From an uncultured Candidatus Saccharibacteria bacterium (GTDB taxonomy: Bacteria > Patescibacteriota > Minisyncoccia > Phycocordibacterales > UBA1006): a stretch of DNA of 49,072 nt. Positions 1 to 49,072 of this stretch are shown piece after piece. Numbering within the stretch: the first letter of the stretch is position 1; each line of letters begins with the position of its first letter. The notes under the pieces are model-generated. The model worked only from the letters and a program-made list of their open reading frames with translations. It had not been told where the DNA came from and ran no database searches. The position numbers were made by a program, and so were the translations under genes. The stretch is taken from contig CAZVLM010000002.1 in assembly GCA_964628065.1 (NCBI GenBank), positions 18,993 to 68,064 of the forward strand, given 5' to 3'.

Positions 1-22
1 TGTTCGAGTGCTCAAACAAACA

Positions 23-56
23 AAACACAAAATCCCCGAAAGGGGATTTTGTGTTT
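23..56. terminator. Intrinsic-terminator-type hairpin (aaacacaaaatcccc-gaaa-ggggattttgtgttt)
   Basis: Perfect 15-bp inverted repeat with a 4-nt loop, read directly. A/T runs on both sides. Confidence 0.6.
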
Positions 57-115
57 GATAAATAATTTATTATTCCTTAGATATTTCTTGATAAGAGTCT
101 TGGTAAGCTTGGTCT

Positions 116-781
116 ATGAGTAAATTGTTCTTATTCGTTGACGAGTCGGGAGATCCTGGAGCGGGGAGAGATAGTAGTAAGTATTATCAGATTAATATTG
201 TGGCAGCGAACCATGCCGGCATCGTTGCAATTAATGAAAACATTTCGAGATTGAGGTATTTTTTAGATTTTGGTAAGGAGCTGAAGGAGTATTGGTCTCG
301 AACAAGGATTAGGAAAAAGGTGTCTGATTTAGTTGAGTTAATACTTTCAAAGCATGGCTCCGAAATTTATATAAGAGGTTTTATTATAAGTATTGAGAAA
401 CAAAAATATAAAGGCCCTTTCCTAGGAAAAAATGGAAAGAAATTTAGAAACTTCATACTAAGGAAAGCTCTTGAAAAGACTTTTATTAAAATAAATCATT
501 CAGAGTATGACTCTTTTGAGTTGGTAATTGACCGTTATTTGGAGTCTATTGATGAACAAAATAAACTAAGTAAGTACATTCAAGATGGGTACGGACTGCC
601 AAGATCCTCGGAAACTAAACAATCTAAAATCCATCATATAATACACATTCAGTCTCTATACAGTGACGCGGTTCAACTTGCAGATATTATAGGAAGACTC
701 AGTCGAGATGCGCACGAAACCCAAGCAACACTATTAGAATATATAGATATTTCTGTAATCGAAAAGGTTTCCTCGTTTTGA
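116..781 (+). CDS. DUF3800-family protein
   Basis: N-terminal LFLFVDESGDPG resembles the DUF3800 signature (hydrophobic-DESG). TGGTAAGCT box lies 6 nt before the ATG. The stop is embedded in the hairpin aaaggtttcctc-gttt-tgaggaaaccttt. Confidence 0.55.
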   Translation: MSKLFLFVDESGDPGAGRDSSKYYQINIVAANHAGIVAINENISRLRYFLDFGKELKEYWSRTRIRKKVSDLVELILSKHGSEIYIRGFIISIEKQKYKGPFLGKNGKKFRNFILRKALEKTFIKINHSEYDSFELVIDRYLESIDEQNKLSKYIQDGYGLPRSSETKQSKIHHIIHIQSLYSDAVQLADIIGRLSRDAHETQATLLEYIDISVIEKVSSF

Positions 782-905
782 GGAAACCTTTTCTTGAAGA
801 CAAGCCCGGACACCCTAGGGGGCACCAAACTTCTCTCGCCCATAGAACTATTATAATTTATGCATTTTAAAATGCAAGTCACGCCTTTTATGCTAGGATA
901 GAATC

Positions 906-1397
906 ATGAATTTCTCATTGAACGAACTGCCGGCGATTGCTACAGAAGTGATCAAGAAGGCAGAACTTAATAAGTCTTCCGAACATGCAACGCTGATTAC
1001 TTTTTCAGGAGATCTTGGGGCTGGAAAAACAACCTTAATACAGGAAATTGCAAAGCAGTTCGGTATTGCTGAAGACTTACAAAGCCCTACGTACGTTATA
1101 TATAAGAAGTATGAACTTCGCAAACCTCACCCCGCCGGCTTCGCCGAGCGCCCTCTCCTGCAAGGAGAGGGGTTCCGAACCGTGCCTTGGGAGTACTTAA
1201 TCCATGGCGATATGTACCGACTTGAATCAAGTAGTGAGGTAGAAACATTAGGATGGGACGACTTGCTTAGAAACCCGGAAAACATCCTTCTTATAGAGTG
1301 GCCTGAGAAAATCGCTGATAAAATCCCCAATTGGGCCTTAAAACTTAAAATAAGTCATATAAATCAAGGGGAATTGAGGGATATTGACTTTGGATAG
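906..1397 (+). CDS. tsaE: tRNA t6A37 biosynthesis ATPase TsaE, carrying an in-frame repeat insertion
   Basis: P-loop GDLGAGKTTL, SPTY...Y, H-x-D-x-YRL and LIEWPE blocks typical of TsaE/YjeE. TGCTAGGAT box lies 6 nt before the ATG. Confidence 0.85.
   Translation: MNFSLNELPAIATEVIKKAELNKSSEHATLITFSGDLGAGKTTLIQEIAKQFGIAEDLQSPTYVIYKKYELRKPHPAGFAERPLLQGEGFRTVPWEYLIHGDMYRLESSSEVETLGWDDLLRNPENILLIEWPEKIADKIPNWALKLKISHINQGELRDIDFG
1125..1180 (+). repeat. GC-rich palindromic element (type 1: CACCCC box + ccctctcc-tgcaa-ggagaggg hairpin), in frame inside tsaE
   Basis: cctcaccccgccggcttcgccgagcgccctctcctgcaaggagagggg read directly. Translated as PHPAGFAERPLLQGEGF, between the SPTY block and the HGDMYRL block. 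Confidence 0.85.
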
Positions 1398-1452
1398 GAA
1401 TTGTGCTATTATAGTAAAGGAAGTGATTTTTTAACCTTTAAAGTAAATAAGC

Positions 1453-1881
1453 ATGAAATTAGTAATCGCGTTTGCAAGAAATGTAGGCTCAGGACCTATG
1501 GTAATTCTAAAATTTGAAAAAGAAATTCCCAAAAAATCCGAGATTAGTAAAGAAGAAATGACAGAGCTGGTTGAAAATGTTGAAGCCAAAGATGCCGAGA
1601 CTACCTTACAAAAGGCGGTGGATAGCATGAAAAAGTATTTTGGTAACGATCTGCCAACGCCTTATCCCGATGGTCGCGAATTTGGAAAAAGAGTGCGCTA
1701 TTTGTTTCCTTACACTGCAGAGCACAAGCTAGACGGATTAGCTGCAACACTAAAGGTGTGGATGAACGAAGAAACCTCTGGCGGCGTTCATTATCCTGGC
1801 AATACCGAAATGGTGCCGGCCAATGAAAACGAAGTTGCCGTGGATGCGATTGCCGCTATAGCCACTGAAGAGCAAAATTAA
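1453..1881 (+). CDS. Hypothetical protein
   Basis: 142-aa ORF followed by hairpin aaaagcac..gtgctttt. No recognisable motif and the start is uncertain. Confidence 0.45.
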   Translation: MKLVIAFARNVGSGPMVILKFEKEIPKKSEISKEEMTELVENVEAKDAETTLQKAVDSMKKYFGNDLPTPYPDGREFGKRVRYLFPYTAEHKLDGLAATLKVWMNEETSGGVHYPGNTEMVPANENEVAVDAIAAIATEEQN

Positions 1882-1925
1882 ATAAAAAGCACTCGAGACT
1901 TGTTTCGGGTGCTTTTTACGTTGTC

Positions 1926-1934
1926 TGGTATAAT
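1926..1934 (+). promoter_or_regulatory. Extended -10 box TGGTATAAT, 6 nt upstream of the polA ATG (leaderless-type promoter)
   Basis: Sequence tggtataat-agtgat-ATG read directly. There is no purine-rich SD. Confidence 0.6.
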
Positions 1935-1940
1935 AGTGAT

Positions 1941-4361
1941 ATGAAAAAAACTGAGAAAAAAAGAATAGTGCTTTTGGATGCGCATGCGTTATTGCACCGT
2001 GCATATCATGCTCTGCCAGAGTTTACGAGCTCAAAAGGCATTCCAACTGGAGGATTATACGGATACGTATCAATGATCATTCGTATTATTTCAGAATGGA
2101 AACCCGACTATATTATTGCGTGTTACGACTTGCCCCAGAAAACATTCCGTCACGAAGCGTACGATGCGTACAAAGGACATCGCGCAAAAACAGATGAGGC
2201 GCTCGTTGCGCAAATCGAGTCATCACGATATGTTTGCGAAAAACTAGGAATTCCTATTTACGACATGCCGGGATTTGAAGCCGACGACATGCTTGGCACC
2301 ATTGTTGAGCAAACAAAAAAAGATAAAACCCTCGAGGTTCTTATTGCGACAGGGGATATGGACTCCCTGCAATTAGTGGATGGAAAAAAAGTTCGCGTGT
2401 TTACCTTAAAGAAAGGAATTAACGACACAGTTATTTACGACGAGGATGCAGTGCATGCACGATTTGGATTTGGTCCCGAATCGCTCCCTGACTTTAAGGG
2501 GCTTCGAGGAGATCCGTCTGATAACATTATCGGCGTTCCAGGTATTGGTGAAAAGACTGCAACGGAACTTATTTTGAAATTCGGAACCATAGAAAATATT
2601 TACAAAAACATTCACAAGGATAGAGAGCTACTTATCAAAGAGGGTGTAAAAGAGCGCATCGTAAAACTTCTTGAGGAGCACGAAGAGGGGGCACTGTTTT
2701 CAAAAACATTGGCAACTATTAGACGTGACGCGCCTATCACATTTACGCTTCCAGAGAAAACATGGAAGGAGTCTTGCGATCTATCTGTAGTAGAGCCGGT
2801 GCTTAAAGAGTTTGAGTTTAAGACATTGGTAATGAGATTGAAGGAGGTGTTGAATAGTGCTCAGTCTGGCGCAGCTTCCAAACCTCACCCCGCTTCGCAG
2901 AGCCTCGGCGACCCTCTCCTGCAAGGAGAGGGTGCCGAACCCGTTGTTGTCCCTCGCGAAACGCAACTTGCGTTCTGGCTCCTTAATTCCGAAATAACCA
3001 ATCCTACCGCCGATGATATTTTCATGTACACACGTACAGAAAATCTCGAAACAGCAAAAGAGTCTCTAGAAAAAGAAATTACAAAAAATGGATTAGATTT
3101 TGTTTACCGAGACATTGAGTTACCACTGATCCCGATCCTAAAAGGAATGCAAGAGCACGGCGTCCTCATTGATACAGGATTCCTTAAAGCACTTTCGGTA
3201 GATTTACACGGACAACTTGAAAAGATAGAAAAAGCTATTTATGCGCATGTTGGTCATGAGTTCAACGTAAACTCCCCAAAACAATTAGGTGAAGTACTCT
3301 TCGGAGAAATGCAGATCCATGCAAGCATCAAAGGATTCCGAGTAAAGAAAACTGCAAGTGGCACCTATTCCACAAAAGAGTCAGACCTTGAAAAACTTGC
3401 AGATGCACATCCGATCATCGCAGACATCTTTAAGTATCGCGAGCTTCAGAAATTGCTCTCTACTTATATAGATACGATGCCGACGCTTGCCGATGAAGGT
3501 TCGCGACTACATCCTGAGTTGCTTCAGATGGGAGCCGCAACAGGAAGGTTCTCTTGCCAGAATCCAAACATTCAAAACATTCCTATTCGATCAGAAGAAG
3601 GAAAGAAAATTCGAAATGCGTTTATTGCACCAAAAGAATACAGTCTCGTTTCTGCAGATTATTCCCAGATCGAGTTACGAAGCGCGGCGATTCTTTCGGG
3701 AGATCCAGTATTCATGGAAACGTTCAGTTCCGGAAAAGATGTTCATGCATCAGTTGCATCCAGAGTATTCCATGTTCCTGAAAACGAAGTAACGAGTGAT
3801 ATGCGACGAAAGTCAAAAGTCATCAACTTCGGAATCTTGTATGGAATGGGGGTGACGGCACTCCAGAAAAATCTGGGTACCAACCGGGCCGAAGCCCAGC
3901 AGTTCTATGATGAGTACTTCAAGCAATTGCCAAAACTCTCAGAGTATATGGACGATGTATTGGTACAAGCAAAGAAGTTGGGATACACAGAAACATTATT
4001 TGGAAGAAAACGATTATTCCCAGCATTAAAATCTTCCATTCCTTTCATTAAGGCAATGGCAGAACGAGCTGCAGGGAATGCGCCAATCCAAGGGACGACA
4101 GCTGATATTATTAAGCTAGCCATGATCCATGTGGATAAAGCTATCAAGGACGCAGGTCTTTCTGAAAGAGTACACATGATTATGCAAATCCATGACGAAC
4201 TGGTATTTGAGGTTGCTGATGAGGTGCTTGATAAGGCAAAAGACCTTATTAAGAAAACCATGGAGAGCGTCCTAGAAACGGTTCCTCTGAAGATTGAAAA
4301 TAAAATACCTATTGATGTTTCTATTTCCTCAGGAAAGACATGGGGAGAAGCAAAAGATTAA
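1941..4361 (+). CDS. polA: DNA polymerase I (5'-nuclease + polymerase domains; short, Taq-like middle region) with an in-frame repeat insertion
   Basis: N-terminal VLLDAHALLHRAYHA and GVPGIGEKTA (5'-3' exonuclease/H3TH). Family A polymerase motifs DYSQIELR, RRKSKVINFGILYGM and QIHDELVFE. Confidence 0.97.
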   Translation: MKKTEKKRIVLLDAHALLHRAYHALPEFTSSKGIPTGGLYGYVSMIIRIISEWKPDYIIACYDLPQKTFRHEAYDAYKGHRAKTDEALVAQIESSRYVCEKLGIPIYDMPGFEADDMLGTIVEQTKKDKTLEVLIATGDMDSLQLVDGKKVRVFTLKKGINDTVIYDEDAVHARFGFGPESLPDFKGLRGDPSDNIIGVPGIGEKTATELILKFGTIENIYKNIHKDRELLIKEGVKERIVKLLEEHEEGALFSKTLATIRRDAPITFTLPEKTWKESCDLSVVEPVLKEFEFKTLVMRLKEVLNSAQSGAASKPHPASQSLGDPLLQGEGAEPVVVPRETQLAFWLLNSEITNPTADDIFMYTRTENLETAKESLEKEITKNGLDFVYRDIELPLIPILKGMQEHGVLIDTGFLKALSVDLHGQLEKIEKAIYAHVGHEFNVNSPKQLGEVLFGEMQIHASIKGFRVKKTASGTYSTKESDLEKLADAHPIIADIFKYRELQKLLSTYIDTMPTLADEGSRLHPELLQMGAATGRFSCQNPNIQNIPIRSEEGKKIRNAFIAPKEYSLVSADYSQIELRSAAILSGDPVFMETFSSGKDVHASVASRVFHVPENEVTSDMRRKSKVINFGILYGMGVTALQKNLGTNRAEAQQFYDEYFKQLPKLSEYMDDVLVQAKKLGYTETLFGRKRLFPALKSSIPFIKAMAERAAGNAPIQGTTADIIKLAMIHVDKAIKDAGLSERVHMIMQIHDELVFEVADEVLDKAKDLIKKTMESVLETVPLKIENKIPIDVSISSGKTWGEAKD
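2883..2942 (+). repeat. GC-rich palindromic element (type 1), in frame inside polA
   Basis: cctcaccccgcttcgcagagcctcggcgaccctctcctgcaaggagagggtgccgaac. Translated as KPHPASQSLGDPLLQGEGAEP, in the linker between the 5'-nuclease and polymerase domains. Confidence 0.85.
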
Positions 4362-4390
4362 GTAAATAAGCCATCAAGTGGCTTATTTAC
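4362..4390. terminator. Hairpin gtaaataagcca-tcaag-tggcttatttac downstream of polA
   Basis: 12-bp perfect inverted repeat immediately after the polA stop codon. Confidence 0.7.
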
Positions 4391-4420
4391 TTGAAAAAAT
4401 TTTAGGTATACACTATCCCT

Positions 4421-4897
4421 ATGAATAAAGCAGTAAAAGTATTCTTTGGAATCATGTCGGCGTCGCCGGTGGTTTTCCTTATAGGATTGGCAATCTCGTT
4501 TGCGGTGTACGTGAGATTTCCGATGCCATTGGTCAAGGCTGGATCAGCGGATGATATTCTTATGGTCGTCGGAGTGCTTGTTATTATTTTCGGAACAGGA
4601 TTAGCATTTGCAGCACAGAAAGTGAGTCGTGTTGTTGCACGTCCTTCAACGAAAGCAACATGTCCAGACTTGATGCGAGGGCCATATCGCTATAGTCGAC
4701 ATCCAGGATCGTTGTCACTTATTATTATGTATATTGGATTCGCGCTTGTTGTGAATTCGTTAGTGATGGCGATCGGAGCGGTGATACTATTTCTACTTCT
4801 TACATTTATATTTATTCCATTAAGTGAAAAAGTAATCAGTTCTATTTGTCCAGAAGCGTATCGTGAATATAAATCTAAAGTTCGCATGTGGATATGA
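4421..4897 (+). CDS. Isoprenylcysteine carboxyl methyltransferase (ICMT)/phospholipid methyltransferase-family membrane protein
   Basis: Multi-pass hydrophobic protein with GPYRYSRHPGSLS, resembling the ICMT-family GxYxxxRHPxY motif. Confidence 0.65.
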   Translation: MNKAVKVFFGIMSASPVVFLIGLAISFAVYVRFPMPLVKAGSADDILMVVGVLVIIFGTGLAFAAQKVSRVVARPSTKATCPDLMRGPYRYSRHPGSLSLIIMYIGFALVVNSLVMAIGAVILFLLLTFIFIPLSEKVISSICPEAYREYKSKVRMWI

Positions 4898-5514
4898 TTT
4901 CAGTATTCATTGGAAAAACCTCACCCCTAACCCCTCTCCTGCAAGGAGAGGGGAACCGCGAACGGGTAGATGTACTTACTGCAAACCTTCAAAATGTTTT
5001 TGATGATATTCAAACACCAAGTCTTTTTGGGGAAAAGAAAACATTCGTGCTTATGAATGTGATGGAAGATGATTCGATAAAAAAAGAAGTTCTCGAACGA
5101 TTGGCTGAACTTTCTGAAGCTCCTCATGATGTAGCGATTGTTGTCGACAGCATGCTTGCGGCAGACGTAAAGAAATTTGAAAAAGTAGGGACGGTGCACA
5201 AGGCCTTAGAAAAGGAAAAGAAAGCAGAAGTGTTTAATCCGTTCGGACTTGCGAACGCATTTGCGACAGGAGATAAGAAAAAGACATGGCTCGCATTTCA
5301 AGAAGTGCTAGCACATGAAGACGAAATGGAAAAGACGCACGGAATGATTTGGTGGAAACTGAAAGATATGATGACAAAGAAGTCTTCTGTTCCGAAAGAA
5401 AAACTTGATGCTATGGCGCGAAGACTTGTTTCTATTTATCACGAATCGCGATTGGGTGGATTGGGAATGAAAGAGCGATTGGAAGAATTTTTCCTGACGC
5501 TTGATAAGAAATAA
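4888..5514 (+). CDS. Putative DNA polymerase III delta subunit (short HolA-like), N-terminal repeat insertion
   Basis: SLFGEKKTFVL block and a helical C-terminal half (WLAFQEVL...IWWKL) resemble HolA. Overlaps the upstream stop (ATGTGGATATGA). The assignment is tentative. Confidence 0.45.
   Translation: MDMISVFIGKTSPLTPLLQGEGNRERVDVLTANLQNVFDDIQTPSLFGEKKTFVLMNVMEDDSIKKEVLERLAELSEAPHDVAIVVDSMLAADVKKFEKVGTVHKALEKEKKAEVFNPFGLANAFATGDKKKTWLAFQEVLAHEDEMEKTHGMIWWKLKDMMTKKSSVPKEKLDAMARRLVSIYHESRLGGLGMKERLEEFFLTLDKK
4919..4960 (+). repeat. GC-rich palindromic element (type 1, short form), in frame near the N-terminus of the holA-like ORF
   Basis: cctcacccctaacccctctcctgcaaggagaggggaacc, translated as TSPLTPLLQGEGN. 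Confidence 0.8.
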
Positions 5515-5884
5515 GGCCAAGTAAAAAAGTTCCAATAAAAAACTGCTCTTGTAAGGGCAGTTTTCATCTTAAAAATAAAGATTTATTTAGTTTTTTGAGT
5601 GGGAACAGATTGTTTTGTATTGCGTAACTTTTGTGTAAAGAACTATGGAAAGAGCATCGTGGTAGATGTGCTTTGTCATAGTAATTTACCAATAAAGTTG
5701 GTCGCTTTACAAAACAGGCATCTAATCTCACGTAGTTGAAAAACTAATTCCTAATTATTATACATGGAATGAAATAAAAAAGCCAAAGAGGCGGGGAAAG
5801 ATTCCTGTGGATAACTTAAGTAGGCGAAATAGCCCCAAAGCAAGATCCCTTCATGTGAAGGGACGTTCCTTTGGGGCGATGTAC

Positions 5885-6541
5885 CTATCCATTCTTTACA
5901 TGGATAGAAAGCCCGCTGATATTGCCCTTATGGGCTTGGAAGCTAGAATCAGCGCTCCTTGGAGACAAATCAAGAGCACCGTGATAATTCAAGACAAGCC
6001 CTCCTTGTTTCGTAGCCCTCATTATTTCAGCCATCAATCTCTTTCGATACTCCGAATCGCGCAAAACATCTTCGTCTATTCCTGATATGAGGAAGTTGGC
6101 AGAGTTGTCTGGGATTTTTGACACAAATCGCAACAAGTCTTCATTGATATATTCAACCGGGAAGCCACCCTGTTTCCTAGATTCCTCAACCCATCTTTGG
6201 TCGAACTCCTTTTTATCCACCCCAACGTAAGAAGCCAAAGAAATATCTAGCTCTTTTAGGTGGGCATCGGTATAGCCAGGTTCACCGCACCCTAAATCAA
6301 TCAATGTTTCTCCGCTCAACTTTTCTTTTATAAACTGAAGATCTTCCTGGCTTGTTTCGAGATTTTGAGCGAGACTTCCGGAAAAATGACCCGGCGTTGT
6401 CCCGAGCATGAACTTATTTTCCGGAAGTTCTTCTAAGAATTCATCGACTTCTTGCATTTTCTTTTTTAAAGATAGGTCTTCATTGAGGTTTGGACCATCG
6501 TTATCAATATTCCGATTTAGCATCTCTTCTGGAAATTTCAT
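5885..6541 (-). CDS. Class I SAM-dependent methyltransferase
   Basis: LIDLGCGEPG glycine-rich motif I. TGCTATAAT lies 7 nt upstream of the ATG. A nested hairpin gccccaaag...ctttggggc lies downstream (5833..5880). Confidence 0.6.
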   Translation of the reverse strand: MKFPEEMLNRNIDNDGPNLNEDLSLKKKMQEVDEFLEELPENKFMLGTTPGHFSGSLAQNLETSQEDLQFIKEKLSGETLIDLGCGEPGYTDAHLKELDISLASYVGVDKKEFDQRWVEESRKQGGFPVEYINEDLLRFVSKIPDNSANFLISGIDEDVLRDSEYRKRLMAEIMRATKQGGLVLNYHGALDLSPRSADSSFQAHKGNISGLSIHVKNG

Positions 6542-6620
6542 ACAAGCGATTATAGCATAAAGCTCGAACCTTACTTGAGGTAACGAAAAAATCCCTTATT
6601 TCTAAGGAAATTTTTCAATG

Positions 6621-6693
6621 TGCACTCGGTTGGAATCGAACCAACGACCCTCTGCTTAAAAGGCAGGTGCTCTACCGACTGAGCTACGAGTGC
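6621..6693 (-). tRNA. tRNA-Lys (anticodon UUU)
   Basis: Reverse complement GCACTCGTAGCTCAGTCGGTAGAGCACCTGCCTTTTAAGCAGAGGGTCGTTGGTTCGATTCCAACCGAGTGCA folds as a cloverleaf. Anticodon loop is CUUUUAA. CCA is not encoded. Confidence 0.92.
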
Positions 6694-6779
6694 GTGCTCT
6701 GCGAAGCTTTAGCGAAGCGGGGCGGCCCCATTACTAAAACTTGCGTTTTACGAAACGAACTGTACTATACACAATAATT

Positions 6780-7271
6780 ATGAAAATATCAAGAGGCAAT
6801 GTTGAATACGTGCTTGTGCTCCATGATATCCGGAGCGTGTTCAATGTTGGGGCATTATTTCGAACCGCGGACGCAGTCGGCATTACGCGAATCATTTTGT
6901 CTGGCTATTCGCCGACTCCTGTCGATCGATTTGGAAGAGATCGAGCCGATTTTGTTAAATGTTCTCTTGGTTCCGAAAAAAGCGTTCCGTGGGAATATGT
7001 AAAAAGTCCGAATTCAAAACTTAAAAAACTTAAAACAGAAGGATTTGAAGTTATCGGAGTTGAGCAAGATAAAACCTCGGTTGATTACAAGAAAGTAAAA
7101 AAGACCGACAAGATGGTCTTCATACTGGGGACAGAAACAACGGGCATCTCTAAACCGCTTCTTAAAATGTGCGACACCATCGTTGAGATTCCTATGAAAG
7201 GAATGAAAGAGTCGTTGAATGTTTCGGTAGCAGGAGGGATTGTTCTGTATCGAATGCTTGATCAGAAATAA
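6780..7271 (+). CDS. TrmH/SpoU-family RNA 2'-O-methyltransferase
   Basis: NVGALFRTADAVG, ILGTETTGIS and SLNVSVAGGIVLY motifs of SPOUT methyltransferases. Start moved from TTG 6741 to ATG 6780. Confidence 0.8.
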   Translation: MKISRGNVEYVLVLHDIRSVFNVGALFRTADAVGITRIILSGYSPTPVDRFGRDRADFVKCSLGSEKSVPWEYVKSPNSKLKKLKTEGFEVIGVEQDKTSVDYKKVKKTDKMVFILGTETTGISKPLLKMCDTIVEIPMKGMKESLNVSVAGGIVLYRMLDQK

Positions 7272-7287
7272 TTTTTAAGTAATCTCT

Positions 7288-7848
7288 TTACTTGTTAAGT
7301 ATCCGCAAAGCCTCGCGGATTTTTGCTTGCGTATCAAGCGACGGATCAATGGTTCGCAAACACTCGCGAGACGCAGACTCAGTGTAACCAAGCGCGATGA
7401 GCGCATCGAGCACGTCGTTGTTTGCAGAGCTTCCATCATCTGAGTGGATTGCAGGAAGTTTATCTCGTAATTCGAGAATGATTTTTTCTGCAGTCTTTTT
7501 TCCAATGCCGGAGATCTTTGTTAAGTAAGAGACATCGTTCATGTTGATGGCGCGGGAGATGGTTCCGATGGTTGCGACATTCATCACGCCAAGCGCAGAC
7601 TTTGGACCAATGCCAGAAACGCCTCGGAGAAGTTCAAATAAGTCTTGGTCGTTGAGGTTTTCAAATCCGTACAAATCCTGCGAGTCTTCTCGGATAACAT
7701 GAGACGTCCAAAGAGAAAGGGTTTCGCCCACCTTGTGTTTAAGTAATGTCTCGGCAGTGGCAAAGACACGGTAGCCAATACCGTAAGCTTCCACAATAAT
7801 GTATTTGTCGGTTACGGCAGATACCGTGCCGGTAATTTGAGCGATCAT
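7288..7848 (-). CDS. ruvA: Holliday junction branch migration protein RuvA
   Basis: MIAQITGTV..., GYRV and two HhH motifs (GVSGIGPKSA, ISGIGKKTAEKI). TGCTATACT lies 6 nt upstream of the ATG. Confidence 0.93.
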   Translation of the reverse strand: MIAQITGTVSAVTDKYIIVEAYGIGYRVFATAETLLKHKVGETLSLWTSHVIREDSQDLYGFENLNDQDLFELLRGVSGIGPKSALGVMNVATIGTISRAINMNDVSYLTKISGIGKKTAEKIILELRDKLPAIHSDDGSSANNDVLDALIALGYTESASRECLRTIDPSLDTQAKIREALRILNK

Positions 7849-7888
7849 GGGCTAAGTATAGCATGACTCACGCCTTAGTCTGGAAAGA

Positions 7889-8150
7889 CGCACCCCGCCG
7901 GCTTTGCCGAACACACCCCGCGAGCTTCGCTCGTCGACCCTCTCTAAAAGAGAGGGTAGGCTCCGTCGAGACTCTTTCATTCATTAAAATTCCGATCATC
8001 TCTTAGAGGCTATCAACAATCTACAAAACCACTTGTCTAGACGAAGCAAAGCTTTGCATAAGTGTTTCACCTTACCCTCTCTTTTAGAGAGGGTCGCTCG
8101 CCGAAGGCGGCGGGGTGTGTTTGAGAGGGGACCTCGGCGAAGCCGAAAGT
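7889..8150. repeat. Composite MITE-like element: two inverted GC-rich type-2 arms (hairpin ccctctct-aaaa-gagaggg) flanking an AT-rich core of about 100 bp
   Basis: Left arm aacacaccccgcgagcttcgctcgtcgaccctctctaaaagagagggta (7910..7957). The right arm is its near reverse complement, taccctctcttttagagagggtcgctcgccgaaggcggcggggtgtgtt (8073..8121). The core is homologous to the core at 23484..23577. Confidence 0.75.
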
Positions 8151-8195
8151 GCGCGTTGGTGCGTGAAGTCTTGCAAAAAATCAAACTTATGCTAC

Positions 8196-8201
8196 TATAA
8201 T
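8196..8201 (+). promoter_or_regulatory. -10 box TATAAT, 7 nt upstream of the rpsT ATG
   Basis: gctactataat-cctacct-ATG read directly. No SD. Confidence 0.55.
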
Positions 8202-8208
8202 CCTACCT

Positions 8209-8469
8209 ATGCCAAATCTACAAAATGCGAAAAAAGCTTTGCGAGTCTCTGACCGAAAGCGAACATTGAACGACAAGCGCCGAAAAGCAGTCAAAGAAAC
8301 TGTAAAAGGAGTGAAAGCTCTTATCGGAGCTGAAAAGAAGATCATCGCTGAAAACCTTGCGAAAGCTTACAAAGCTATCGATAAGGCAGCAAAGCGAGGA
8401 ATCATCAAGAAGAACACTGCAAACCGAAAGAAGTCACGACTTTCTAAGGCCTTGAAGCCAAAAGCTTAA
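8209..8469 (+). CDS. rpsT: 30S ribosomal protein S20
   Basis: MPNLQNAKKALRVSDRKRTLN... is a typical basic S20 N-terminus. 86 aa. Hairpin aatccct-...-agggatt lies downstream. Confidence 0.95.
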   Translation: MPNLQNAKKALRVSDRKRTLNDKRRKAVKETVKGVKALIGAEKKIIAENLAKAYKAIDKAAKRGIIKKNTANRKKSRLSKALKPKA

Positions 8470-8951
8470 ATCGACGTATTAAAAAATCCCTTCGCTTCTC
8501 GCGAGGGATTTTTTTGTGCAGGAAGCTCTTCGATTTTGAGTTTATAAACACCCTTTTTCAAAAAGATGCCCTTTTCTTCGTTTACTTTACGCTCAAGGAA
8601 AAAAACAACCAAAACAATTTGTTTTTCCAACAAGCCCTCAGGCTGCCATGAAACACGGATACAGCACTCTTCGCGGAGCAGTGCGTTTGTGTTTTTTTCC
8701 ACAGGAGGGGAAAGTTTAAAAGGAAAGGTCAGTCCGTTATATATCAGGTTGAGGGTGAAAAAACTACTGTCAGAGATCTCGAGGGGGAGTACAAGGTCAA
8801 CACTCCCGATAATCTCAGGCGAAATCTCAAGAAGAGCGTCAGCTGCAATTCGATGAAGGTTTTCTGGCTTCATTTTGTTATTCATTTTAAGTGAACGAAT
8901 AGAGACTGAGACTTCGATTTTGAGTATTACATTATTTCTTCTATTTGCCAA
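8466..8951 (-). CDS. Hypothetical protein (true start may be the ATG at 8885)
   Basis: ORF only; no motif recognised. Its 3' end overlaps the rpsT terminator hairpin. Confidence 0.4.
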   Translation of the reverse strand: MANRRNNVILKIEVSVSIRSLKMNNKMKPENLHRIAADALLEISPEIIGSVDLVLPLEISDSSFFTLNLIYNGLTFPFKLSPPVEKNTNALLREECCIRVSWQPEGLLEKQIVLVVFFLERKVNEEKGIFLKKGVYKLKIEELPAQKNPSREAKGFFNTSI

Positions 8952-8978
8952 GTCCTACCCGATAAGTATACTGGTGCC

Positions 8979-9254
8979 ATGACACATCTCCTCTTTTTTA
9001 CCGGAACTGAATGCCCTCACTGCGCCTTGATGCGCCCATTGGTCGCAAAGCTCTCATTCGAGATAGGTCTTGTAGTGGAAGAACGCGACACATGGAAAAG
9101 CGAAGCAGACTACCGGCTTCTTGAAAACTATCAGGAAGAAATAGGGGATCATGAATGCCAAGGAATTCCTTTTTTCTATAATACAGACACGAAAGCCTAT
9201 ATTTGCGGAGAAGTCTCTTATAAGGAGCTGAAAAAGTGGGCAACGGGACAATAA
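8979..9254 (+). CDS. Thioredoxin-fold protein (CPHC active site)
   Basis: FTGTECPHCALMRP CxxC motif in a 91-aa protein. TATACT lies 6 nt upstream of the ATG. Confidence 0.7.
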   Translation: MTHLLFFTGTECPHCALMRPLVAKLSFEIGLVVEERDTWKSEADYRLLENYQEEIGDHECQGIPFFYNTDTKAYICGEVSYKELKKWATGQ

Positions 9255-9271
9255 TGTGAGATAATAATCTC

Positions 9272-9916
9272 ATGACTGAAACAGGAGAAATATTGAAGCA
9301 GATCGCAGCCCTATCCTATGTGGGAATATTCGGCGCATCGTTTCTTGCAAATATTGTAGTTCCTGTTCCTGAGGAAGTAATCATTCTTGCGATCGGGTAT
9401 GTGGTGGGTACGGGAACGATCAGTTTCTGGATCACGCTCCCGATTGTTATTTTTGGAATGCTTCTTTCAGATGTGATTATGTTCTCGCTTTCTCTTCATG
9501 GAAACAAGATTGTGCGAACGGTCTATGATAAGTTTTTCGCAAAGATTGTTCCCATGAACCAAGAGTTTATCGAAAGTCATGTAAACAAAATTATTTTTGT
9601 AGCTCGATTCCTCGTAAACCTTCGATTCATTGGACCATTCCTCGCAGGACAGGCAAAAGTATCATACAAAAAGTTCATCCTTATCGATGGTCTTGCGATT
9701 CTTATTTATTCATCGGTACTCCTTTGGGCTGGGCACTATTTCAGCAACCGTATCGAAAGCATTTTCAGCGGCGTAGGCATTTTCAAAAACGTACTCCTTA
9801 TCGTGATCGCGATTGTTATCCTATTCTCTGTAGGCCAGGCGATTAAAAAGGCATTTTTGAAGTTTGAGAAGAAGGGGGAGGTAAAGCCTGTAGACACGAA
9901 TAATGTAGAGAAATAA
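9272..9916 (+). CDS. DedA/SNARE-associated family membrane protein
   Basis: Multi-pass membrane protein with PVPEEVIILAIGY and RFLVNLRFIGPFLAG blocks typical of DedA. TGAGATAAT lies 6 nt before the ATG. Confidence 0.8.
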   Translation: MTETGEILKQIAALSYVGIFGASFLANIVVPVPEEVIILAIGYVVGTGTISFWITLPIVIFGMLLSDVIMFSLSLHGNKIVRTVYDKFFAKIVPMNQEFIESHVNKIIFVARFLVNLRFIGPFLAGQAKVSYKKFILIDGLAILIYSSVLLWAGHYFSNRIESIFSGVGIFKNVLLIVIAIVILFSVGQAIKKAFLKFEKKGEVKPVDTNNVEK

Positions 9917-9946
9917 AAAACTGCCAATACGGCAGATTTTTATTTC

Positions 9947-10228
9947 TTACATCGTAAGCGTCGGATATACATGATTAGGGTTTCTATCTTTTTCTTCCTC
10001 ATCAACCAGGGTAAAGCGTTTTGTTCCGTCTGTATTTAAGCCGGTAAACCTTTCAATTGAAGTTATGTATAGCTGACCGTGATCATACAACGCTCGGTAC
10101 ACTACATAAAAATTGTCACCTTCCATATCGCTGTTTTTGGCAATATCAACCACGATGTATTTATTTCCGCGGTAGTGTTGGTATATTCTGTTTCGGACAA
10201 CGTCGGTTTCTAATGTTTTGAATTTCAT
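9947..10228 (-). CDS. DUF1653 domain protein
   Basis: YQHYRGNKYIVV...VVYRALYDHG matches the DUF1653 pattern (Y-x-HYKG-x-Y ... VVYR-x-LY). Confidence 0.7.
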   Translation of the reverse strand: MKFKTLETDVVRNRIYQHYRGNKYIVVDIAKNSDMEGDNFYVVYRALYDHGQLYITSIERFTGLNTDGTKRFTLVDEEEKDRNPNHVYPTLTM

Positions 10229-10240
10229 ATAGTTATAATA

Positions 10241-10942
10241 CTAAGATAACTTTTTATATTTTTTATAAAGGCTGTCAACTCTTTCCTTGTAATAATCAAA
10301 CACTTCTGGATAGTTGGCGCGCAATAGCTGAGCAGATCCAAGTGTCATTAAGTTATCCTTCTCGATCGCTTTTTGTATATATTCTTCTCCTTCCCAAAAT
10401 GAGCCGACATCAATCTGTGCGAGTTCTCCTGATCTGAGGTATCCGTAGTTGTGATCCCAGTTAAACGTATCCTCGGTAATGCCCTTGTCCCAAATTTGAG
10501 AGATGAGACCAATTACGTCATCAATCACCGTCTTCAACTTCTCAAGGCGATTTTCGTCATCTAAACTTTTAAGTCGATCACATACGAGTTCTACCTTTTC
10601 TTGAATAAGAAAAGGTGTTTCAGATACCACGTATCCCTGCCCATCCAGTGTGATTGTTTTAATAGGGGATTCAGCCCCTGCCTGATGGAAGTATATAAGG
10701 CCGGTTTCTTCTCTAAGTTTATCATTGGCTAATTGATAACTTATTGAATCATGTTCGAACCAGTCTCGAGTCAGCTCTTCTGGTTGCTTGCCCCATTTTA
10801 TAAACTGTTCTTTCCCCTCTTCAAATGTTTTTTGTCTTTTCAATACAAAACCTCCGTCGGCACTTATATAGGCTCGTGCTTGTACACCTTCGCCGAGGAA
10901 TGTATAAGGTTGGGAGAGTATTGTTTTAAGATCGTAGTGCAT
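10241..10942 (-). CDS. Putative atypical protein-kinase-fold protein
   Basis: GEGVQARAY (Gly-loop-like), VLKR (Lys), NYGY...AQIDVG (catalytic Asn / metal Asp-like). Start moved to ATG 10942, which has TATACT 6 nt upstream. Confidence 0.35.
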   Translation of the reverse strand: MHYDLKTILSQPYTFLGEGVQARAYISADGGFVLKRQKTFEEGKEQFIKWGKQPEELTRDWFEHDSISYQLANDKLREETGLIYFHQAGAESPIKTITLDGQGYVVSETPFLIQEKVELVCDRLKSLDDENRLEKLKTVIDDVIGLISQIWDKGITEDTFNWDHNYGYLRSGELAQIDVGSFWEGEEYIQKAIEKDNLMTLGSAQLLRANYPEVFDYYKERVDSLYKKYKKLS

Positions 10943-11236
10943 GGGATCAGTATAAACTATAATTATGCAAAAACGCCAGCCAAGGCGTTTTACTTGTGTG
11001 AGCCTTCTCGAGATAGAACCTTTCGGTTCCTTACCCCGTATAGTTATTTTTAATAAATTCATCATACCATAGCGACGCTTCTCGTGCGCCTAGCGATTTT
11101 TTGAAATAGTGACAAAAGTGACACGAAATAGGCTCATAAAGTTACAGATTCCTGTAACTTTTGTATCAAATTAGGCAACGTAATTTTTGGAACTCAAAGC
11201 CAGAGAGATTCTCTTATTTATGCTAAACTTTGAATT

Positions 11237-11974
11237 ATGCAAATGATGCTCAGAAATAGGCTGGTAAATTATGAACAGTTCGGAGGGGGTTCTCAAAATC
11301 TTCTCATTTTGCATGGTTGGGGTCAATCAATAGCTCCATGGAAGACTACCGCTTTGCATTGCTCAAAAAGCTATAAGGTCACAGTTTTGGATTTGCCAGG
11401 CTTCGGTTCATCAGAAGAACCTGAGAAGGTTTGGGATACGTTTGATTACGCTGAATTCGCGAAGGAATTTTTGGAGAAATTATCAATAAAAAATCCTGTG
11501 ATCATGGGGCATTCTTTCGGTGGAAGAGTAGGGACAATCCTTGCTTCAAAATATCCCGACGTGCTTTCGCAGTTGGTTTTGGTCGATGCTGGCGGAATCG
11601 AGATTAAGAATTTAAAAATAAAAATTCGAGTTCTTATATACAAATTATTCGTTAAACCAATTAGAAAAATGTTCAGTGATAAGATTAAGGGATTTTTCGG
11701 AAGCTCGGGATATCGTAATGCTTCGGGAACAATGCGACAGATTTTTGTAAAAGTGGTCAATCAGGATCTACGTCAATTGTTTAGTTCGATAAAAATTCCT
11801 GTCTACGTTATCTGGGGGAGTAACGACCAAGTTCTTCCTGTTGAATATGTAAAAATCTATAAAAAGCTGATTCCTCACTCAATCATAAGGATCATCTGGG
11901 GTGCGGATCATAGTCCCAATATTTCGAAACCTCAGGATTTTCTAAATGCACTCGATGATATTTTAAAGATATGA
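11237..11974 (+). CDS. Alpha/beta-fold hydrolase
   Basis: LLILHGWG and nucleophile elbow GHSFGG, with a C-terminal GADH histidine. Stop overlaps the murF start (ATGA). Confidence 0.8.
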   Translation: MQMMLRNRLVNYEQFGGGSQNLLILHGWGQSIAPWKTTALHCSKSYKVTVLDLPGFGSSEEPEKVWDTFDYAEFAKEFLEKLSIKNPVIMGHSFGGRVGTILASKYPDVLSQLVLVDAGGIEIKNLKIKIRVLIYKLFVKPIRKMFSDKIKGFFGSSGYRNASGTMRQIFVKVVNQDLRQLFSSIKIPVYVIWGSNDQVLPVEYVKIYKKLIPHSIIRIIWGADHSPNISKPQDFLNALDDILKI

Positions 11975-13380
11975 AAAAAGTGATCAATGCCATTTTCCCT
12001 TACACGTTTTACCTGCATATTTTCCAGCTGGAACGATATGATATTTTGCGCTTCCTCAAATGGCTTAAAAGCAATTTCTTCACCCGATCGAACCAGAACA
12101 AGAAACCACTGGTTGTTACGCAGAAAATAAAAATGATAGAAGTACTGTCTTGGGTTTGGTTTATCGTGTTGGTAGTAGTGGGTGTTTTGATTTCAAAGTG
12201 GCTAGGAATAATTGTTGCCGCTATTTTGATCATTCAGCCATATCTCCTCATTATCCTTTCAACGATCTCATTAAAACCTTATGAGGTTTGGAATCGGGCG
12301 CGAACTATTCGGGTTACGAGGAATAAAATAAAATCCCTCAAACATACTCAAATAGTGGGCATTGCGGGATCATACGGAAAAACCTCAGTAAAAGATGTTT
12401 TGTTTCACTTGCTTAAAAAAGATTATAAGGTTTTAAAAACTCCTCTCAGCTACAATACTATCTTTGGTATTGCTCAGGTTGTGGACTTGGAGCTGGATGA
12501 TTCCTATGATTATTTCTTGTGCGAACTCGGTGAATTCCAAAAGGGAGACATTACTGAAATGTGCGAAATGGTATTTCCAAAATACGGGATTCTTACAGGT
12601 ATCAACGACCAGCATTTGGAGCGGTTTAAGAATATCAAAAATACAATCGCGACAATTTTTGAGCTTGCAGACTTCTTGAAGGTGCAACAGCAAAAAACCA
12701 TTGTTAATGGTTTGAATCAATATATTTCTGAAGAGGTCCAGAGAAGGGGTTCCCATAATTTTGTCTTATACAGTACGGACGACAGCGAGCTTTTGGTAAG
12801 TGATGTTAAGTTTTCTGACAAAGGAACCTCTTTTGTTTTGAAATACAACGGAAAAATCTATCCAATAGAAACCCCGCTTCTGGGATACGCTCACCTTAAT
12901 AATATCCTAGGAGCAGCTACGCTTGCCGTTCAGCTTGGAGCATCTCTTGATAAGCTGGAAAAACGGATTGAAACACTGCCTCATGTCCCGCACCGTTTTG
13001 CCCAGAAGGTTTTGCCAAACGGTCTTTTGCTCGTTGATAATTCCTACAGCAGTAATTCAGATAGTTTCAAAGAGTCTCTTAATATCCTAAAAGGTCTTCC
13101 AAGAAAGAATAAGATATTGGTTACGCCGGGAATGGTCGAACTTGGAGACTCGAGCGATTCAATTCATCAAGAGCTTGGAAAAATGGCGAATAGTGTCTGT
13201 TCCTATGTAGTCTTAGTTGGTAAAAGCGATCGAACAAAAGCCCTCGCTTCTGGTATTGATCAGGACAAGGTGGTTTGGATGGACGACATTCGCCAGCTGT
13301 GGCAGACAGTTGAAAAATTAGGAATTCAGGCTAACGAAACAGTCGTTCTCCTTGAGAACGACTTGCCCGATAACTATTAG
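11971..13380 (+). CDS. murF: Mur ligase, probable UDP-MurNAc-tripeptide--D-Ala-D-Ala ligase (MurF) with an N-terminal transmembrane segment pair
   Basis: ATP-binding GIAGSYGKTSVKD, a Mur ligase central/C-terminal layout, and a convergent neighbour ddl. Residues about 55-100 are strongly hydrophobic. Confidence 0.7.
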   Translation: MKKVINAIFPYTFYLHIFQLERYDILRFLKWLKSNFFTRSNQNKKPLVVTQKIKMIEVLSWVWFIVLVVVGVLISKWLGIIVAAILIIQPYLLIILSTISLKPYEVWNRARTIRVTRNKIKSLKHTQIVGIAGSYGKTSVKDVLFHLLKKDYKVLKTPLSYNTIFGIAQVVDLELDDSYDYFLCELGEFQKGDITEMCEMVFPKYGILTGINDQHLERFKNIKNTIATIFELADFLKVQQQKTIVNGLNQYISEEVQRRGSHNFVLYSTDDSELLVSDVKFSDKGTSFVLKYNGKIYPIETPLLGYAHLNNILGAATLAVQLGASLDKLEKRIETLPHVPHRFAQKVLPNGLLLVDNSYSSNSDSFKESLNILKGLPRKNKILVTPGMVELGDSSDSIHQELGKMANSVCSYVVLVGKSDRTKALASGIDQDKVVWMDDIRQLWQTVEKLGIQANETVVLLENDLPDNY

Positions 13381-14534
13381 AGATTCTTGAAAATCTGCGA
13401 TGTAAACTTTCGATTGTGATTGTTTCGGTATTCCTCTTTCTTGAAAGCCAGGTCGATCATCTTTGACGCCAGTTTGTCGAAGGAAAGGCTGGTCTTTTCC
13501 CACAAATAGAACGCAAGGCTGCCGGGGATTGTATTTACTTCAACGAGTACGTACTCCTCGGTTTTCTTGTTTACCAAGAAGTCGACGCGAACGACGCCTG
13601 AGCAATTCAACAGTCGGAATGCTTTCTCACCATCACGCTTTAGATTAGCAAGGAGAGCGGGTGATACTTCCGCTGGGATTTTCCGATTCGTCGAAGCCAT
13701 TCCTTTCGATCCAGTCACTGCCTTCTTTGACTTTGAGCCTTTCAAGTACTTGTTTTCAAAATCAAGGAATTCGTTGTCCGAATAAACTTCCTCGGCTGCT
13801 GATATTTCAACCTGATCATTCCAAAGTCCGAGAAACGAAATATTAATTTCAGAATCTTTTTCAAATTCTTGCTCAATGAGTACTTTTGAATCGAAAGCAA
13901 AGCCAACTTCCAACCCTCGGATAAGTTCCTCTCGGTTCTGTGCCCGATTTACGCCAATGCTCGATCCTCCATTTGAAGGCTTAATAAATAATGGGTAGGA
14001 AATTGATTGTTCGATAGTGCGGATAGTCTCGTTCTGGTTGTTAGTAAAATCTTTCTCATAGACAACTTGGTATTTCGCCAAAGGAATACCTGATTGCTCT
14101 AGTATATTTTTCATCGAAACCTTATCCATACAGAGACTCGCACCCAAAACATCTGATGAGGTATAAGGTAGTCCAAGCGTTTCGCAGTATCCCTGAAATG
14201 TTCCGCCTTCGCCATAAGCGCCATGGAATGCGAGGAGTGCACAGTCGATTGGGGTTGTCTTTTGTCCGAAAAATGATTTTGAAACCATAACAACTCCATG
14301 TTCTTTTTGAAATGACACGGGAGTACATGAAGTTAATAGATTTTCGGTGTTTTTATATTGTGTAGTGTCAGTTAATTTTTCGCCAGTATAAAATTTCCCG
14401 TCTTGGTTTACAAATACTGCAATAGGATTAAATTTAGCAGTGTCCACTGCGTGAAATGCCTGAACTCCTGTAAGGATAGATATTTCATGTTCAGGAGATG
14501 TTCCGCCAAAAAATATAGCAATTGTCTTTTTCAT
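13377..14534 (-). CDS. ddl: D-alanine--D-alanine ligase
   Basis: IAIFFGGTSPEHEISILTG, FHGAYGEGGTFQG, an ATP-grasp core and EVNTIPG. Confidence 0.93.
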   Translation of the reverse strand: MKKTIAIFFGGTSPEHEISILTGVQAFHAVDTAKFNPIAVFVNQDGKFYTGEKLTDTTQYKNTENLLTSCTPVSFQKEHGVVMVSKSFFGQKTTPIDCALLAFHGAYGEGGTFQGYCETLGLPYTSSDVLGASLCMDKVSMKNILEQSGIPLAKYQVVYEKDFTNNQNETIRTIEQSISYPLFIKPSNGGSSIGVNRAQNREELIRGLEVGFAFDSKVLIEQEFEKDSEINISFLGLWNDQVEISAAEEVYSDNEFLDFENKYLKGSKSKKAVTGSKGMASTNRKIPAEVSPALLANLKRDGEKAFRLLNCSGVVRVDFLVNKKTEEYVLVEVNTIPGSLAFYLWEKTSLSFDKLASKMIDLAFKKEEYRNNHNRKFTSQIFKNL

Positions 14535-14556
14535 GCTGCTAGTCTACCATTTTAAC

Positions 14557-14631
14557 TGGTGATCTCGCCAGGAATCGAACCTGGATCGCAAGAACCGCAA
14601 TCTTGCATTCTATCCGTTGAACTACGAGACC
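14557..14631 (-). tRNA. tRNA-Arg (anticodon GCG), CCA encoded
   Basis: Reverse complement GGTCTCGTAGTTCAACGGATAGAATGCAAGATTGCGGTTCTTGCGATCCAGGTTCGATTCCTGGCGAGATCACCA. Anticodon stem CAAGA/TCTTG, loop UUGCGGU. Confidence 0.8.
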
Positions 14632-14690
14632 TTATTTGGGACGTTTTGCATACTACTATAAAAAACACCCCTTTTCAAGGCAAGTAAAAA

Positions 14691-14737
14691 CCTCTCCTTG
14701 CAGGAGAGGTCGGACGGCGAAGTCGCCGGGTGAGGTC
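14691..14737 (-). repeat. GC-rich palindromic element (type 1, reverse orientation), immediately 3' of the 14739..15215 gene
   Basis: cctctccttgcaggagaggtcggacggcgaagtcgccgggtgaggt. Its reverse complement matches the CACCC-box + ctctcctgcaaggagagg layout. Confidence 0.8.
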
Positions 14738-14738
14738 T

Positions 14739-15215
14739 CTACACTCCAATCGCTTCCGCAAGAATATCAATAATTGACTGCTTAGTTTCTTTTTCTTCGA
14801 TATATCTAAGGAGATAGGCTCGAAGCTCGTTTGGCGAAGTTGTTTCCGAAAGGGTAATGATTCGCTGGGGCATAACGGGTCGGCCGGTGACAATCATAAG
14901 GCGATTGTGGCCATGGTGATCCTGGTACATCCAAAATGATTTAAGGGTTTCATAAGTATACAAATCCTTGTTCATCTTAATCCCTCGTTCACTTAATTCA
15001 ACGTGCACCGGATGAGGTCTATCGTTTGCATAAAAACCAAGAAGGAGACCCCCAAGAATGAGGAGTACCGCAAGCAAATAGTTGTGCGCGATAATCGCAA
15101 GAACGCATCCTGTCACAATTGCAATACCAAGTGCCCAGTACCAGTCTGTTGATTTTTCCTTATGGGCAAATTCAACCGCATCCCACTCATATTTTTTTGT
15201 CTGCTCATGAATCAT
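14739..15215 (-). CDS. Hypothetical membrane protein (two TM helices + soluble C-terminal domain)
   Basis: ORF with the hydrophobic pair WYWALGIAIVTGCVLAII / LLAVLLILGGLLLGFY. Start set to ATG 15215 (TATACT-attaat-ATG). Confidence 0.5.
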   Translation of the reverse strand: MIHEQTKKYEWDAVEFAHKEKSTDWYWALGIAIVTGCVLAIIAHNYLLAVLLILGGLLLGFYANDRPHPVHVELSERGIKMNKDLYTYETLKSFWMYQDHHGHNRLMIVTGRPVMPQRIITLSETTSPNELRAYLLRYIEEKETKQSIIDILAEAIGV

Positions 15216-15277
15216 ATTAATAGTATACAAAATAAAGACCCGCAATGCGAGTCTTTATTTTCATATTTAAAAAATGA

Positions 15278-15724
15278 TTACTTTTCAGCAGATTGCACCC
15301 GAATAAGGTTTGCAAGAATAGTTCCTTCTGGGTCTGGAGTGCCGATAACTACAATAAAGTTACCAACTTGAAGATCTTCAGGTAAAAGTTCTTTTTGGTC
15401 TGATCGAATAAGAGTATCAGGTCTTACAAAAATTGTTTTCTCCGTTCGGTCCTGATCAGCGACAATGATTCGGGGGAGCGAGATACCAATAATAGGTCCA
15501 GCGGTTCCGTGCGCTGCAGGAAGTTGTCGGTTCAGAGGAAGTCTTTGTGCTTGCTCGTGCATGAACGCGCTTTTTCTCGTTCCTACAAGCATGCCTGCCT
15601 GAAAAATAATAATAGAAACAAGAAGCATGCCGATGCCGTACATCGCCATGCTTGCCTTGTTTGATTCAGCAGCTCCGCGAAGGAATGATTGAAGTTGTTC
15701 GTGCCAGTTTTTTTTGTGATCCAT
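15278..15724 (-). CDS. Hypothetical membrane-anchored protein
   Basis: ORF with a single TM (MAMYGIGMLLVSIIIFQAGMLVG). Part of the sigma-factor operon by position. Confidence 0.5.
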   Translation of the reverse strand: MDHKKNWHEQLQSFLRGAAESNKASMAMYGIGMLLVSIIIFQAGMLVGTRKSAFMHEQAQRLPLNRQLPAAHGTAGPIIGISLPRIIVADQDRTEKTIFVRPDTLIRSDQKELLPEDLQVGNFIVVIGTPDPEGTILANLIRVQSAEK

Positions 15725-15740
15725 AAGTATAGATTAGGTA

Positions 15741-15786
15741 CTCCCCCTGCGAAGGGGGAGTCGCTCGGCGAAGCCGGCGGAGGGGG
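15741..15786 (-). repeat. GC-rich palindromic element (type 3 hairpin ctccccctgcgaagggggag + box), intergenic
   Basis: The reverse complement of 15761..15786 (ccccctccgccggcttcgccgagcga) shares the 18-mer cgccggcttcgccgagcg with the tsaE copy. Confidence 0.8.
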
Positions 15787-16182
15787 TTAGATAGTTGATA
15801 ACTTCTGCACAGCTCGTAATGAGTTTCGCGCCGACCAGGCGAGAACGAGCAGGATAAGCAGTACGACAGTAAGACTCATAACCGGAATAGCTTCTACAAG
15901 GGTTACTGCAAACTGCTTCCAATAACTTGTGACCGCTCCAGGATCAGAGAAGCCAATCGATAGATAATGATAGAATCCTGATTGTCCAATTTGGTGCACC
16001 AACCCGATGGTGGCAGGAACAATTGCAATAACCGATAATGTTGCAATGACGCCGTATCCCCAAAAAGTTATTTGACGAGAACGATTTTCGCGTAAAACAA
16101 TCACACGCACAATATCCGTCGAGAGATTTTCCCGCGGACAGCAATTGATAGAACACAGTGCTTTATTAAGTGGTTTCGCCAT
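15787..16182 (-). CDS. Membrane protein, possible anti-sigma factor
   Basis: Directly downstream of the ECF sigma gene. Cys-rich N-terminus (CSINCC) followed by TM helices. Assigned by position only. Confidence 0.35.
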   Translation of the reverse strand: MAKPLNKALCSINCCPRENLSTDIVRVIVLRENRSRQITFWGYGVIATLSVIAIVPATIGLVHQIGQSGFYHYLSIGFSDPGAVTSYWKQFAVTLVEAIPVMSLTVVLLILLVLAWSARNSLRAVQKLSTI

Positions 16183-16265
16183 GGGTAATAAGTAGTACGT
16201 AAATTAAGGCTTATTTGGTGCACTACTTCGCTCCTCGATGACTCGGAGCTTCGAAGTGCGAGCAC

Positions 16266-16817
16266 TTAGGATATTAGAGTGCGAAGTTTTTCCAAGGCTC
16301 GCCGGTGGTGGCTTTTTACGGTATTAAGGGGTTTGTCTAAAATTTTTCCAATTTCATCGAATGTCATGTTTTCCTGGTAATGAAGAATCATAACGGTTCG
16401 ATAATCAGGAGACAATTGATCAAGGAATTCTTCTAAGATTTTCGCATCATCAATGGAAGCTACAAGTTCATCGGGCAATATCGCGTCGTCAGAAATAGTT
16501 TCTTCGAACGACTTGTCATCATCGCCAGTAAGATTAGAAAAGGGGATTGATTTTTTCTTCCGTAAGGAGTCAGTGGCAGTATTTCTCGCAATAGTAAATA
16601 TCCAAGAGCGAAACGATTGTTCAGGGTGATACTTTTTTAAGTTTTTCCATACTTTTATAAACGTTTCCTGGGTGATGTCTTCGGCGGTTTGAATGTTGCC
16701 CGTTAGTCGAAATGCAAAGTTATAAATAGGTGTCGTATACTTTTCTACGATCGCCTCAAAAGAGCCTTGTTTACCAAGGATTGATTCGGAAACGAGTTGC
16801 GCATCGTTTTCTTCCAT
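16266..16817 (-). CDS. ECF-type RNA polymerase sigma-70 family factor
   Basis: Region 2 (IYNFAFRLTGNIQTAEDITQETFIKVWKNLKKY) and region 4 HTH (MTFDEIGKILDKPLNTVKSHHRRALEKLR). Confidence 0.9.
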   Translation of the reverse strand: MEENDAQLVSESILGKQGSFEAIVEKYTTPIYNFAFRLTGNIQTAEDITQETFIKVWKNLKKYHPEQSFRSWIFTIARNTATDSLRKKKSIPFSNLTGDDDKSFEETISDDAILPDELVASIDDAKILEEFLDQLSPDYRTVMILHYQENMTFDEIGKILDKPLNTVKSHHRRALEKLRTLIS

Positions 16818-16946
16818 GTTCCAACGATACCATGAACCGACTCTTTTGCACCAGAAAAAGTTTTCAGTGCGTATAAATGAGTAGGTGCGAAGTTATGAAT
16901 CGCACCAGGTTATTAATTACTAGACTTGCGTCAACTTAACTATTAC

Positions 16947-17393
16947 ATGCGAAAGAAAGTATTTGTCACGGGCGGAATGATTGCGCTTTTCCTGATTTTA
17001 AGTTCAAGTACTGCACTAGCTGCGAATTTACAGTTAAATCCTAATGATATTGCTACTATTAAAAGCGAGCTCGCTTCTGGTAAGCCCATCAAAGATGTTC
17101 TCGTAGAACACCAAATCACGATGAAGGACATCCGTGAAGCGCTCGGAGCCGTTGCTAACGAAGAAGGTCATCATAAGCTCTCCAACACACAGATCGCAAC
17201 GATTGCGACAAAACTGGGGCTTGATGTGACCCAAATCCAAGCGGAAATCGCCTCTGGAAAATCTCTCCATGAAATTTTAAATAGTCACAGTATTACTCAG
17301 GACCAAGTACGTGAAGCTCTTGGGCGAAAGCACAATGAGTCACTTAAAAAAGGAAAGACCGCGAGAATTCGACCATTGAAAGATCAGGCGTAA
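16947..17393 (+). CDS. Secreted/anchored protein with an internally duplicated module of about 30 aa
   Basis: N-terminal signal/anchor (VFVTGGMIALFLILSSSTALA). Repeats IKSELASGKPIKDVLVEHQITMKDIREALG and IQAEIASGKSLHEILNSHSITQDQVREALG. Confidence 0.55.
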   Translation: MRKKVFVTGGMIALFLILSSSTALAANLQLNPNDIATIKSELASGKPIKDVLVEHQITMKDIREALGAVANEEGHHKLSNTQIATIATKLGLDVTQIQAEIASGKSLHEILNSHSITQDQVREALGRKHNESLKKGKTARIRPLKDQA

Positions 17394-17441
17394 TTACGCA
17401 AGATTAATGAAAACCCCGAAGGAATCCTTCAGGGTTTTTGC

Positions 17442-17873
17442 TTACATTCTTATAGAATCAATATCTTTTACTGTAATCCAAGCACAGGCATTTCCGAAAC
17501 CTTTTTTATTAATAGAGAAGGGCTTTATAGATTTCGGATTTTTAAGGAAGACAAGGATGGCGTACTGTTTTGATTGGGTCCAAGTGAGGGCCTTGGCGGG
17601 ATTTGCGAAGCAAATCCCGCCGTTTCCTCCATACTTTTTGATAATACCTTTCAGTTCTTTTTGTGAGTAGTGCTCACACTGAAGAACATTTGTAACTTCA
17701 GCTGAAGCCGTTACACTACTTCCTGAATCTTTGAAATAGATTGTATCGCCTATAGAAATAGCGTTCCAAGGCGCGCGTCGCGTCTGGTACCACCTAGATT
17801 CAATAGTTTTCTCACCTGAAAGGATTTTTGGAATAAGTTTCCAAGACTTATTCATAATTGCGACATGGTGCAT
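17442..17873 (-). CDS. ASCH domain protein
   Basis: SWKLIPKILSGEKTIESRW... is an ASCH/PUA-like N-terminal pattern. TGGTAAAAT lies 6 nt upstream of the ATG. Confidence 0.6.
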   Translation of the reverse strand: MHHVAIMNKSWKLIPKILSGEKTIESRWYQTRRAPWNAISIGDTIYFKDSGSSVTASAEVTNVLQCEHYSQKELKGIIKKYGGNGGICFANPAKALTWTQSKQYAILVFLKNPKSIKPFSINKKGFGNACAWITVKDIDSIRM

Positions 17874-17888
17874 AAGCTTATTTTACCA

Positions 17889-17897
17889 TGATATAAT
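17889..17897 (+). promoter_or_regulatory. Extended -10 box TGATATAAT, 6 nt upstream of ATG 17904
   Basis: tgatataat-ctaagt-ATG read directly. Confidence 0.55.
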
Positions 17898-17903
17898 CTA
17901 AGT

Positions 17904-18242
17904 ATGATTTTCAGAATGATTTCAATTTATAGAAAAACCAAAAAGGGCCTCAATGATCCTGTTGGTTTTGCGGGCGAAGAAATTCAGGATGCGTACACGG
18001 GAACAGTGATAATTCCTGGAATCATCCTGTTGGCAGTAATTATTATTCTTGGGATACTAAGCTTTACTCATTTAATTGCAGCACCTTCGCTTGCAGCGCA
18101 AATATTCTTTTGGATATTTCTTGTTGTAGGAATTATCTATACAGTTATTGCTGTTGTAATAGGAAACCTGATTGCTCGAATTATAAAAATAGGGGAAGAT
18201 CGCATCAGGTCAACAATGTCTTCAGATCAAAAATTGGAATAA
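17904..18242 (+). CDS. Hypothetical membrane protein (2 TM)
   Basis: ORF with two long hydrophobic helices. Hairpin aaaaatctctttgg-cgacc-tccaaagagattttt lies downstream. Confidence 0.5.
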   Translation: MIFRMISIYRKTKKGLNDPVGFAGEEIQDAYTGTVIIPGIILLAVIIILGILSFTHLIAAPSLAAQIFFWIFLVVGIIYTVIAVVIGNLIARIIKIGEDRIRSTMSSDQKLE

Positions 18243-18283
18243 TTTTAAAAATCTCTTTGGCGACCTCCAAAGAGATTTTTGTT

Positions 18284-19471
18284 TTATTTAATATCTTTAT
18301 CGTAATCTACATCCGATATCTTGTAAGACTTTCTGATATAGAACCAGTTAGTGATGCGATTCGCAAAGTAGCCAATCGCGGCGAGGACGACGAAGTAGCC
18401 CAGTCCAAACAGTGTGAATTTTGGAATAGAGCTGGTCGTGAAAAGTCCGATAAGCGTTGCGCCAACTCCCATCGATGTTACGACGGTGAGGTTTTTTACC
18501 GAGTTCTGGGTCGCCTGAGACTCGAGTGATCCGAAGAGGTCATTCGCCGAGTTCACATAGTTCTTTGTCATGTTCCAAATTTGCTTGAGATAATCCAGCG
18601 TGTCGCCCATTGCTTCGTAGCGGTATTCGAGAAGGGAAATGAATCCCTTGAGACTCTCGTCACTTTTCACAATTCTTTCGCGAGTACGCAAATATGCACC
18701 CATTTGGTTGATGCGAGCCTCGATAAGGTTGATCGTCTTCGCATAACCCTGAATCTTATGACGGAATCCTCCGACATCGCCACCCTTAATTGCGCCTTGC
18801 TCTTTGACTTTTGCAATGTTTTCCCAAATAGTTCGATGAAGGTTAAGGTACTGGTGAAGCTGAGCTTTGAATTCGCGAAGAAAGATTTGTTCCTCAATAA
18901 AGTGTTTCGAATGCTTTTCGCCGTCCTCTCCTTTAAGGTGAATGATATACAGCTTGTCGCCTCGGAAAAGGTCAAAGTGTTCTCCTGATGATTCAAAGTA
19001 GGTTTTTTCTTTGAACTGTTCCATGAGAGCTGCTATTTCAGAACGTTCAGCATTTTCTACGACGACGAAATAAGGATAGATGGTTTTAATATTTGCAATT
19101 TCTTTTGGAACTGGTGCGCCAAGACTAAAAATGTAGCCGAGAGCTGGAGAGAGTTGGTTGTCATAATAAGTCGTAAGTGATCGTACATCAGTCGCAAGAT
19201 CTCCTTCTAGGGTGAATTCCCGATTGAGTACAATCAATCCATCTTCGGTAATTCTAACAAATACACCGCTTTTGGATTTGTAATCCACACGTTCGAATCC
19301 TCGTAGTGTAAGATGCAACGACTCAATATCTAGTTTTTTCTGCAAACTCTTGAGTTTTGCCGGATCAAGCGCAAGCCCTGATTTTGCATCCCGTAAAAAA
19401 TCATAGATCTCAGAAAGATGAAGCGTGGTTCTCTGGAACCATCCGCCGACATAGACTGTTTTGATGTTCAT
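18284..19471 (-). CDS. Hypothetical protein with CorA-like topology (large soluble N-domain + 2 C-terminal TM), no GMN motif
   Basis: C-terminal LTVVTSMGVGATLIGLF and LFGLGYFVVLAAIGYF helices. Start set to ATG 19471 (TATAAT-aattcc-ATG). Confidence 0.45.
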   Translation of the reverse strand: MNIKTVYVGGWFQRTTLHLSEIYDFLRDAKSGLALDPAKLKSLQKKLDIESLHLTLRGFERVDYKSKSGVFVRITEDGLIVLNREFTLEGDLATDVRSLTTYYDNQLSPALGYIFSLGAPVPKEIANIKTIYPYFVVVENAERSEIAALMEQFKEKTYFESSGEHFDLFRGDKLYIIHLKGEDGEKHSKHFIEEQIFLREFKAQLHQYLNLHRTIWENIAKVKEQGAIKGGDVGGFRHKIQGYAKTINLIEARINQMGAYLRTRERIVKSDESLKGFISLLEYRYEAMGDTLDYLKQIWNMTKNYVNSANDLFGSLESQATQNSVKNLTVVTSMGVGATLIGLFTTSSIPKFTLFGLGYFVVLAAIGYFANRITNWFYIRKSYKISDVDYDKDIK

Positions 19472-19517
19472 GGAATTATTATAACTCAAAATGTCTAAAA
19501 TGTTATACTTACGATCT

Positions 19518-19928
19518 ATGAACCCAATCACCATACAAACCCTTATCAAAGCTGATATCCAAAAAGTCTGGGACTACTGGAACGAGCCTGCTCATATTAC
19601 GCAGTGGTGCCACGCCTCAGATGATTGGGAATGTCCAAAATCAACAAATGATCTGAAAGTTGGTGGAAGTTTTGTTTCTACTATGGCAGCCAAAGATGGT
19701 TCGTTCTCATTTGATTTTGGTGGAACGTATACGGAGATTGTTCCTCTTGAAAAAATTGCCTATGTTATGGAAGACGGAAGAAAAGTAGGGGTTTTGTTTA
19801 AGCATGAAGGAGACAGTGTCCGCGTCGTTGAAACATTTGATCCAGAAACGCAGAATCCTAAAGAAATGCAACGAGCAGGGTGGCAGTCTATTTTGGATAA
19901 TTTTAAGGAGTATGTGGAAAATAATTAA
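19518..19928 (+). CDS. SRPBCC-superfamily (AHSA1/START-like) protein
   Basis: ITIQTLIKADIQKVWDYWNEPAHITQW...FDFGGTYTEIVPLEKIAY is typical of the Aha1-like SRPBCC family. TGTTATACT lies 8 nt before the ATG. Confidence 0.75.
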   Translation: MNPITIQTLIKADIQKVWDYWNEPAHITQWCHASDDWECPKSTNDLKVGGSFVSTMAAKDGSFSFDFGGTYTEIVPLEKIAYVMEDGRKVGVLFKHEGDSVRVVETFDPETQNPKEMQRAGWQSILDNFKEYVENN

Positions 19929-19957
19929 GTAAAAAACCACCAATGGTGGTTTTTTAC
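19929..19957. terminator. Hairpin gtaaaaaaccacca-at-ggtggttttttac (bidirectional)
   Basis: Perfect inverted repeat between convergent genes. Confidence 0.7.
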
Positions 19958-19970
19958 TTAGAGCAAATAA

Positions 19971-20480
19971 TTATAAGCCTAATATTTTCAGTACGAAGGG
20001 CGCTACAGGGTCAGCACTTGTTCCATATACCATAACGCCTCCAAGGAGTCCGGTAAGGGAAATCATAATGAGTCCGAGAACGGCCAACGTTGTTGAAAGT
20101 ATTGGATGGGTGAGAAGTTCTCCCACGAAAGAAAACATTTTGAGAATTTTTTGAGAGGTTACTTTTGTTGCAATCCATGGATTAATAAAAGTAATAAGTT
20201 CTCCTGCAAGGAGTAGTCCGTACAACCATGTTGCGGTTGCCGCAAACAATGAATGTGTTTCAACAAGGTCATGATTAGGTCGAGCAATTTCCTCTGCAAT
20301 GTCTCCAGTAAGGAGAGCTGCACCGGCGCCGAGCATTCCAAATACAAGCAGTGCTCGTTCAATGTGTTTCCACGAAACGTTAGGGAGCCATTTTTTAAAT
20401 GGAAGTATTTTTATGACCGAATACACCAAAAGGAGCGCGATAGGAAAATGAACGAGAAGGGGATGAAGGTTATATTGCAT
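19971..20480 (-). CDS. DUF2231-family membrane protein
   Basis: N-terminal HPLLVHFPIALLL motif and 4-5 TM helices. Confidence 0.65.
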   Translation of the reverse strand: MQYNLHPLLVHFPIALLLVYSVIKILPFKKWLPNVSWKHIERALLVFGMLGAGAALLTGDIAEEIARPNHDLVETHSLFAATATWLYGLLLAGELITFINPWIATKVTSQKILKMFSFVGELLTHPILSTTLAVLGLIMISLTGLLGGVMVYGTSADPVAPFVLKILGL

Positions 20481-20482
20481 AG

Positions 20483-20839
20483 TTATTTAAGTTCTCCAAT
20501 GATGAATCCTGCGAGTTCTCGTTCTGGTCGAGGCTGCCCGCCGTGTTGCCCGTTAAATGTTGCTGATCCGTCAGTTCCACAAAGTCCTTTGATTGCCTGC
20601 TGGCCTCCAGGATGCTGACCAATCCATGAGGTTAAGTCATATACTTTTCCGTTAACAATGCTCCAGCAACTTTGACTGCTTGCATGGGTTGCAACTTCGG
20701 CTTTTGTGTAATAGTTAGTAGTGCTAGTAGGAGATTCTGTAACCGGAGTAGTAGCGGGAGAAGAAGTATGTGGCATGAAAATGATCCAGGCTACGATGGC
20801 TACAACAACAATACTGAGGGTGATTGCGACTTTTTTCAT
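20483..20839 (-). CDS. Membrane-anchored cytochrome b5-like heme-binding domain protein
   Basis: CWSIVNGKVYDLTSWIGQHPGG matches the cyt-b5 HPGG core. There is an N-terminal TM anchor. Start set to ATG 20839 (TATACT 8 nt upstream). Confidence 0.7.
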   Translation of the reverse strand: MKKVAITLSIVVVAIVAWIIFMPHTSSPATTPVTESPTSTTNYYTKAEVATHASSQSCWSIVNGKVYDLTSWIGQHPGGQQAIKGLCGTDGSATFNGQHGGQPRPERELAGFIIGELK

Positions 20840-20861
20840 ATAGGACAAGTATACCTAATTT

Positions 20862-21350
20862 TTATTTATCCCGTAAGGATGGCTTTGTTAGCTGCTCTAT
20901 TATTGCAGATGTAGTTTGTTCTGGGTCGAGCATACGCGTGTCTATTCTTGTTCCAAAGCTTAAGTCGTGCACTGAATTTTGGTACTGAAGCGTCACTCTT
21001 TCGCGTTCCCATTCATTCAATTTTCTTTCACCGCGGTCTTTTAAGGCATTTTCAAGACCTGGGTCGATGGTAAAGAAAGTGAATGCGTCAGAGAGTCCCG
21101 AATCGAGGGCTCTTTTTTCGCTGATAGGATAAACAACAATAACGCCGTATCCGCGGCGGTTGTATACTGCTACGATATCAGAAACAATTTCATAATTAAG
21201 GTTTAGATAGTCTCTAAATTCCATGAACTGGTCAACAAACCCCGAAAGGGAATCAAGCTCGATGACGACCATTTTGAGTCTTTTGCCAAGAATTTTTGCC
21301 ACCGTAGTTTTTCCACTATTAACACTCCCTGAAAGCCATAAGTTTTTCAT
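20862..21350 (-). CDS. P-loop NTPase/small-molecule kinase-like protein
   Basis: Walker A GSVNSGKTTVA at the N-terminus; 162 aa. TATACT lies 6 nt upstream of the ATG. Confidence 0.55.
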   Translation of the reverse strand: MKNLWLSGSVNSGKTTVAKILGKRLKMVVIELDSLSGFVDQFMEFRDYLNLNYEIVSDIVAVYNRRGYGVIVVYPISEKRALDSGLSDAFTFFTIDPGLENALKDRGERKLNEWERERVTLQYQNSVHDLSFGTRIDTRMLDPEQTTSAIIEQLTKPSLRDK

Positions 21351-21590
21351 GGTTTTAGTATAGCTCGAAATGAGTCTGAGTGGTATTTAATCAAAAATGA
21401 AGGAAGGAGGCTTTGCGTTTGTTGTCCTTGATTAAAAGTTGTTGGAACGTAAAAACACCTCAAAGGGTGCTTTTTACGTTCCGCGTATGCGGCCAGGTGA
21501 GTTAAGTACCCGTGACTCCAAGCAGTATAAGGGTATTTAAGAGAAATTCAATGAGGGTCTCTGAGGCACGTGAGTCGGGACTTTTCTTAT

Positions 21591-22067
21591 CTATTTGCAA
21601 ACAGATTCCTGGATGTTGCTTGTAAGCTCAGAGGATTCTTGCTTCTCGTTTACGCAGTAATATTTTCCAGAATTCAAACGAGAGGATACTGCGATAGTTT
21701 GGACAGAGTCAAGACAGGTTACTCCCTTAACAGCATCGACGGGAATCGATGGGATATTATTAGATTTTAATTGGTTACAAAAACCGGTGTAACTTGTATG
21801 TTTAACATAATATTGTTCGGTAGCACTTCCGATTATGTTGTGCAGTATAGATTCAGTAAATGTATCGTTTGCATCGCTGTATGAGTCTGCATTTTTTATT
21901 GTCCATAGAGCATCTTTAACTCCAGCGCTCATTTGAAAGATGTCCGACCTCTGTTGTTTGGATAAGGAAAAGTATCCTTTCGCATATGGAAATACTATAA
22001 CTATTATAACAAGCAATACTAATGCTGGAACTAATAGTTTCAAAAATCTAAAAAAATTGAATTTCAT
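21591..22067 (-). CDS. Hypothetical membrane-anchored/secreted Cys-containing protein
   Basis: ORF with an N-terminal hydrophobic anchor (LLVPALVLLVIIVIVF). No motif recognised. Confidence 0.45.
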   Translation of the reverse strand: MKFNFFRFLKLLVPALVLLVIIVIVFPYAKGYFSLSKQQRSDIFQMSAGVKDALWTIKNADSYSDANDTFTESILHNIIGSATEQYYVKHTSYTGFCNQLKSNNIPSIPVDAVKGVTCLDSVQTIAVSSRLNSGKYYCVNEKQESSELTSNIQESVCK

Positions 22068-22101
22068 AATATTCTTATACTAGCATATGTAGGTGTTGTG
22101 A

Positions 22102-22141
22102 CCCAAACAAAAAACACGATTAATCGTGTTTTTTGTTTGGG
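22102..22141. terminator. Long perfect hairpin cccaaacaaaaaacacga-ttaa-tcgtgttttttgtttggg
   Basis: 18-bp perfect stem read directly, located between tRNA-Ser and the 22067 gene start. Confidence 0.65.
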
Positions 22142-22157
22142 AACTAAATCCTCAATG

Positions 22158-22242
22158 CGGAAGCGGTGAGATTCGAACTCACGGTACCTTTCGGTACGAC
22201 AGTTTTCAAGACTGGTGCCTTAAACCACTCGGCCACGCTTCC
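22158..22242 (-). tRNA. tRNA-Ser (anticodon UGA)
   Basis: Reverse complement GGAAGCGTGGCCGAGTGGTTTAAGGCACCAGTCTTGAAAACTGTCGTACCGAAAGGTACCGTGAGTTCGAATCTCACCGCTTCCG. Long variable arm, anticodon loop CUUGAAA. Confidence 0.92.
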
Positions 22243-22303
22243 GGGGACAATAATACACGATTCGCTGAATATTTCAAGGGGTATTTGTAGTATACTTAAT
22301 TAT

Positions 22304-22708
22304 ATGAATACAAACACAAAAACAGGGATCATTGCGGGGTTATTGGTAGCAATCGCACTTTTGGCAGGAATATTCATTGGAAAAGGAATTGGTTCCAATC
22401 ATGGCAAAACAACTGGAATGCACCAAATGCCGAATGGGGAAATGATGATGAACGACGGATCTTCAAACGATATGCATTCAATGATGGATAGCATGAGCAT
22501 GTCACTTAACGGAAAGACAGGGGATGCATTCGATGCTGCTTTTCTAAAAGAAATGATTGTTCACCACGAAGGTGCTGTTGTGATGGCGCAGCAAGTACTT
22601 GCAACCTCAAAGCGCCCAGAACTTATCAAGCTTGCAAACGATATTATTTCCGCTCAAACAAAAGAAATTGCGCAAATGAAAGAGTGGCAGACAACTTGGT
22701 TTAAGTAA
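22304..22708 (+). CDS. DUF305-family protein (membrane-anchored)
   Basis: FDAAFLKEMIVHHEGAVVMA...LANDIISAQTKEIAQMKEW matches DUF305. The track start 22166 runs antisense through tRNA-Ser, so the start was moved to ATG 22304 (TATACT 7 nt upstream). Confidence 0.75.
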   Translation: MNTNTKTGIIAGLLVAIALLAGIFIGKGIGSNHGKTTGMHQMPNGEMMMNDGSSNDMHSMMDSMSMSLNGKTGDAFDAAFLKEMIVHHEGAVVMAQQVLATSKRPELIKLANDIISAQTKEIAQMKEWQTTWFK

Positions 22709-22709
22709 C

Positions 22710-23471
22710 ATGCAGACGAGCGCACTACAACTCCAGCAACGTTTAAGGAAGGCGAGAAATAGTACTCGTGCTAAAAATTGCGCACGATTTTTCAAGACGG
22801 GCAAAGGCGAGTACGGATATGGTGATAAGTTTCTAGGTATTACGGTTCCTAACACACGCTTGATCCTTAAACCTTTTAAAGATCTTCCATTTGGAGAAAT
22901 TGAAAAACTCCTTAAGAGTCCATGGCATGAAGAACGATTAGCAGGAGCGATCATTTTGTCTCACCATGCAAAAACCTCAAAGCTTCCCAAAGACAGAAAG
23001 CGCATTGCATCTTTCTATGTTAAGTATGCCGAACGATTCAACAACTGGGACTTAGTAGATGTTTCTGCCGAGTACTGTTTAGGATTATGTTTAGCTGATT
23101 TAAGCAGGAAGAAACAAGAAGTCTACTTGAAAAAACTTGTTGTCTCGAAAAATCTTTGGAAAAGAAGAATGGCGATGGTTGCTACGTTTCACTTTTCAAG
23201 GAACAAATTATCAGATCTTGCATTGTGGGTTGCAGAACAACTTATGAATGATGATCATGACTTGATTCATAAAGCGTCTGGTTGGATGCTTCGCGAATAT
23301 GGGAAGCGTGCAAGTGAAGCAGGGCTTGTTACGTTTTTAAAGAAGCATTATCAAGTCATGCCGCGCACCATGTTACGATATGCGATCGAACGATTGCATC
23401 CGGAGACGAAGACGTATTTTATGAAACGCACCAACACACCCCGCCGGCCTACGGCCGAGCGCCCTCTCTAA
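22710..23471 (+). CDS. DNA alkylation repair protein (AlkD-like HEAT-repeat family); C-terminus and stop supplied by a repeat element
   Basis: RFFKTGKGEYGYGDKFLGITVP, LWKRRMAMVATFHF and IHKASGWMLREYGKR are blocks as in AlkD-type proteins. Confidence 0.75.
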   Translation: MQTSALQLQQRLRKARNSTRAKNCARFFKTGKGEYGYGDKFLGITVPNTRLILKPFKDLPFGEIEKLLKSPWHEERLAGAIILSHHAKTSKLPKDRKRIASFYVKYAERFNNWDLVDVSAEYCLGLCLADLSRKKQEVYLKKLVVSKNLWKRRMAMVATFHFSRNKLSDLALWVAEQLMNDDHDLIHKASGWMLREYGKRASEAGLVTFLKKHYQVMPRTMLRYAIERLHPETKTYFMKRTNTPRRPTAERPL

Positions 23472-23628
23472 AAGAGAGGGCAGGCTCCGACGAGCGTAGT
23501 AGGTTATGTAGATTTCTATGAATCTCCAAGAGGTTAGCAAAACACTCCTGAATCACTTTATCTCAACGAAGCAAACCCTCTCTTTTAGAGAGGGTCGACG
23601 AGCGAAGCTCGCGGGGTGTGTTGGGTAA
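23434..23628. repeat. Composite MITE-like element (type-2 inverted arms + AT-rich core), second copy
   Basis: Left arm caacacaccccgccggcctacggccgagcgccctctctaaaagagagggcaggctccg. Right arm gaagcaaaccctctcttttagagagggtcgacgagcgaagctcgcggggtgtgttg. The core shares atctc..agagg.ta.caa and acgaagcaaa with 7958..8072. Confidence 0.75.
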
Positions 23629-23630
23629 TA

Positions 23631-23639
23631 TGCTATACT
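23631..23639 (+). promoter_or_regulatory. Extended -10 box TGCTATACT, 7 nt upstream of the ruvX ATG
   Basis: tgctatact-ccactct-ATG read directly. Confidence 0.55.
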
Positions 23640-23646
23640 CCACTCT

Positions 23647-24060
23647 ATGAAATACCTCGGTATCGACTACGGAACCAAACGAATAGGGGTCGCCGTATCT
23701 GATGAATCAGGCGGTTTTGCGTTTCCGAAAACGATTATCCTTACCGGAAATAAGGCGCTTTCGGAGATCGTAGACTTAGTCATTTCTGAGAAAGTAGACA
23801 AAATTGTGGTTGGAAATTCACTCGATCTTGCAGGTGCTCGGAATGTCATTATGGAAGATGTTGATGTGTTTACCGAAGAGCTTCACAAACTTACTGGAAT
23901 TCCTGTAGTACTTTCTGATGAACGATTTTCTTCGTCTGCCGTCAAAGCCTTTGATTGGTCAAAACCCGTTGCGACACCGCATCGCTCAGGAAAGAAAGCA
24001 GATCCTATTGATGATAGGGCAGCGGCGATTATGTTACAGAGATATTTAGACAAACAATAG
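23647..24060 (+). CDS. ruvX: Putative pre-16S rRNA nuclease / Holliday junction resolvase-like YqgF (RuvX)
   Basis: MKYLGIDYGTKRIGVAVSD N-terminus, DERFSS and a C-terminal D-x-AAAIMLQ-x-YL pattern. Confidence 0.9.
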   Translation: MKYLGIDYGTKRIGVAVSDESGGFAFPKTIILTGNKALSEIVDLVISEKVDKIVVGNSLDLAGARNVIMEDVDVFTEELHKLTGIPVVLSDERFSSSAVKAFDWSKPVATPHRSGKKADPIDDRAAAIMLQRYLDKQ

Positions 24061-24222
24061 CACCCCTCAGTCTGCCTGCAGCAGACAGCTCCCCTTCGTA
24101 GGGGAGCATCCCTCCGTTTCGACCAGGCTCACGTAAACACGCTTTGTCATCCTAGTTTAAATGAAGCAAACCCTCTCTTTTAGAGAGGGTCGACGAGCGA
24201 AGCTCGCGGGGTGGGTTTGACC
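24061..24222. repeat. Two further repeat units: a type-3 unit (24061..24110) and a type-2 arm (24165..24222)
   Basis: cacccctcagtctgcctgcagcagacagctccccttcgtaggggagc nearly equals the reverse complement of 39859..39905. gaagcaaaccctctcttttagagagggtcgacgagcgaagctcgcggggtg is identical over about 50 nt to 23570..23620. Confidence 0.8.
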
Positions 24223-24241
24223 TGTGGTATAGTATTTTCAT

Positions 24242-25276
24242 ATGAAAAACGTACTTAAAATAGGTCTTTTGGTAACAATGCTATGCATAGCGAATTTTGC
24301 ACATGCTGCATACGACGCTAATGGATACAATATGACAGTTTCATCTGTGACAAGCAACAATGCAACAGTAAAAATTTTTAGGGCTGAGAATAGTGCCAAT
24401 AAGACTGTTTCAGTTGAATACTATATAGATGCTCGTGCAACCTCGCTTAAGCAGGGAATACCCTTTACTCCGGGTGTGTCAGACATGCCAACGCCGTATT
24501 CAAGAGTTTCTGCGCTAATGTCAGTAGGGTTGTCAAACTATTTTATTGCAAATCTTAATGGATTGCAGTCTAATAGTGTTTACCATGTTCGTTACTACGT
24601 CGACAATAATTACTGTGCTCCAGATGCAATATGTACGCATGAATACCGATATCCAACGGTCGGAGCGTGGGTACGACTTGATACTTTAGCAGAAGGAGGC
24701 ACAACAGGAGAAGTGTTAGGTTTCGGAACACAAAAACTTCAAAGGGGTTCAACAGGAATTTGGGTAATGAACTTACAAAAAGTACTTAACAAATACACAG
24801 GAGCAAATTTGTATCCTGACGGAAATTTCGGACTTGCGACAAAAGCGGCAGTGCAAGCATTCCAAATGTCTAAGAATATGACACCGGACGGAATTGTTGG
24901 AACAAAAACCAAGCAGTCCTTAATCCAGATACAGCAGCGAGTCACTCCTATGCCAACGAACACTCTTCAGCTAACATCCGCAGATATTGGACGAACAATT
25001 AAAATTTCTCAGGGACAGATGTTTACGGTTACATTAAGTAATCCCGGAGATGGAGGATATCAGTTTAATGTCCCAGATGACGGATCTGATATCTTGGTAG
25101 ATTCTGGGCGAATACATACAAACCCTACTTCAGGGGCTTTGGGAGATTTTGGTAAAGATATGTGGACTTTTTATGCAAACAGGACAGGAATTACCAACTT
25201 AAAAATAACAGCTTCACGACCATGGTCTACTGAACAACCAATAGTAATGTTTAATGTCACCGTAGTAGTCGGATAA
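24242..25276 (+). CDS. Secreted protein with a peptidoglycan-binding (PG_binding_1) domain and a C-terminal chagasin/I42-like inhibitor domain
   Basis: Signal peptide (LLVTMLCIANFAHA). GSTGIWVMNLQKVLN...PDGNFGLATKAAVQAFQ...PDGIVGTKT is a PGB repeat. TVTLSNPGDGGYQF resembles the I42 NPTTGY-type motif. Confidence 0.55.
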   Translation: MKNVLKIGLLVTMLCIANFAHAAYDANGYNMTVSSVTSNNATVKIFRAENSANKTVSVEYYIDARATSLKQGIPFTPGVSDMPTPYSRVSALMSVGLSNYFIANLNGLQSNSVYHVRYYVDNNYCAPDAICTHEYRYPTVGAWVRLDTLAEGGTTGEVLGFGTQKLQRGSTGIWVMNLQKVLNKYTGANLYPDGNFGLATKAAVQAFQMSKNMTPDGIVGTKTKQSLIQIQQRVTPMPTNTLQLTSADIGRTIKISQGQMFTVTLSNPGDGGYQFNVPDDGSDILVDSGRIHTNPTSGALGDFGKDMWTFYANRTGITNLKITASRPWSTEQPIVMFNVTVVVG

Positions 25277-25282
25277 AAATAT

Positions 25283-25612
25283 ATGGAAACAATCACTTAC
25301 GACGAATTTAAAAAAATGGATATTAGAATCGGGACGATCAAGGAAGTAGAACCGATCGAAGGAACCGATAAATTATTGCGATGCCAAATTGATTTTGGCG
25401 AATTAGGCGTACGGCAAATTGTGTCAGGGATTAAGGAGTATTATCCAGAGTATGCGACATTAGTAGGGAAGCAGGTGCTGTACATTGTAAACCTCGAGCC
25501 TCGCGAAATAAAAGGCCATATGTCGCATGGAATGCTTATGGCGGTTGGTCCGGGTGCGCCCGTATTCCTTGTTCCAGAGACTCCGGTTGAGGCAGGAAGT
25601 AAGGTGCGATAA
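25283..25612 (+). CDS. tRNA-binding (CsaA/EMAP-II-like OB-fold) protein
   Basis: FKKMDIRIGTIKEVEPIEGTDKLLRCQIDFGE..RQIVSGIKEYY is typical of CsaA/Trbp111. Confidence 0.8.
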   Translation: METITYDEFKKMDIRIGTIKEVEPIEGTDKLLRCQIDFGELGVRQIVSGIKEYYPEYATLVGKQVLYIVNLEPREIKGHMSHGMLMAVGPGAPVFLVPETPVEAGSKVR

Positions 25613-26016
25613 CTTGCTTTTTCCACCAATATTCCATATACTTGACGCAAGGCTAAGCAAGGCTGGAATTCCATCGTTCTTTTTTACTCTGCAATTTGGG
25701 GGCCCCTCATAAGCTTAAGTGCGGCGAGGGGCTTTTTTATTGCACAGAAAACACGCCTGTGGTACTGTTAAGGGGAGTAATAATGTGCTCATAAAGTTCT
25801 TTGATCTATTGGATAGCAATAGAAGTAGAATGAATTTAATTTCATTCTGCGGAAGAAGTATGGCTTATAATCTAGGGAAACCAAGTCTGAGAGGGCGACT
25901 GTCAGTCAGGGATTACAAGATTTCACATGCTTCGTGTTCAAAACAACCTCTAACCTTAAAAAAGTTAGAACTAAAAAATCCCCCTATGCATTCTAATCGG
26001 TGCGGGGGATTTTTCA

Positions 26017-26646
26017 TTAAAGGTTTTTTGGAAGTTTTTTTGTTTTTCTTTCGTGAATGGTCTCCTTAATAATTTTCCATCCAATGGGCAACAGTGAAAG
26101 GACGATAATGCCGAACGCAATAGGCAGAATGTAAGAATCAATATTTGGAATAGTATTTCCGAGAAGTGCCCCAAGCAGTGTTAATGAGAGCACCCAAATA
26201 AATCCACCGATGACGTTATATGCGAAAAACTTTGGATATGGCATGTGGGATGTTCCAGCTAGAATTGGAGCAAACGTTCGCACCACAGGAATAAAGCGCG
26301 CGAGAATAATAGTTTTTGCACCATGTGATGCGTAAAATGCCTGGGATTTTTCAAGATTTTTCTTATTAAACACCAGAGAGTCTTCTTTCTTAAATAATCG
26401 CTTGCCAGTTTTAAGTCCGAAATAATAACCAAACGAATCACCGAGTATTGCCGCAACAAGTGATAGGATAATAACAATAGAAAGCTTGAAATGACCTGCA
26501 GCAGCAAGAAGCCCTGCCGTAAAAAGGAGACTATCTCCCGGAAGAAAGAATCCGAAAAATAGTCCGGATTCGGCAAATACAATAGCAAAAAGTCCGATGT
26601 AGCCAACCGTTTCGAGAAACACCTTTAAGTCGAGATGGGGAATCAT
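26017..26646 (-). CDS. DedA-family membrane protein (second paralogue)
   Basis: GLFFGFFLPGDSLLFTAG and ARFIPVVRTFAPILAG blocks. Start set to ATG 26646 (TATACT-ttatcc-ATG). Confidence 0.8.
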   Translation of the reverse strand: MIPHLDLKVFLETVGYIGLFAIVFAESGLFFGFFLPGDSLLFTAGLLAAAGHFKLSIVIILSLVAAILGDSFGYYFGLKTGKRLFKKEDSLVFNKKNLEKSQAFYASHGAKTIILARFIPVVRTFAPILAGTSHMPYPKFFAYNVIGGFIWVLSLTLLGALLGNTIPNIDSYILPIAFGIIVLSLLPIGWKIIKETIHERKTKKLPKNL

Positions 26647-26680
26647 GGATAAAGTATACATCATGCGATATACTTAATCC

Positions 26681-27763
26681 ATGAGCTTTTTTTCATTGTT
26701 TGAAAAACCAAAACCATCCGTTGCATTTTCATTTGATAATGGGTATGTGCGATTTGTGTCTGTGATACGGGAAAAAAATGGAATACAAATTACTGATCAT
26801 GGATCAGAATTTTTCGGTCCAGAAATTATGAATGAACGCGATGCTATCGTAGATGACGCAGCGTTCGTACGAAAGATTCGTGCAATCAATAATGCAGGCA
26901 AGGACAAAGTAAAATTTGAGTCAGTAAACATTGTCATCCCTGATCGCCAAGCCATCATGTTCCATACGCACGTCGCGAAAATGGCAGATAAGGAAATGGA
27001 CGCTGTTATTGTTGACCATATTAAGACGTATTGCGAGTCACATGACTTATTGGATGTAAAATCTTATATTTGCGAGTACGATATTATTTTAAAAACTGAT
27101 TACGGTTACGACGTGCACGTAACGCTCGTGCCAAAACTTTATGTTGAACACATTGTGAGATTGTTCAAGCAGGCAGGGATCGCGGTAAAACATATTGAAA
27201 CCGCTCATCATGCGGTAGCAAAGTCATGCCTTGAGATAGCTCCAGGGTTTGGATACGTACTAGTTTCGTTTGGAACCAAGCAAACATCCATCGCGCTTCT
27301 TCATGGAGAACATCTTGTCTCTCAAAGTACAGTTGCGGTTGGTGTAGAGAATCTTTACAAAACAATCGAGCGATTCCTAGGCGTGGGTCGCGAAGACTCA
27401 AAGCGAATTATTAACAAGCATGGCATTTTGCAAACGCATCCTGACAATGGGCTTCTTTCAGAACTGTATCTGGAACTTGCGCCTATTTATCGAATGATCG
27501 ACAACCAGCTCATTACTATTGGCACGATGCCATATAAAACATTTGGTCACCGGTTTACGACACATGATGTGATCGTGTACGGGGAAGGGGTTTCTGTAAA
27601 AGGTCTTGTAGGATTTTTGGGAGAGCGAACAAACCTTAACGCCCAGGAACTTGATCCTTGGGCGGGTCACACCGAAGACCGCGCGCCAATCTTGAATCTG
27701 CCTGCATCGGAGACGTTGGTGTATGCGGAGGCATTGTCGCTCGCGTTGCTCTATTTGAAATAG
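26681..27763 (+). CDS. pilM: Type IV pilus assembly protein PilM-like (actin-fold ATPase)
   Basis: Length, N-terminal FSLFEKPKPSVAFSFDNGYVRFV and an actin-like two-lobed layout typical of PilM. No pilNOPQ genes are adjacent. Confidence 0.6.
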   Translation: MSFFSLFEKPKPSVAFSFDNGYVRFVSVIREKNGIQITDHGSEFFGPEIMNERDAIVDDAAFVRKIRAINNAGKDKVKFESVNIVIPDRQAIMFHTHVAKMADKEMDAVIVDHIKTYCESHDLLDVKSYICEYDIILKTDYGYDVHVTLVPKLYVEHIVRLFKQAGIAVKHIETAHHAVAKSCLEIAPGFGYVLVSFGTKQTSIALLHGEHLVSQSTVAVGVENLYKTIERFLGVGREDSKRIINKHGILQTHPDNGLLSELYLELAPIYRMIDNQLITIGTMPYKTFGHRFTTHDVIVYGEGVSVKGLVGFLGERTNLNAQELDPWAGHTEDRAPILNLPASETLVYAEALSLALLYLK

Positions 27764-27772
27764 GTTGAAATA

Positions 27773-27804
27773 AAATAAGCCGACATAAAAGTGTCGGCTT
27801 ATTT
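27773..27804. terminator. Hairpin aaataagccgaca-taaaag-tgtcggcttattt (bidirectional)
   Basis: 13-bp perfect inverted repeat between convergent genes. Confidence 0.7.
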
Positions 27805-27810
27805 GTGATG

Positions 27811-28194
27811 CTAAATAAGTTGTAGTTCCTTCCAATGATTCTTAAGCCCAATCAAGGTTAACGGACGTTTAGCGCTGGAAAGGTGCCAATCTGCAAAATA
27901 AGGAAAATCTTCCTTGTAGAACGGTCTTGCGAACACTGCCAGGGCAGCAAAAAATAGAGGCACAACAGCGTAGGGCGCCGGCAAGCATAAGGCGATGATG
28001 CCGCCAATAAGGAATGTTCTTTTAAGAAAGCGATACCAGAAATATTTCCGGTTTATTCGTTTGCTTTGCGAAGTAAATCTAACTAGTTGAGTGGAGTGTT
28101 CAGGTTTGGGGTGTTGGTATTGCTTAATAAGACAAATTACATAGGCTACTATAAAAAATAATCTTATTATGGTTGCAAAAGTTAAGAAACTCAT
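27811..28194 (-). CDS. Hypothetical membrane protein
   Basis: ORF with 3 hydrophobic helices. No motif recognised. Confidence 0.45.
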   Translation of the reverse strand: MSFLTFATIIRLFFIVAYVICLIKQYQHPKPEHSTQLVRFTSQSKRINRKYFWYRFLKRTFLIGGIIALCLPAPYAVVPLFFAALAVFARPFYKEDFPYFADWHLSSAKRPLTLIGLKNHWKELQLI

Positions 28195-28263
28195 TGGTAT
28201 AAAGTTTTTAGGTTACGAAATTCATGATTAAAATATCATGAATAAACTAGCTGGTCAATGTTG

Positions 28264-28335
28264 TGCCCCTGCGAGGAATCGAACCTCGAATTACGGCTTA
28301 GAAGTCCGCAGTTATATCCATTTAACTACAAGGGC
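28264..28335 (-). tRNA. tRNA-Arg (anticodon UCU)
   Basis: Reverse complement GCCCTTGTAGTTAAATGGATATAACTGCGGACTTCTAAGCCGTAATTCGAGGTTCGATTCCTCGCAGGGGCA. Anticodon loop CUUCUAA. One A-G mismatch closes the anticodon stem. Confidence 0.8.
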
Positions 28336-28637
28336 GCGGTCTTACCAAATGAGTTTAGTTGAAAATACGTTTTTCGTCTATGGCAATTGGCGCATCGAAT
28401 GTCACACTTCTCTATTTCTGAAAGAATTGTTTTCCAAGAGTAGTGCCCTGATAACATACTTGATATTGACTTAAATTTCAAGGCTGGATCCTTGTGGTCA
28501 AAATCAAGAACAATCGGATCGGTTTCTCCACAATCAATACAAGCCTTTCCGGTAAGGTGTGCCAAAAGTTGTTGTCTTATTTTTACACGAAAAGCCTTTT
28601 GTGCCTTGTAGAGATCTGCTCGGTTTTTGTAGGGCAT
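28326..28637 (-). CDS. HNH endonuclease-family protein
   Basis: CIDCGETDPIVLDFDHKDP...CDIRCANCHRRKT (Cys4 + His-Asn-His layout). The last 10 nt overlap the 5' end of tRNA-Arg(UCU). Confidence 0.7.
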   Translation of the reverse strand: MPYKNRADLYKAQKAFRVKIRQQLLAHLTGKACIDCGETDPIVLDFDHKDPALKFKSISSMLSGHYSWKTILSEIEKCDIRCANCHRRKTYFQLNSFGKTAPL

Positions 28638-28711
28638 GCTAGGATTATAACACTTCGTTCTAACCCTTACCAATTTACAAATAAAAATATTGTGATAGTA
28701 TATCTAGGCAT

Positions 28712-28784
28712 GCGCTCTTAGCTCAGTTGGTAGAGCAACTCATTTACACTGAGAAGGTCGGGGGTTCAAGTCCCTCAGGGCGCA
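28712..28784 (+). tRNA. tRNA-Val (anticodon UAC)
   Basis: GCGCTCTTAGCTCAGTTGGTAGAGCAACTCATTTACACTGAGAAGGTCGGGGGTTCAAGTCCCTCAGGGCGCA. Anticodon loop UUUACAC. Confidence 0.9.
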
Positions 28785-28909
28785 CTACTTCGCGCTTCGG
28801 ATGCCTCACCGCTTCGAAGTGCGCAGCACCAAGTAAAGTAAAAATCCCCAGAAAGGGGATTTTTGCTTGGCCTATATTTAAGGCCATAAATGTGCTAAGG
28901 TGTCATTAT

Positions 28910-29941
28910 ATGAATCAAGGATCACCAATAGAGCGAGAAATGTATCCAGTAAAAAACGAAGCTGTTGAAGCAAGTGCAGAACAAGCGATTGTTAAACGCG
29001 AAAGTGTTTTCAGTCCGGAAGAGCTCAATGTGTTGGTTGAGGCCGCTGAAACTGAAATGGAACAGTTCCGCCCTCGCATGCAAGATTTCATCAATGAGGA
29101 CGTAAAAGGTTTTAGGGAAACAGACGTCCATCAGGATATGTTTGAAATTAATATGCGAGAGGCAGAATGGGCTACGGAAAATTCCGCGGAAGATAAAGAA
29201 GCTAATAAGATCGCTATGCTTGCCGAGCATGCTTTCTTTAAATATTTCCGCATTTGGTCAAAAGGAAAAATTCAGACTGTTATGCCTTCGAGATACGACG
29301 ATGTAATGCGAGGAATAGATATGGTTTTGGAGTTTCCAGAAGCCGAAAAAGAGGAAGGCAAATATAATGCCTTAGCTATTGATGTGGTGCTTGGAACAGG
29401 AGATGGGTTCATTGCAAAGCTTATGAAAATTAAGAGTAATATTATTGAGAAGGGTCGGAAGGAAAATGGGCTTAAGTATTTCAAGCCAGATGGAAAAAAC
29501 CTATTCAAGGGATTTATGGCACCGGGAGTAGTAAGCATGAATCCTGCTGCGCTGAAGAAGCTTTTTGACCAAGAAAAAAACGGAGAAGCAAGAAGTGTGG
29601 AAAAAAGCCTTATTCCTTACCTTGTTACCGCTCAGCTACTTGAGCAGTACAAGGGATTTGAAGAGTATGCAATTTTTGCAGGTCAGTCCGAAATTGCAGA
29701 AAGTTACCGACAGGCACGACAAGAATTGGAAAACGCAACAGAAAGCATGTCTGCAGACCTGGCTTTCAATTCAAAACTTAAAGAAGTGGTTGATTCTAGT
29801 ATTGCAGTGAAGAAGACAAGAATCTTCTTCAAACTGCTTAAAGAAGGCGACTACTTGGAAGACGCAGAAAAGATCATCAAGGAACGCGAAGCACTTGAAG
29901 AATCAGCTGATAACAATGAAAATTATGAAGTTGCTGCTTGA
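28910..29941 (+). CDS. Hypothetical acidic protein
   Basis: The track ORF starts inside tRNA-Val. Start moved to ATG 28910 (TGCTAAGGT 8 nt upstream). No motif recognised. Confidence 0.5.
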   Translation: MNQGSPIEREMYPVKNEAVEASAEQAIVKRESVFSPEELNVLVEAAETEMEQFRPRMQDFINEDVKGFRETDVHQDMFEINMREAEWATENSAEDKEANKIAMLAEHAFFKYFRIWSKGKIQTVMPSRYDDVMRGIDMVLEFPEAEKEEGKYNALAIDVVLGTGDGFIAKLMKIKSNIIEKGRKENGLKYFKPDGKNLFKGFMAPGVVSMNPAALKKLFDQEKNGEARSVEKSLIPYLVTAQLLEQYKGFEEYAIFAGQSEIAESYRQARQELENATESMSADLAFNSKLKEVVDSSIAVKKTRIFFKLLKEGDYLEDAEKIIKEREALEESADNNENYEVAA

Positions 29942-30647
29942 GACAAACGACTTGTTGGTTATCAATAAACCAGCGGGATTAATCGTGCATACGGATGGAA
30001 AACACGCGGAAGCAAGCGTGGTTGATTGGGTGGTAGAGAATTATCCTGAAGCAAAGGATGTGGGGGAGAAAATGACCATTGAACATGCAGGGGAAACGAT
30101 TGAAATTCCTCGAAGCGGGATTGTTCATCGATTGGACCGTGATACTTCAGGAGTTCTGATTATTGCAAAAAACCAGGGCACCTTCGCTTTTTTGAAAAGT
30201 CAGTTTCAAGAACATACCATTAAGAAAAAATATGTAGCGGTCGTATTTGGTTGGCCACGAGATGAACGAGGACTAATTGAGCAGCCAATTGGGCGATCTC
30301 GATCTGATATTCGAGCATGGACCACAAAAGCGTCGGCCCGAGGAACGATGCGAGATGCGATTACTCGATTTACGGTGAAGAAAAAGTTTGAGGTAAATGG
30401 AGAAAAGTATGCGCTCGTTGATTTGTATCCTCAAACAGGACGAACGCACCAGCTTCGTGTGCACATGTCGCACATCGGGCATCCTATTGTTGGAGACCCT
30501 ATCTATTCCGGGAAAAAGCCAACGAACTTGGACATTCACCGAACAGCGCTTCATGCGGAACAGATCGTGTTCAAGCTCCCTAACGGGAAGGAGGCAACCG
30601 TCATTGCGCCTTTGCCGGACGATCTTGCCAAAATCGCCTCTTTGTGA
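29916..30647 (+). CDS. RluA-family pseudouridine synthase
   Basis: LLVINKPAGLIVH, catalytic HRLDRDTSGVL, and TGRTHQLRVH. Start ambiguous (29916 or 29925); overlaps the upstream gene. Confidence 0.88.
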   Translation: MKIMKLLLETNDLLVINKPAGLIVHTDGKHAEASVVDWVVENYPEAKDVGEKMTIEHAGETIEIPRSGIVHRLDRDTSGVLIIAKNQGTFAFLKSQFQEHTIKKKYVAVVFGWPRDERGLIEQPIGRSRSDIRAWTTKASARGTMRDAITRFTVKKKFEVNGEKYALVDLYPQTGRTHQLRVHMSHIGHPIVGDPIYSGKKPTNLDIHRTALHAEQIVFKLPNGKEATVIAPLPDDLAKIASL

Positions 30648-30728
30648 TAAGATCCGCAGGTTATTAGATTTATATACCTAGAGCCGGAATTGTATCTTCG
30701 TGATCGTTTCCGGAGTCAGGACCCTATT

Positions 30729-31175
30729 ATGGCAACAAATGCAACACAATTTCTTCCTAAGGATGTCGCAAACCGAAAGGATTTGGATATCCGAACAGGA
30801 GACACTGTACGAGTATCAGTGAAGATTGAAGAAAAAGGAAAGACTCGAATCCAGATGTTCGAAGGACTGGTTATCGCGCGAAAGCACGGAGCTGAAGCCG
30901 GAGGAACAATCACGGTTCGAAAAGTCTCTCACGGAGTAGGAGTAGAGCGAATTTTCCCTCTATACTCTCCAAGTATTGAAAAGATTGAAGTTATCCGACG
31001 AACATCGGTACGACGATCAAAGCTTTACTTCATCCGAGAAAAAGTAACCCGAGACATCCGAAAGAAGATGCGAAACTTCGTAGAATTCTTCGCTTCATCA
31101 GCAAATCTTCCAAAGGCGGAAGAAATGATGGAAGAAGTCGTAGAAGATACCAATACTTCAGAATCAGCAGAGTAA
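30729..31175 (+). CDS. rplS: 50S ribosomal protein L19 (with an acidic C-terminal extension)
   Basis: [31 protein letters not shown]...[27 protein letters not shown]. Confidence 0.93.
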
Positions 31176-31239
31176 TACTTAAAACCTCGACAAGTGCGGG
31201 GTTTTTTGTATACTACGTGGGTTGAGTAGCTGAATATCT

Positions 31240-31321
31240 GCCCAGATGGAGAAATTGGTAGACTTACTACCTTGAGGTGGTAGCGCCGAAAGGCATGGGG
31301 GTTCGAGTCCCCCTCTGGGCA
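31240..31321 (+). tRNA. tRNA-Leu (anticodon GAG)
   Basis: GCCCAGATGGAGAAATTGGTAGACTTACTACCTTGAGGTGGTAGCGCCGAAAGGCATGGGGGTTCGAGTCCCCCTCTGGGCA. Long variable arm, anticodon loop UUGAGGU. Confidence 0.92.
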
Positions 31322-31382
31322 CCTTAAACAACCTTTCCAATAAAGGTTGTTTTTCATATATGCACCTAGTATACTTAGCTAT

Positions 31383-32417
31383 ATGAATAAATATTTTTGG
31401 ATGGGAGCTGGCATACTAATTATTACGGGTGTATTTCTTGTCTGTACAAATAATAAGTACATGCAGGCTTCGGTAATGAATGCATTAAAAATTAATACCA
31501 CAGATGCACAAGTCTTTTTAATGGGAGGGGATACGATTGTTGCTGGTCAAGCAAATATTTGCCACAACGATGTCTACTCATCTCGTGACATGATTAATTG
31601 GAAATTAATATCTCCTGATAATCAGAACCCTGGTACCACTAAGTGGAGCCCAAGAGGGGGACAATCGACGCTTTATTTTAATAATAAACTTTGGGTTATT
31701 GGAGGACAGGATTGCCAAGGAGACCCATCGAATGAGGTCTGGTCTTCTTCTGATGGTAATAGTTGGAAACTTGAAGGAGTAATAGGAACAAATTTCTCAG
31801 ATTTTCGAAGTCAACAAACGGCGGTAGTTTTCAAAAACAGAATGTGGGTAATCGGAGGACATACAGGTGTGAGCATGTGGAATGATGTATATTCTTCTTC
31901 TGATGGTGTGACATGGAGACTGGAAACAGGTAATGCTCCTTGGGCTCAGAGATACGGACACTTGTCATTTGTCTATAACGATAAAATATGGGTTATGGGA
32001 GGGGCTAATAGTGTTGGTGGCGTGTTTGCAAATGATGTATGGTTTTCAGGAGATGGAAAAAATTGGACACAGGCAACGGCTCACGCGGTATGGTCTCCAC
32101 GATTTGGATTAATGGGAGGTGTTTATAATGGGAAAATGTATGTCTTTGGCGGTTCTGACCTCTCCGGTACTTTTAATGATGTCTATTCTTCCGCTGATGG
32201 GGTGACATGGACTCCTGTTGCTCAGAACCAGTGGCAGGGACGACCTCTTGGAGTATCTGTAGTATTAAATAAGAAGTTGTACCTACTGGGCGGGATAAAA
32301 AACAACTATCTCAGTTTGAACGATGTTTGGAGCTATGATGGATCCATTTGGAAAAATGTGACTAATAATCCTGCATGGAATGGCCGATTTATTCACAGTG
32401 CAGTAGTAGCTCAATAG
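31383..32417 (+). CDS. Membrane-anchored beta-propeller protein (Kelch-like blades with Asp-box S-x-D-G-x-x-W)
   Basis: Five to six repeats of ...LWVIGG... + DV(W/Y)SS(S/A)DG(x)xW(x)L. N-terminal TM anchor. TATACT lies 6 nt before the ATG. Confidence 0.7.
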   Translation: MNKYFWMGAGILIITGVFLVCTNNKYMQASVMNALKINTTDAQVFLMGGDTIVAGQANICHNDVYSSRDMINWKLISPDNQNPGTTKWSPRGGQSTLYFNNKLWVIGGQDCQGDPSNEVWSSSDGNSWKLEGVIGTNFSDFRSQQTAVVFKNRMWVIGGHTGVSMWNDVYSSSDGVTWRLETGNAPWAQRYGHLSFVYNDKIWVMGGANSVGGVFANDVWFSGDGKNWTQATAHAVWSPRFGLMGGVYNGKMYVFGGSDLSGTFNDVYSSADGVTWTPVAQNQWQGRPLGVSVVLNKKLYLLGGIKNNYLSLNDVWSYDGSIWKNVTNNPAWNGRFIHSAVVAQ

Positions 32418-32431
32418 TTAAAAACTGCGCT

Positions 32432-33997
32432 ATGCAAAAAGCCCTCAAAATGATTCCTGAGATTGCGAGAAACTTATTCAGGATTAAGTATTTAATATGG
32501 TATGTGGTCGCGGTTGCAGCTACTGCGCTTCTTTCTGCATTAAATGTAGATGCATGGTATTTCGCGTATTTTCAAAATACGAATGCTTACACATTTTTCA
32601 TACTGGCGGGATTGCTTGGATTTTTCGTTCCCATCATCGGATGGGGAATACTGCTTACTATAGGAAACGTTAAAAAATCACAGCGACTTCAAAAGGCGGC
32701 ATGGATGTTTGCATTATCTGGAATACTTGGCTATTTATGTTCTACTTTCTTGAAAGTCTTTACTGGACGGATCGGACCACCGCACGGCATCGTTGCAAAT
32801 CTTGTTGAGTTATCGCATACATTCCAATTAGGAATCTATAAGGGAGGAATTTTTTGGGGTTGGCCGTCTTCGCATACAACCGTTGCATTTGCGATGTCAG
32901 TTGCGCTGGCTGTTTATTATAAGGACAAGAAGTGGGTTGGCGTGCTCGCGATCATTTATGCGGTATATGTCGGCATCGGCGCTTCGATGAGTTTCCATTG
33001 GTTGGGCGACGTTGTTGCTGGAATTATTTTCGGATCGATTATTGGAATTGTGGTGGGAAAAGTATTTTCAAAACCAGTCCACAAAACCGTTATTGAGGAA
33101 AGGGAACTTATTAAAATTCTAAGAAAAGAATTCAGCGGCCCCATTTCAGAAATCGTGTCACTTACCGGAGGGGAAGGATCGCAGGCGTTCAGTTTCAAAT
33201 TTAACAATGAGTATTACGTCATAAGAGTAAGCGACAAGGGAGCAGAAGCTTACTTAAAAGATGAATACGCGTATAAACATTTTAAGTCTCCACTGATACC
33301 AATGCCTGAAGTACTGAAAGTGCACGAGTCCGAAAATGGTTATTCTTATGCCATTACAAAAAAGGTTTCAGGATCGCTAATAAAAAGTCTTTCATTGGAA
33401 GAACTTGAGAAAACAATCCCGGACTTATTCAAAGTCCTGGATGAGATTCATAAGACCGATATAAGTAAGACAGTAGGATATGCCGATTGGAATCGAGACG
33501 GAGTAGGCATTAGCAAATCATGGAAAGAGGCTATCTTAGATGTCGGTGAATTTATTATTGATAAGAAGACAGGGAAAAGCATGTTCGATACTACTATGCT
33601 TGAAAAAGATTTTTGGGATAAAGCATATGCGCAATTAACGGAGCTTTTGCAATTTTGCCCAGAAGATCGATGGCTGGTGCATGGTGACTATGGATCAGAT
33701 AATACTCTTGCGAAGAATGGAAAAGTTACAGGCGTAATCGATTGGGGAGGATCGATGTATGGAGACTTCTTGTATGATATTGCATGGCTTGAATTCTTTT
33801 CAAAAGGATATTCGTATGAAGAAGTCTATAAAAAGCATTTAGTTTCTCAAAACAGATTGCCTGAACATTTCGACGAACGCGTTCGCTGTTACAAACTTTG
33901 GATTGGTATGAGTTCGATGAGTTTCTACGCGTATTCAGATCAACGAGATAAGTACAAAAGGTCTAAAGGAAAAATAGAAAAACTTTTGCAAAAATAA
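32432..33997 (+). CDS. Fusion protein: N-terminal PAP2-type membrane phosphatase + C-terminal aminoglycoside-phosphotransferase (APH)/choline-kinase-fold domain
   Basis: PAP2 motifs KVFTGRIGPP / WPSSHT / SFHWLGDVVAG. Kinase-fold motifs VHGDYGSDNTL and GVIDWGGSMYGDFLYDIAW. Confidence 0.75.
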   Translation: MQKALKMIPEIARNLFRIKYLIWYVVAVAATALLSALNVDAWYFAYFQNTNAYTFFILAGLLGFFVPIIGWGILLTIGNVKKSQRLQKAAWMFALSGILGYLCSTFLKVFTGRIGPPHGIVANLVELSHTFQLGIYKGGIFWGWPSSHTTVAFAMSVALAVYYKDKKWVGVLAIIYAVYVGIGASMSFHWLGDVVAGIIFGSIIGIVVGKVFSKPVHKTVIEERELIKILRKEFSGPISEIVSLTGGEGSQAFSFKFNNEYYVIRVSDKGAEAYLKDEYAYKHFKSPLIPMPEVLKVHESENGYSYAITKKVSGSLIKSLSLEELEKTIPDLFKVLDEIHKTDISKTVGYADWNRDGVGISKSWKEAILDVGEFIIDKKTGKSMFDTTMLEKDFWDKAYAQLTELLQFCPEDRWLVHGDYGSDNTLAKNGKVTGVIDWGGSMYGDFLYDIAWLEFFSKGYSYEEVYKKHLVSQNRLPEHFDERVRCYKLWIGMSSMSFYAYSDQRDKYKRSKGKIEKLLQK

Positions 33998-34022
33998 AAA
34001 ACCCGCGACACGCTCGGGGTTT

Positions 34023-35501
34023 TTACTTAAGGAACATCTTATCAATCATCCCACCATGCTCGTTCAGATATCTCCTGATCTGCTGCTTGGCAAGCGTTGT
34101 CTTGCATGAGTCGAGCCATTTGCGGTTCGGCTTATTCTTTTCTGAGGTCATGATTTCGATTACATCACCTTGGTTTACCACGGTATCAATCGAAACCATT
34201 TTACCGTTTACGCGAGCACCGAAAATATGGTTTCCAATGTCCGAATGGATTGCATACGCAAAGTCGATGACGCATGAACCCTTCGGAAGCTCGATTACGT
34301 CTCCTTTTGGAGTGTATACGAATACGCGCGCTTGGAAGAAGTCTAATTTTAAATGCGTTAAGAAGTCTTCTGGTTTTTCCATGTGACGCTGTGCCTCGAG
34401 GAGTTCTTGGGTCCATGAAATTTTTGCATTGGGGTTGGGCTTACGCTTGATTTGCGTCGAAGCTCTTCCTTTTTCCTTATAGCCAACATGGGAGTAAATA
34501 CCGTACTCGGCTTCCTCATGCATTTCTTCGGTACGAATCTGGATTTCAATGACGCCTCCTTGACCATCAAATACAGTTGTATGCAGTGACTGGTAGCCGT
34601 TTGGTTTCGGCGTAGCAATATAATCTTTAAATTTTCCCGGAAGCGGCTTGTACAATCCGTGAATAATACCGAGGGCTTGATAACAATCACCAATATTTGG
34701 CACTAAAATACGAAGCGCGAAAATATCATAAATCTTCGCGATGTCGTATTCATGATGTTTCAACTTGTCCCACAAACTGTACAAGTGTTTCACGCGGTAA
34801 TTTAAGCTTGTAATATTCGCATCTAGTATCGCAAGTTCCTGTTTTAAGTTTTCAGCAACCGCCGTTAAGTGCTGCTCCCCGAGTGTTGTGTAATCAGAAA
34901 GAAGCTTTTTTACTTTGTGATATTCTTCAGGATACGCAAAAGGGAAGGCGTGGTCTTCCAGCTGTGCTTTGATTTTTCCCATCCCTAGGCGATCGGCAAG
35001 TCTTGCATAAATTTCAAGTGTTTCGAGCGCAATACGATTCTGCTTTTCCTTCGGCACGTGCTCAAGCGTAGAAATATTATGAAGTCGATCTGCGAGCTTG
35101 ATTACGACGACGCGAATGTCGTGAGCACTTGCGATGAAGAACTTGCGGAGCGATTCCGCATGTCGTGCAGCACCTTTATATTTTAGATGACCAAGCTTTG
35201 TCACTCCCTCAACAAGGTTTACAATTTCATCGCCAAACTCCACAGCCATTTCTTCGGCGGTTGTCTCAGTATCTTCAAGTAAGTCATGCATAAGTCCTGC
35301 TGCAATCGTTGTTGCATCGGCATTCATTTGCGCGAGAATTTTCGCGGTTGCAAAGACGTGATTGAAATAAGGCTCTCCACTGTTTCGAACCTGAGGCGCA
35401 TGCGCTTTTTGAGAAAACGAAAAAGCCTTCGCAATAAGTGTTTGCTCGTCTTCAGAAATACCTGGTTTTAACGCGAGGAGTTCCTCTACGGTTGGGTTCA
35501 T
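34023..35501 (-). CDS. rel: RelA/SpoT homologue (HD hydrolase + (p)ppGpp synthetase + TGS; no ACT region)
   Basis: HD block HVFATA...MHDLLEDT, synthetase block YQSLHTTV...EIQIRT, and TGS VFVYTPKGDVIELPKGS..DFAYAIH. Confidence 0.92.
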   Translation of the reverse strand: MNPTVEELLALKPGISEDEQTLIAKAFSFSQKAHAPQVRNSGEPYFNHVFATAKILAQMNADATTIAAGLMHDLLEDTETTAEEMAVEFGDEIVNLVEGVTKLGHLKYKGAARHAESLRKFFIASAHDIRVVVIKLADRLHNISTLEHVPKEKQNRIALETLEIYARLADRLGMGKIKAQLEDHAFPFAYPEEYHKVKKLLSDYTTLGEQHLTAVAENLKQELAILDANITSLNYRVKHLYSLWDKLKHHEYDIAKIYDIFALRILVPNIGDCYQALGIIHGLYKPLPGKFKDYIATPKPNGYQSLHTTVFDGQGGVIEIQIRTEEMHEEAEYGIYSHVGYKEKGRASTQIKRKPNPNAKISWTQELLEAQRHMEKPEDFLTHLKLDFFQARVFVYTPKGDVIELPKGSCVIDFAYAIHSDIGNHIFGARVNGKMVSIDTVVNQGDVIEIMTSEKNKPNRKWLDSCKTTLAKQQIRRYLNEHGGMIDKMFLK

Positions 35502-35552
35502 GGTCCTAGTATAGTTATTTTAAGCGGTTTGTCATTAGGGCGTGGTAGAACA

Positions 35553-35600
35553 AAAACAAAATAAAAAAGAGGGAATGATCCCTCTTTTTTATTTTGTTTT
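35553..35600. terminator. 22-bp perfect hairpin aaaacaaaataaaaaagaggga-atga-tccctcttttttattttgtttt
   Basis: Read directly, between divergent 3' and 5' gene ends. Confidence 0.7.
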
Positions 35601-35612
35601 AATACTCAGTGC

Positions 35613-36053
35613 TTAGTCTTCATCGGGCAGCCTAAGGTCTTTATCTGTTATGCATATTCCGCTCCATGGATACTGCAGGTTTGAGCGCGCTACATCGCAC
35701 AATTGCATAATACCTATATATTTCTGGTATTTCATTTGCATAGAGCGGGTAGGGTTCGTTGTTATTAGCTTATCAATTTCATCTTTTGCTACAGTGATAG
35801 TAATTTTATCTCCTCCCAGCGCGAGGTCTCCGAAAGGCATGCCAGTAGTTCGGTCATGCTGTATAACATATGCCGATTTCAAGATATGTCGGTAGGCGAT
35901 ATCTTTGTAGTAATCTTTTGTGCTCACCAGGGAGTATTCCTGAAAGGGTTTCTCAGAGCAATTGATTTTTTTGATTGAAAAATGGTTGCCTAATACAAAT
36001 CCTACAATAAGGGCTACAATAAGGCCAAGTGAGATTGCTTTCTTTGATTGCAT
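35613..36053 (-). CDS. Hypothetical membrane-anchored protein
   Basis: ORF with an N-terminal TM (ISLGLIVALIVGFVLG). TAAATA lies 7 nt upstream of the ATG. Confidence 0.45.
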   Translation of the reverse strand: MQSKKAISLGLIVALIVGFVLGNHFSIKKINCSEKPFQEYSLVSTKDYYKDIAYRHILKSAYVIQHDRTTGMPFGDLALGGDKITITVAKDEIDKLITTNPTRSMQMKYQKYIGIMQLCDVARSNLQYPWSGICITDKDLRLPDED

Positions 36054-36160
36054 AACTGGTTATTTAATTGGTTAGAAAATATCTTTTATATAATAGCACA
36101 TAAAATATTATTAGTCAAAACATTGTATGGCACGGAAATAAAAGGTACTATCTACGCTAT

Positions 36161-36976
36161 ATGAAAGAGTCTGGAAATTATGCAGAAAAATTAGTTAAGA
36201 AAACAGAAGAAGCAAAAGAGAAATTGATGTCCGGAGGAGTCGATTCTTTGCAGGCTCACTTTGAACTGCAGAATATTCAGCAAGAGGCTTATGGAAGCGA
36301 AGAACTTCGCAAGGAAGCAGAAGAAGAAAACAAAGAGAGATTTCCAGAAAAAATCGCGATCAAGAAAGGACTAGATTTTGTATTTGAGAAGAATCCTAAA
36401 TTGTCTCAGATTGGCAGTATTGAACAATATTCTGAATATTTAGACACTATTTTCCCTGATAGTAAATTCAAAGACGTTGTCTATCACGGCACCAGAGAAC
36501 AAATCCCTTTTGAAAAGTTTCATACAGAGAAAGTGGTCACGGCGAGAAATTTTGGAAAAGGAGTTTATTTTTCGCCAACTCTTGATAAGCCGCGAGGTTA
36601 CACCTATGACAGTGGGATGGTATTATCTGCGGTAGTAAATGTCACTAAGCCTTTCATTACAGAATCAAAATGGAAAGAATGGTTTCGAATAGGGGTACCA
36701 GTTCCTAATGGTTTGGGAGTATCAGAATATACCAATGGATGCGATACACTTTTTAATTATGATTATTTAGACAGGGATACGTTCAAGCAGATTAATGAGT
36801 ATATGGTTGAATACGGGGGAGAAAAAGATGAATTAGGATTTCCTGTATACCAACTAAGTATACGTGCTCATCCTGAACTTAAAGAAGTAGTAGTAGAAAA
36901 TCCTGATAGAATTCACATTCTTGGATCAGAAGCAGACCTCAAAGGATTTAAGGAATTTGTAGAAAGTCAAAAATAA
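36161..36976 (+). CDS. Putative ADP-ribosyltransferase-fold protein (PARP/ART-PolyVal-like H-Y-E pattern) with a coiled-coil N-terminus
   Basis: VVYHGTREQIPFEKF ... GKGVYFSPT ... EVVVENPDRIHILGS resemble the H / Y / acidic strands of PARP-like ARTs. Judged by eye only. Confidence 0.4.
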   Translation: MKESGNYAEKLVKKTEEAKEKLMSGGVDSLQAHFELQNIQQEAYGSEELRKEAEEENKERFPEKIAIKKGLDFVFEKNPKLSQIGSIEQYSEYLDTIFPDSKFKDVVYHGTREQIPFEKFHTEKVVTARNFGKGVYFSPTLDKPRGYTYDSGMVLSAVVNVTKPFITESKWKEWFRIGVPVPNGLGVSEYTNGCDTLFNYDYLDRDTFKQINEYMVEYGGEKDELGFPVYQLSIRAHPELKEVVVENPDRIHILGSEADLKGFKEFVESQK

Positions 36977-36980
36977 GATT

Positions 36981-37532
36981 ATGGAATCAAATTATAAAAA
37001 AGCCATATTTGCAGGCGGGTGCTTCTGGTGCACAGAGCATGATTTAAGAGCGGTTCCTGGCGTTATTAATGCAATTTCGGGGTATTCGGGTGGTGATACG
37101 TCAAATCCGACATACCAAGATCACGGCAATCACCGCGAAGCAGTAGAAATTACTTATGATCCATCTCTTGTAAGTTTTAAAAAACTGTGCCAGTTTTTCC
37201 TTGATCACATTGATCCGACTGATGCAGGCGGACAGTTTTACGATCGCGGGGAATCATATAAAACAGCGATTTATTATAAGAATGATGAAGAGAAGGGAAT
37301 TGCCGAAAGCTTAATAAAGGAGTTGGATGACAGTGGCTTATTTGCACCACTTAAAGTCGCTGTAGAAGTTCTTCCTGAAAAAGCATTTTACAAAGCGGAA
37401 GATTATCACCAGCAGTATGCCGAGAAAAATGAAATGCATTACAACAGCTACGCCAAAGGCTCCGGCCGCGTACAGTTCGTAGCGAATACGTGTGCCGTGA
37501 GGGAGGATAAGAAGATTCAGTGGAAGGAATAA
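36981..37532 (+). CDS. msrA: Peptide methionine (S)-sulfoxide reductase MsrA
   Basis: AIFAGGCFWCTEH active site, GYSGG, HREAV and DYHQQY blocks. Confidence 0.93.
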   Translation: MESNYKKAIFAGGCFWCTEHDLRAVPGVINAISGYSGGDTSNPTYQDHGNHREAVEITYDPSLVSFKKLCQFFLDHIDPTDAGGQFYDRGESYKTAIYYKNDEEKGIAESLIKELDDSGLFAPLKVAVEVLPEKAFYKAEDYHQQYAEKNEMHYNSYAKGSGRVQFVANTCAVREDKKIQWKE

Positions 37533-37566
37533 GTTTGACAAATATTATAAATAGCGGTATTCTTGT

Positions 37567-37938
37567 ATGGATACTGTTATTTTGATTAACTTAAAAGTGA
37601 ATAAAATGAAACCAAAAGAATTTGTCGCATGGATAGTTGGCTTTGTTATTGATTCAGGAAAAACCTCATTAACACATGATGAGATTCTTGAAATACAGGC
37701 CAGGTTAAAATCTGTTCTCGAAGCGGATGAGTGCCTAAAGCTTGCTTACTCAGATGTATATTTAGCCCGGGAAGAAAGGCGCGGCATCTTAGAATATATT
37801 CTTGAGCCCTCAATAAGTGTTTGTTTTTGGGTTAACCACTGGCTTGAAATACTTCCATCGGTAATTCATAGAAATGATGTACCAGAAAAAAGTTTCGAAA
37901 CTCTTGCACAGAGTATTAGAACTCAAATGGAAAGATGA
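37567..37938 (+). CDS. Hypothetical protein
   Basis: ORF only. TTGACA at 37535..37540 lies upstream. Start uncertain (ATG 37567 or the MKPKEF start). Confidence 0.4.
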   Translation: MDTVILINLKVNKMKPKEFVAWIVGFVIDSGKTSLTHDEILEIQARLKSVLEADECLKLAYSDVYLAREERRGILEYILEPSISVCFWVNHWLEILPSVIHRNDVPEKSFETLAQSIRTQMER

Positions 37939-38039
37939 TCAGATTTTTCGTATGCTCAATGAAGCCTTCCAGTTCCATGGCAAGGCTTCATTTTTTTGGA
38001 AATAAGCCAGTGATAAGATTTTATGATACAATTTTTATC

Positions 38040-38381
38040 ATGAGTATTATATCTTGGTTGATTCTTATAGGTTCCATTCTCGCCATCTCAATTGGCGATG
38101 TATTTATCAAAAAAGCAGGCGCAAGCGTGCAGTCATTTGGAGCAATATTTAAGAACCCGTGGTTTATTGCTGCTGCGCTGCTTTACATCGTTCAGGTCGT
38201 AGGTTTCGGTTACCTTTTCTTTTCAGGAGCTAAGCTAAGTTGGATCGCTGTCGTTCAAACAGTTCTGTATGCGCTGGTGGTAATTGGTTCAGGCGTGCTT
38301 ATCTTCCATGGGTCGATCAGTCTGGCTCAGGGAATTGGAATTGCGCTTGCAGTCGTTGGGCTAATTCTTGTTAATCTTTAA
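38040..38381 (+). CDS. Small 4-TM transporter-like protein (SMR/EamA half-size, ArnE-like)
   Basis: 113-aa hydrophobic protein with ISIGDVFIKKAG in TM1. The track N-terminal extension was dropped. Confidence 0.5.
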   Translation: MSIISWLILIGSILAISIGDVFIKKAGASVQSFGAIFKNPWFIAAALLYIVQVVGFGYLFFSGAKLSWIAVVQTVLYALVVIGSGVLIFHGSISLAQGIGIALAVVGLILVNL

Positions 38382-38384
38382 TCT

Positions 38385-39758
38385 ATGAAACAAAACAACT
38401 CTCCCTGGCTTACGCAATTAAATCACGAGCGACCTATTAACGTCATTGATAAGGATGTTGAAACAGATGTCGTTATTGTCGGTGGGGGAATTGCGGGGGT
38501 GGTGACGCTTTATTTCCTTCTTAAGCATACGGATAAGAAAGTCGTATTGCTCGAAGGTCATAGATTGGGTCATGGTGCAACGGGTCACAATGCTGGACAG
38601 GTGGTAGCTGAGTTTGAGCGCCCAATGGTTCACCTTGCTCGCGAGCACGGTATCAAAAAAGCTGTAGCAGGACTCGCTATGGTAGAAGAAGCATGGGACC
38701 TGCTTTCTCAGATTTTCGAGGAAACGGAAATAAAAATCCCGTTTAAGGAATTCATTGGCTACAGTGGGTACACCGATCAGAAGCCGCTCCTTGAAGAGCT
38801 TGAAACAGAGCTCATCAGATTTCAGCATGGGTTGATGCATTTCCCGACACTTGTTTCTCGTGAGTCAGAATGGATGAAAACCATTCCGTCCAAGTTTCAT
38901 CCGATTTGTACAGAAGTAGAAGGATCCCTTATTACGGAATTGCTTGAACTCAAAAAAGAAGGATACAAAGCGGTAATCCCTAATAAGGCAGCAACACTTA
39001 ACAGCGCGCTCTTTTCAGAGCGATTGGCGCTTTGGTGTCTTGAAAAATATCCAGACAGGGTAAAGATTTTTGAGAAGAGTTTTGTGCAGGGTGTTGAGCT
39101 TAATGCGGACAAGCCTCGTTTGTTTACTGATCATTTTGTAATTACTTGCGATGAAATCGTTCTTTGTACCAATGGATTTGAAAACTTCTATATTCATGAC
39201 AAGCAGGGACTTGATATCGATACAAAGTTTCATCATCTGATCCGAGGTGTTGTTGGATATATGACGGGCTACCTTACTAATAATGAATTGCCACCGATGG
39301 CGAATCGCTATTACGAAGAAGGACTAAAAGGAGAGGGAGAGTTCCAGAAGGAGCGACTTTCTGATATTTACTTTTACATTACACAAAGAAAATTTGGAGA
39401 TGAAGAAAGTAATCAGCACCTTCTTGCAGTTGGAGGCCCTGAAATAAGTTTGGTAGAACGAGAAATTTATTTTAATGAGTTTGATGTTCCTGAAAAATTC
39501 CGTGATGATTCGGTTGCTTTTGCAGAAAAATATTTCACAACTGATGCATTTGATCAGAAGTTTTTCTGGCATGGCCTAATGGGGTACACACGCACGGGTG
39601 TGCGAGTGGTGGGACGAGAGCCTTTGGATGGGCGACTGCTTTATAACTTGGGTTGTAACGGAGTGGGTATTATGCCAAGTATCATGGGCGGACTTAAAAT
39701 AGCGAGACATATTAACGGGGAAGAGGTAGAGGAGACAATTTTCGATCCTGTAAGATAA
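38385..39758 (+). CDS. FAD-dependent oxidoreductase (DAO family)
   Basis: Dinucleotide-binding VVIVGGGIAGV...LLE and the C-terminal GCNGVGIM typical of the DAO family. Confidence 0.8.
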   Translation: MKQNNSPWLTQLNHERPINVIDKDVETDVVIVGGGIAGVVTLYFLLKHTDKKVVLLEGHRLGHGATGHNAGQVVAEFERPMVHLAREHGIKKAVAGLAMVEEAWDLLSQIFEETEIKIPFKEFIGYSGYTDQKPLLEELETELIRFQHGLMHFPTLVSRESEWMKTIPSKFHPICTEVEGSLITELLELKKEGYKAVIPNKAATLNSALFSERLALWCLEKYPDRVKIFEKSFVQGVELNADKPRLFTDHFVITCDEIVLCTNGFENFYIHDKQGLDIDTKFHHLIRGVVGYMTGYLTNNELPPMANRYYEEGLKGEGEFQKERLSDIYFYITQRKFGDEESNQHLLAVGGPEISLVEREIYFNEFDVPEKFRDDSVAFAEKYFTTDAFDQKFFWHGLMGYTRTGVRVVGREPLDGRLLYNLGCNGVGIMPSIMGGLKIARHINGEEVEETIFDPVR

Positions 39759-39766
39759 GTTACGAT

Positions 39767-39907
39767 GCTCCCCGGATTCACCCTTCCGCCCTTCGGGCAC
39801 CTCCCCTTCGCAGGGGAGGAAACTCCTTCGAAAGTTTCTCACAAAGGTAGAGTTAGATGCTCCCCTGCGAAGGGGAGCTGTCTTGCGCAGCAAGACTGAG
39901 GGGTGAG
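39767..39907. repeat. Cluster of type-3 GC-rich palindromic units (ctccccttcgcaggggag; ctcccctgcgaaggggag + gtcttgcgcagcaagac + gaggggtg box)
   Basis: Read directly. The right unit is the near reverse complement of 24061..24107. A small hairpin gaaact-ccttcgaa-agtttc lies in between. Confidence 0.8.
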
Positions 39908-39910
39908 ATA

Positions 39911-39919
39911 TGATATAAT
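39911..39919 (+). promoter_or_regulatory. Extended -10 box TGATATAAT, 6 nt upstream of ATG 39926
   Basis: tgatataat-ccattt-ATG read directly. Confidence 0.55.
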
Positions 39920-39925
39920 CCATTT

Positions 39926-40255
39926 ATGAAACTAGCCAACAAAAAATGCATTCCATGCGAAGACAAATCAATAAAGCCATTTTCTAAGAAAGAGGCGACG
40001 TTGATGCTGAAAGAAATCCCAAAGTGGGAACTTGCGAAAAGCGCGAAGAAAATCTCTCGCAAATGGCTGTTCAAGGACTTCGTCCAAGCTCTTAAGTTTA
40101 CGAACGCAGTAGGAAAGGTGGCTGAGAAAAACGGACATCATCCTGATATTTCAATTTCTTATAATAAAGTTACATTGGATCTGTTTACTCACTCAATCGG
40201 AGGCCTTTCCGAAAATGATTTCATTGTTGCGGCTAAGATAGATCTTATTAAATAG
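39926..40255 (+). CDS. Pterin-4-alpha-carbinolamine dehydratase (PCD/DCoH family)
   Basis: F..F..A..F.N.VG..AE..GHHPDI...YN.V...L.TH..GGLSENDF pattern present. Confidence 0.85.
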   Translation: MKLANKKCIPCEDKSIKPFSKKEATLMLKEIPKWELAKSAKKISRKWLFKDFVQALKFTNAVGKVAEKNGHHPDISISYNKVTLDLFTHSIGGLSENDFIVAAKIDLIK

Positions 40256-40256
40256 T

Positions 40257-40859
40257 ATGGAGTTTTTTGTAGCTCACAAGCACATATTCGTAGTCTTGCA
40301 TGCTCTTGCGGCGGCAGGCGGCCTTGGTGCGGTGCTTATCACCGACACCTTGTTCTTTATGTTTTTAAAAGACTTTAAAATTTCTCGCAAGGAAAATGAA
40401 GTGCTTAAGACAATCTCGGGAGCAGTGTGGGTTATTATTGTGCTCCTATTTTTAACAGGTCTCGCTTTGTATTTATCTGCGCCGATGGATTATCTTACAA
40501 AGGCAAAGTTTGTAACCAAGCTTGTTATTTTCGGAGTAATTGTCGGCAATGGCTTTCTACTTAATTGGCTTATTACGCCATTTCTTACCAAAATTTCTTT
40601 TGGCCCCGTGACCGTTGAGCCAACAACAACATTGCGCGTGATGCGACGCATTGCATTTGCGTCAGGAGCCGTATCAATGGTTTCTTGGCTTGCGGTGTTT
40701 ATCCTTGGCTCAATACGATCTATTCCGATCAATGCTGCTCAGGCTTTATTGGTGTATGCAGGCCTTATCATCATAGTAGTCCTTGGGAGTCAGTTTTATG
40801 CTACTTGGGTAAAACACCACAGTATTTTTGGAAATTACTTAAAAGTTCGAAAGGACTAG
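40257..40859 (+). CDS. Hypothetical multi-pass membrane protein
   Basis: 5 predicted hydrophobic helices. Starts 1 nt after the PCD stop. Confidence 0.5.
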   Translation: MEFFVAHKHIFVVLHALAAAGGLGAVLITDTLFFMFLKDFKISRKENEVLKTISGAVWVIIVLLFLTGLALYLSAPMDYLTKAKFVTKLVIFGVIVGNGFLLNWLITPFLTKISFGPVTVEPTTTLRVMRRIAFASGAVSMVSWLAVFILGSIRSIPINAAQALLVYAGLIIIVVLGSQFYATWVKHHSIFGNYLKVRKD

Positions 40860-40906
40860 ATTTTTTCAGCTATTTTTGCTATAACAAGCTGTGCACATGC
40901 ACATAT

Positions 40907-40979
40907 GGGGGTTATGGTGTAACGGTTAACACTCGGGTTTGTGGTACCCGCAATCTGGGTTCGATTCCCAGTAGCCCCC
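40907..40979 (+). tRNA. tRNA-His (anticodon GUG) with encoded G-1
   Basis: GGGGGTTATGGTGTAACGGTTAACACTCGGGTTTGTGGTACCCGCAATCTGGGTTCGATTCCCAGTAGCCCCC. Anticodon loop UUGUGGU. The extra 5' G pairs with C73. Confidence 0.9.
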
Positions 40980-40985
40980 CAAGTA

Positions 40986-41015
40986 GTAAAAAGCTCCCAC
41001 TCGGGAGCTTTTTAC
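40986..41015. terminator. Hairpin gtaaaaagctccc-actc-gggagctttttac
   Basis: 13-bp perfect inverted repeat between tRNA-His and the convergent 41016 gene. Confidence 0.7.
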
Positions 41016-41882
41016 TTAAGAATTTTTTGGTATATAGAAATCCTTCTTAAACTTAGTTCGCCATTTTTCGGCTTCCTTTTTCGATCGCGTGAATGTCATG
41101 CGAACTTTATCGTTTCGGTTGCATAGCGTCGAAAGTTCTTTAAGATTGTGCGCATCGACGGTTTTGTATTTCTTAAAAAAAGTATCTAAGTCATTGCCAA
41201 ATTTTTTGCTTGTTTTTACTTTGAAAATGAAGTCGCCAAGCACGTTGATGTATTCAGTATTTCCAAGACCATAATGAGTGCCAGTATTTATTTGTAAGTA
41301 GACTCCGGACCAGTCCTTTTTGAATGCTTTGTCGAGCGGTGTATTTCCGCCTAAGGCAAAGAATACAAGTTTTCTATCTTCTTTAATACGGCTCAAGAAA
41401 AATGTTTCTGCTGTGTTTCTTGTATGGATAAGCCATTCGTGCGGATGGAAGACAAGAATCGGGTCCCGTGGATCATGTTGCTCGAAAATCATGTCGTATG
41501 TATGTGCCCAGTAGATCCCCATAAGGTTTGGGTTTTTGAATGAGTAAGTAATCTTGTCGCCTTCCTTAAATGAGAGAATGCTGTCACTATCCATGACGGC
41601 AGGGGATTCGATGTGCTTCTTACCGAATCTGTAGATACGCTGCAACCAGTGACGGTTTATTTCATAAATCTTTCCGTGCTTACTTAATACTTCTTCTTTT
41701 AATAGAGACCGAAGAATTCGATAGAACGTCTCCTTAGAAATAGAAGCATCTTTTTTCTTAAGCTTTAAAAGGAGGGAAGGGCCTTCGGCGGCTTCCTTAT
41801 GTAGGGTTTCTAATATGAGTTCCTCAAGGGATTTTTTAGTTTGGCTGGATAGGAGCATAAATAAAGTGTCATATTCTGACAC
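41016..41882 (-). CDS. Hypothetical protein with an N-terminal winged-helix-like segment (possible regulator), divergent from the CDPS gene
   Basis: ISKETFYRILRSLLKEEVLSKHGKIYEIN resembles a wHTH recognition helix plus wing. The rest is unrecognised. GTG start. Confidence 0.4.
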   Translation of the reverse strand: MSEYDTLFMLLSSQTKKSLEELILETLHKEAAEGPSLLLKLKKKDASISKETFYRILRSLLKEEVLSKHGKIYEINRHWLQRIYRFGKKHIESPAVMDSDSILSFKEGDKITYSFKNPNLMGIYWAHTYDMIFEQHDPRDPILVFHPHEWLIHTRNTAETFFLSRIKEDRKLVFFALGGNTPLDKAFKKDWSGVYLQINTGTHYGLGNTEYINVLGDFIFKVKTSKKFGNDLDTFFKKYKTVDAHNLKELSTLCNRNDKVRMTFTRSKKEAEKWRTKFKKDFYIPKNS

Positions 41883-41920
41883 TTACAAGCGATATTACTT
41901 ATAAAAGTAACCAATGTCAA

Positions 41921-42613
41921 ATGATTCGATTATGCTCTGTGGGAATTACTTCACTTAAAAATATTCTTATGAAAATAATAGAAGCGTCAGATATCGGCAA
42001 GAAAGTTTTGGAAGAGAAGGGTATTCTTATTCTTGGCTTAAGCATTAACAACAGGTATTTCAGCGAAGAGAATATCGAAAAGCTAATGAACTGGGCTGCG
42101 CCTGCTTCATCGACTTGCATTATGATTCCAGACGAACCTGCCGTATGTACCATGATGGCTCTTGGCAAAAGTAGGGAAGATGCAGAAAGAGTTGCAAGGC
42201 TCAAGTCGAATGCTCTCGAAAATAAATGCAAAAAAATTCAGGAACGCCTAAATCTTTCAAGTGTCACCATACTGCGCTGGAAAGATATTAAGACGAATAT
42301 ATCTTATCAGCATGCCTCTTCCCATATTCAAAAGGTATACAATGTTGATGCGTCATTTGCTGCGGCGATTGATGAAACGACAAGAGAGGTGCTTAAAAAT
42401 GCGAATTCAGCAGAGCCAAGCGAGCAGCAGATTTCCATAGGAATTCAGTTCTTACTTCAGGAACTCGCATTCATTACTTATGCTGATTGCTTCTTTAGCG
42501 GACGAGACGTAGCTTACGTATATCACCGCACAATGAAAATCTTAAAAGATATTGTAGACGGCAAATATACTTTCCGAGCCGGGCGCCAGATTGGTTTCAT
42601 AACAGCAGAATAA
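41921..42613 (+). CDS. tRNA-dependent cyclodipeptide synthase (CDPS), NYH-type
   Basis: Blocks LGLSINNRYFSEENIEKLMNWA, GKSREDAERVARLK, QFLLQELAFI, YVYHRT and FRAGRQIGF are colinear with AlbC/YvmC as recalled. The alternative start ATG 41969 would give 214 aa. Confidence 0.85.
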   Translation: MIRLCSVGITSLKNILMKIIEASDIGKKVLEEKGILILGLSINNRYFSEENIEKLMNWAAPASSTCIMIPDEPAVCTMMALGKSREDAERVARLKSNALENKCKKIQERLNLSSVTILRWKDIKTNISYQHASSHIQKVYNVDASFAAAIDETTREVLKNANSAEPSEQQISIGIQFLLQELAFITYADCFFSGRDVAYVYHRTMKILKDIVDGKYTFRAGRQIGFITAE

Positions 42614-42618
42614 GTTTT

Positions 42619-42642
42619 AAAGCCCCAGCAATGGGGCTTTTT
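42619..42642 (+). terminator. Hairpin aaagcccc-agcaat-ggggcttt + TT after the CDPS gene
   Basis: Read directly, 6 nt after the CDPS stop codon. Confidence 0.65.
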
Positions 42643-42678
42643 AGACAAACCAATCTTTCTCTGCTATGCTCGGTTCAT

Positions 42679-43410
42679 ATGGATACAGGAACATCATTTG
42701 AGCGATTTGCAGAACAATACGATAGCGACATGGGCGATACGGGAAGCTATAATCACAAGTACACCATTGATCCGCCACTATTTGAGATTATTGGAAATCC
42801 AGAAGGATTAACCATTTACGATATTGCATGCGGAAATGGCTACATTGCCCGAAAACTTAAAAAAGAAGGGGCAAAAGAAATTTATGCGACCGATATTTCA
42901 GAAAGTCTCGTAAGGCTTGCCACAGAAAAATATGACGAATCAGGAATCAAGTATTCCGTACAACAAGGCGAAGATTTTTCAGGAATTCCAGAAAACCATT
43001 TCGATCTCGTCATTATTCACATGGCTATTTGGTATATTGCAGACGTGGATGCTTTTTTAAAAAACGTTCGCAAGGTATTAAAGCCAGGTGGGAGATTCAT
43101 CTTTTCAATAGATCATCCGATGAAGTGGTCACTTTATCGAGCTATTGGCGCAGTCCTTCAAGATGAAACTAATAAGGAAGAAGAAAAATATTTAGAAGCT
43201 CGCAAGGTAAGAACGTTTAATAATTGGCTCCAAATCCAAGAAGACCTGACAGTATACTTCAGGCCAATGAGTTATTATATGAACCTCTGCGGAGCAAACA
43301 ATCTTCTTATAAAAACCGTAAAAGAGCCCTACTCAAAAATCTTAAGAAAGGGGACTGAATATGAAAGCGGGATTCCTATGAAAATGATTGTAGAAACAAT
43401 AAAAGCCTAA
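42679..43410 (+). CDS. Class I SAM-dependent methyltransferase
   Basis: IYDIACGNGYIA motif I, LKPGGRFIFS motif. Start moved to ATG 42679, downstream of the terminator hairpin. Confidence 0.8.
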   Translation: MDTGTSFERFAEQYDSDMGDTGSYNHKYTIDPPLFEIIGNPEGLTIYDIACGNGYIARKLKKEGAKEIYATDISESLVRLATEKYDESGIKYSVQQGEDFSGIPENHFDLVIIHMAIWYIADVDAFLKNVRKVLKPGGRFIFSIDHPMKWSLYRAIGAVLQDETNKEEEKYLEARKVRTFNNWLQIQEDLTVYFRPMSYYMNLCGANNLLIKTVKEPYSKILRKGTEYESGIPMKMIVETIKA

Positions 43411-43422
43411 GGCTTTTTTGTT

Positions 43423-43431
43423 TGCTATACT
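43423..43431 (+). promoter_or_regulatory. Extended -10 box TGCTATACT, 6 nt upstream of ATG 43438
   Basis: tgctatact-tacctt-ATG read directly. Confidence 0.55.
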
Positions 43432-43437
43432 TACCTT

Positions 43438-44604
43438 ATGAAGTTATTCTCCTCAATAATAATCACCATAATAGGAATACTGGCAATGGCTGGTACTGCT
43501 TTTGCAGAAGCGGGTACACTTATTCAAAAATACCAATCAGGTACGCCGATAAAGGTTTTGATTATTCCAGGCCATGACAACGAATTTTCTGGAACGGAGT
43601 TTAGGGGTATGCGAGAAGCTGATTTGAACCTGAGGCTGGCAGGAGAGATTTCTGAAAAGCTTAATAAAAATCCTCAGTTACAGGTAGTGGTATCGCGAGA
43701 CGTGAAAACAGGAAACTATATTCCGGAACTTCTTTCGTATTTTGATACTCAAAAAGACGCGGTTGCAAGTTTTACAGGAGAACGTAAGTCGCTCTATAAA
43801 AAAATGAAAGAAGATGCTGCTGCGCAGGCAGCTGCAACTCCTTCAAATGGTTCAGGTTCGGTCGTAGTAACGCCAAAGAAAGAAGTGCCCCATGCTCCCG
43901 CAAATGCGCAAGTTGCGTATCGATTATATGCCGTAAACAAATGGGCAGGAGAGCATGATTTCGATCTCATTATAAGTGTTCACTTTAACGATCACTATCC
44001 TCGCAAGGAAAACAAAGTGGGCGAATATGTTGGTTACTCTATCTATGCTCCAGGCGACATTCTTCCTAATGCGCATCCTTCACGTGAAGTTGCCGTGTCA
44101 ATCGGAAGTCGACTCAGTGATATTATTCCTGCAAGTAACCTATTTCTAGAATCAGATTTGGCTGATAAGTCGGGCGTTATTCCTGATACCAGTCTGATTG
44201 CGCTTGGTTCAAGCGCAACACTTACTGTTCCAAGTATCCTTATTGAGTACTCATATATTTATGAGCCGCAACTGCGATTGGAGGTTTCAAAGACGACACT
44301 AGAGGCAATGGCGCAGGCGACCTACTTGGGACTTGAAGAGTATTTATCAGGAAAGAAAAGCGAATCAAAAACATTTACTCATGCGTGGACCAAAAATCTT
44401 TCGCCCGGAAAAACAAGAAACAGGGAAGTGTTAGCCATTCAGATAGCACTTAACTTCTTAAAAATAAAAAGTTGCGCATTGGACGGCATTTATGGAGACT
44501 GCACAAAAGCAGGATTGAGAATATTTCAAAAAAGTCATGGCCTGGACGCTGACGGACTATTCGGAAAGAAGACAAGAATCAAGTTAAACGAGGCACTGAA
44601 ATAA
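43438..44604 (+). CDS. N-acetylmuramoyl-L-alanine amidase (Amidase_3-like) with a C-terminal peptidoglycan-binding domain
   Basis: Signal peptide. VLIIPGHDNEFSGTEF...E...HFN core. C-terminal LDGIYGDCTKAGLRIFQKSHGLDADGLFGKKT PGB repeat. Confidence 0.7.
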   Translation: MKLFSSIIITIIGILAMAGTAFAEAGTLIQKYQSGTPIKVLIIPGHDNEFSGTEFRGMREADLNLRLAGEISEKLNKNPQLQVVVSRDVKTGNYIPELLSYFDTQKDAVASFTGERKSLYKKMKEDAAAQAAATPSNGSGSVVVTPKKEVPHAPANAQVAYRLYAVNKWAGEHDFDLIISVHFNDHYPRKENKVGEYVGYSIYAPGDILPNAHPSREVAVSIGSRLSDIIPASNLFLESDLADKSGVIPDTSLIALGSSATLTVPSILIEYSYIYEPQLRLEVSKTTLEAMAQATYLGLEEYLSGKKSESKTFTHAWTKNLSPGKTRNREVLAIQIALNFLKIKSCALDGIYGDCTKAGLRIFQKSHGLDADGLFGKKTRIKLNEALK

Positions 44605-44611
44605 TCCATAC

Positions 44612-44637
44612 AAAAAACCAGCAAGCACTGGTTTTTT
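44612..44637. terminator. Hairpin aaaaaaccag-caagca-ctggtttttt (bidirectional)
   Basis: Perfect inverted repeat between convergent genes. Confidence 0.7.
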
Positions 44638-44644
44638 AGGTTCA

Positions 44645-44830
44645 TTACTTGATCACATCGGCTGCCTTCTTCCCAAGCACTGCGCCTGAAATAACGGCAA
44701 TGATGAAGAATACAAGGAAAACAACAAATAGGACTTTTGCGATCGTTGCTGCAACTCCTGCGATTCCTCCGAATCCGAGAATAGCGGCTACGATTGCAAT
44801 GATAAGAAAGATAACACTCCATTTCAACAT
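44645..44830 (-). CDS. DUF1328-family small membrane protein
   Basis: [25 protein letters not shown]... is the classical DUF1328 (YtjA-like) N-terminus. The track N-terminal extension was dropped. Confidence 0.75.
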
Positions 44831-44921
44831 ATAATTATGCCTCAATGATGTCTCGAGGCGGATTAACTGATAACTTTCGAACCATATCCAGTGTACGCCT
44901 TTGAAAAGGATGGTCAAGGTC

Positions 44922-46769
44922 TCAATAATAAGCTTTCAAGAATCTAAGAGCGCTATCGCGTTCAGAAAGTGCTTTTTCTGTGGATTCTTCAAGAGGGTCA
45001 AGCAGTTTCGAAAGGAACGTAATATCCGTTAAAATGGTAATAGACATAAGACTGCTTCGTGCGAGTTCTATATGATTGAAAACATCACTCGCAACCTGGT
45101 CAATAATTTCATACCAGAATAGTTTTTGAAGGGCATCCTTTTCGGTTGTAAGATTAAGTTCATATTCGTGATTATCCTTCTGCAAGTATTGTGCAATAAG
45201 GGGAGTGCTGACTGAATTTAAAAATCCATTCTGTAAGTCATGAAACCAATCATGCGCATCGTCATTTAACTGTCGCGCAATAAGGTAATGCCGGAAAAAC
45301 GATTCAAGCGCCGAAATCTCTTTTATCTTGTCCGGATGATGAGAAGCAAGAATAAGGAGAAGGGGAGCAATGGCGAGTCCTAATGATTTTTCTGCCAACA
45401 CAGAATGGTCTACATAATCTGGTAATATCGCAGGAAGATGAATAACTGAGTTTACTACAGAGCATTTGCAATGAGTGTACTCCCAGTGATTGGCAGTGTC
45501 GATAGTGTTCAAGGTTGTGATAATGACAGGGTCTGATGAAATACTTAAAAAGATGCTTAACATTTCACGGGCGCAGATATTTGCAGCAGGGAGGTCTTTT
45601 ATTTTACCGTCATCCAGTACGTCGTCATAGAAGGTATACCCAATCCAACCAAGCGCGTTTGCAAAACAAAGTTTTTCTATCATTGTGCCATCTAAGCTCT
45701 GATAGTCAGGAATAATGTGTTGGTAAAACGTCCTAGGAAGATTTGCGAGAGCGGATAATTTTTTGAACGAATTAAACTCTTGGAGAATAGGTTCTGAGAT
45801 AGTCGGTGGATAATCCTTAAGGAAATTATTAATCATGAGCTCTGTGTTTTCATTATGAGACAGAGGAGGTATTGGCTGGTGACATGCTTTATCATAAAGA
45901 GAAAGTGCTTCAATGATGGCAGTACAAGTAAATGCCTCGCATCCACTCCAATGAATGGCGTCTTTTGTAACTTTTTCTATAAATACAGGACAGTTCTTGA
46001 TTTCTGTATTTAATATAACCTCATCAACAAGTCTCTTGATTGTGCTTAGCTCACCATAAAGGTTTATATGAGCAGATATGAAGAGGGCTTTTTCTAATGG
46101 ATTTGCAGGTGTTTCCTTATCAAGAAGGATAAGCAAATCTTTTTGCAATGCGCCACGATACCACTTTGAGAGGAAATAGATAATAACAATAGGGGATTTG
46201 TAATAATCAGATCGTAAATCAACCTGCTTAATTTTGTCTTCAATAAAAGTGGTTAAGTTTGGTAGATCAATACCCATAACGGATAGAAAGTGCATAATGT
46301 TGCTGTTTACAACAATGTCTACATCTTTCCATGATTGCCTCATCTCGCACGGTACATCCCAGGTAAAATAGGGGCCACCTTCGGCGGTTTCGTTGCGGAT
46401 TAGGGTGTTAACGATGCTTACCATGGCCTCCTCGTCTATAATACTCGGGTCATAGAGATAAAGAGCAGCTAGTGCGATGCAAGTGTCGTCGAGATCGTCA
46501 GGGAGGTCAGAATGGATTTCGTTTGGTAACCTTGCGCGGTAGTTCCACGTCCAGGATAAACTTTTTTGGTTAATAAGGTGGCCCGCGAGTGCGTCTTTCT
46601 CATGCTTGAGATCTTCAATGTTAAGTGAAGAAATAATTTGTAGTATGAGTGAGGGGTAGAAATTTGTGGGAGTGTTTGTGTAAGGTGTACTTGAAATGGT
46701 TCCATGAGAAAGAAAGTCCTTTAGTAAAAGAATGTGATTTGAAAGCGACGTATGAAGTTGTGTACTCAT
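44922..46769 (-). CDS. Two-domain terpenoid cyclase/synthase-like protein (N: alpha/alpha-toroid-like with DLDDT; C: class I isoprenoid-synthase-like with two DDxxD)
   Basis: DDLDDT at 46482..46499. YDDVLDD at 45609..45629. QLNDDAHD at 45249..45266, 120 residues after the first DDxxD (FARM/SARM-like spacing). Confidence 0.5.
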
Positions 46770-46774
46770 TATGA

Positions 46775-48205
46775 TTACAGTTCGCTAGGAAATACTGCAG
46801 AAAATGTGGTTCCGCCGTCGGGGTTTGTTGTTACAGAAATAGAGCCGTTGAAATCTCGTTCAAGGATATTTTTGGTAGTCGAAAGGCCGAGACCAAGTCC
46901 TTTTGTTTGGGGTTTTGTCGTAAAGAATTGTTCGAAAATTCTATTTTTAATTTCATCAGGAATTCCGCAACCGTGATCGGTTACTTTTAAGACGGCGTTT
47001 TTGTCCCGTTTGGAAAGGGTAATGGTTACGGCCTTGTTGTCTTTAGTTATGCCATCGTATGAATCTATAGCGTTAGAAATAAGGTTTATTGCAATTTGAT
47101 GAAACTTAAGCGGGTTTCCAAAAAGGAAGAGTTCCTTAGGAAGGTTGAGCTTTAAGCTGACATTATTGATACGAGCCTTGTGTTTAAGCATATCCACCGC
47201 CTCGGAAAGTTCTTGATTCGTTGAGAATGTTTCCATAACCAAGGTAGGCTTTATCTGCTTCCGAATGGTTCCCAAAAAATCTCCCATACGACGACTTGCA
47301 TGTACGGCTTTTTCTACGGAATCTTTGAGTTCTGGAATTTCTGTTTTTGATTCAAGTTGGTCTACGTTTGCAATGACGGCATTTAATGGATTCATCAAGT
47401 CATGAAATATTCCCGATGATAGTTTTCCAAGTTCTGCGAATCGGTACAACTGAGATACTTGCTCACTTTGAGCAGCTTTTAATGCTTGGGTACGCTCCTC
47501 GACTTTTACCTCGAGCATATTTCGCTCTTCAATAAGCGCCAACTCGGATTTTCGTGCCCTTACCAATGATCGCTCCATTTCCCGGTTTGATAGCCATGAG
47601 ATTCCTGATACGAGGAGGAAGATGAAACTCATCTCGAGGGTGTCTTGCAGTCTTATTGGTTCACTTCTCCAATAAAGATGAACAGGAATAATGTTATGTA
47701 TCTGAAGGTAAGTAAGTAAAACAATACTCATCCCAATAACCAGGGTCATAACAAATCCGAATCTTGTACTTATTAATATACTAGAAATAACAATTACAAT
47801 AATCGATCCTAGAATAATCATTGGTAACACAAAGCTCCACGATGCTACTCCGTACATTGTGAGAACAAAATATATTGCAATAAGAATATATGAGGCCAAA
47901 CGGATGCAACTTTTTCTGGAAAGAGTCAGAAGGAAAGTGAATATTCCAACAAACAATAACATCCCTAGGAATGGAAACCCCACATAGGACTCGCCATATT
48001 TAATCTCAGAGATTAGTAAACTAATAGATAATATTCCCAACAAAATAATAGAACCAAGCAGGATTATGTTCAGAACAAACTCCCTTCGACGGATGTCTTC
48101 ATTTTTTGATTTTGGCTTAATAAGTTTTTCATATATAAAATGAATACCTCTTTTTACTAGGGTATTTACAGAAAAAGATCGTCTTTTGGTTAAATTGGTA
48201 TCCAT
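46775..48205 (-). CDS. Sensor histidine kinase (polytopic membrane N-domain, HisKA + HATPase_c)
   Basis: H-box SSGIFHDLMNPLNAV, N-box LISNAIDS, G-boxes DHGCGIP / GLGLGLS. 6-7 N-terminal TM helices. Confidence 0.9.
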   Translation of the reverse strand: MDTNLTKRRSFSVNTLVKRGIHFIYEKLIKPKSKNEDIRRREFVLNIILLGSIILLGILSISLLISEIKYGESYVGFPFLGMLLFVGIFTFLLTLSRKSCIRLASYILIAIYFVLTMYGVASWSFVLPMIILGSIIVIVISSILISTRFGFVMTLVIGMSIVLLTYLQIHNIIPVHLYWRSEPIRLQDTLEMSFIFLLVSGISWLSNREMERSLVRARKSELALIEERNMLEVKVEERTQALKAAQSEQVSQLYRFAELGKLSSGIFHDLMNPLNAVIANVDQLESKTEIPELKDSVEKAVHASRRMGDFLGTIRKQIKPTLVMETFSTNQELSEAVDMLKHKARINNVSLKLNLPKELFLFGNPLKFHQIAINLISNAIDSYDGITKDNKAVTITLSKRDKNAVLKVTDHGCGIPDEIKNRIFEQFFTTKPQTKGLGLGLSTTKNILERDFNGSISVTTNPDGGTTFSAVFPSEL

Positions 48206-48357
48206 TTTATTTATGTATCAAATTATTGATCCCAAGGCAAGAATTCTGTCTTTTCAACTGAGGACCGCTCAAGAACTTCTTTAGTTCGATGAGAGTTCTT
48301 ATTGAGAAGATTTTCTGCAAGTATTTTCATAAGTGAACTTTGCTTAACTTAATAAGT

Positions 48358-48381
48358 GAAATTAATCGACTAATTAATTTC
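48358..48381. promoter_or_regulatory. Perfect 9-bp inverted repeat gaaattaat-N6-attaatttc in the RR-HK spacer (candidate operator)
   Basis: Read directly. Function inferred only from symmetry and position. Confidence 0.3.
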
Positions 48382-48446
48382 ATGTACCAAGTTTAGCTAC
48401 TGCGTACTCAAGAAACATACAAGAAAAAATAAGACAAAAATAAATT

Positions 48447-49072
48447 CTACCGTTGTACATCAATCTTATACCCTCGTCCAGGGACATTATGAATGAGCTT
48501 TTTCTTGCGAGGTGTATCAATCTTTTTTCTTAAATTAAGAACATGCATTTCAATCGTATTTGAAGTTGAGTCTACATTCATATCCCACACATGTTCCGTA
48601 ATAGCCCCTCGAGAAACGACAGCGCCCTTATTCTTAAGGAGGTATTCAAGCAATCCAAATTCCTTCTTCGTAAGGTAGATAGAATTATTACCACGGGTAA
48701 CTTGCTGGGTGGTGCTATCAAGGACCAAATCGTCGAGCGCGAAAGTCGTCTTAGAGCTTAATGTAGGCCTTCTGAGAATTGCCTGCATTCGAGCAAAGAG
48801 CTCGTCAAAGAAGAATGGCTTTGTCAGGTAGTCGTCAACCCCTCCGTTGAGTCCCTCAATAATATGCGGCACATCATCAGTAACCGAAATCATAATAATC
48901 GGGGTACTTCTTTTTGATGCATTCGGCTGATTCCTAATCTCTTCGCAAACAGAGAATCCGTTCTTTTCTGGGAGTCCGTAATCGAGCAAGACAATATCGT
49001 AGTCATTAGCTTTTGCTAGGCGAGCGCCTGTTTTTCCATCAGTTGCTACGTCTACAATATAGCACTTTTCCT
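48447..49072 (-). CDS. OmpR-family response regulator (N-terminus runs off the window)
   Basis: Receiver DYDIVLLDYGLPEKNG...KPF and winged-helix LTKKEFGLLEYL...VPGRGYKI. The reading frame stays open to position 49072. Confidence 0.9.
   Translation of the reverse strand, partial: EKCYIVDVATDGKTGARLAKANDYDIVLLDYGLPEKNGFSVCEEIRNQPNASKRSTPIIMISVTDDVPHIIEGLNGGVDDYLTKPFFFDELFARMQAILRRPTLSSKTTFALDDLVLDSTTQQVTRGNNSIYLTKKEFGLLEYLLKNKGAVVSRGAITEHVWDMNVDSTSNTIEMHVLNLRKKIDTPRKKKLIHNVPGRGYKIDVQR

Follow-up and report, generated by a model that had tools for sequence, protein, structure and literature searches.

GC-rich repeats of a Patescibacteria genome as a mini-hairpin-bearing variant of the BoxC/PIT/TM_ECO potential intrastrand-triplex motif

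Introduction

What are the short GC-rich palindromes that are scattered over a 49,072-nt stretch of a Patescibacteria genome (the window), inside genes as well as between them? A first-pass annotation had described a dispersed family in both orientations, with a common CACCCC box, and likened it to REP/BIME and Rickettsia palindromic elements (RPE). It did not name the closest known family, which is BoxC/PIT/TM_ECO. Judged by their sequence, the repeats are a variant of this intrastrand-triplex motif with an extra mini-hairpin.

The motif is known from E. coli as BoxC, PIT elements and TM_ECO, and G/C-rich triplex motifs occur in cyanobacteria (PMC4666352). PIT stands for potential intrastrand triplex (Hoyne et al. 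2000, as cited in Holder et al. 2015, PMC4666352). Members of the family have a G/C-rich Watson-Crick hairpin of homopyrimidine and homopurine arms around a loop of 3–6 nt, followed on the 3' side by an antiparallel G-rich block with no more than one triplet mismatch. TM_ECO has the form CCCTCTCCC-TGT-GGGAGAGGG-TTA/CCG-GGGTGAGGG. Its second loop is set at 3 nt, that of ITxF at 1–6 nt (PMC4666352) and that of Hoyne et al., as quoted in the later paper, at 0–10 nt (PMC4666352). In E. coli K-12, the motif is strictly intergenic; E. coli members form inverted pairs of two unlike subtypes and no association with mobile elements was found (PMC4666352). Known for about 25 years, the motif has not been assigned a function or a way of spreading. 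Direct in vivo tests for a triplex were negative, DMS footprinting among them, and the double-stranded E. coli motif gave no sign of one (PMC4666352). Our literature search for palindromic repeats in CPR bacteria found no paper.

Results

All 13 reported copies were found in their places. A purpose-built search pattern (pyrimidine arm, loop, purine arm, loop of up to 30 nt, mirror third strand) returned exactly these 13 elements from the window and none from 30 Markov-1 simulated windows (Table 1). A relaxed search of the window for degenerate additional copies gave chance-level matches only, none of them convincing; partial copies at 7889-7910 and 8121-8150 flank the ruvA/rpsT pair. The elements are 36–52 nt long and make up 1.3% of the window. 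Their G+C content is 66% versus 41% for the genome, so that its description as AT-rich holds only in a moderate sense. The three hairpin types proposed earlier are real (CCCTCTCC-TGCAA-GGAGAGGG, CCCTCTCT-AAA-AGAGAGGG, and CTCCCCT-TCGC-AGGGGAG), and two further variants occur once each (ACCTCTCCT at 14690 and ACTCCCCCT at 15740).

Table 1. Elements of the window, with the strand that is G-rich (Y, pyrimidine; R, purine).
Feature	Position	Strand	Anatomy	Triplets	Context
Complete element	1124..1171	-	Y arm CCCTCTCCT, loop TGC, R arm AGGAGAGGG, third strand GGGTGAGGT; loop 2 an 18-nt mini-hairpin, GCGAAGC core	9/9	In-frame in TsaE; encodes KPHPAGFAERPLLQGEG
Complete element	2882..2933	-	Loop 2 of 21 nt	9/9	PolA linker, between 5'-3' exonuclease and polymerase domains; encodes KPHPASQSLGDPLLQGEG
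Canonical short-loop element	4918..4953	-	CCCCTCTCCT-TGC-AGGAGAGGGG-TTA-GGGGTGAGGT	10/10	In-frame near N-terminus of HolA-like protein
Partial extra third strand and mini-hairpin	7889-7910	-			Precedes type-2 element 7911-7957
Complete type-2 element	7911-7957 (whole 7889..7957)	-		8/8	Divergent ruvA/rpsT spacer; left member of inverted pair
Complete type-2 element	8074-8120 (whole 8074..8150)	+		8/8	Divergent ruvA/rpsT spacer; right member of pair
Truncated copy	8121-8150	+	Purine arm and mini-hairpin only		After 8074-8120
Complete element	14690..14736	+	R arm AGGAGAGG, third strand GGTGAGGT	8/8	Between stop of ORF 14739-15245(-) and tRNA-Arg
Complete element	15740..15787	+	R arm AGGGGGAG, third strand GAGGGGGT	8/8	Occupies spacer between ORFs 15278-15724(-) and 15787-16182(-)
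Complete type-2 element	23434..23481	-	Mini-hairpin loop GTA	8/8	Last codons of DNA-alkylation-repair ORF 22710-23471, TAA stop inside hairpin loop; left member of pair
Complete type-2 element	23575..23621	+		8/8	Ends 12 nt upstream of -10 box of leaderless ruvX; right member of pair with 23434..23481
Complete type-3 element	24062..24107	-	R arm AGGGGAG, third strand GAGGGGT	7/7	Starts 1 nt past ruvX stop; left member of mixed pair (type 3 + type 2)
Type-2 element	24170..24216	+	Third strand GGGTGGGT, one mismatch	7/8	97% identical to 23565-23622; ends 11 nt upstream of -10 box of gene 24242
Type-3 element	39780..39819	-	Loop 2 of 12 nt (GCCC-GAA-GGGC); third strand GGAAGGGT, one mismatch	7/8	3' of DAO-family gene stop; left member of pair
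Type-3 element	39859..39904	+	C-GCA-G mini-hairpin in loop 2	7/7	Ends 9 nt upstream of -10 box of pterin dehydratase gene; right member of pair

Read along the G-rich strand, each element consists of a pyrimidine arm, a loop of 3–4 nt, the complementary purine arm, a second loop, and a G-rich third block. The arms (7–10 nt) pair without a single Watson-Crick mismatch in 13/13 copies. The third block is the mirror image of the element's own purine arm, with G opposite G, and A or T opposite A. It lies 3' of the purine arm in antiparallel register, and its triplets are perfect in 11 copies and carry one mismatch in two. This mirror rule is what a purine-motif intrastrand DNA triple helix requires of the G-rich strand. 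Starting from the hairpins alone, a third strand was found on one side of all 13 GC-rich homopurine/homopyrimidine hairpins of the window, while the score of the opposite side stayed at background.

The mirror relation holds as the arms diverge. Across the window and its relatives there are 19 distinct purine arms; allowed triplets amounted to 0.97 with the own third strand and 0.61 after swapping third strands between elements, where the elements of the relatives had been preselected by a third-strand filter and the 13 of the window had not. A direct-repeat relation between arm and third block reached a fit of only 0.46. The supposedly shared box varies: CACCCC is absent at 14691, 15741, and 39767, and the box changes together with the hairpin. 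Where the purine arm has A, the third strand offers T in 47 cases and A in 24, a pattern that fits a purine motif on the G strand and not a pyrimidine motif on the C strand. The finding of A opposite A led us to reject a pyrimidine-motif triplex, whether formed by the C-rich strand or by RNA. Alternative Watson-Crick folding of the box with the purine arm was also rejected (two mismatches in nine, by hand).

The 15–25 nt GC-rich stretch noted between box and hairpin exists, and is itself a hairpin (hp1). Loop 2 measures 12–21 nt and folds in this way in 12/13 copies; copy 4918/4919 has no middle hairpin, its loop 2 being TTA. On the G-rich strand, the hp1 loop is closed as C-GNA-G in 11/12 window copies (GAA, GTA, GCA), with T-GCA-G as the one exception, and C-GNA-G also recurs on this strand in most relatives. 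The cores read GCGAAGC, CCGAAGG, CCGTAGG, or GCGCAGC. In DNA folds calculated with ViennaRNA, which covers Watson-Crick pairs only, hp1 sits flush between the third block and the main hairpin (hp2); the z-scores of the folds range from -3.4 to -5.5. The joint change of three strands and the shared mini-hairpin provide evolutionary evidence that the three-stranded fold matters. Since a loop 2 of 12–21 nt is too long for published triplex searches, existing finders do not see this form and the family has probably been under-counted.

Nine of the 13 copies lie in spacers, five directly 3' of stop codons and five directly upstream of promoters. Together with the stability of the hairpins, and the long RNA stems that inverted pairs between co-directional genes could make, this placement would suit RNA-level sites (terminators, insulators, processing sites, stabilisers), at which intergenic pairs, once folded in the transcript, would terminate or protect the mRNA. 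We regard such a role as highly improbable. Copies also occur inside the TsaE, PolA, and HolA-like ORFs, and coding copies in relatives have either sense orientation (10 C-sense vs 7 G-sense). In contrast to intrinsic terminators, the elements have no T/U run on their 3' side; the evident terminators of the genome are A-tract/stem/T-tract hairpins, a separate class. C-GNA-G is a DNA motif, and most transcribed copies carry its complement, C-UUC-G, in the RNA sense. An Rfam scan returned tRNAs only and matched no family to the elements, and the relative L128 has no element in a syntenic stretch of 22 kb. In E. coli, PIT elements acted neither as promoters nor as terminators, and purine-motif triplexes do not form in RNA (PMC4666352).

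Other roles tied to orientation or gene starts fared no better. The C-rich strand is the sense strand in 9/9 transcribed window copies, yet an orientation bias was rejected in view of the 10 to 7 division in the relatives. With GC skew taken to indicate the direction of replication, six of the 13 window copies point one way and seven the other; such an even split speaks against any function that is special to the lagging-strand template. A function of box and arms as anti-Shine-Dalgarno/Shine-Dalgarno decoys was dropped: no SD-like tetramer stands within the last ~20 nt before any of the 34 gene starts listed, of which about 15 appear to be leaderless, and the mirror rule is the better explanation of the box. 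The elements do not supply -35 boxes, as their spacing to the -10 box is only 5–7 nt.

Four of the 13 copies lie in ORFs. Those at 1124 (TsaE), 2882 (Pol I linker), and 4918 (N-terminus of the HolA-like protein, which probably starts at ATG 4894) are translated in-frame; the fourth, at 23434, forms the final codons and stop of the DNA-alkylation-repair gene. The GC-rich sequence is open in 5/6 reading frames, and homologues contain element-derived inserts in different frames and orientations. The PolA linker is hypervariable, with other element-derived peptides at the same place in homologues. For annotation, the elements explain recurrent peptide segments of the 'PLLQGEG / PSPARRG' type and the spurious ORF 39576-39923. 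The copies in Pol I, TsaE, and the HolA-like protein show that the influence of such repeats reaches into the proteins of genomes regarded as streamlined.

The family extends beyond the window, the same architecture being present in the relatives L001, L003, L004, L127, and L129. Comparison of orthologous loci, as proposed in the first-pass annotation, revealed presence/absence differences: the TsaE, PolA, and HolA inserts are missing from L001 and L003, relative to which the HolA-like copy is an insertion of 7–9 codons. L129 has element pairs inside TsaE and PolA that combine a short-loop copy with an hp1 copy. Stem sequences are specific to each genome, with near-identical copies (97%) within that of the window. 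The same hairpin, searched as an exact 21-mer, was found together with its third strand in many phyla; the 21-mer occurs in at least 120 genome stretches, and among the occurrences listed 92/127 have a perfect third strand on the proper side. A metagenome scan with the L001-type hairpin (746-kb relative census) gave only two stretches, both unrelated.

This distribution raises the question of mobile elements of the REP/REPIN or MITE type, in which a transposase encoded elsewhere in the genome (RAYT/IS200-like HUH or other) would act in trans, recognising the hairpins and using the box for cleavage or as a guide, and the triplex symmetry would be incidental. The copies are dispersed in both orientations. 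The four inverted pairs of the window, one of which (24062/24170) joins type 3 to type 2, resemble REPINs or terminal inverted repeats. The composite units 7880-8130 and 23425-23635 have similar spacers (127 nt, 76%). The 97% identity within the genome against genome-specific sequences in relatives and the differences at orthologous sites point the same way, and structures specific to single-stranded DNA would suit HUH enzymes. We nevertheless consider this origin unlikely. A Pfam scan of about 60 window ORFs revealed no transposase, Y1 or HUH domain, or RAYT; the window contains no IS, and neither a target-site duplication nor a GTAG-like constant motif was recognisable at its elements. E. 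coli members show no mobile-element association (PMC4666352). No transposase-recognition model predicts a mirror repeat whose A/T degeneracy is kept over 19 arm variants. As the relatives are too diverged (about 80% amino-acid identity), no target-site duplication, empty-site boundary, or copying mechanism could be defined.

Discussion

We think it probable that all copies are structural repeats at the DNA level, of the BoxC/PIT/TM_ECO kind: potential intrastrand triple helices. Whenever the G-rich strand is exposed as a single strand (replication, repair, transcription bubble, DNA uptake), its arms would pair as a Watson-Crick hairpin. The third block would then fold back antiparallel into the major groove of the hairpin through reverse-Hoogsteen G.G-C, A.A-T, and T.A-T contacts (class II purine motif). 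In this Patescibacteria lineage, the flush C-GNA-G mini-hairpin of 12–21 nt would return the third block to the foot of the main hairpin. The triplex would form in vivo, and selection would act on it. Whole units may be copied to new sites, often as inverted pairs; single-stranded DNA is probably involved in the copying, for which a dedicated transposase may not be needed. Copies would persist only where they are tolerated, in short spacers and variable protein loops or linkers, and their main effect may not be regulatory but lie in stalled or slipping replication, which makes the site unstable.

The value of this lineage lies in its many diverged variants, whose three strands vary in concert and which have a strand-specific DNA mini-hairpin in common. 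A bolder reading, which we put forward only tentatively, would take the three-way co-variation over 19 arms and the same-strand DNA-specific mini-hairpin as the first comparative evidence of in vivo triplex selection. The module could then be an autonomous element active in ssDNA, which copies itself without a dedicated transposase (e.g., by fork stalling, template switching, or repair) and is able to colonise essential genes of minimal CPR genomes.

Comparison with known systems

REP/BIME sequences have an invariant GTAG-type 5' tetranucleotide next to an imperfect palindrome. The window family shares with REP/BIME/REPIN the short GC-rich palindromes, a conserved segment 5' of the hairpin, and inverted doublets. 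Otherwise the anatomy differs: there is no GTAG box; the box varies in step with the arm (CACCCC, CACACCCC, CCCCCTCC, CTCACCC...), the copies are not extragenic only, and no RAYT is found among the window ORFs. Neither REP nor MITE models account for a box that is a mirror repeat of the purine arm. MITEs have terminal inverted repeats, a target-site duplication, and a parent IS; the window has inverted pairs with partly similar spacers, no recognisable target-site duplication, and no IS. RPE are about 100–150 bp long and, to our knowledge, have no triplex symmetry. The comparison with them is one of description, not of sequence: it stands for the in-frame insertion into housekeeping genes at tolerated sites, the added peptide segment, and the relatives without the insert, and fails for the unit length of 36–52 nt. 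The double-hairpin elements or GC clusters of fungal mitochondria are GC-rich two-hairpin repeats in AT-richer compact genomes, coding regions included. We know of no triplex-type third block described for them; the hosts are unrelated, and the likeness, scattered GC-rich two-hairpin repeats, is again by description only.

The middle hairpin has its own counterpart. GCGNAGC and GCGNNAGC are hyperstable DNA mini-hairpins (PMC13037366, PMC3201870), and d(GCGNAGC)/d(GCGNNAGC) mini-hairpins are found at the ssDNA priming sites of phage G4 and RSF1010 ssiA (PMC13037366). The hp1 of the window has the same core, but is embedded as the connector of a triplex motif and shows no orientation bias relative to replication.

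TM_ECO remains the closest system. Both have the order of pyrimidine arm, short loop, purine arm, and mirror G-rich block (class II purine motif), with near-identical blocks of the same base composition (GGGAGAGGG/GGGTGAGGG in E. coli, GGAGAGGGG/GGGGTGAGG in the window). Nevertheless, the strict TM_ECO/ITxF definitions (loop 2 of 3–6 nt) capture only 1/13 copies, 4918, which has the same plan and the TTA loop of E. coli type A; in the other 12, loop 2 with its hairpin exceeds the published limits of 6 or 10 nt. Opposite A, the window family has T more often than A, and copies lie in ORFs here and in relatives, whereas E. coli copies are always intergenic. The host also differs, being a member of the Patescibacteria with about 41% G+C and genome-specific stems. 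Occurrence in both orientations, inverted pairs of unlike subtypes, the lack of a linked transposase, and variability between relatives are common to the two.

Anatomy of the elements

All 13 copies of the GC-rich repeat reported in the first-pass annotation were found in the window. The elements have a G+C content of 66% in a window of 41%, and occupy 1.3% of it; the cumulative GC skew climbs steadily. In the box-first orientation, a pyrimidine-rich box is followed by a small hairpin (hp1) and a larger hairpin (hp2), whose 5′ arm contains only C and T and whose 3′ arm contains only A and G. The three proposed hairpin types stood as the main types, with two one-off variants beside them, and the hairpins are perfect over 7–10 bp. 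The same plan, with stem sequences differing per genome, was observed in genome stretches of five relatives (L001, L003, L004, L127, and L129; PolA identity 70–82%). By its PolA homologues the organism falls within Patescibacteria (CPR), with Parcubacteria, Nomurabacteria, and Minisyncoccia among the named neighbours. A separate hairpin class of the window (A-tract, stem, T-tract) resembles ordinary terminators. Probably acting as intrinsic terminators in both directions, these hairpins are easily told apart from the GC-rich elements.

The mirror-image third block

Starting from the hairpins alone, we checked the flanks within 45 nt. All GC-rich homopurine/homopyrimidine hairpins in the window have a one-sided block antiparallel to the purine arm, with G opposite G and either A or T opposite A. 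This third block is perfect in 11 of the 13 copies and contains one mismatch in two; the opposite flank scored as background. A dedicated finder recovered the 13 copies in the window and yielded no matches in 30 simulated windows. The box had been described as constant, which was not borne out: it varies along with the purine arm. The arm/third-block pairs are GGAGAGGGG/GGGGTGAGG, AGAGAGGG/GGGTGTGT, AGGGGAG/GAGGGGT, AGGGGGAG/GAGGGGGT, and AGGAGAGG/GGTGAGGT in the window, and, among others, AGAGGAGG with GGAGGAGT and AGGAGGAG with GAGGTGGT in relatives. For 19 distinct arms, the fraction of allowed triplets was 0.97 with the arm's own third block vs. 0.61 with swapped blocks; a third-strand filter had been applied in choosing the elements of the relatives but not the window's 13.

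Where the purine arm has A, its partner in the third block is T in 47 cases and A in 24. These counts agree with reverse-Hoogsteen pairing on the G strand and exclude a triplex of the pyrimidine motif, whether on the C strand or in RNA. Templated copying cannot yield the mirror relation, and protein recognition of double-stranded DNA would not explain it either. The best-supported reading places the elements in the BoxC/PIT family, known from E. coli, as intrastrand-triplex repeats at the DNA level. The earlier view was partly right: a dispersed palindromic repeat invading genes was retained, and the family assignment was corrected to this one.

The mini-hairpin in loop 2

Loop 2, between the purine arm and the third block, measures 12–21 nt in 12 of the 13 copies and is TTA in the copy starting at 4918. 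DNA folding placed hp1 flush with both hp2 and the third block (z-scores −3.4 to −5.5), a position in which it would act as a compact connector between them; the repeat of this lineage is probably a triplex repeat joined by a mini-hairpin. On the G-rich strand, 11 of 12 copies have C-GAA-G, C-GTA-G, or C-GCA-G as their hp1 loop. Most relatives also have a C-GNA-G loop on this strand, and only one relative element has it on the opposite strand. DNA mini-hairpins of the sequences GCGNAGC and GCGNNAGC have extraordinary stability (PMC13037366, PMC3201870). The window contains 14 occurrences of GCGAAGC vs. 5.4 expected, seven of these within elements. Since the mirror block and the C-GNA-G loop are both DNA-specific and lie on one strand, the likely folding species is the G-rich strand as single-stranded DNA. 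A role as RNA terminator or processing site is unlikely, because coding-region copies occur in both senses, no U tract is present, the structural motifs are DNA-specific, and promoter and terminator assays of PIT elements were negative in E. coli (PMC4666352).

Two perfect 12-bp hairpins, GC-rich and built on a GCGAAGC core (GGCGGGATTTGC-GAA-GCAAATCCCGCC), were seen inside ORFs, one in the window and one in L004. Neither is accompanied by a triplex third strand, and the two may belong to a second repeat family, of solo mini-hairpins. A GC-rich island with two tandem GCGAAGC and a G/C run (GCTCTGCGAAGCTTTAGCGAAGCGGGGCGGCCCC) is likewise left unexplained by the triplex family.

Coding copies and arrangement

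Three copies in the window are translated in frame, encoding KPHPAGFAERPLLQGEG in TsaE, KPHPASQSLGDPLLQGEG in the Pol I linker, and SPLTPLLQGEG at the N-terminus of a HolA-like protein. A fourth ends a DNA-alkylation-repair gene, providing its C-terminus and stop codon. Presence at the orthologous loci compared was variable: in L001 and L003, neither TsaE nor the HolA-like protein carries the insert, and 22 kb of synteny in a further relative, L128, are free of elements. In Pol I, the linker is hypervariable, with different element-derived peptides in other homologues, in other frames and orientations. In L129, inverted pairs of a short-loop copy and an hp1 copy lie within TsaE and within Pol I. 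The ruvA/rpsT spacer contains elements in five of six genomes, with arms specific to each. The elements would be tolerated in spacers and protein loops.

PolA of several relatives has another insertion hot spot close to its C-terminus (e.g., ...SLSFREGRSAEWRTG...; PolA alignment columns about 826–850), which is empty in the window's PolA. The 115-aa ORF antisense to the DAO-family gene had no Pfam match and is almost certainly spurious, held open by the GC-rich repeats.

The window spacers hold four inverted pairs, one joining two different types, and two composite units have similar spacers. Such inverted pairs, the within-genome similarity of copies, and the ssDNA structures give some weight to REP/RAYT- or MITE-like elements. 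That explanation, however, leaves the mirror rule unexplained, and no such enzyme (transposase or HUH domain) was found among the ~60 window ORFs. An orientation bias of transcribed copies, apparent in the window, failed in the relatives, and orientation showed no bias relative to replication direction.

Other features of the window

A −10-like box (TAnnnT, often TGnTAnnnT) ends 6–8 nt before the start codon in ~15 of the 34 listed gene starts, and a GGAG, GAGG, or AGGA tetramer is missing from the final ~20 nt ahead of all 34. The usual transcript of this genome seems to be a leaderless mRNA started at an extended −10 promoter. The cyclodipeptide synthase (CDPS) and SAM methyltransferase form a small natural-product pair, unexpected in a Patescibacteria genome. 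DUF3800 and ART-PolyVal domains are frequent in phage or defence contexts.

Coordinates of features in the window and in L004
Feature	Position	Detail
DUF3800 protein	116-781	
ART-PolyVal (ADP-ribosyltransferase) domain protein	36161-36976	
A-tract/T-tract hairpins	23-56, 761-793, 4360-4392, 19926-19960, 22102-22141, 35553-35600, 40985-41016	perfect, 13-22 bp
−10-like box, example gene starts	1941, 6541(-), 7848(-), 8209, 11237, 14534(-), 23647, 24242, 35501(-), 39926, 43438	
GC-rich island	6696-6740	between tRNA-Lys and SpoU methylase gene
GCGAAGC hairpin, window	17595-17621	
GCGAAGC hairpin, L004	9181-9207	
PolA C-terminal insertion, L004	12363-12411	coincides with degenerate triplex element
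Kelch-repeat protein	31347-32417	five diverged ~150-nt tandem repeats at 31565-32219
DAO-family gene	38385-39758	
Antisense ORF	39576-39923 (-)	overlaps 3′ end of DAO-family gene; spans both elements of the 39780/39859 pair
CDPS and SAM methyltransferase	41921-43410	CDPS (E 7e-26) immediately upstream

Relation to BoxC/PIT elements

In a scan of GTDB genomes, the exact 21-mer CCCTCTCCTGCAAGGAGAGGG occurred in at least 120 stretches, where we estimate ~0.3 chance matches. Hosts among the matches listed are Cyanobacteria, Chloroflexota, Melainabacteria, Planctomycetes, Bacteroidota, Gammaproteobacteria, Armatimonadota, and CPR, and most of these matches have ACCTCACCCC or ACCTCTCCCC 3–7 nt upstream of the hairpin. 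Holder et al. (2015) described the motif CCCTCNCCC-N3-6-GGGNGAGGG-N3-GGGNGAGGG, named BoxC, PIT element, or TM_ECO, as a potential class II purine-motif intrastrand triplex; its single strand forms a stable triplex in vitro (PMC4666352). The TTA loop of copy 4918 is that of E. coli type A. The local instability reported for the E. coli motif (PMC4666352) is echoed by the partial copies that flank the window's ruvA/rpsT pair. Long-loop forms were also found in Melainabacteria, Spirochaetota, and one CPR relative among the matches listed; published searches limited loop 2 to 6 or 10 nt (PMC4666352) and would therefore miss this form. The kind of repeat is already known; what is new is the CPR host, the insertion into coding sequence, and the mini-hairpin form with its long loop. 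The chief value lies in comparative evidence for the conservation of the three-stranded design.

Follow-up and report, generated by a model that had tools for sequence, protein, structure and literature searches.

The closest described relatives of the enzyme reported here, the tRNA-dependent cyclodipeptide synthases (CDPSs) AlbC, YvmC, Shae-CDPS (6ez3) and BtCDPS, come from an actinobacterium, a firmicute and a proteobacterium, whereas the present gene belongs to a Patescibacteria (CPR) bacterium. It shares with them the same Pfam and TIGRFAM family and fold, the Ser nucleophile, Glu, Tyr-His and N-Y-H signature, and, judged from the sequence, a probable basic helix after the 'GKSxxxAER' block, yet is only about 20% identical to them in sequence. 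The enzymes differ further at the position of AlbC Tyr178, which is Phe here, and in the first-substrate pocket P1, whose xGMPWFIY motif is found in no characterised enzyme. In addition, and unlike in that group, the synthase gene has no conserved neighbour that encodes a tailoring P450, oxidase or methyltransferase.

Gondry et al. 2018 catalogued more than ten CDPSs from CPR bacteria, among them Ryanbacteria and Andersenbacteria enzymes whose P1 motif matches that of the clade studied here (PMC5816076). P1 is LGMPWFIY in the former (OGZ44804.1) and LGMPWLIY in the latter (OGY31047.1), compared with IGMPWFIY here, and the P2 pocket of their entry, TGCGRMP, is similar to the TEVNRMK of our enzyme; both stand on the sheet 'NYH CDPSs' (PMC5816076). 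These are different genomes, entered in that source with neither product nor gene context, and kinship with our clade is indicated solely by the pocket motif. The CDPS of Parcubacteria RAAC4_OD1_1 (ParcuCDPS) has been crystallised (PDB 7QB8) and characterised both biochemically and structurally; it makes cHP and cHE, which demonstrates activity in an enzyme from CPR bacteria (PMC7613923, PMC5816076). Its subfamily is XYP rather than NYH, its pockets differ (GAYAWELY / FEWKYTR), and it is a more remote match to our enzyme (Foldseek TM about 0.7, E about 1e-6; phmmer E about 1e-3). An earlier note on this DNA called such an enzyme unexpected in such a genome, which is overstated given the CPR CDPSs already listed (PMC5816076) and the one already characterised (PMC7613923). 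Neither the family nor its occurrence in CPR bacteria is new to the literature, and the gene alone is no discovery; what appears to be new is a CDPS gene lying back-to-back with that of a conserved DNA-binding regulator and a predicted palindromic operator.

A regulator encoded beside a CDPS has a precedent in the YvmB/PchR-yvmC-cypX locus of Bacillus, where a winged-helix protein controls expression of the neighbouring CDPS gene. The layout is similar here, but PchR is a small MarR-type protein without the extra domain carried by our candidate, and in Bacillus, unlike at the present locus, the cluster also encodes a P450 for tailoring and a transporter. Secondary metabolism is all but absent from the tiny genomes of Patescibacteria. 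A conserved enzyme that uses up two charged tRNAs for each diketopiperazine therefore likely matters for their lifestyle, possibly in antagonism towards a host or neighbours or in signals to them. On the evidence below, 41969..42613 is probably a functional NYH-subfamily CDPS of a Patescibacteria (Paceibacteria-type) bacterium, set in a divergent two-gene module with a TrmB-like transcription factor.

A cyclodipeptide synthase of the NYH subfamily

The window, that is, the whole stretch of 49,072 nucleotides that was analysed, carries the following features at and around the gene.

41016..41858, - strand: conserved divergent partner gene for a protein of about 280 residues (280 aa plus stop), with a winged helix-turn-helix at the N-terminus and a predicted TrmB/PLD-like domain at the C-terminus
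41865..41883, no strand assigned: perfect palindrome AGTGTCA-N5-TGACACT, candidate operator of the partner, occurring once in the window, in the shared promoter region
41892..41920, - strand: sigma-70-like promoter TTGACA-17-TAATAT facing the partner, from a promoter scan; its TGTCAA box is invariant in aligned loci
41921..41968, + strand: 16-codon N-terminal extension of the ORF as first read, probably untranslated promoter and 5' leader
41931..41936, + strand: TATGCT box, putative -10 element of a CDPS promoter; its distance to the TGTCAA box is a constant 11 nt across the aligned loci
41969..42613, + strand: coding sequence of the NYH-subfamily CDPS (214 aa plus stop), from profile matches, homologue starts and the model
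42041..42043, + strand: AGC codon of the predicted acyl-enzyme Ser25 (AlbC S37), from alignment
42449..42451, + strand: TTC codon of Phe161, at the AlbC Tyr178 position, invariant in the clade
42619..42642, + strand: probable intrinsic terminator, a GC-rich hairpin and U run that follow the CDPS stop at 6 nt

The match to the CDPS family is far beyond chance. Profile searches with the ORF gave 91.8 bits (E=6.9e-26) for Pfam PF16715 and 135 bits (E=2.7e-39) for TIGR04539, well over the curated cut-offs of 27 and 45 bits, and phmmer against seven solved CDPSs gave E-values of 1.6e-9 to 2.5e-7. The AlphaFold model (pLDDT 92.4) superposes on solved CDPSs, with their class-Ic aaRS-like Rossmann fold: the best Foldseek matches are the NYH enzymes 6ez3, YvmC, BtCDPS, AlbC and Rv2275 (E about 1e-14 to 1e-12), with TM values from 0.77 (AlbC 3oqv) to 0.90, mostly 0.85-0.90 (6ez3, YvmC, BtCDPS, Rv2275). 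In the 214-residue numbering, Ser25, Asn28 (AAC, 42050..42052), Phe161, Glu165, Tyr185 and His186 align with AlbC S37, N40, Y178, E182, Y202 and H203, and Ser, Asn, Glu, Tyr and His are invariant in 28 homologues and the 46 closest representatives. Since the NYH subfamily is defined by Asn40, Tyr202 and His203 of AlbC (PMC7613923), the invariant Asn28, Tyr185 and His186 place the protein within it. The named relatives all come from Patescibacteria MAGs, and the ORF is a genuine tRNA-dependent CDPS of the NYH subfamily in a Patescibacteria (CPR) genome. This was the reading of the earlier note, and every one of its refutation tests that could be computed, on profile match, fold and catalytic alignment, came out in favour; its placing of the predicted acyl-enzyme Ser at the AGC codon agrees with the alignment, and the AlbC strings that it quoted agree with the 3oqv sequence.

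The gene model requires correction. The ATG-to-stop ORF first described, 230 codons at 41921..42613 (+), is present and contains every peptide string quoted from it, but coding almost certainly starts at ATG 41969, Met17 of that ORF, because the database-called product (P0001) has 214 residues, because the equivalent M-E/K-I are the first residues in all 27 of 27 aligned homologues, and because ATG 41921 falls within a promoter element conserved in the aligned loci, TGTCAAATG, where the box that holds it reads TGTCAAAT. CDPSs are known to have come out 'inactive' because the start codon was wrong, and the corrected start matters for that reason. The gene had also been credited with a terminator of its own; folding supports this (hairpin 42619..42640 and then U residues, -17.5 kcal/mol, z = -4.66), although a simple terminator scan did not flag 42619..42642.

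Substrate pockets and predicted product

By homology to AlbC, a first aminoacyl-tRNA would transfer its aminoacyl group onto Ser25, a second would give a dipeptidyl-enzyme positioned by Glu165, and Tyr185 would assist ring closure to a 2,5-diketopiperazine. With Phe161 at the position of AlbC Tyr178, the enzyme would do without the hydroxyl of that tyrosine. In the helix aligned with AlbC alpha4, whose R87-R102 form the tRNA-binding basic patch, the sequence places R74, R77, K79, K86, K88 and K89.

The alignment-derived P1 pocket is xGMPWFIY throughout the clade and IGMPWFIY here, while the P2 pocket varies between genomes (TEVNRMK here). The nearest characterised pockets are those of CDPS 100 (cPP, CGHPWLLY/TDVHRIP) and CDPS 77 (cLV, LGFPWLVF/TGARRMD) (PMC5816076). 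P1 is of the xGxPWxxx type, as in the prolyl-containing (cPX) NYH group, and has G, P, W and Y in common with CDPS 100; similar motifs also occur in cLV and cFI synthases. Judged from these residues, P1 appears most like that of Pro- or Leu-accepting NYH enzymes, and a Pro- or Leu-type cyclodipeptide might be offered as a weak guess; Gondry et al. found prediction of specificity from xGxPW pockets unreliable (PMC5816076).

The product is probably a plain cyclodipeptide, as no tailoring enzyme is conserved beside the CDPS gene. The one candidate, a methyltransferase encoded downstream (42679..43410), was rejected for this role because the gene 3' of the CDPS differs in six other contexts (genes found there include DUF1003, HIT, a giant fn3 protein, asparaginase and an ABC transporter), and across the contexts compared no tailoring enzyme is therefore evident. 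The PADLOC 'mad2' match of this methyltransferase reflects its generic methyltransferase domain only.

Further suggestions from the neighbourhood were set aside. Neither the CDPS nor its partner has a significant PHROGs or PADLOC match that would indicate a phage or defence origin, and composition gives no signal of recent horizontal transfer (GC 0.38-0.41, compared with about 0.41 for the window). The adjacent tRNA-His, a conceivable functional link by analogy with His-using CDPSs, is inconsistent across loci, lying nearby in 4 of 16; a further 4 have tRNA-Arg there, and the other loci lack a tRNA.

A conserved divergent partner and a shared control region

The surroundings of the CDPS gene are housekeeping and envelope genes, as the earlier note had it, with PolA, Mur ligase, Ddl, RelA/SpoT and an amidase encoded nearby; the gene is not, however, isolated among them, for it stands opposite a regulator-like gene in a divergent arrangement that is conserved. 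The pair recurs, with differing flanking genes, in the window and in loci L001-L011, L014-16, L020-22, L024, L026-28 and L037. The partner has no Pfam family match and is found only in Patescibacteria. It is the better conserved of the two: where the CDPSs of different genomes share 47-50% identity, the partners share 59-61%. A scan of genome contigs with the single CDPS protein gave no match, and a second scan used the partner alignment. Of 22 species genomes, 10 have a CDPS next to the partner and 12 have the partner without an adjacent CDPS, and it is thus not a dedicated CDPS regulator. In the CDPS-less loci none of its neighbours is a cryptic CDPS (clade HMM, filters off), and Pfam assigns these neighbours to unrelated families or to none.

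The structural model (pLDDT 87.7) gives the partner an N-terminal winged helix-turn-helix (wHTH) of three helices and a two-strand wing (H11-21, H26-36, H42-54, E58-61, E64-67), a feature of the TrmB family that is also seen in the Foldseek matches and in sub-threshold matches to wHTH HMMs in 11-20 of 43 partner members. The leading Foldseek matches are TrmBL2 (5bpi_C, E=1.8e-6) and TrmB (3qph_A, E=2.5e-4), at probability 1.0 and a low global TM of about 0.3, and wHTH regulators such as PadR and Fur are matched as well. TrmB and TrmBL2 join an N-terminal wHTH to a C-terminal alpha/beta domain of PLD-like topology, as the partner probably does; it differs from them in its low global TM, its restriction to Patescibacteria and the lack of a threshold Pfam match (TrmB / Regulator_TrmB; best TrmB E-value 0.0022 among 43 members). 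We infer from the model that the partner is a TrmB-like transcription factor. A literature search linking CDPS and TrmB found no papers.

The 19-bp palindrome (AGTGTCATATTCTGACACT) lies directly downstream of the -10 box of the partner-facing promoter. Each of 25 loci has a single GTGTCA-N5-TGACAC, placed in every case shortly before the partner ATG; a 6-nt spacer gave no match, the spacer being 5 nt. Loci without a CDPS also carry it before the partner, distant partner homologues have other palindromes at the same place, and the palindrome co-varies with partner subfamily. The TrmB-like factor would bind this palindrome in the shared control region, repress its own promoter and co-regulate the CDPS according to a small-molecule signal that its C-terminal domain binds. 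Such a regulator and operator could reveal when Patescibacteria make the compound. The palindrome could instead be an RNA hairpin in the 5' leader of the partner, and the terminator scan did flag it; on the CDPS side, the promoter scan identified no clear sigma-70 promoter.

Could the cyclodipeptide itself be the cue? The two genes might form a synthase and its receptor, with the product as ligand of the partner's C-terminal domain, in LuxI/LuxR-like autoinduction or as an intracellular read-out of the supply of charged tRNA. The divergent layout with its operator-bearing control region, the co-variation of CDPS and partner identities (r = 0.79, n = 15) and the lack of any other conserved neighbourhood gene are consistent with this. 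However, the P1 pockets of partner-linked CDPSs are of three kinds (xGMPWFIY, AGVVWFFN and LAFTWFIY) and their P2 is variable, while the partner keeps the same operator and the invariant residues H119, H138, H140, W142, E151, D176 and D209, and both partner and operator also occur without an adjacent CDPS, which makes the pairing of synthase and receptor improbable. Likewise improbable is a self-contained signalling module of Patescibacteria in which the PLD-like domain senses the cyclodipeptide, or through it charged-tRNA status, and switches transcription at the shared palindrome; if true, ultra-small episymbionts would have in it a minimal circuit for sensing a quorum or a host.

A natural phenylalanine at the catalytic tyrosine position

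The Phe of 'IQFLLQELAFI', which the earlier note overlooked, occupies the position of the catalytic AlbC Tyr178. Tyr at this position is one of four residues described as conserved family-wide; here Phe161 stands opposite it in three independent pairwise alignments, and 28 homologues all have Phe there. Of the 174 nearest representatives, 75 have Phe and 92 have Tyr at the position, and the 75 with Phe keep S, N, E, Y and H. The Phe is a natural variant of this branch and no ground for exclusion from the CDPSs.

Loss of the Tyr178 hydroxyl might have left the enzyme catalytically impaired or repurposed, for example for aminoacyl-tRNA binding only or with a stop at the acyl-enzyme: in AlbC, which also belongs to the NYH subfamily, the Y178F mutant is 'poorly active', with less acyl-enzyme formed (PMC3105412), and many metagenomic CDPSs are inactive on expression in E. 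coli (PMC5816076). Against this, Tyr-to-Phe mutants of ParcuCDPS and of three XYP CDPSs still make product (PMC7613923), Phe is common among the relatives, and Ser, Asn, Glu, Tyr, His and the whole of P1 are invariant across sequences only 38-57% identical, which argues for selection on catalysis. We regard impairment as unlikely; given the 75 of 174 representatives with Phe and the active mutants, the residue by itself does not imply inactivity. The poor activity of AlbC Y178F does suggest that the clade may be slow or may use a compensating group, for which the invariant Tyr183 (P1 position 200) is a candidate. In sister clades the nucleophile position shows a Ser-to-Cys change, and this, with the clade-wide natural Tyr178-to-Phe, bears on the catalytic role proposed for the tyrosine.

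The C-terminal domain of the partner

The C-terminal domain gave no HMM match in the 43 partner members; further Foldseek matches to the protein are PLD-fold proteins (Nuc, Zucchini, PLD, phosphatidylserine synthase). That the partner is not a regulator but a tailoring or hydrolytic enzyme, its PLD-like domain acting on the cyclodipeptide or on tRNA, has those PLD-fold enzymes and several invariant His, Asp and Glu residues (notably H138-P-H140-E) in its favour, but is very unlikely for a protein whose alignment lacks the PLD catalytic motif HxK(x)4D (the nearest stretch, H138-P-H140-E-W-L-I-H/Y, has neither the Lys nor the Asp), which in structure comes closest to TrmBL2 and TrmB, neither of them an enzyme, which has an N-terminal wHTH and an invariant palindrome before its own gene that changes with subfamily, and which also occurs without a CDPS. 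With its 6-7-nt arms and 5-nt spacer, the palindrome resembles the TGM motif of Thermococcales, TATCAC-N5-GTGATA.

Identity, start codon and active site of the cyclodipeptide synthase

The open reading frame at 41921..42613 (+), which the earlier note had assigned to the tRNA-dependent cyclodipeptide synthases (CDPSs), is present with all of the peptide blocks quoted there, and the assignment is supported by two family profiles, each above its cut-off. Pfam CDPS PF16715 scores 91.8 bits (E=6.9e-26; gathering cut-off 27 bits) across profile positions 12-216 of 220, and NCBIfam TIGR04539, 'tRNA-dependent cyclodipeptide synthase', scores 135 bits (E=2.7e-39; cut-off 45 bits). CDPSs are the sole phmmer matches among PDB sequences, led by 6ez3 (1.6e-9), AlbC 3oqv (6.9e-9), BtCDPS (1.4e-8) and YvmC (1.4e-7), and the AlbC strings quoted in the earlier note agree with 3oqv in these alignments. 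An AlphaFold2 model built from a 28-sequence alignment (mean pLDDT 92.4, pTM 0.88) likewise has CDPSs throughout its best 50 Foldseek matches in the PDB, with the NYH members 6ez3, YvmC, BtCDPS, AlbC and Rv2275 on top (E ~1e-14 to 1e-12; TM 0.85-0.90 to most, 0.77 to AlbC 3oqv) and a TM of ~0.7 to XYP CDPSs, including the Parcubacteria enzyme 7qb8.

While the coding frame stands, the start at 41921 does not. Homologue starts and the database product place the true start at ATG 41969, Met17 of the longer frame: the database-called product is 214 aa, and all 27 homologues (38-57% identical, ~215 aa) share an equivalent M-E/K-I-K-E start. ATG 41921 falls within TGTCAAAT(G), a non-coding element that shows no variation among genomes. 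Residues below follow the 214-aa numbering (the earlier numbering is +16). A conserved A-rich TAAAA(C)-like box lies 10-15 nt 5' of the CDPS ATG (41950-41968 in the window, with equivalents in the 37 loci fetched for comparison, L001-L037), and no Shine-Dalgarno sequence is visible ahead of this ATG in the window or those loci.

Catalytic positions were aligned to AlbC, and the alignment was checked against the mutated positions given in PMC3105412.

Active-site codons of the window CDPS and the aligned AlbC residues
42041..42043 (+): AGC, Ser25, AlbC S37
42050..42052 (+): AAC, Asn28, AlbC N40
42449..42451 (+): TTC, Phe161, AlbC Tyr178 position, the single departure
42461..42463 (+): GAA, Glu165, AlbC E182
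42521..42526 (+): TAT-CAC, Tyr185-His186, AlbC Y202-H203

The Ser, Glu and Tyr-His picked out in the earlier note thus coincide with AlbC S37, E182 and Y202-H203, and the equivalence of Asn28 and Tyr185-His186 to N40 and Y202-H203 marks the enzyme, by alignment, as NYH-type (subfamily defined in PMC7613923). AlbC Tyr178 is one of four residues described as conserved family-wide (PMC7613923), and the clade-wide Phe at this position is one addition of the present analysis. It is invariant among 28 close homologues, and the 46 closest 50%-identity representatives have it too. When 1.84 billion proteins were searched exhaustively with HMMER, 75 of the 174 nearest representatives had Phe and 92 had Tyr, and nearly all kept the other catalytic residues (Ser, occasionally Cys; Asn, Glu and Tyr; in most cases His). 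Y178F in AlbC was 'poorly active' (PMC3105412), and ParcuCDPS and three XYP enzymes carrying the corresponding Tyr-to-Phe change still made product (PMC7613923). Because the rest of the active site is strictly conserved, the clade would appear to be active without the Tyr178 hydroxyl.

Substrate pockets and prior knowledge

Using the pocket positions of PMC5816076, P1 (33-35-65-67-119-185-186-200) reads I-G-M-P-W-F-I-Y, clade-invariant except for the first residue, and P2 (152-155-156-159-204-206-207) reads T-E-V-N-R-M-K and differs among genomes. In Supplementary DataSheet4 of that census, the ungrouped NYH CDPSs with activity not known include 'Candidatus Ryanbacteria OGZ44804.1' (LGMPWFIY / TGCGRMP) and 'Candidatus Andersenbacteria OGY31047.1' (LGMPWLIY / TGVGRMP). 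These motifs support our pocket alignment and suggest that pockets of this type had been recorded by 2017, the two proteins being possible close relatives by pocket motif. Since the nearest characterized pockets are those of CDPS 100, cyclo(Pro-Pro) (CGHPWLLY / TDVHRIP), CDPS 77, cyclo(Leu-Val) (LGFPWLVF / TGARRMD), and CDPS 84, cyclo(Phe-Ile) (LGLPWFLF / IRVTRSP), our best guess for the predicted product is a Pro- or Leu-containing cyclodipeptide; the census authors regard pocket-based specificity predictions as uncertain (PMC5816076).

The description of the genome as CPR-like was right, as the relatives with names, whether of the CDPS or of its divergent neighbor, are all from Patescibacteria MAGs (record titles: Nomurabacteria, Paceibacterota, 'Patescibacteria group' and Saccharibacteria-labelled TPA records). 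A CDPS is not, however, unexpected there: the census lists CDPSs from Parcubacteria, Microgenomates, Moranbacteria, Azambacteria, Kaiserbacteria, Buchananbacteria, Ryanbacteria, Andersenbacteria and Kerfeldbacteria (PMC5816076), and that of Parcubacteria RAAC4_OD1_1, a cHP and cHE producer, has crystal structures (PMC7613923, PMC5816076). The gene itself is therefore of low novelty, its P1 motif being already in the 2018 census; what is added here is the corrected start codon and a conserved, putatively TrmB-like regulator with its candidate operator.

A conserved divergent partner gene

Features of the region upstream of the CDPS
41016..41858 (-): partner gene, 280 aa, divergently transcribed from the CDPS
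41865..41883: perfect palindrome AGTGTCA-TATTC-TGACACT in the shared intergenic region, candidate operator
41920..41915 and 41897..41892 (-): sigma-70-like promoter TTGACA-17-TAATAT, score 10 of 12, facing the partner
41931..41936: TATGCT-like box, 11 nt right of the TGTCAA box

The partner, whose real start is Met9 of a GTG-initiated frame, matches no Pfam family. Its model (pLDDT 87.7) comprises an N-terminal winged helix-turn-helix (11-67) and, after a linker helix, a C-terminal alpha/beta domain, with the archaeal regulators TrmBL2 (5bpi_C, E=1.8e-6) and TrmB (3qph_A, 2.5e-4) as top Foldseek matches, followed by the PLD-fold proteins Nuc, Zucchini, F13, MITD1 and FAM83 and the wHTH regulators PadR and Fur. 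Because global TM is only ~0.3, we assign a wHTH plus a TrmB/PLD-like domain with moderate confidence. The partner alignment lacks an HxK(x)4D motif; its invariant residues are H119, H138-P-H140-E-W142, E151, D176 and D209.

The 101 partner homologues are 37-94% identical, and those with names are from Patescibacteria without exception. The divergent pair occurs in the window and 15 other distinct contexts (L001-L011, L014-16, L020-22, L024, L026-28, L037), with a gap of 108-184 nt, mostly 108-141, and different flanking genes in every context. Across 15 distinct pairs, identity to the window averages 56% for the partner and 40% for the CDPS, making the partner the better conserved of the two, and both identities co-vary (r=0.79). 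Of 22 species-representative genomes, 12 have the partner with no CDPS beside it; among the 16 whose partner shares 45% identity or more with that of the window, the number is 6. The only CDPS of known context without the partner is P0027 (38% identity, the most divergent checked).

The P0027 locus (L036 1547-3409; GCA_034680565.1, JAXOUH010027354.1) has a co-directional 274-aa ORF, function not known, overlapping the CDPS start, a 126-aa ORF after it and adjoining type IV secretion genes (TraG-like, TraC-like, PrgI, TrbL), and may be on a mobile element. In one subclade (L018, L019, L025, L029; 1223-3043 (-)) the gene divergent from the partner encodes a 607-aa non-CDPS protein with a single Pfam match, the treble-clef zinc finger zf_Tbcl, and the partner palindrome lies between both genes. 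A second, divergent partner-family paralogue occurs within 2.5 kb of the first in L020 (548-1438 (-), 167 bits by HMM) and L032 (512-1321 (+), 38 bits). The window's tRNA-His(GTG) (40908-40980 (+)) lies 36 nt past the partner stop codon; it occupies the same place in L021, is no more than 3 kb away in L006 and L020, is missing from most other loci, and probably reflects residual synteny and not a functional link.

A candidate operator and its cue

The palindrome is single-copy in the 49-kb window, and 25 fetched loci each have a single copy of GTGTCA-N5-TGACAC, always a few to ~36 nt upstream of the partner ATG, a rule that extends to the CDPS-less L018, L019, L023, L025 and L029. Distant partner homologues (28-41% identical; L012, L030-L035) instead have palindromes of the AGTAAA...TTTACT type in the same position, ~20-60 nt upstream of the gene. 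This is the pattern expected of a co-evolving transcription factor and operator, and suggests such co-evolution within the family. A possible alternative is that the palindrome works as an RNA hairpin, but within the subfamily its sequence is invariant, with no compensatory changes, which favors a candidate protein-DNA site. As that site begins immediately after the partner-facing -10 box, the geometry would fit autorepression. The TGTCAA and TATGCT-like boxes are conserved in all CDPS-bearing loci, and the latter is a possible -10 element for the CDPS.

Three classes can be told apart among the partner-linked CDPSs.

Classes of partner-linked CDPSs (catalytic signature; P1)
Class 1: S-N-F-E-Y-H; xGMPWFIY; the window's class
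Class 2: S-N-F-E-Y-H; AGVVWFFN
Class 3: C-N-Y-E-Y-H/Y; LAFTWFIY; natural Cys nucleophile

A synthase-receptor arrangement, in which the partner senses the product of the neighboring CDPS, is improbable: the partner's operator palindrome and invariant residues are kept across all three classes, and the partner also occurs without a CDPS. For these reasons, the regulator's cue is probably not the local cyclodipeptide.

Class 2 genes (L010 4252-4860 (-); L026, L027 and L028 ~2250-2860 (-)) adjoin a tRNA-Arg(GCG) gene. Class 3 genes, with Cys for the catalytic Ser, lie next to partner homologues in L008 (4091-4816 (-)), L022 (2091-2816 (-)) and L024 (2104-2823 (-)), and these features recur in several of the 150 representatives (e.g. 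P0180, P0187, P0205-P0207); the S37C variant of AlbC is reportedly active (PMC3105412). The L008 contig, from a Patescibacteria MAG, also carries CBASS-type defence genes (9371-10846 (-); Cap15-like and CD-NTase C-terminal domains) a few kb away from the pair.

Downstream region and window content

Features downstream of the CDPS
42619..42642: strong hairpin with U run, -17.5 kcal/mol, z=-4.66
42679-43410 (+): class I SAM methyltransferase (Methyltransf_11, E=7e-21)

The hairpin is probably the terminator proposed for the CDPS in the earlier note. The annotated methyltransferase ATG, 42631, lies inside it, so ATG 42679 is the probable start. No tailoring enzyme is evident, as the methyltransferase is not conserved beside CDPSs elsewhere and the hairpin separates the two genes; its PADLOC 'mad2' similarity is weak and confined to the methyltransferase domain.

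Window GC is even (~0.41), and other genes include PolA, a Mur ligase, Ddl, RelA/SpoT, a histidine kinase, seven tRNAs and an N-acetylmuramoyl-L-alanine amidase (Amidase_3 plus a peptidoglycan-binding domain). Three large ORFs, 18287-19549 (-) (421 aa), 26681-27760 (+) (360 aa) and 44925-46769 (-) (615 aa), match no Pfam family at E<=1e-5. An unusual fusion at 32375-33994 (+) joins a PAP2 phosphatase (residues 109-229) to an APH/fructosamine-kinase-like phosphotransferase (257-520).

Follow-up and report, generated by a model that had tools for sequence, protein, structure and literature searches.

X, the name used here for a 615-aa protein and its gene, is probably the maturase of a peptide signal system resembling ComQXPA. 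X would prenylate the tryptophan of a short peptide encoded by a nearby micro-gene, and would then cyclize the attached prenyl chain. The probability of this reading is estimated at about 60%. The window, the whole stretch of 49,072 nucleotides that was analyzed, includes X together with genes for a response regulator, the micro-gene product, and a sensor kinase. The features are listed in Table 1.

Table 1. Positions of the X gene, its domains and motifs, and the neighboring genes in the window
Feature	Position	Strand	Basis
OmpR-family response regulator, 5' end outside the window	48447..49072	minus	Pfam Response_reg, E 4e-12; Trans_reg_C, E 2e-24
Micro-gene, proposed 35-aa precursor peptide MKILAENLLNKNSHRTKEVLERSSVEKTEFLPWDQ	48223..48330	minus	ORF between regulator and kinase
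Polytopic sensor histidine kinase, 476 aa	46775..48205	minus	Pfam HATPase_c, E 5e-24; HisKA, E 1e-4
X ORF, 615 aa	44922..46769	minus	ATG start
X N-terminal domain, residues 1-300, predicted single alpha/alpha-barrel class II terpene cyclase (TC-beta) of the AsDMS/AstC type	45870..46769	minus	PDB profile and Foldseek
X DDLDDTCIA, residues 91-99	46473..46499	minus	
X D92-L-D94-D95-T96, DxDD(T) general-acid motif	46482..46496	minus	HMM alignment of PDDLDDT with AsDMS PDDLDTT; invariant in 55 sequences
X Y190, counterpart of AsDMS Y427	46200..46202	minus	HMM alignment of SPYY with TRYYP; at least 90% conserved
X C-terminal domain, residues 307-615, all-alpha, trans-IPPS-like, proposed tryptophan prenyltransferase	44925..45851	minus	Domain model and PDB structure matches
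X first Asp-rich 11-residue motif, residues 377-387	45609..45641	minus	
X D382-D383-V-L-D386 (FARM), proposed to bind Mg2+ and the prenyl-donor diphosphate	45612..45626	minus	D382 and D386 invariant; aligned with canonical IPPS DDxxD
X second Asp-rich 11-residue motif, residues 497-507	45249..45281	minus	
X Q500-L-N-D503-D504-A-H-D507, Gln three residues before the second Asp-rich motif	45249..45272	minus	Q500, D503, D504 and D507 invariant; aligned with FQxxDD of canonical IPPS
DUF1328 small membrane protein	44645..44830	minus	Pfam DUF1328, E 9e-15

The X sequence alone matched no model of Pfam or NCBIfam, and a single-sequence phmmer search against the PDB gave no match either. Information came from the family profile and the structure models alone. 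The X family comprises 1,594 cluster representatives at E<=1e-30 and is present in at least 306 species genomes. Of the best 80 loci, almost all have CPR or Patescibacteria in their titles, and a few carry other, apparently wrong, taxon labels. A second, word-indexed homology search with the X profile returned the same family again, with no outside relatives. In an alignment of 55 homologues with 28-51% identity, the residues P90, D92, L93, D94, D95, G374, W375, D382, D386, Q500, D503, D504, D507, and D511 are invariant. Invariance at this level of identity indicates that the motifs are more than chance. The ORF and both sets of Asp-rich motifs described in the original prediction, which had been made from the sequence of the window, are thus real. 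It had placed the motifs correctly and drawn them slightly short, covering the Asp-rich core alone, and its spacing of 120 residues is that between D383 and D503 (121 from D382). Neither a transmembrane segment nor a signal peptide was found in X.

The N-terminal half of X is most likely a single-domain class II terpene cyclase, as indicated by its fold and motif, and a cyclization activity is predicted for it. In the search of the PDB with the X profile, residues 44-309 matched the drimenol synthase AsDMS (9mhs/9m7d) with the E-value 9e-17. Foldseek with the X model (pLDDT 93) also found AsDMS, with the E-value 3e-7, and SQHop_cyclase_C is matched by 13 of the 55 family members. The HMM alignment places D94 of X at the proton donor D333 of AsDMS, and D92 at D331. 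AsDMS acts on free FPP; its residues D331, D333, and Y427 are catalytic, and Y427 hydrogen-bonds and activates the acid Asp (PMC12365925). The class II (DxDD) assignment proposed earlier for this half is confirmed by the two matches to AsDMS. The likeness to squalene-hopene and CPP cyclases proposed with it holds for the class II fold and fails for the beta-gamma domain pair, as X has one beta domain of ~300 residues. No HAD-like phosphatase domain is present in X, and the partner of the cyclase domain is the trans-IPPS-like domain at the C-terminus.

In the structure models, the C-terminal half of X has the class I fold of isoprenoid synthases, trans-IPPS type, and carries motifs similar to FARM and SARM. 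The best PDB matches of a model of this domain alone (pLDDT 96) were hexaprenyl, geranylgeranyl, and octaprenyl diphosphate synthases and the indole prenyltransferase Ord1, with probability 1.0 and TM 0.6-0.69. Ord1 ranked second among the structure matches (TM 0.60-0.63), and the chain-elongating synthases match the model as well as Ord1 does. The profile-profile alignment with the canonical IPPS co-encoded at other X loci matches FARM, Q-SARM, and the D-x-x-G segment in colinear order, with low support (probability 5%, E 0.007). The link to ComQ, PalQ, and Ord1 is at the level of the fold, since no sequence similarity of the domain to these proteins, or to Pfam or NCBIfam models, is detectable. 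The domain profile gave chance matches only against PDB sequences and NCBIfam. Structure prediction, which had been suggested as a check of the two halves, thus yielded an alpha/alpha barrel and a trans-IPPS fold, and the class I fold and the FARM/SARM likeness assigned earlier to the C-terminal half are borne out by the matches to polyprenyl synthases and Ord1 and by the IPPS profile alignment.

The residues D382 and D386 correspond in position (i, i+4) to D85 and D89 of Ord1, which coordinate Mg2+ (PMC12510300). The spacing of Q500, D503, and D504 is the same as that of Q216, D219, and D220 in Ord1 and of Q197 and D200 in PalQ. The Gln three residues before the second Asp-rich motif positions the indole in Trp/indole prenyltransferases. 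The Q-x-x-DD element is not diagnostic for the transfer to Trp, because it is also present in the canonical IPPS (Q223, FQxxDD). At the positions of GGKxxR, RRG, GK, and EGK in the co-encoded IPPS, no conserved K/R is seen in X, in an alignment whose statistical support is low.

The original prediction had regarded X as similar to a bifunctional terpene cyclase/synthase. On this account, X would stand alone and release a free terpenoid as a membrane lipid or a signal, while the two-component system would only regulate its expression. The C-terminal domain could elongate IPP and DMAPP to FPP or GGPP for cyclization by the N-terminal domain, as in PvCPS, or the class II domain could cyclize GGPP and the class I-fold domain ionize the product, as in plant bifunctional diterpene synthases. 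Such an enzyme would fit the presence of both folds and both sets of catalytic motifs, which are invariant, the polyprenyl synthase gene adjacent in 16 loci, and the use of free FPP by AsDMS, the nearest solved relative of the N-terminal domain. It is nevertheless quite unlikely. The basic residues with which elongating synthases bind IPP are missing from X, and the separate canonical synthase co-encoded with it would make an elongating domain redundant; X was therefore rejected as a chain-elongating prenyl synthase. No class I cyclase was found among the top 50 fold matches of the C-terminal domain, and the domain has no NSE/DTE motif. X was likewise rejected as a class I terpene cyclase or a squalene/phytoene synthase, as neither is among the top fold matches. 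With a single beta domain, without IPP-binding residues, and without the combination of DDxxD and NSE/DTE, X is probably not a bifunctional synthase of this kind.

The cassette is syntenic across CPR phyla, and in most of the 85 loci compared, the genes for the OmpR-type regulator, the micro-gene product, the polytopic kinase, and X follow one another in this order on the same strand. An orthologue of the kinase is directly upstream of X in 84 of the 85 loci (86 of 88 in a count by BLASTP, E 1e-66 to 1e-171), so that the coupling of X to a two-component system, already proposed from the window, is a general property of the loci. A regulator orthologue is located upstream of the kinase in 76. 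The kinase in the window has ~6 transmembrane segments with short loops in residues 43-206 and then HisKA and HATPase_c; a large extracytoplasmic domain is lacking. Hydropathy analysis of 77 orthologues gave 4-7 segments (mode 5-6).

The gene junctions in the window agree with the earlier description. The ATG of X (46769) is 5 nt past the stop codon of the histidine kinase (46775..46777), and the ATG of the DUF1328 gene (44830) is 91 nt beyond the stop codon of X. Between X and DUF1328, the scan for terminators gave no candidate on the minus strand. A hairpin with a U-run is present just downstream of DUF1328 (dG -15.4 kcal/mol, z -3.4). DUF1328 is probably co-transcribed with X in the genome of the window. 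No DUF1328 homologue was found at the other X loci, and DUF1328 is outside the conserved cassette.

The micro-gene is genuinely coding, and the Trp of its product is invariant. A homologous micro-gene for a peptide of ~35 aa is present at the same position, the gap between regulator and kinase, in 82 of 86 loci. Its pattern was recognized in 73 of 77 such gaps, in comparison with 29 of 8753 small ORFs elsewhere, and its pN/pS is 0.17. Among 69 distinct peptides, 66 contain a single Trp, and 58 have Pro directly before the Trp. The Trp is 1-6 residues from the C-terminus; the leader is conserved, while the core is highly variable between lineages. The peptide of the window, MKILAENLLNKNSHRTKEVLERSSVEKTEFLPWDQ, consists of a leader at the N-terminus (L-x-x-xxx-R) and a core at the C-terminus, in which Pro-Trp is three residues from the end. 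The micro-gene peptide matched no model of Pfam or NCBIfam, and no obvious Shine-Dalgarno sequence was seen before the micro-gene of the window. The original prediction did not include the micro-gene. The peptide is the likely substrate of X and the proposed precursor of a pheromone. A stand-alone terpene synthase would leave this invariant Pro-Trp micro-gene, kept between regulator and kinase in ~95% of the loci, unexplained.

The same four genes could also be read without any peptide modification. X would then modulate the kinase as an accessory protein, non-catalytic or binding an isoprenoid, and the product of the micro-gene would be a small kinase regulator similar to MgrB or SafA. Three-component operons with accessory proteins are common, and some micro-gene products have a hydrophobic middle segment. 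Many of the peptides, including that of the window, are however hydrophilic and cannot span a membrane, and the micro-gene product was rejected as a membrane mini-protein for this reason. The catalytic Asp and Tyr residues conserved in both domains of X (the Asp invariant, Y190 in at least 90%) argue for catalysis, X has no transmembrane segment or signal peptide, and the adjacent polyprenyl synthase suggests a supply of substrate. A non-catalytic role of X is thus very improbable.

Conserved neighbors over the 85 loci are solely the kinase, the regulator, the micro-gene in their gap, and a polyprenyl synthase (polyprenyl_synt, in 16). The canonical polyprenyl_synt gene adjoining the cassette (E 1e-54 to 1e-60) overlaps the stop codon of X or is located just upstream of the micro-gene. 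Its adjacency in 16 loci makes it clear that isoprenoid diphosphates are involved. In the 49-kb window itself, no gene for a polyprenyl synthase or for the MEP or MVA pathway was found. The other neighbors reaching the threshold of at least 8 loci are shadow ORFs, an ABC-transporter-sized protein in 10 loci, ~3.3 kb past the 3' end of X, and a BrkB-like protein in 8. A drimentine-like link of X to the neighboring cyclodipeptide synthase and methyltransferase was considered and rejected, as a cyclodipeptide synthase is found in 0 of the other 84 loci; the original hint at a link to diketopiperazines is not supported for the same reason.

The same chemistry of X could serve mainly an effector, an antimicrobial or host-directed lipopeptide, with the kinase and regulator acting in autoinduction or self-protection as in nisin-type systems. 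One cyclized-prenyl peptide from the 2024 work of Hubrich et al. reportedly shows modest anti-cyanobacterial activity. CPR bacteria live attached to their hosts, the peptide core differs strongly among lineages, and the cyclized-prenyl peptides of the NctPC/ChrPC class characterized so far are RiPP natural products, as the review describes them (PMC13290415). At the same threshold of 8 loci, however, no protease, exporter, ABC-transporter, or immunity gene is conserved beside the cassette. The tight pairing, in nearly all loci, with a single orthologous polytopic kinase and a single regulator is what marks dedicated ligand-receptor pairs such as ComX/ComP. The two roles do not exclude each other; a product that is mainly an effector is considered unlikely.

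The maturation of a peptide signal by X can be outlined as follows. A polyprenyl synthase, encoded in the cassette in ~1/5 of the loci and elsewhere in the genome otherwise, would supply FPP or GGPP. The C-terminal domain would bind and ionize the prenyl diphosphate through D382, D386, and Mg2+, and would move the prenyl group onto the indole of the near-C-terminal Trp of the micro-peptide, with Q500 and D503 positioning the indole as in ComQ, PalQ, and Ord1. In the N-terminal domain, D94, backed by D92 and Y190, would then protonate the distal double bond of the attached chain. The resulting cation-olefin cyclization would leave a bi- or polycyclic group, drimane- or labdane-like, on the peptide. 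The leader would be cleaved off, and the lipophilic peptide would exit the cell. The membrane domain of the kinase would sense the modified peptide, and the kinase would phosphorylate the regulator, which would act on the operon and a further regulon. In an alternative order of the reactions, GGPP may be cyclized before its transfer to the peptide.

CPR bacteria represent a large share of bacterial diversity, have tiny genomes, and are mostly attached to other cells; hardly anything has been learned about the ways in which they sense partners or kin. A cassette of ~4 kb maintained in genomes of ~1 Mb, in at least 306 species genomes and ~1,600 protein clusters, must matter to its CPR hosts. 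A tentative extension of the proposed function, somewhat less probable than not, is that hundreds of CPR species, from Saccharibacteria, Parcubacteria, Microgenomates lineages, and CPR2, share a dedicated mode of cell-cell signaling based on a ribosomal peptide with a Trp-linked cyclized terpene, a cyclase-prenyltransferase fusion, and a cognate kinase that senses within the membrane. No report of ComQ-type or RiPP-terpene-cyclase systems in CPR/Patescibacteria was found in the searchable literature. If the proposal is correct, this would be the first peptide-pheromone circuit, for quorum or partner sensing, described for ultra-small episymbionts, and it would add a new class of precursor and maturase to the prenylated RiPPs. 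Trp isoprenylation of the ComX type would reach far beyond Firmicutes, and isoprenoid chemistry in minimal CPR genomes could serve signaling instead of lipid supply. It would also offer a synthesizable signal molecule with its cognate receptor for the few cultivable Saccharibacteria, and a compact two-domain enzyme that places cyclic terpenes on short peptides, which would be of interest for peptide lipidation.

The domain architecture of X can be compared with several characterized enzymes. The bifunctional class II/class I synthases, such as plant CPS/KS-type enzymes and fungal PvCPS, also combine a DxDD cyclase and an Asp-rich, diphosphate-ionizing domain of the class I fold in one chain. 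They have a beta-gamma didomain, whereas X has a single beta domain; and their alpha domain is a true class I cyclase or an IPP-condensing prenyltransferase, whereas that of X has neither NSE/DTE nor the IPP-binding residues. The HAD-TC-beta drimenol/drimenyl synthases, bacterial AsDMS and fungal AstC, are the best match for residues 44-309 of X in both sequence and structure. They share with X the single beta-domain class II cyclase, the PDDLD(D/T)T motif, and the Asp-Asp-Tyr catalytic set. The additional domain is an N-terminal HAD phosphatase in AsDMS and AstC and a C-terminal prenyltransferase-like domain in X, and the substrate is free FPP there and likely a prenylated peptide in X.

On the prenyltransferase side, Ord1 is an all-alpha indole/tryptophan farnesyltransferase of the IPPS superfamily (PDB 9V4G-J). 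It resembles the C-terminal domain of X in the i/i+4 Asp pair of the FARM and in the Q-x-x-D-D element, while the sequence identity is only about 15%. Ord1 stands alone, with free indole or tryptophan as substrate, and its second motif is a pseudo-SARM, DDxxA. The system PalP/PalX/PalQ from Paenibacillus alvei consists of a kinase, a precursor, and a Trp prenyltransferase. PalQ and StheQ from Sphaerobacter thermophilus are trans-IPPS-like Trp prenyltransferases encoded beside a precursor with a C-terminal Trp; both have the Gln three residues before the second Asp-rich motif, proposed as the binder of the indole NH, and the Paenibacillus system includes a histidine kinase as the X cassette does. 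PalQ and StheQ differ from X in having no cyclase domain, and their precursors PalX and StheX are longer (NHLP type, or 69 aa). The distance from D89 to D200 in PalQ is 111 residues, in comparison with 121 from D382 to D503 in X.

The original prediction knew of no described family with this combination of domains, which does not entirely hold, as the fused prenyltransferase-cyclases ChrPC and NctPC, reported in 2024 (Hubrich et al., Chem 10:3224), prenylate Trp and then cyclize the prenyl group according to the review (PMC13290415). By the description in the same review, they unite a peptide-Trp prenyltransferase and a class II-type cyclase in one polypeptide encoded beside the precursor gene, and the prenyltransferase domain of ChrPC is also trans-IDS-like. 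The cyclase domain of X is N-terminal and nearest to the TC-beta type of AsDMS and AstC, not to MstE, which gives the E-value of about 0.3 with the X N-terminal profile. The precursor of X is a ComX-like peptide of 35 aa and belongs to none of the proteusin, Nif11, or lasso types. The X cassette is moreover tied to a dedicated two-component system.

A close parallel to the cassette as a whole is ComQ/ComX/ComP/ComA, in which a trans-IPPS-like enzyme isoprenylates a Trp near the C-terminus of ComX and a polytopic kinase senses the product (PMC4008528; StheQ preprint). Both systems consist of four adjoining genes on the same strand. One encodes an enzyme of the trans-IPPS fold whose first motif is Asp-rich, and another a short precursor in whose core only a Trp, a few residues from the C-terminus, is conserved; the other two encode a response regulator and a polytopic kinase in the membrane. 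The order in the X cassette is regulator, peptide, kinase, and enzyme, in contrast to comQ-X-P-A. In X, a class II terpene cyclase domain is added, and the second motif is a complete DDxxD where ComQ has the pseudo-SARM NDxxx; no similarity between the sequences of X and ComQ can be detected. CPR bacteria carry the X cassette, Firmicutes the ComQXPA genes. ComP belongs to the HisKA_3 class and ComA to the NarL class, whereas the kinase and the regulator of the X cassette are of the HisKA and OmpR types. The X cassette is therefore a parallel of ComQXPA in design, not in descent.

The open reading frame of X, the 615-aa two-domain protein, was read from the window as originally predicted. The three Asp-rich motifs assigned to it are present: DDLDDTCIA at residues 91-99, and the others at residues 377-387 and 497-507. 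The nucleotide positions first given for them are rightly placed and span the Asp-rich cores only. Searches of Pfam and NCBIfam gave no match for X. A homologue search revealed 108 full-length homologues of 580-700 aa, all metagenomic, and the named sources among them are Saccharibacteria, Nomurabacteria or Paceibacterota. When 1.84 billion representatives were searched exhaustively with the family profile, 1,594 proteins were retrieved at E ≤ 1e-30; in a scan that took one genome for each species, 306 species had relatives. Complete genomes with the cassette include OY970354.1 and OZ246417.1. Of the 80 best loci, nearly all bear the titles of members of the Candidate Phyla Radiation (CPR): Saccharibacteria, Nomura-, Levyi-, Davies-, Shapiro-, Moranii-, Doudna- and Taylorbacteria, CPR2, and Paceibacterota. 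The other titles among these 80 ("Gammaproteobacteria", for example) seem to be erroneous taxon labels. The CPR-type cassette is carried by many public MAG records with the title "uncultured Gammaproteobacteria" and by single ones titled Sulfotelmatobacter or Methylomirabilota; these records (homologous loci L013, L019, L023, L029, L039, L041, and others) look mislabeled, or their contigs misbinned.

In an alignment of 55 sequences with 28-51% identity, the few invariant columns include P90, D92, L93, D94, D95, G374, W375, D382, D386, Q500, D503, D504, D507, and D511. The motif columns are among them, and the Asp-rich motifs are therefore functional rather than chance occurrences.

The N-terminal half had been compared with squalene-hopene and class II terpene cyclases. 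The family profile matches the terpene-cyclase domain at the C-terminus of AsDMS, a drimenol synthase from bacteria (PDB 9mhs, 9m7d), with the e-value 9e-17 over residues 44-309, and PDDLDDT of X is aligned with PDDLDTT of AsDMS. AsDMS is also the best structural match (E 3e-7) of the AlphaFold model of X (pLDDT 93.4, pTM 0.86), and the Streptomyces drimenyl diphosphate synthase, a beta-gamma enzyme, is a weaker one. The catalytic residues of AsDMS are D331, the proton donor D333, and Y427, which is hydrogen-bonded to D333 (PMC12365925). Counted along the profile alignment, they correspond to D92, D94, and Y190 of X, all of which are conserved. The modeled N-terminal domain is one alpha/alpha barrel of about 300 residues, and is therefore a class II cyclase of the single-domain (TC-beta) kind, to which the HAD-TC-beta enzymes and MstE also belong. 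Thus, the class II assignment stands, with a single beta domain and not the beta-gamma architecture of the squalene-hopene type.

For the C-terminal domain, no sequence-level match to solved or curated proteins was found by profile comparison with PDB sequences and NCBIfam. Trans-isoprenyl diphosphate synthases are matched at probability 1.0, with TM reaching 0.69, both by the model of the whole protein and by one of the domain alone (pLDDT 96), in agreement with the class I isoprenoid-synthase fold originally predicted. The all-alpha indole prenyltransferase Ord1 is the second-ranked structural match, and the top 50 fold matches include no class I terpene cyclase and no squalene/phytoene synthase. 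In a statistically weak profile-profile alignment with the canonical polyprenyl synthases of some cassette loci (E 0.007), the domain is colinear over 231 columns, with YDDxLD of X opposite the HDDxx-type motif, the second motif opposite AFQIxDDxL, and DLxxG opposite DIxEGK. The same weak alignment shows no conserved counterparts in X of the basic residues GGKxxR, RRG, GK, and EGK, which bind IPP and diphosphates in elongating enzymes. The spacing of Q500-x-x-D503-D504 in X is equal to that of Q216/D219/D220 in Ord1 and Q197/D200 in PalQ, two enzymes in which the indole is positioned and activated by the Gln together with the first Asp. Because FQxxDD is present in canonical synthases as well, the element is consistent with a Trp transferase without being proof of one. 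The link to Trp prenyltransferases suggested by the models is at the fold level only.

The genomic context is the decisive evidence on X. X starts 5 nt past the stop codon of the histidine kinase and ends 91 nt ahead of the DUF1328 gene, and a terminator scan found no terminator-like site between X and the latter, all as originally described. The hairpin lying between DUF1328 and the convergent amidase gene probably acts as a terminator in both directions and closes the cassette transcript. All six homologues looked up singly sit directly behind a kinase and a regulator, and in three of these six loci a 34-37 aa ORF between the regulator and the kinase was already annotated by gene callers. 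An orthologous kinase lies immediately upstream of X in 86 of 88 loci (BLASTP E 1e-66 to 1e-171). Its N-terminus has 4-7 hydrophobic segments (mode 5-6) with short loops in the first ~190 residues, followed by HisKA and HATPase_c, a layout that suits sensing in or at the membrane.

All-against-all clustering of every ORF from 85 non-redundant loci revealed only three conserved neighbors: the kinase (84), the regulator (76), and a canonical polyprenyl synthase of about 345 aa (PF00348, E 1e-54 to 1e-60), encoded on the cassette strand in 16 loci. The last is directly downstream of X in 11 loci, overlapping the stop codon of X in most, and just upstream of the micro-gene in 5; it is translationally coupled to X or set before the micro-gene. 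No conserved protease or exporter was found among the clustered neighbors of the 85 loci, and no isoprenoid gene was found within the 49-kb window. In two Saccharibacteria-type loci (L005 and L007), X is followed directly by an ORF of 157-164 aa that matches nothing in Pfam and may be an additional, lineage-specific component.

The gap between the regulator and the kinase contains an ORF of 20-70 aa with a Trp among its last 8 residues in 82 of 86 loci. The 69 distinct peptides are readily alignable: a leader that is basic and amphipathic (consensus M-K-x-L-[IL]-K-K-[IV]-L-T-D-K-x-A-R-N) is followed by ~15 variable residues and a C-terminus x-P-W-x(1-6). The Trp is single in 66 of the 69, and Pro precedes it in 58. 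A loose pattern (L-x-x-xxx-R, 12-24 residues, W, and a terminal stretch of 1-6 residues) is found in 73 of the 182 small gap ORFs (73 of 77 loci), versus 29 of 8753 small ORFs elsewhere. In four close pairs, pS is 0.52 and pN is 0.086, and the pN/pS of 0.17 therefore indicates that the micro-gene is coding and under purifying selection as a protein. Neither Pfam nor NCBIfam has a model that matches these peptides. Repeats in the spacer that separates the regulator from the micro-gene could serve as an autoregulatory operator or promoter.

Features of the window and of homologous loci (L numbers) in other genomes
Feature	Position	Strand	Details
Micro-gene, window copy	48223..48330	-	MKILAENLLNKNSHRTKEVLERSSVEKTEFLPWDQ
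Regulator/micro-gene spacer	about 48345-48395	-	AT-rich inverted repeat (AAATTAAT...ATTAATTT-like); TTAAG TTAAG direct repeat
X	44922..46769	-	ATG start, 615 aa
Hairpin with U-run	44596-44650	-	dG -15.4 kcal/mol, z -3.4
Cyclodipeptide synthase, methyltransferase	41921-43410	+	PF16715 E 7e-26; TIGR04539 E 3e-39 (synthase)
ART-PolyVal ADP-ribosyltransferase-domain protein	36161-36976	+	E 6e-8
PAP2 phosphatase domain fused to APH-type (aminoglycoside/choline kinase-like) phosphotransferase	32375-33997	+	one ORF
Kelch-repeat beta-propeller protein	31347-32417	+	E 2e-30
Cytochrome b5-like heme/steroid-binding protein	19971-20848	-	adjoins DUF2231 membrane protein
Block common to window and L003	30690-39758; L003:14459-19676
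Polyprenyl synthases, examples	L010:2286-3323; L020:6768-7823; L060:6808-7875		PF00348; 13 further loci
157-164 aa ORF downstream of X	L005:9941-10435; L007:10006-10479	same as X

Among the other genes of the window, a tRNA-dependent cyclodipeptide synthase is followed 18 nt on by a SAM-dependent methyltransferase, and the two genes resemble a small pathway to diketopiperazines within a CPR genome. The original prediction had hinted at a link of X to diketopiperazines. This pair, 2.3 kb away in the window, was found at no other locus among the 85 compared, which argues against the link. The ART-PolyVal protein is possibly a toxin-like effector, and the cytochrome b5-like and DUF2231 pair is unusual cargo for a reduced genome. 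The window and L003, where the 41%-identical homologue P0003 is encoded, have in common a block of neighbors: ribosomal protein L19, pseudouridine synthase, RelA/SpoT, PMSR, and a DAO oxidoreductase, and therefore the two genomes are fairly close relatives.

On the precedents of the ComQXPA-like design and the fused prenyltransferase-cyclases ChrPC and NctPC, it is proposed that X prenylates the Trp of the precursor peptide and then cyclizes the attached chain. The prenyl group would come from FPP or GGPP supplied by a cassette-encoded or genomic synthase, and the N-terminal domain would cyclize it with protonation via D94. The adjacent kinase would take the processed lipopeptide as its ligand. 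Prenylation is placed first because ChrPC acts in this order and because the chemistry fits: by our reasoning, drimenyl diphosphate, formed if FPP were cyclized first, is no longer allylic and would be a poor donor for ionization-dependent transfer. The reverse order, cyclization before transfer, is possible with GGPP. The analysis itself establishes the folds, the conservation of the catalytic residues, the synteny, that the micro-gene is coding and has an invariant Trp, and the adjacency of a polyprenyl synthase. We infer which residue is the acceptor, how long the donor is, the order of the reactions, the structure of the product, its processing and export, and that the kinase senses it.

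The cassette shares the design of Bacillus ComQXPA: a short precursor in which a Trp near the C-terminus is the sole invariant core residue, a trans-IPPS-fold enzyme, a polytopic kinase, and a regulator. In Bacillus, ComQ geranylates or farnesylates the Trp of ComX, and ComP senses the product. The kinase and regulator of the cassette belong to classes other than those of ComP and ComA, so the resemblance lies in the design, not in descent. Related pairs are PalP/PalX/PalQ in Paenibacillus and StheQ/StheX in Sphaerobacter. The domain combination of X had not been recognized as a described family, but in NctPC and ChrPC, as outlined in PMC13290415 (citing Hubrich et al. 2024), a peptide-Trp prenyltransferase is fused to a class II-type cyclase and the attached prenyl chain is cyclized. 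The cassette unites the ComQXPA design with a fusion of this type; its parts are of known kinds and its chemistry has a 2024 precedent, so it is not categorically new. For CPR bacteria, our literature search turned up no ComQ-like system and no terpene-RiPP system, nor did it find the X family or the micro-gene reported; the ChrPC genome-mining data may overlap. Neither X nor the peptide has a curated model. What is new is the combination: the order of the two domains, a cyclase of the AsDMS type, a precursor that resembles ComX but is very short, constant wiring to a two-component system of the OmpR type, and a distribution across the CPR.
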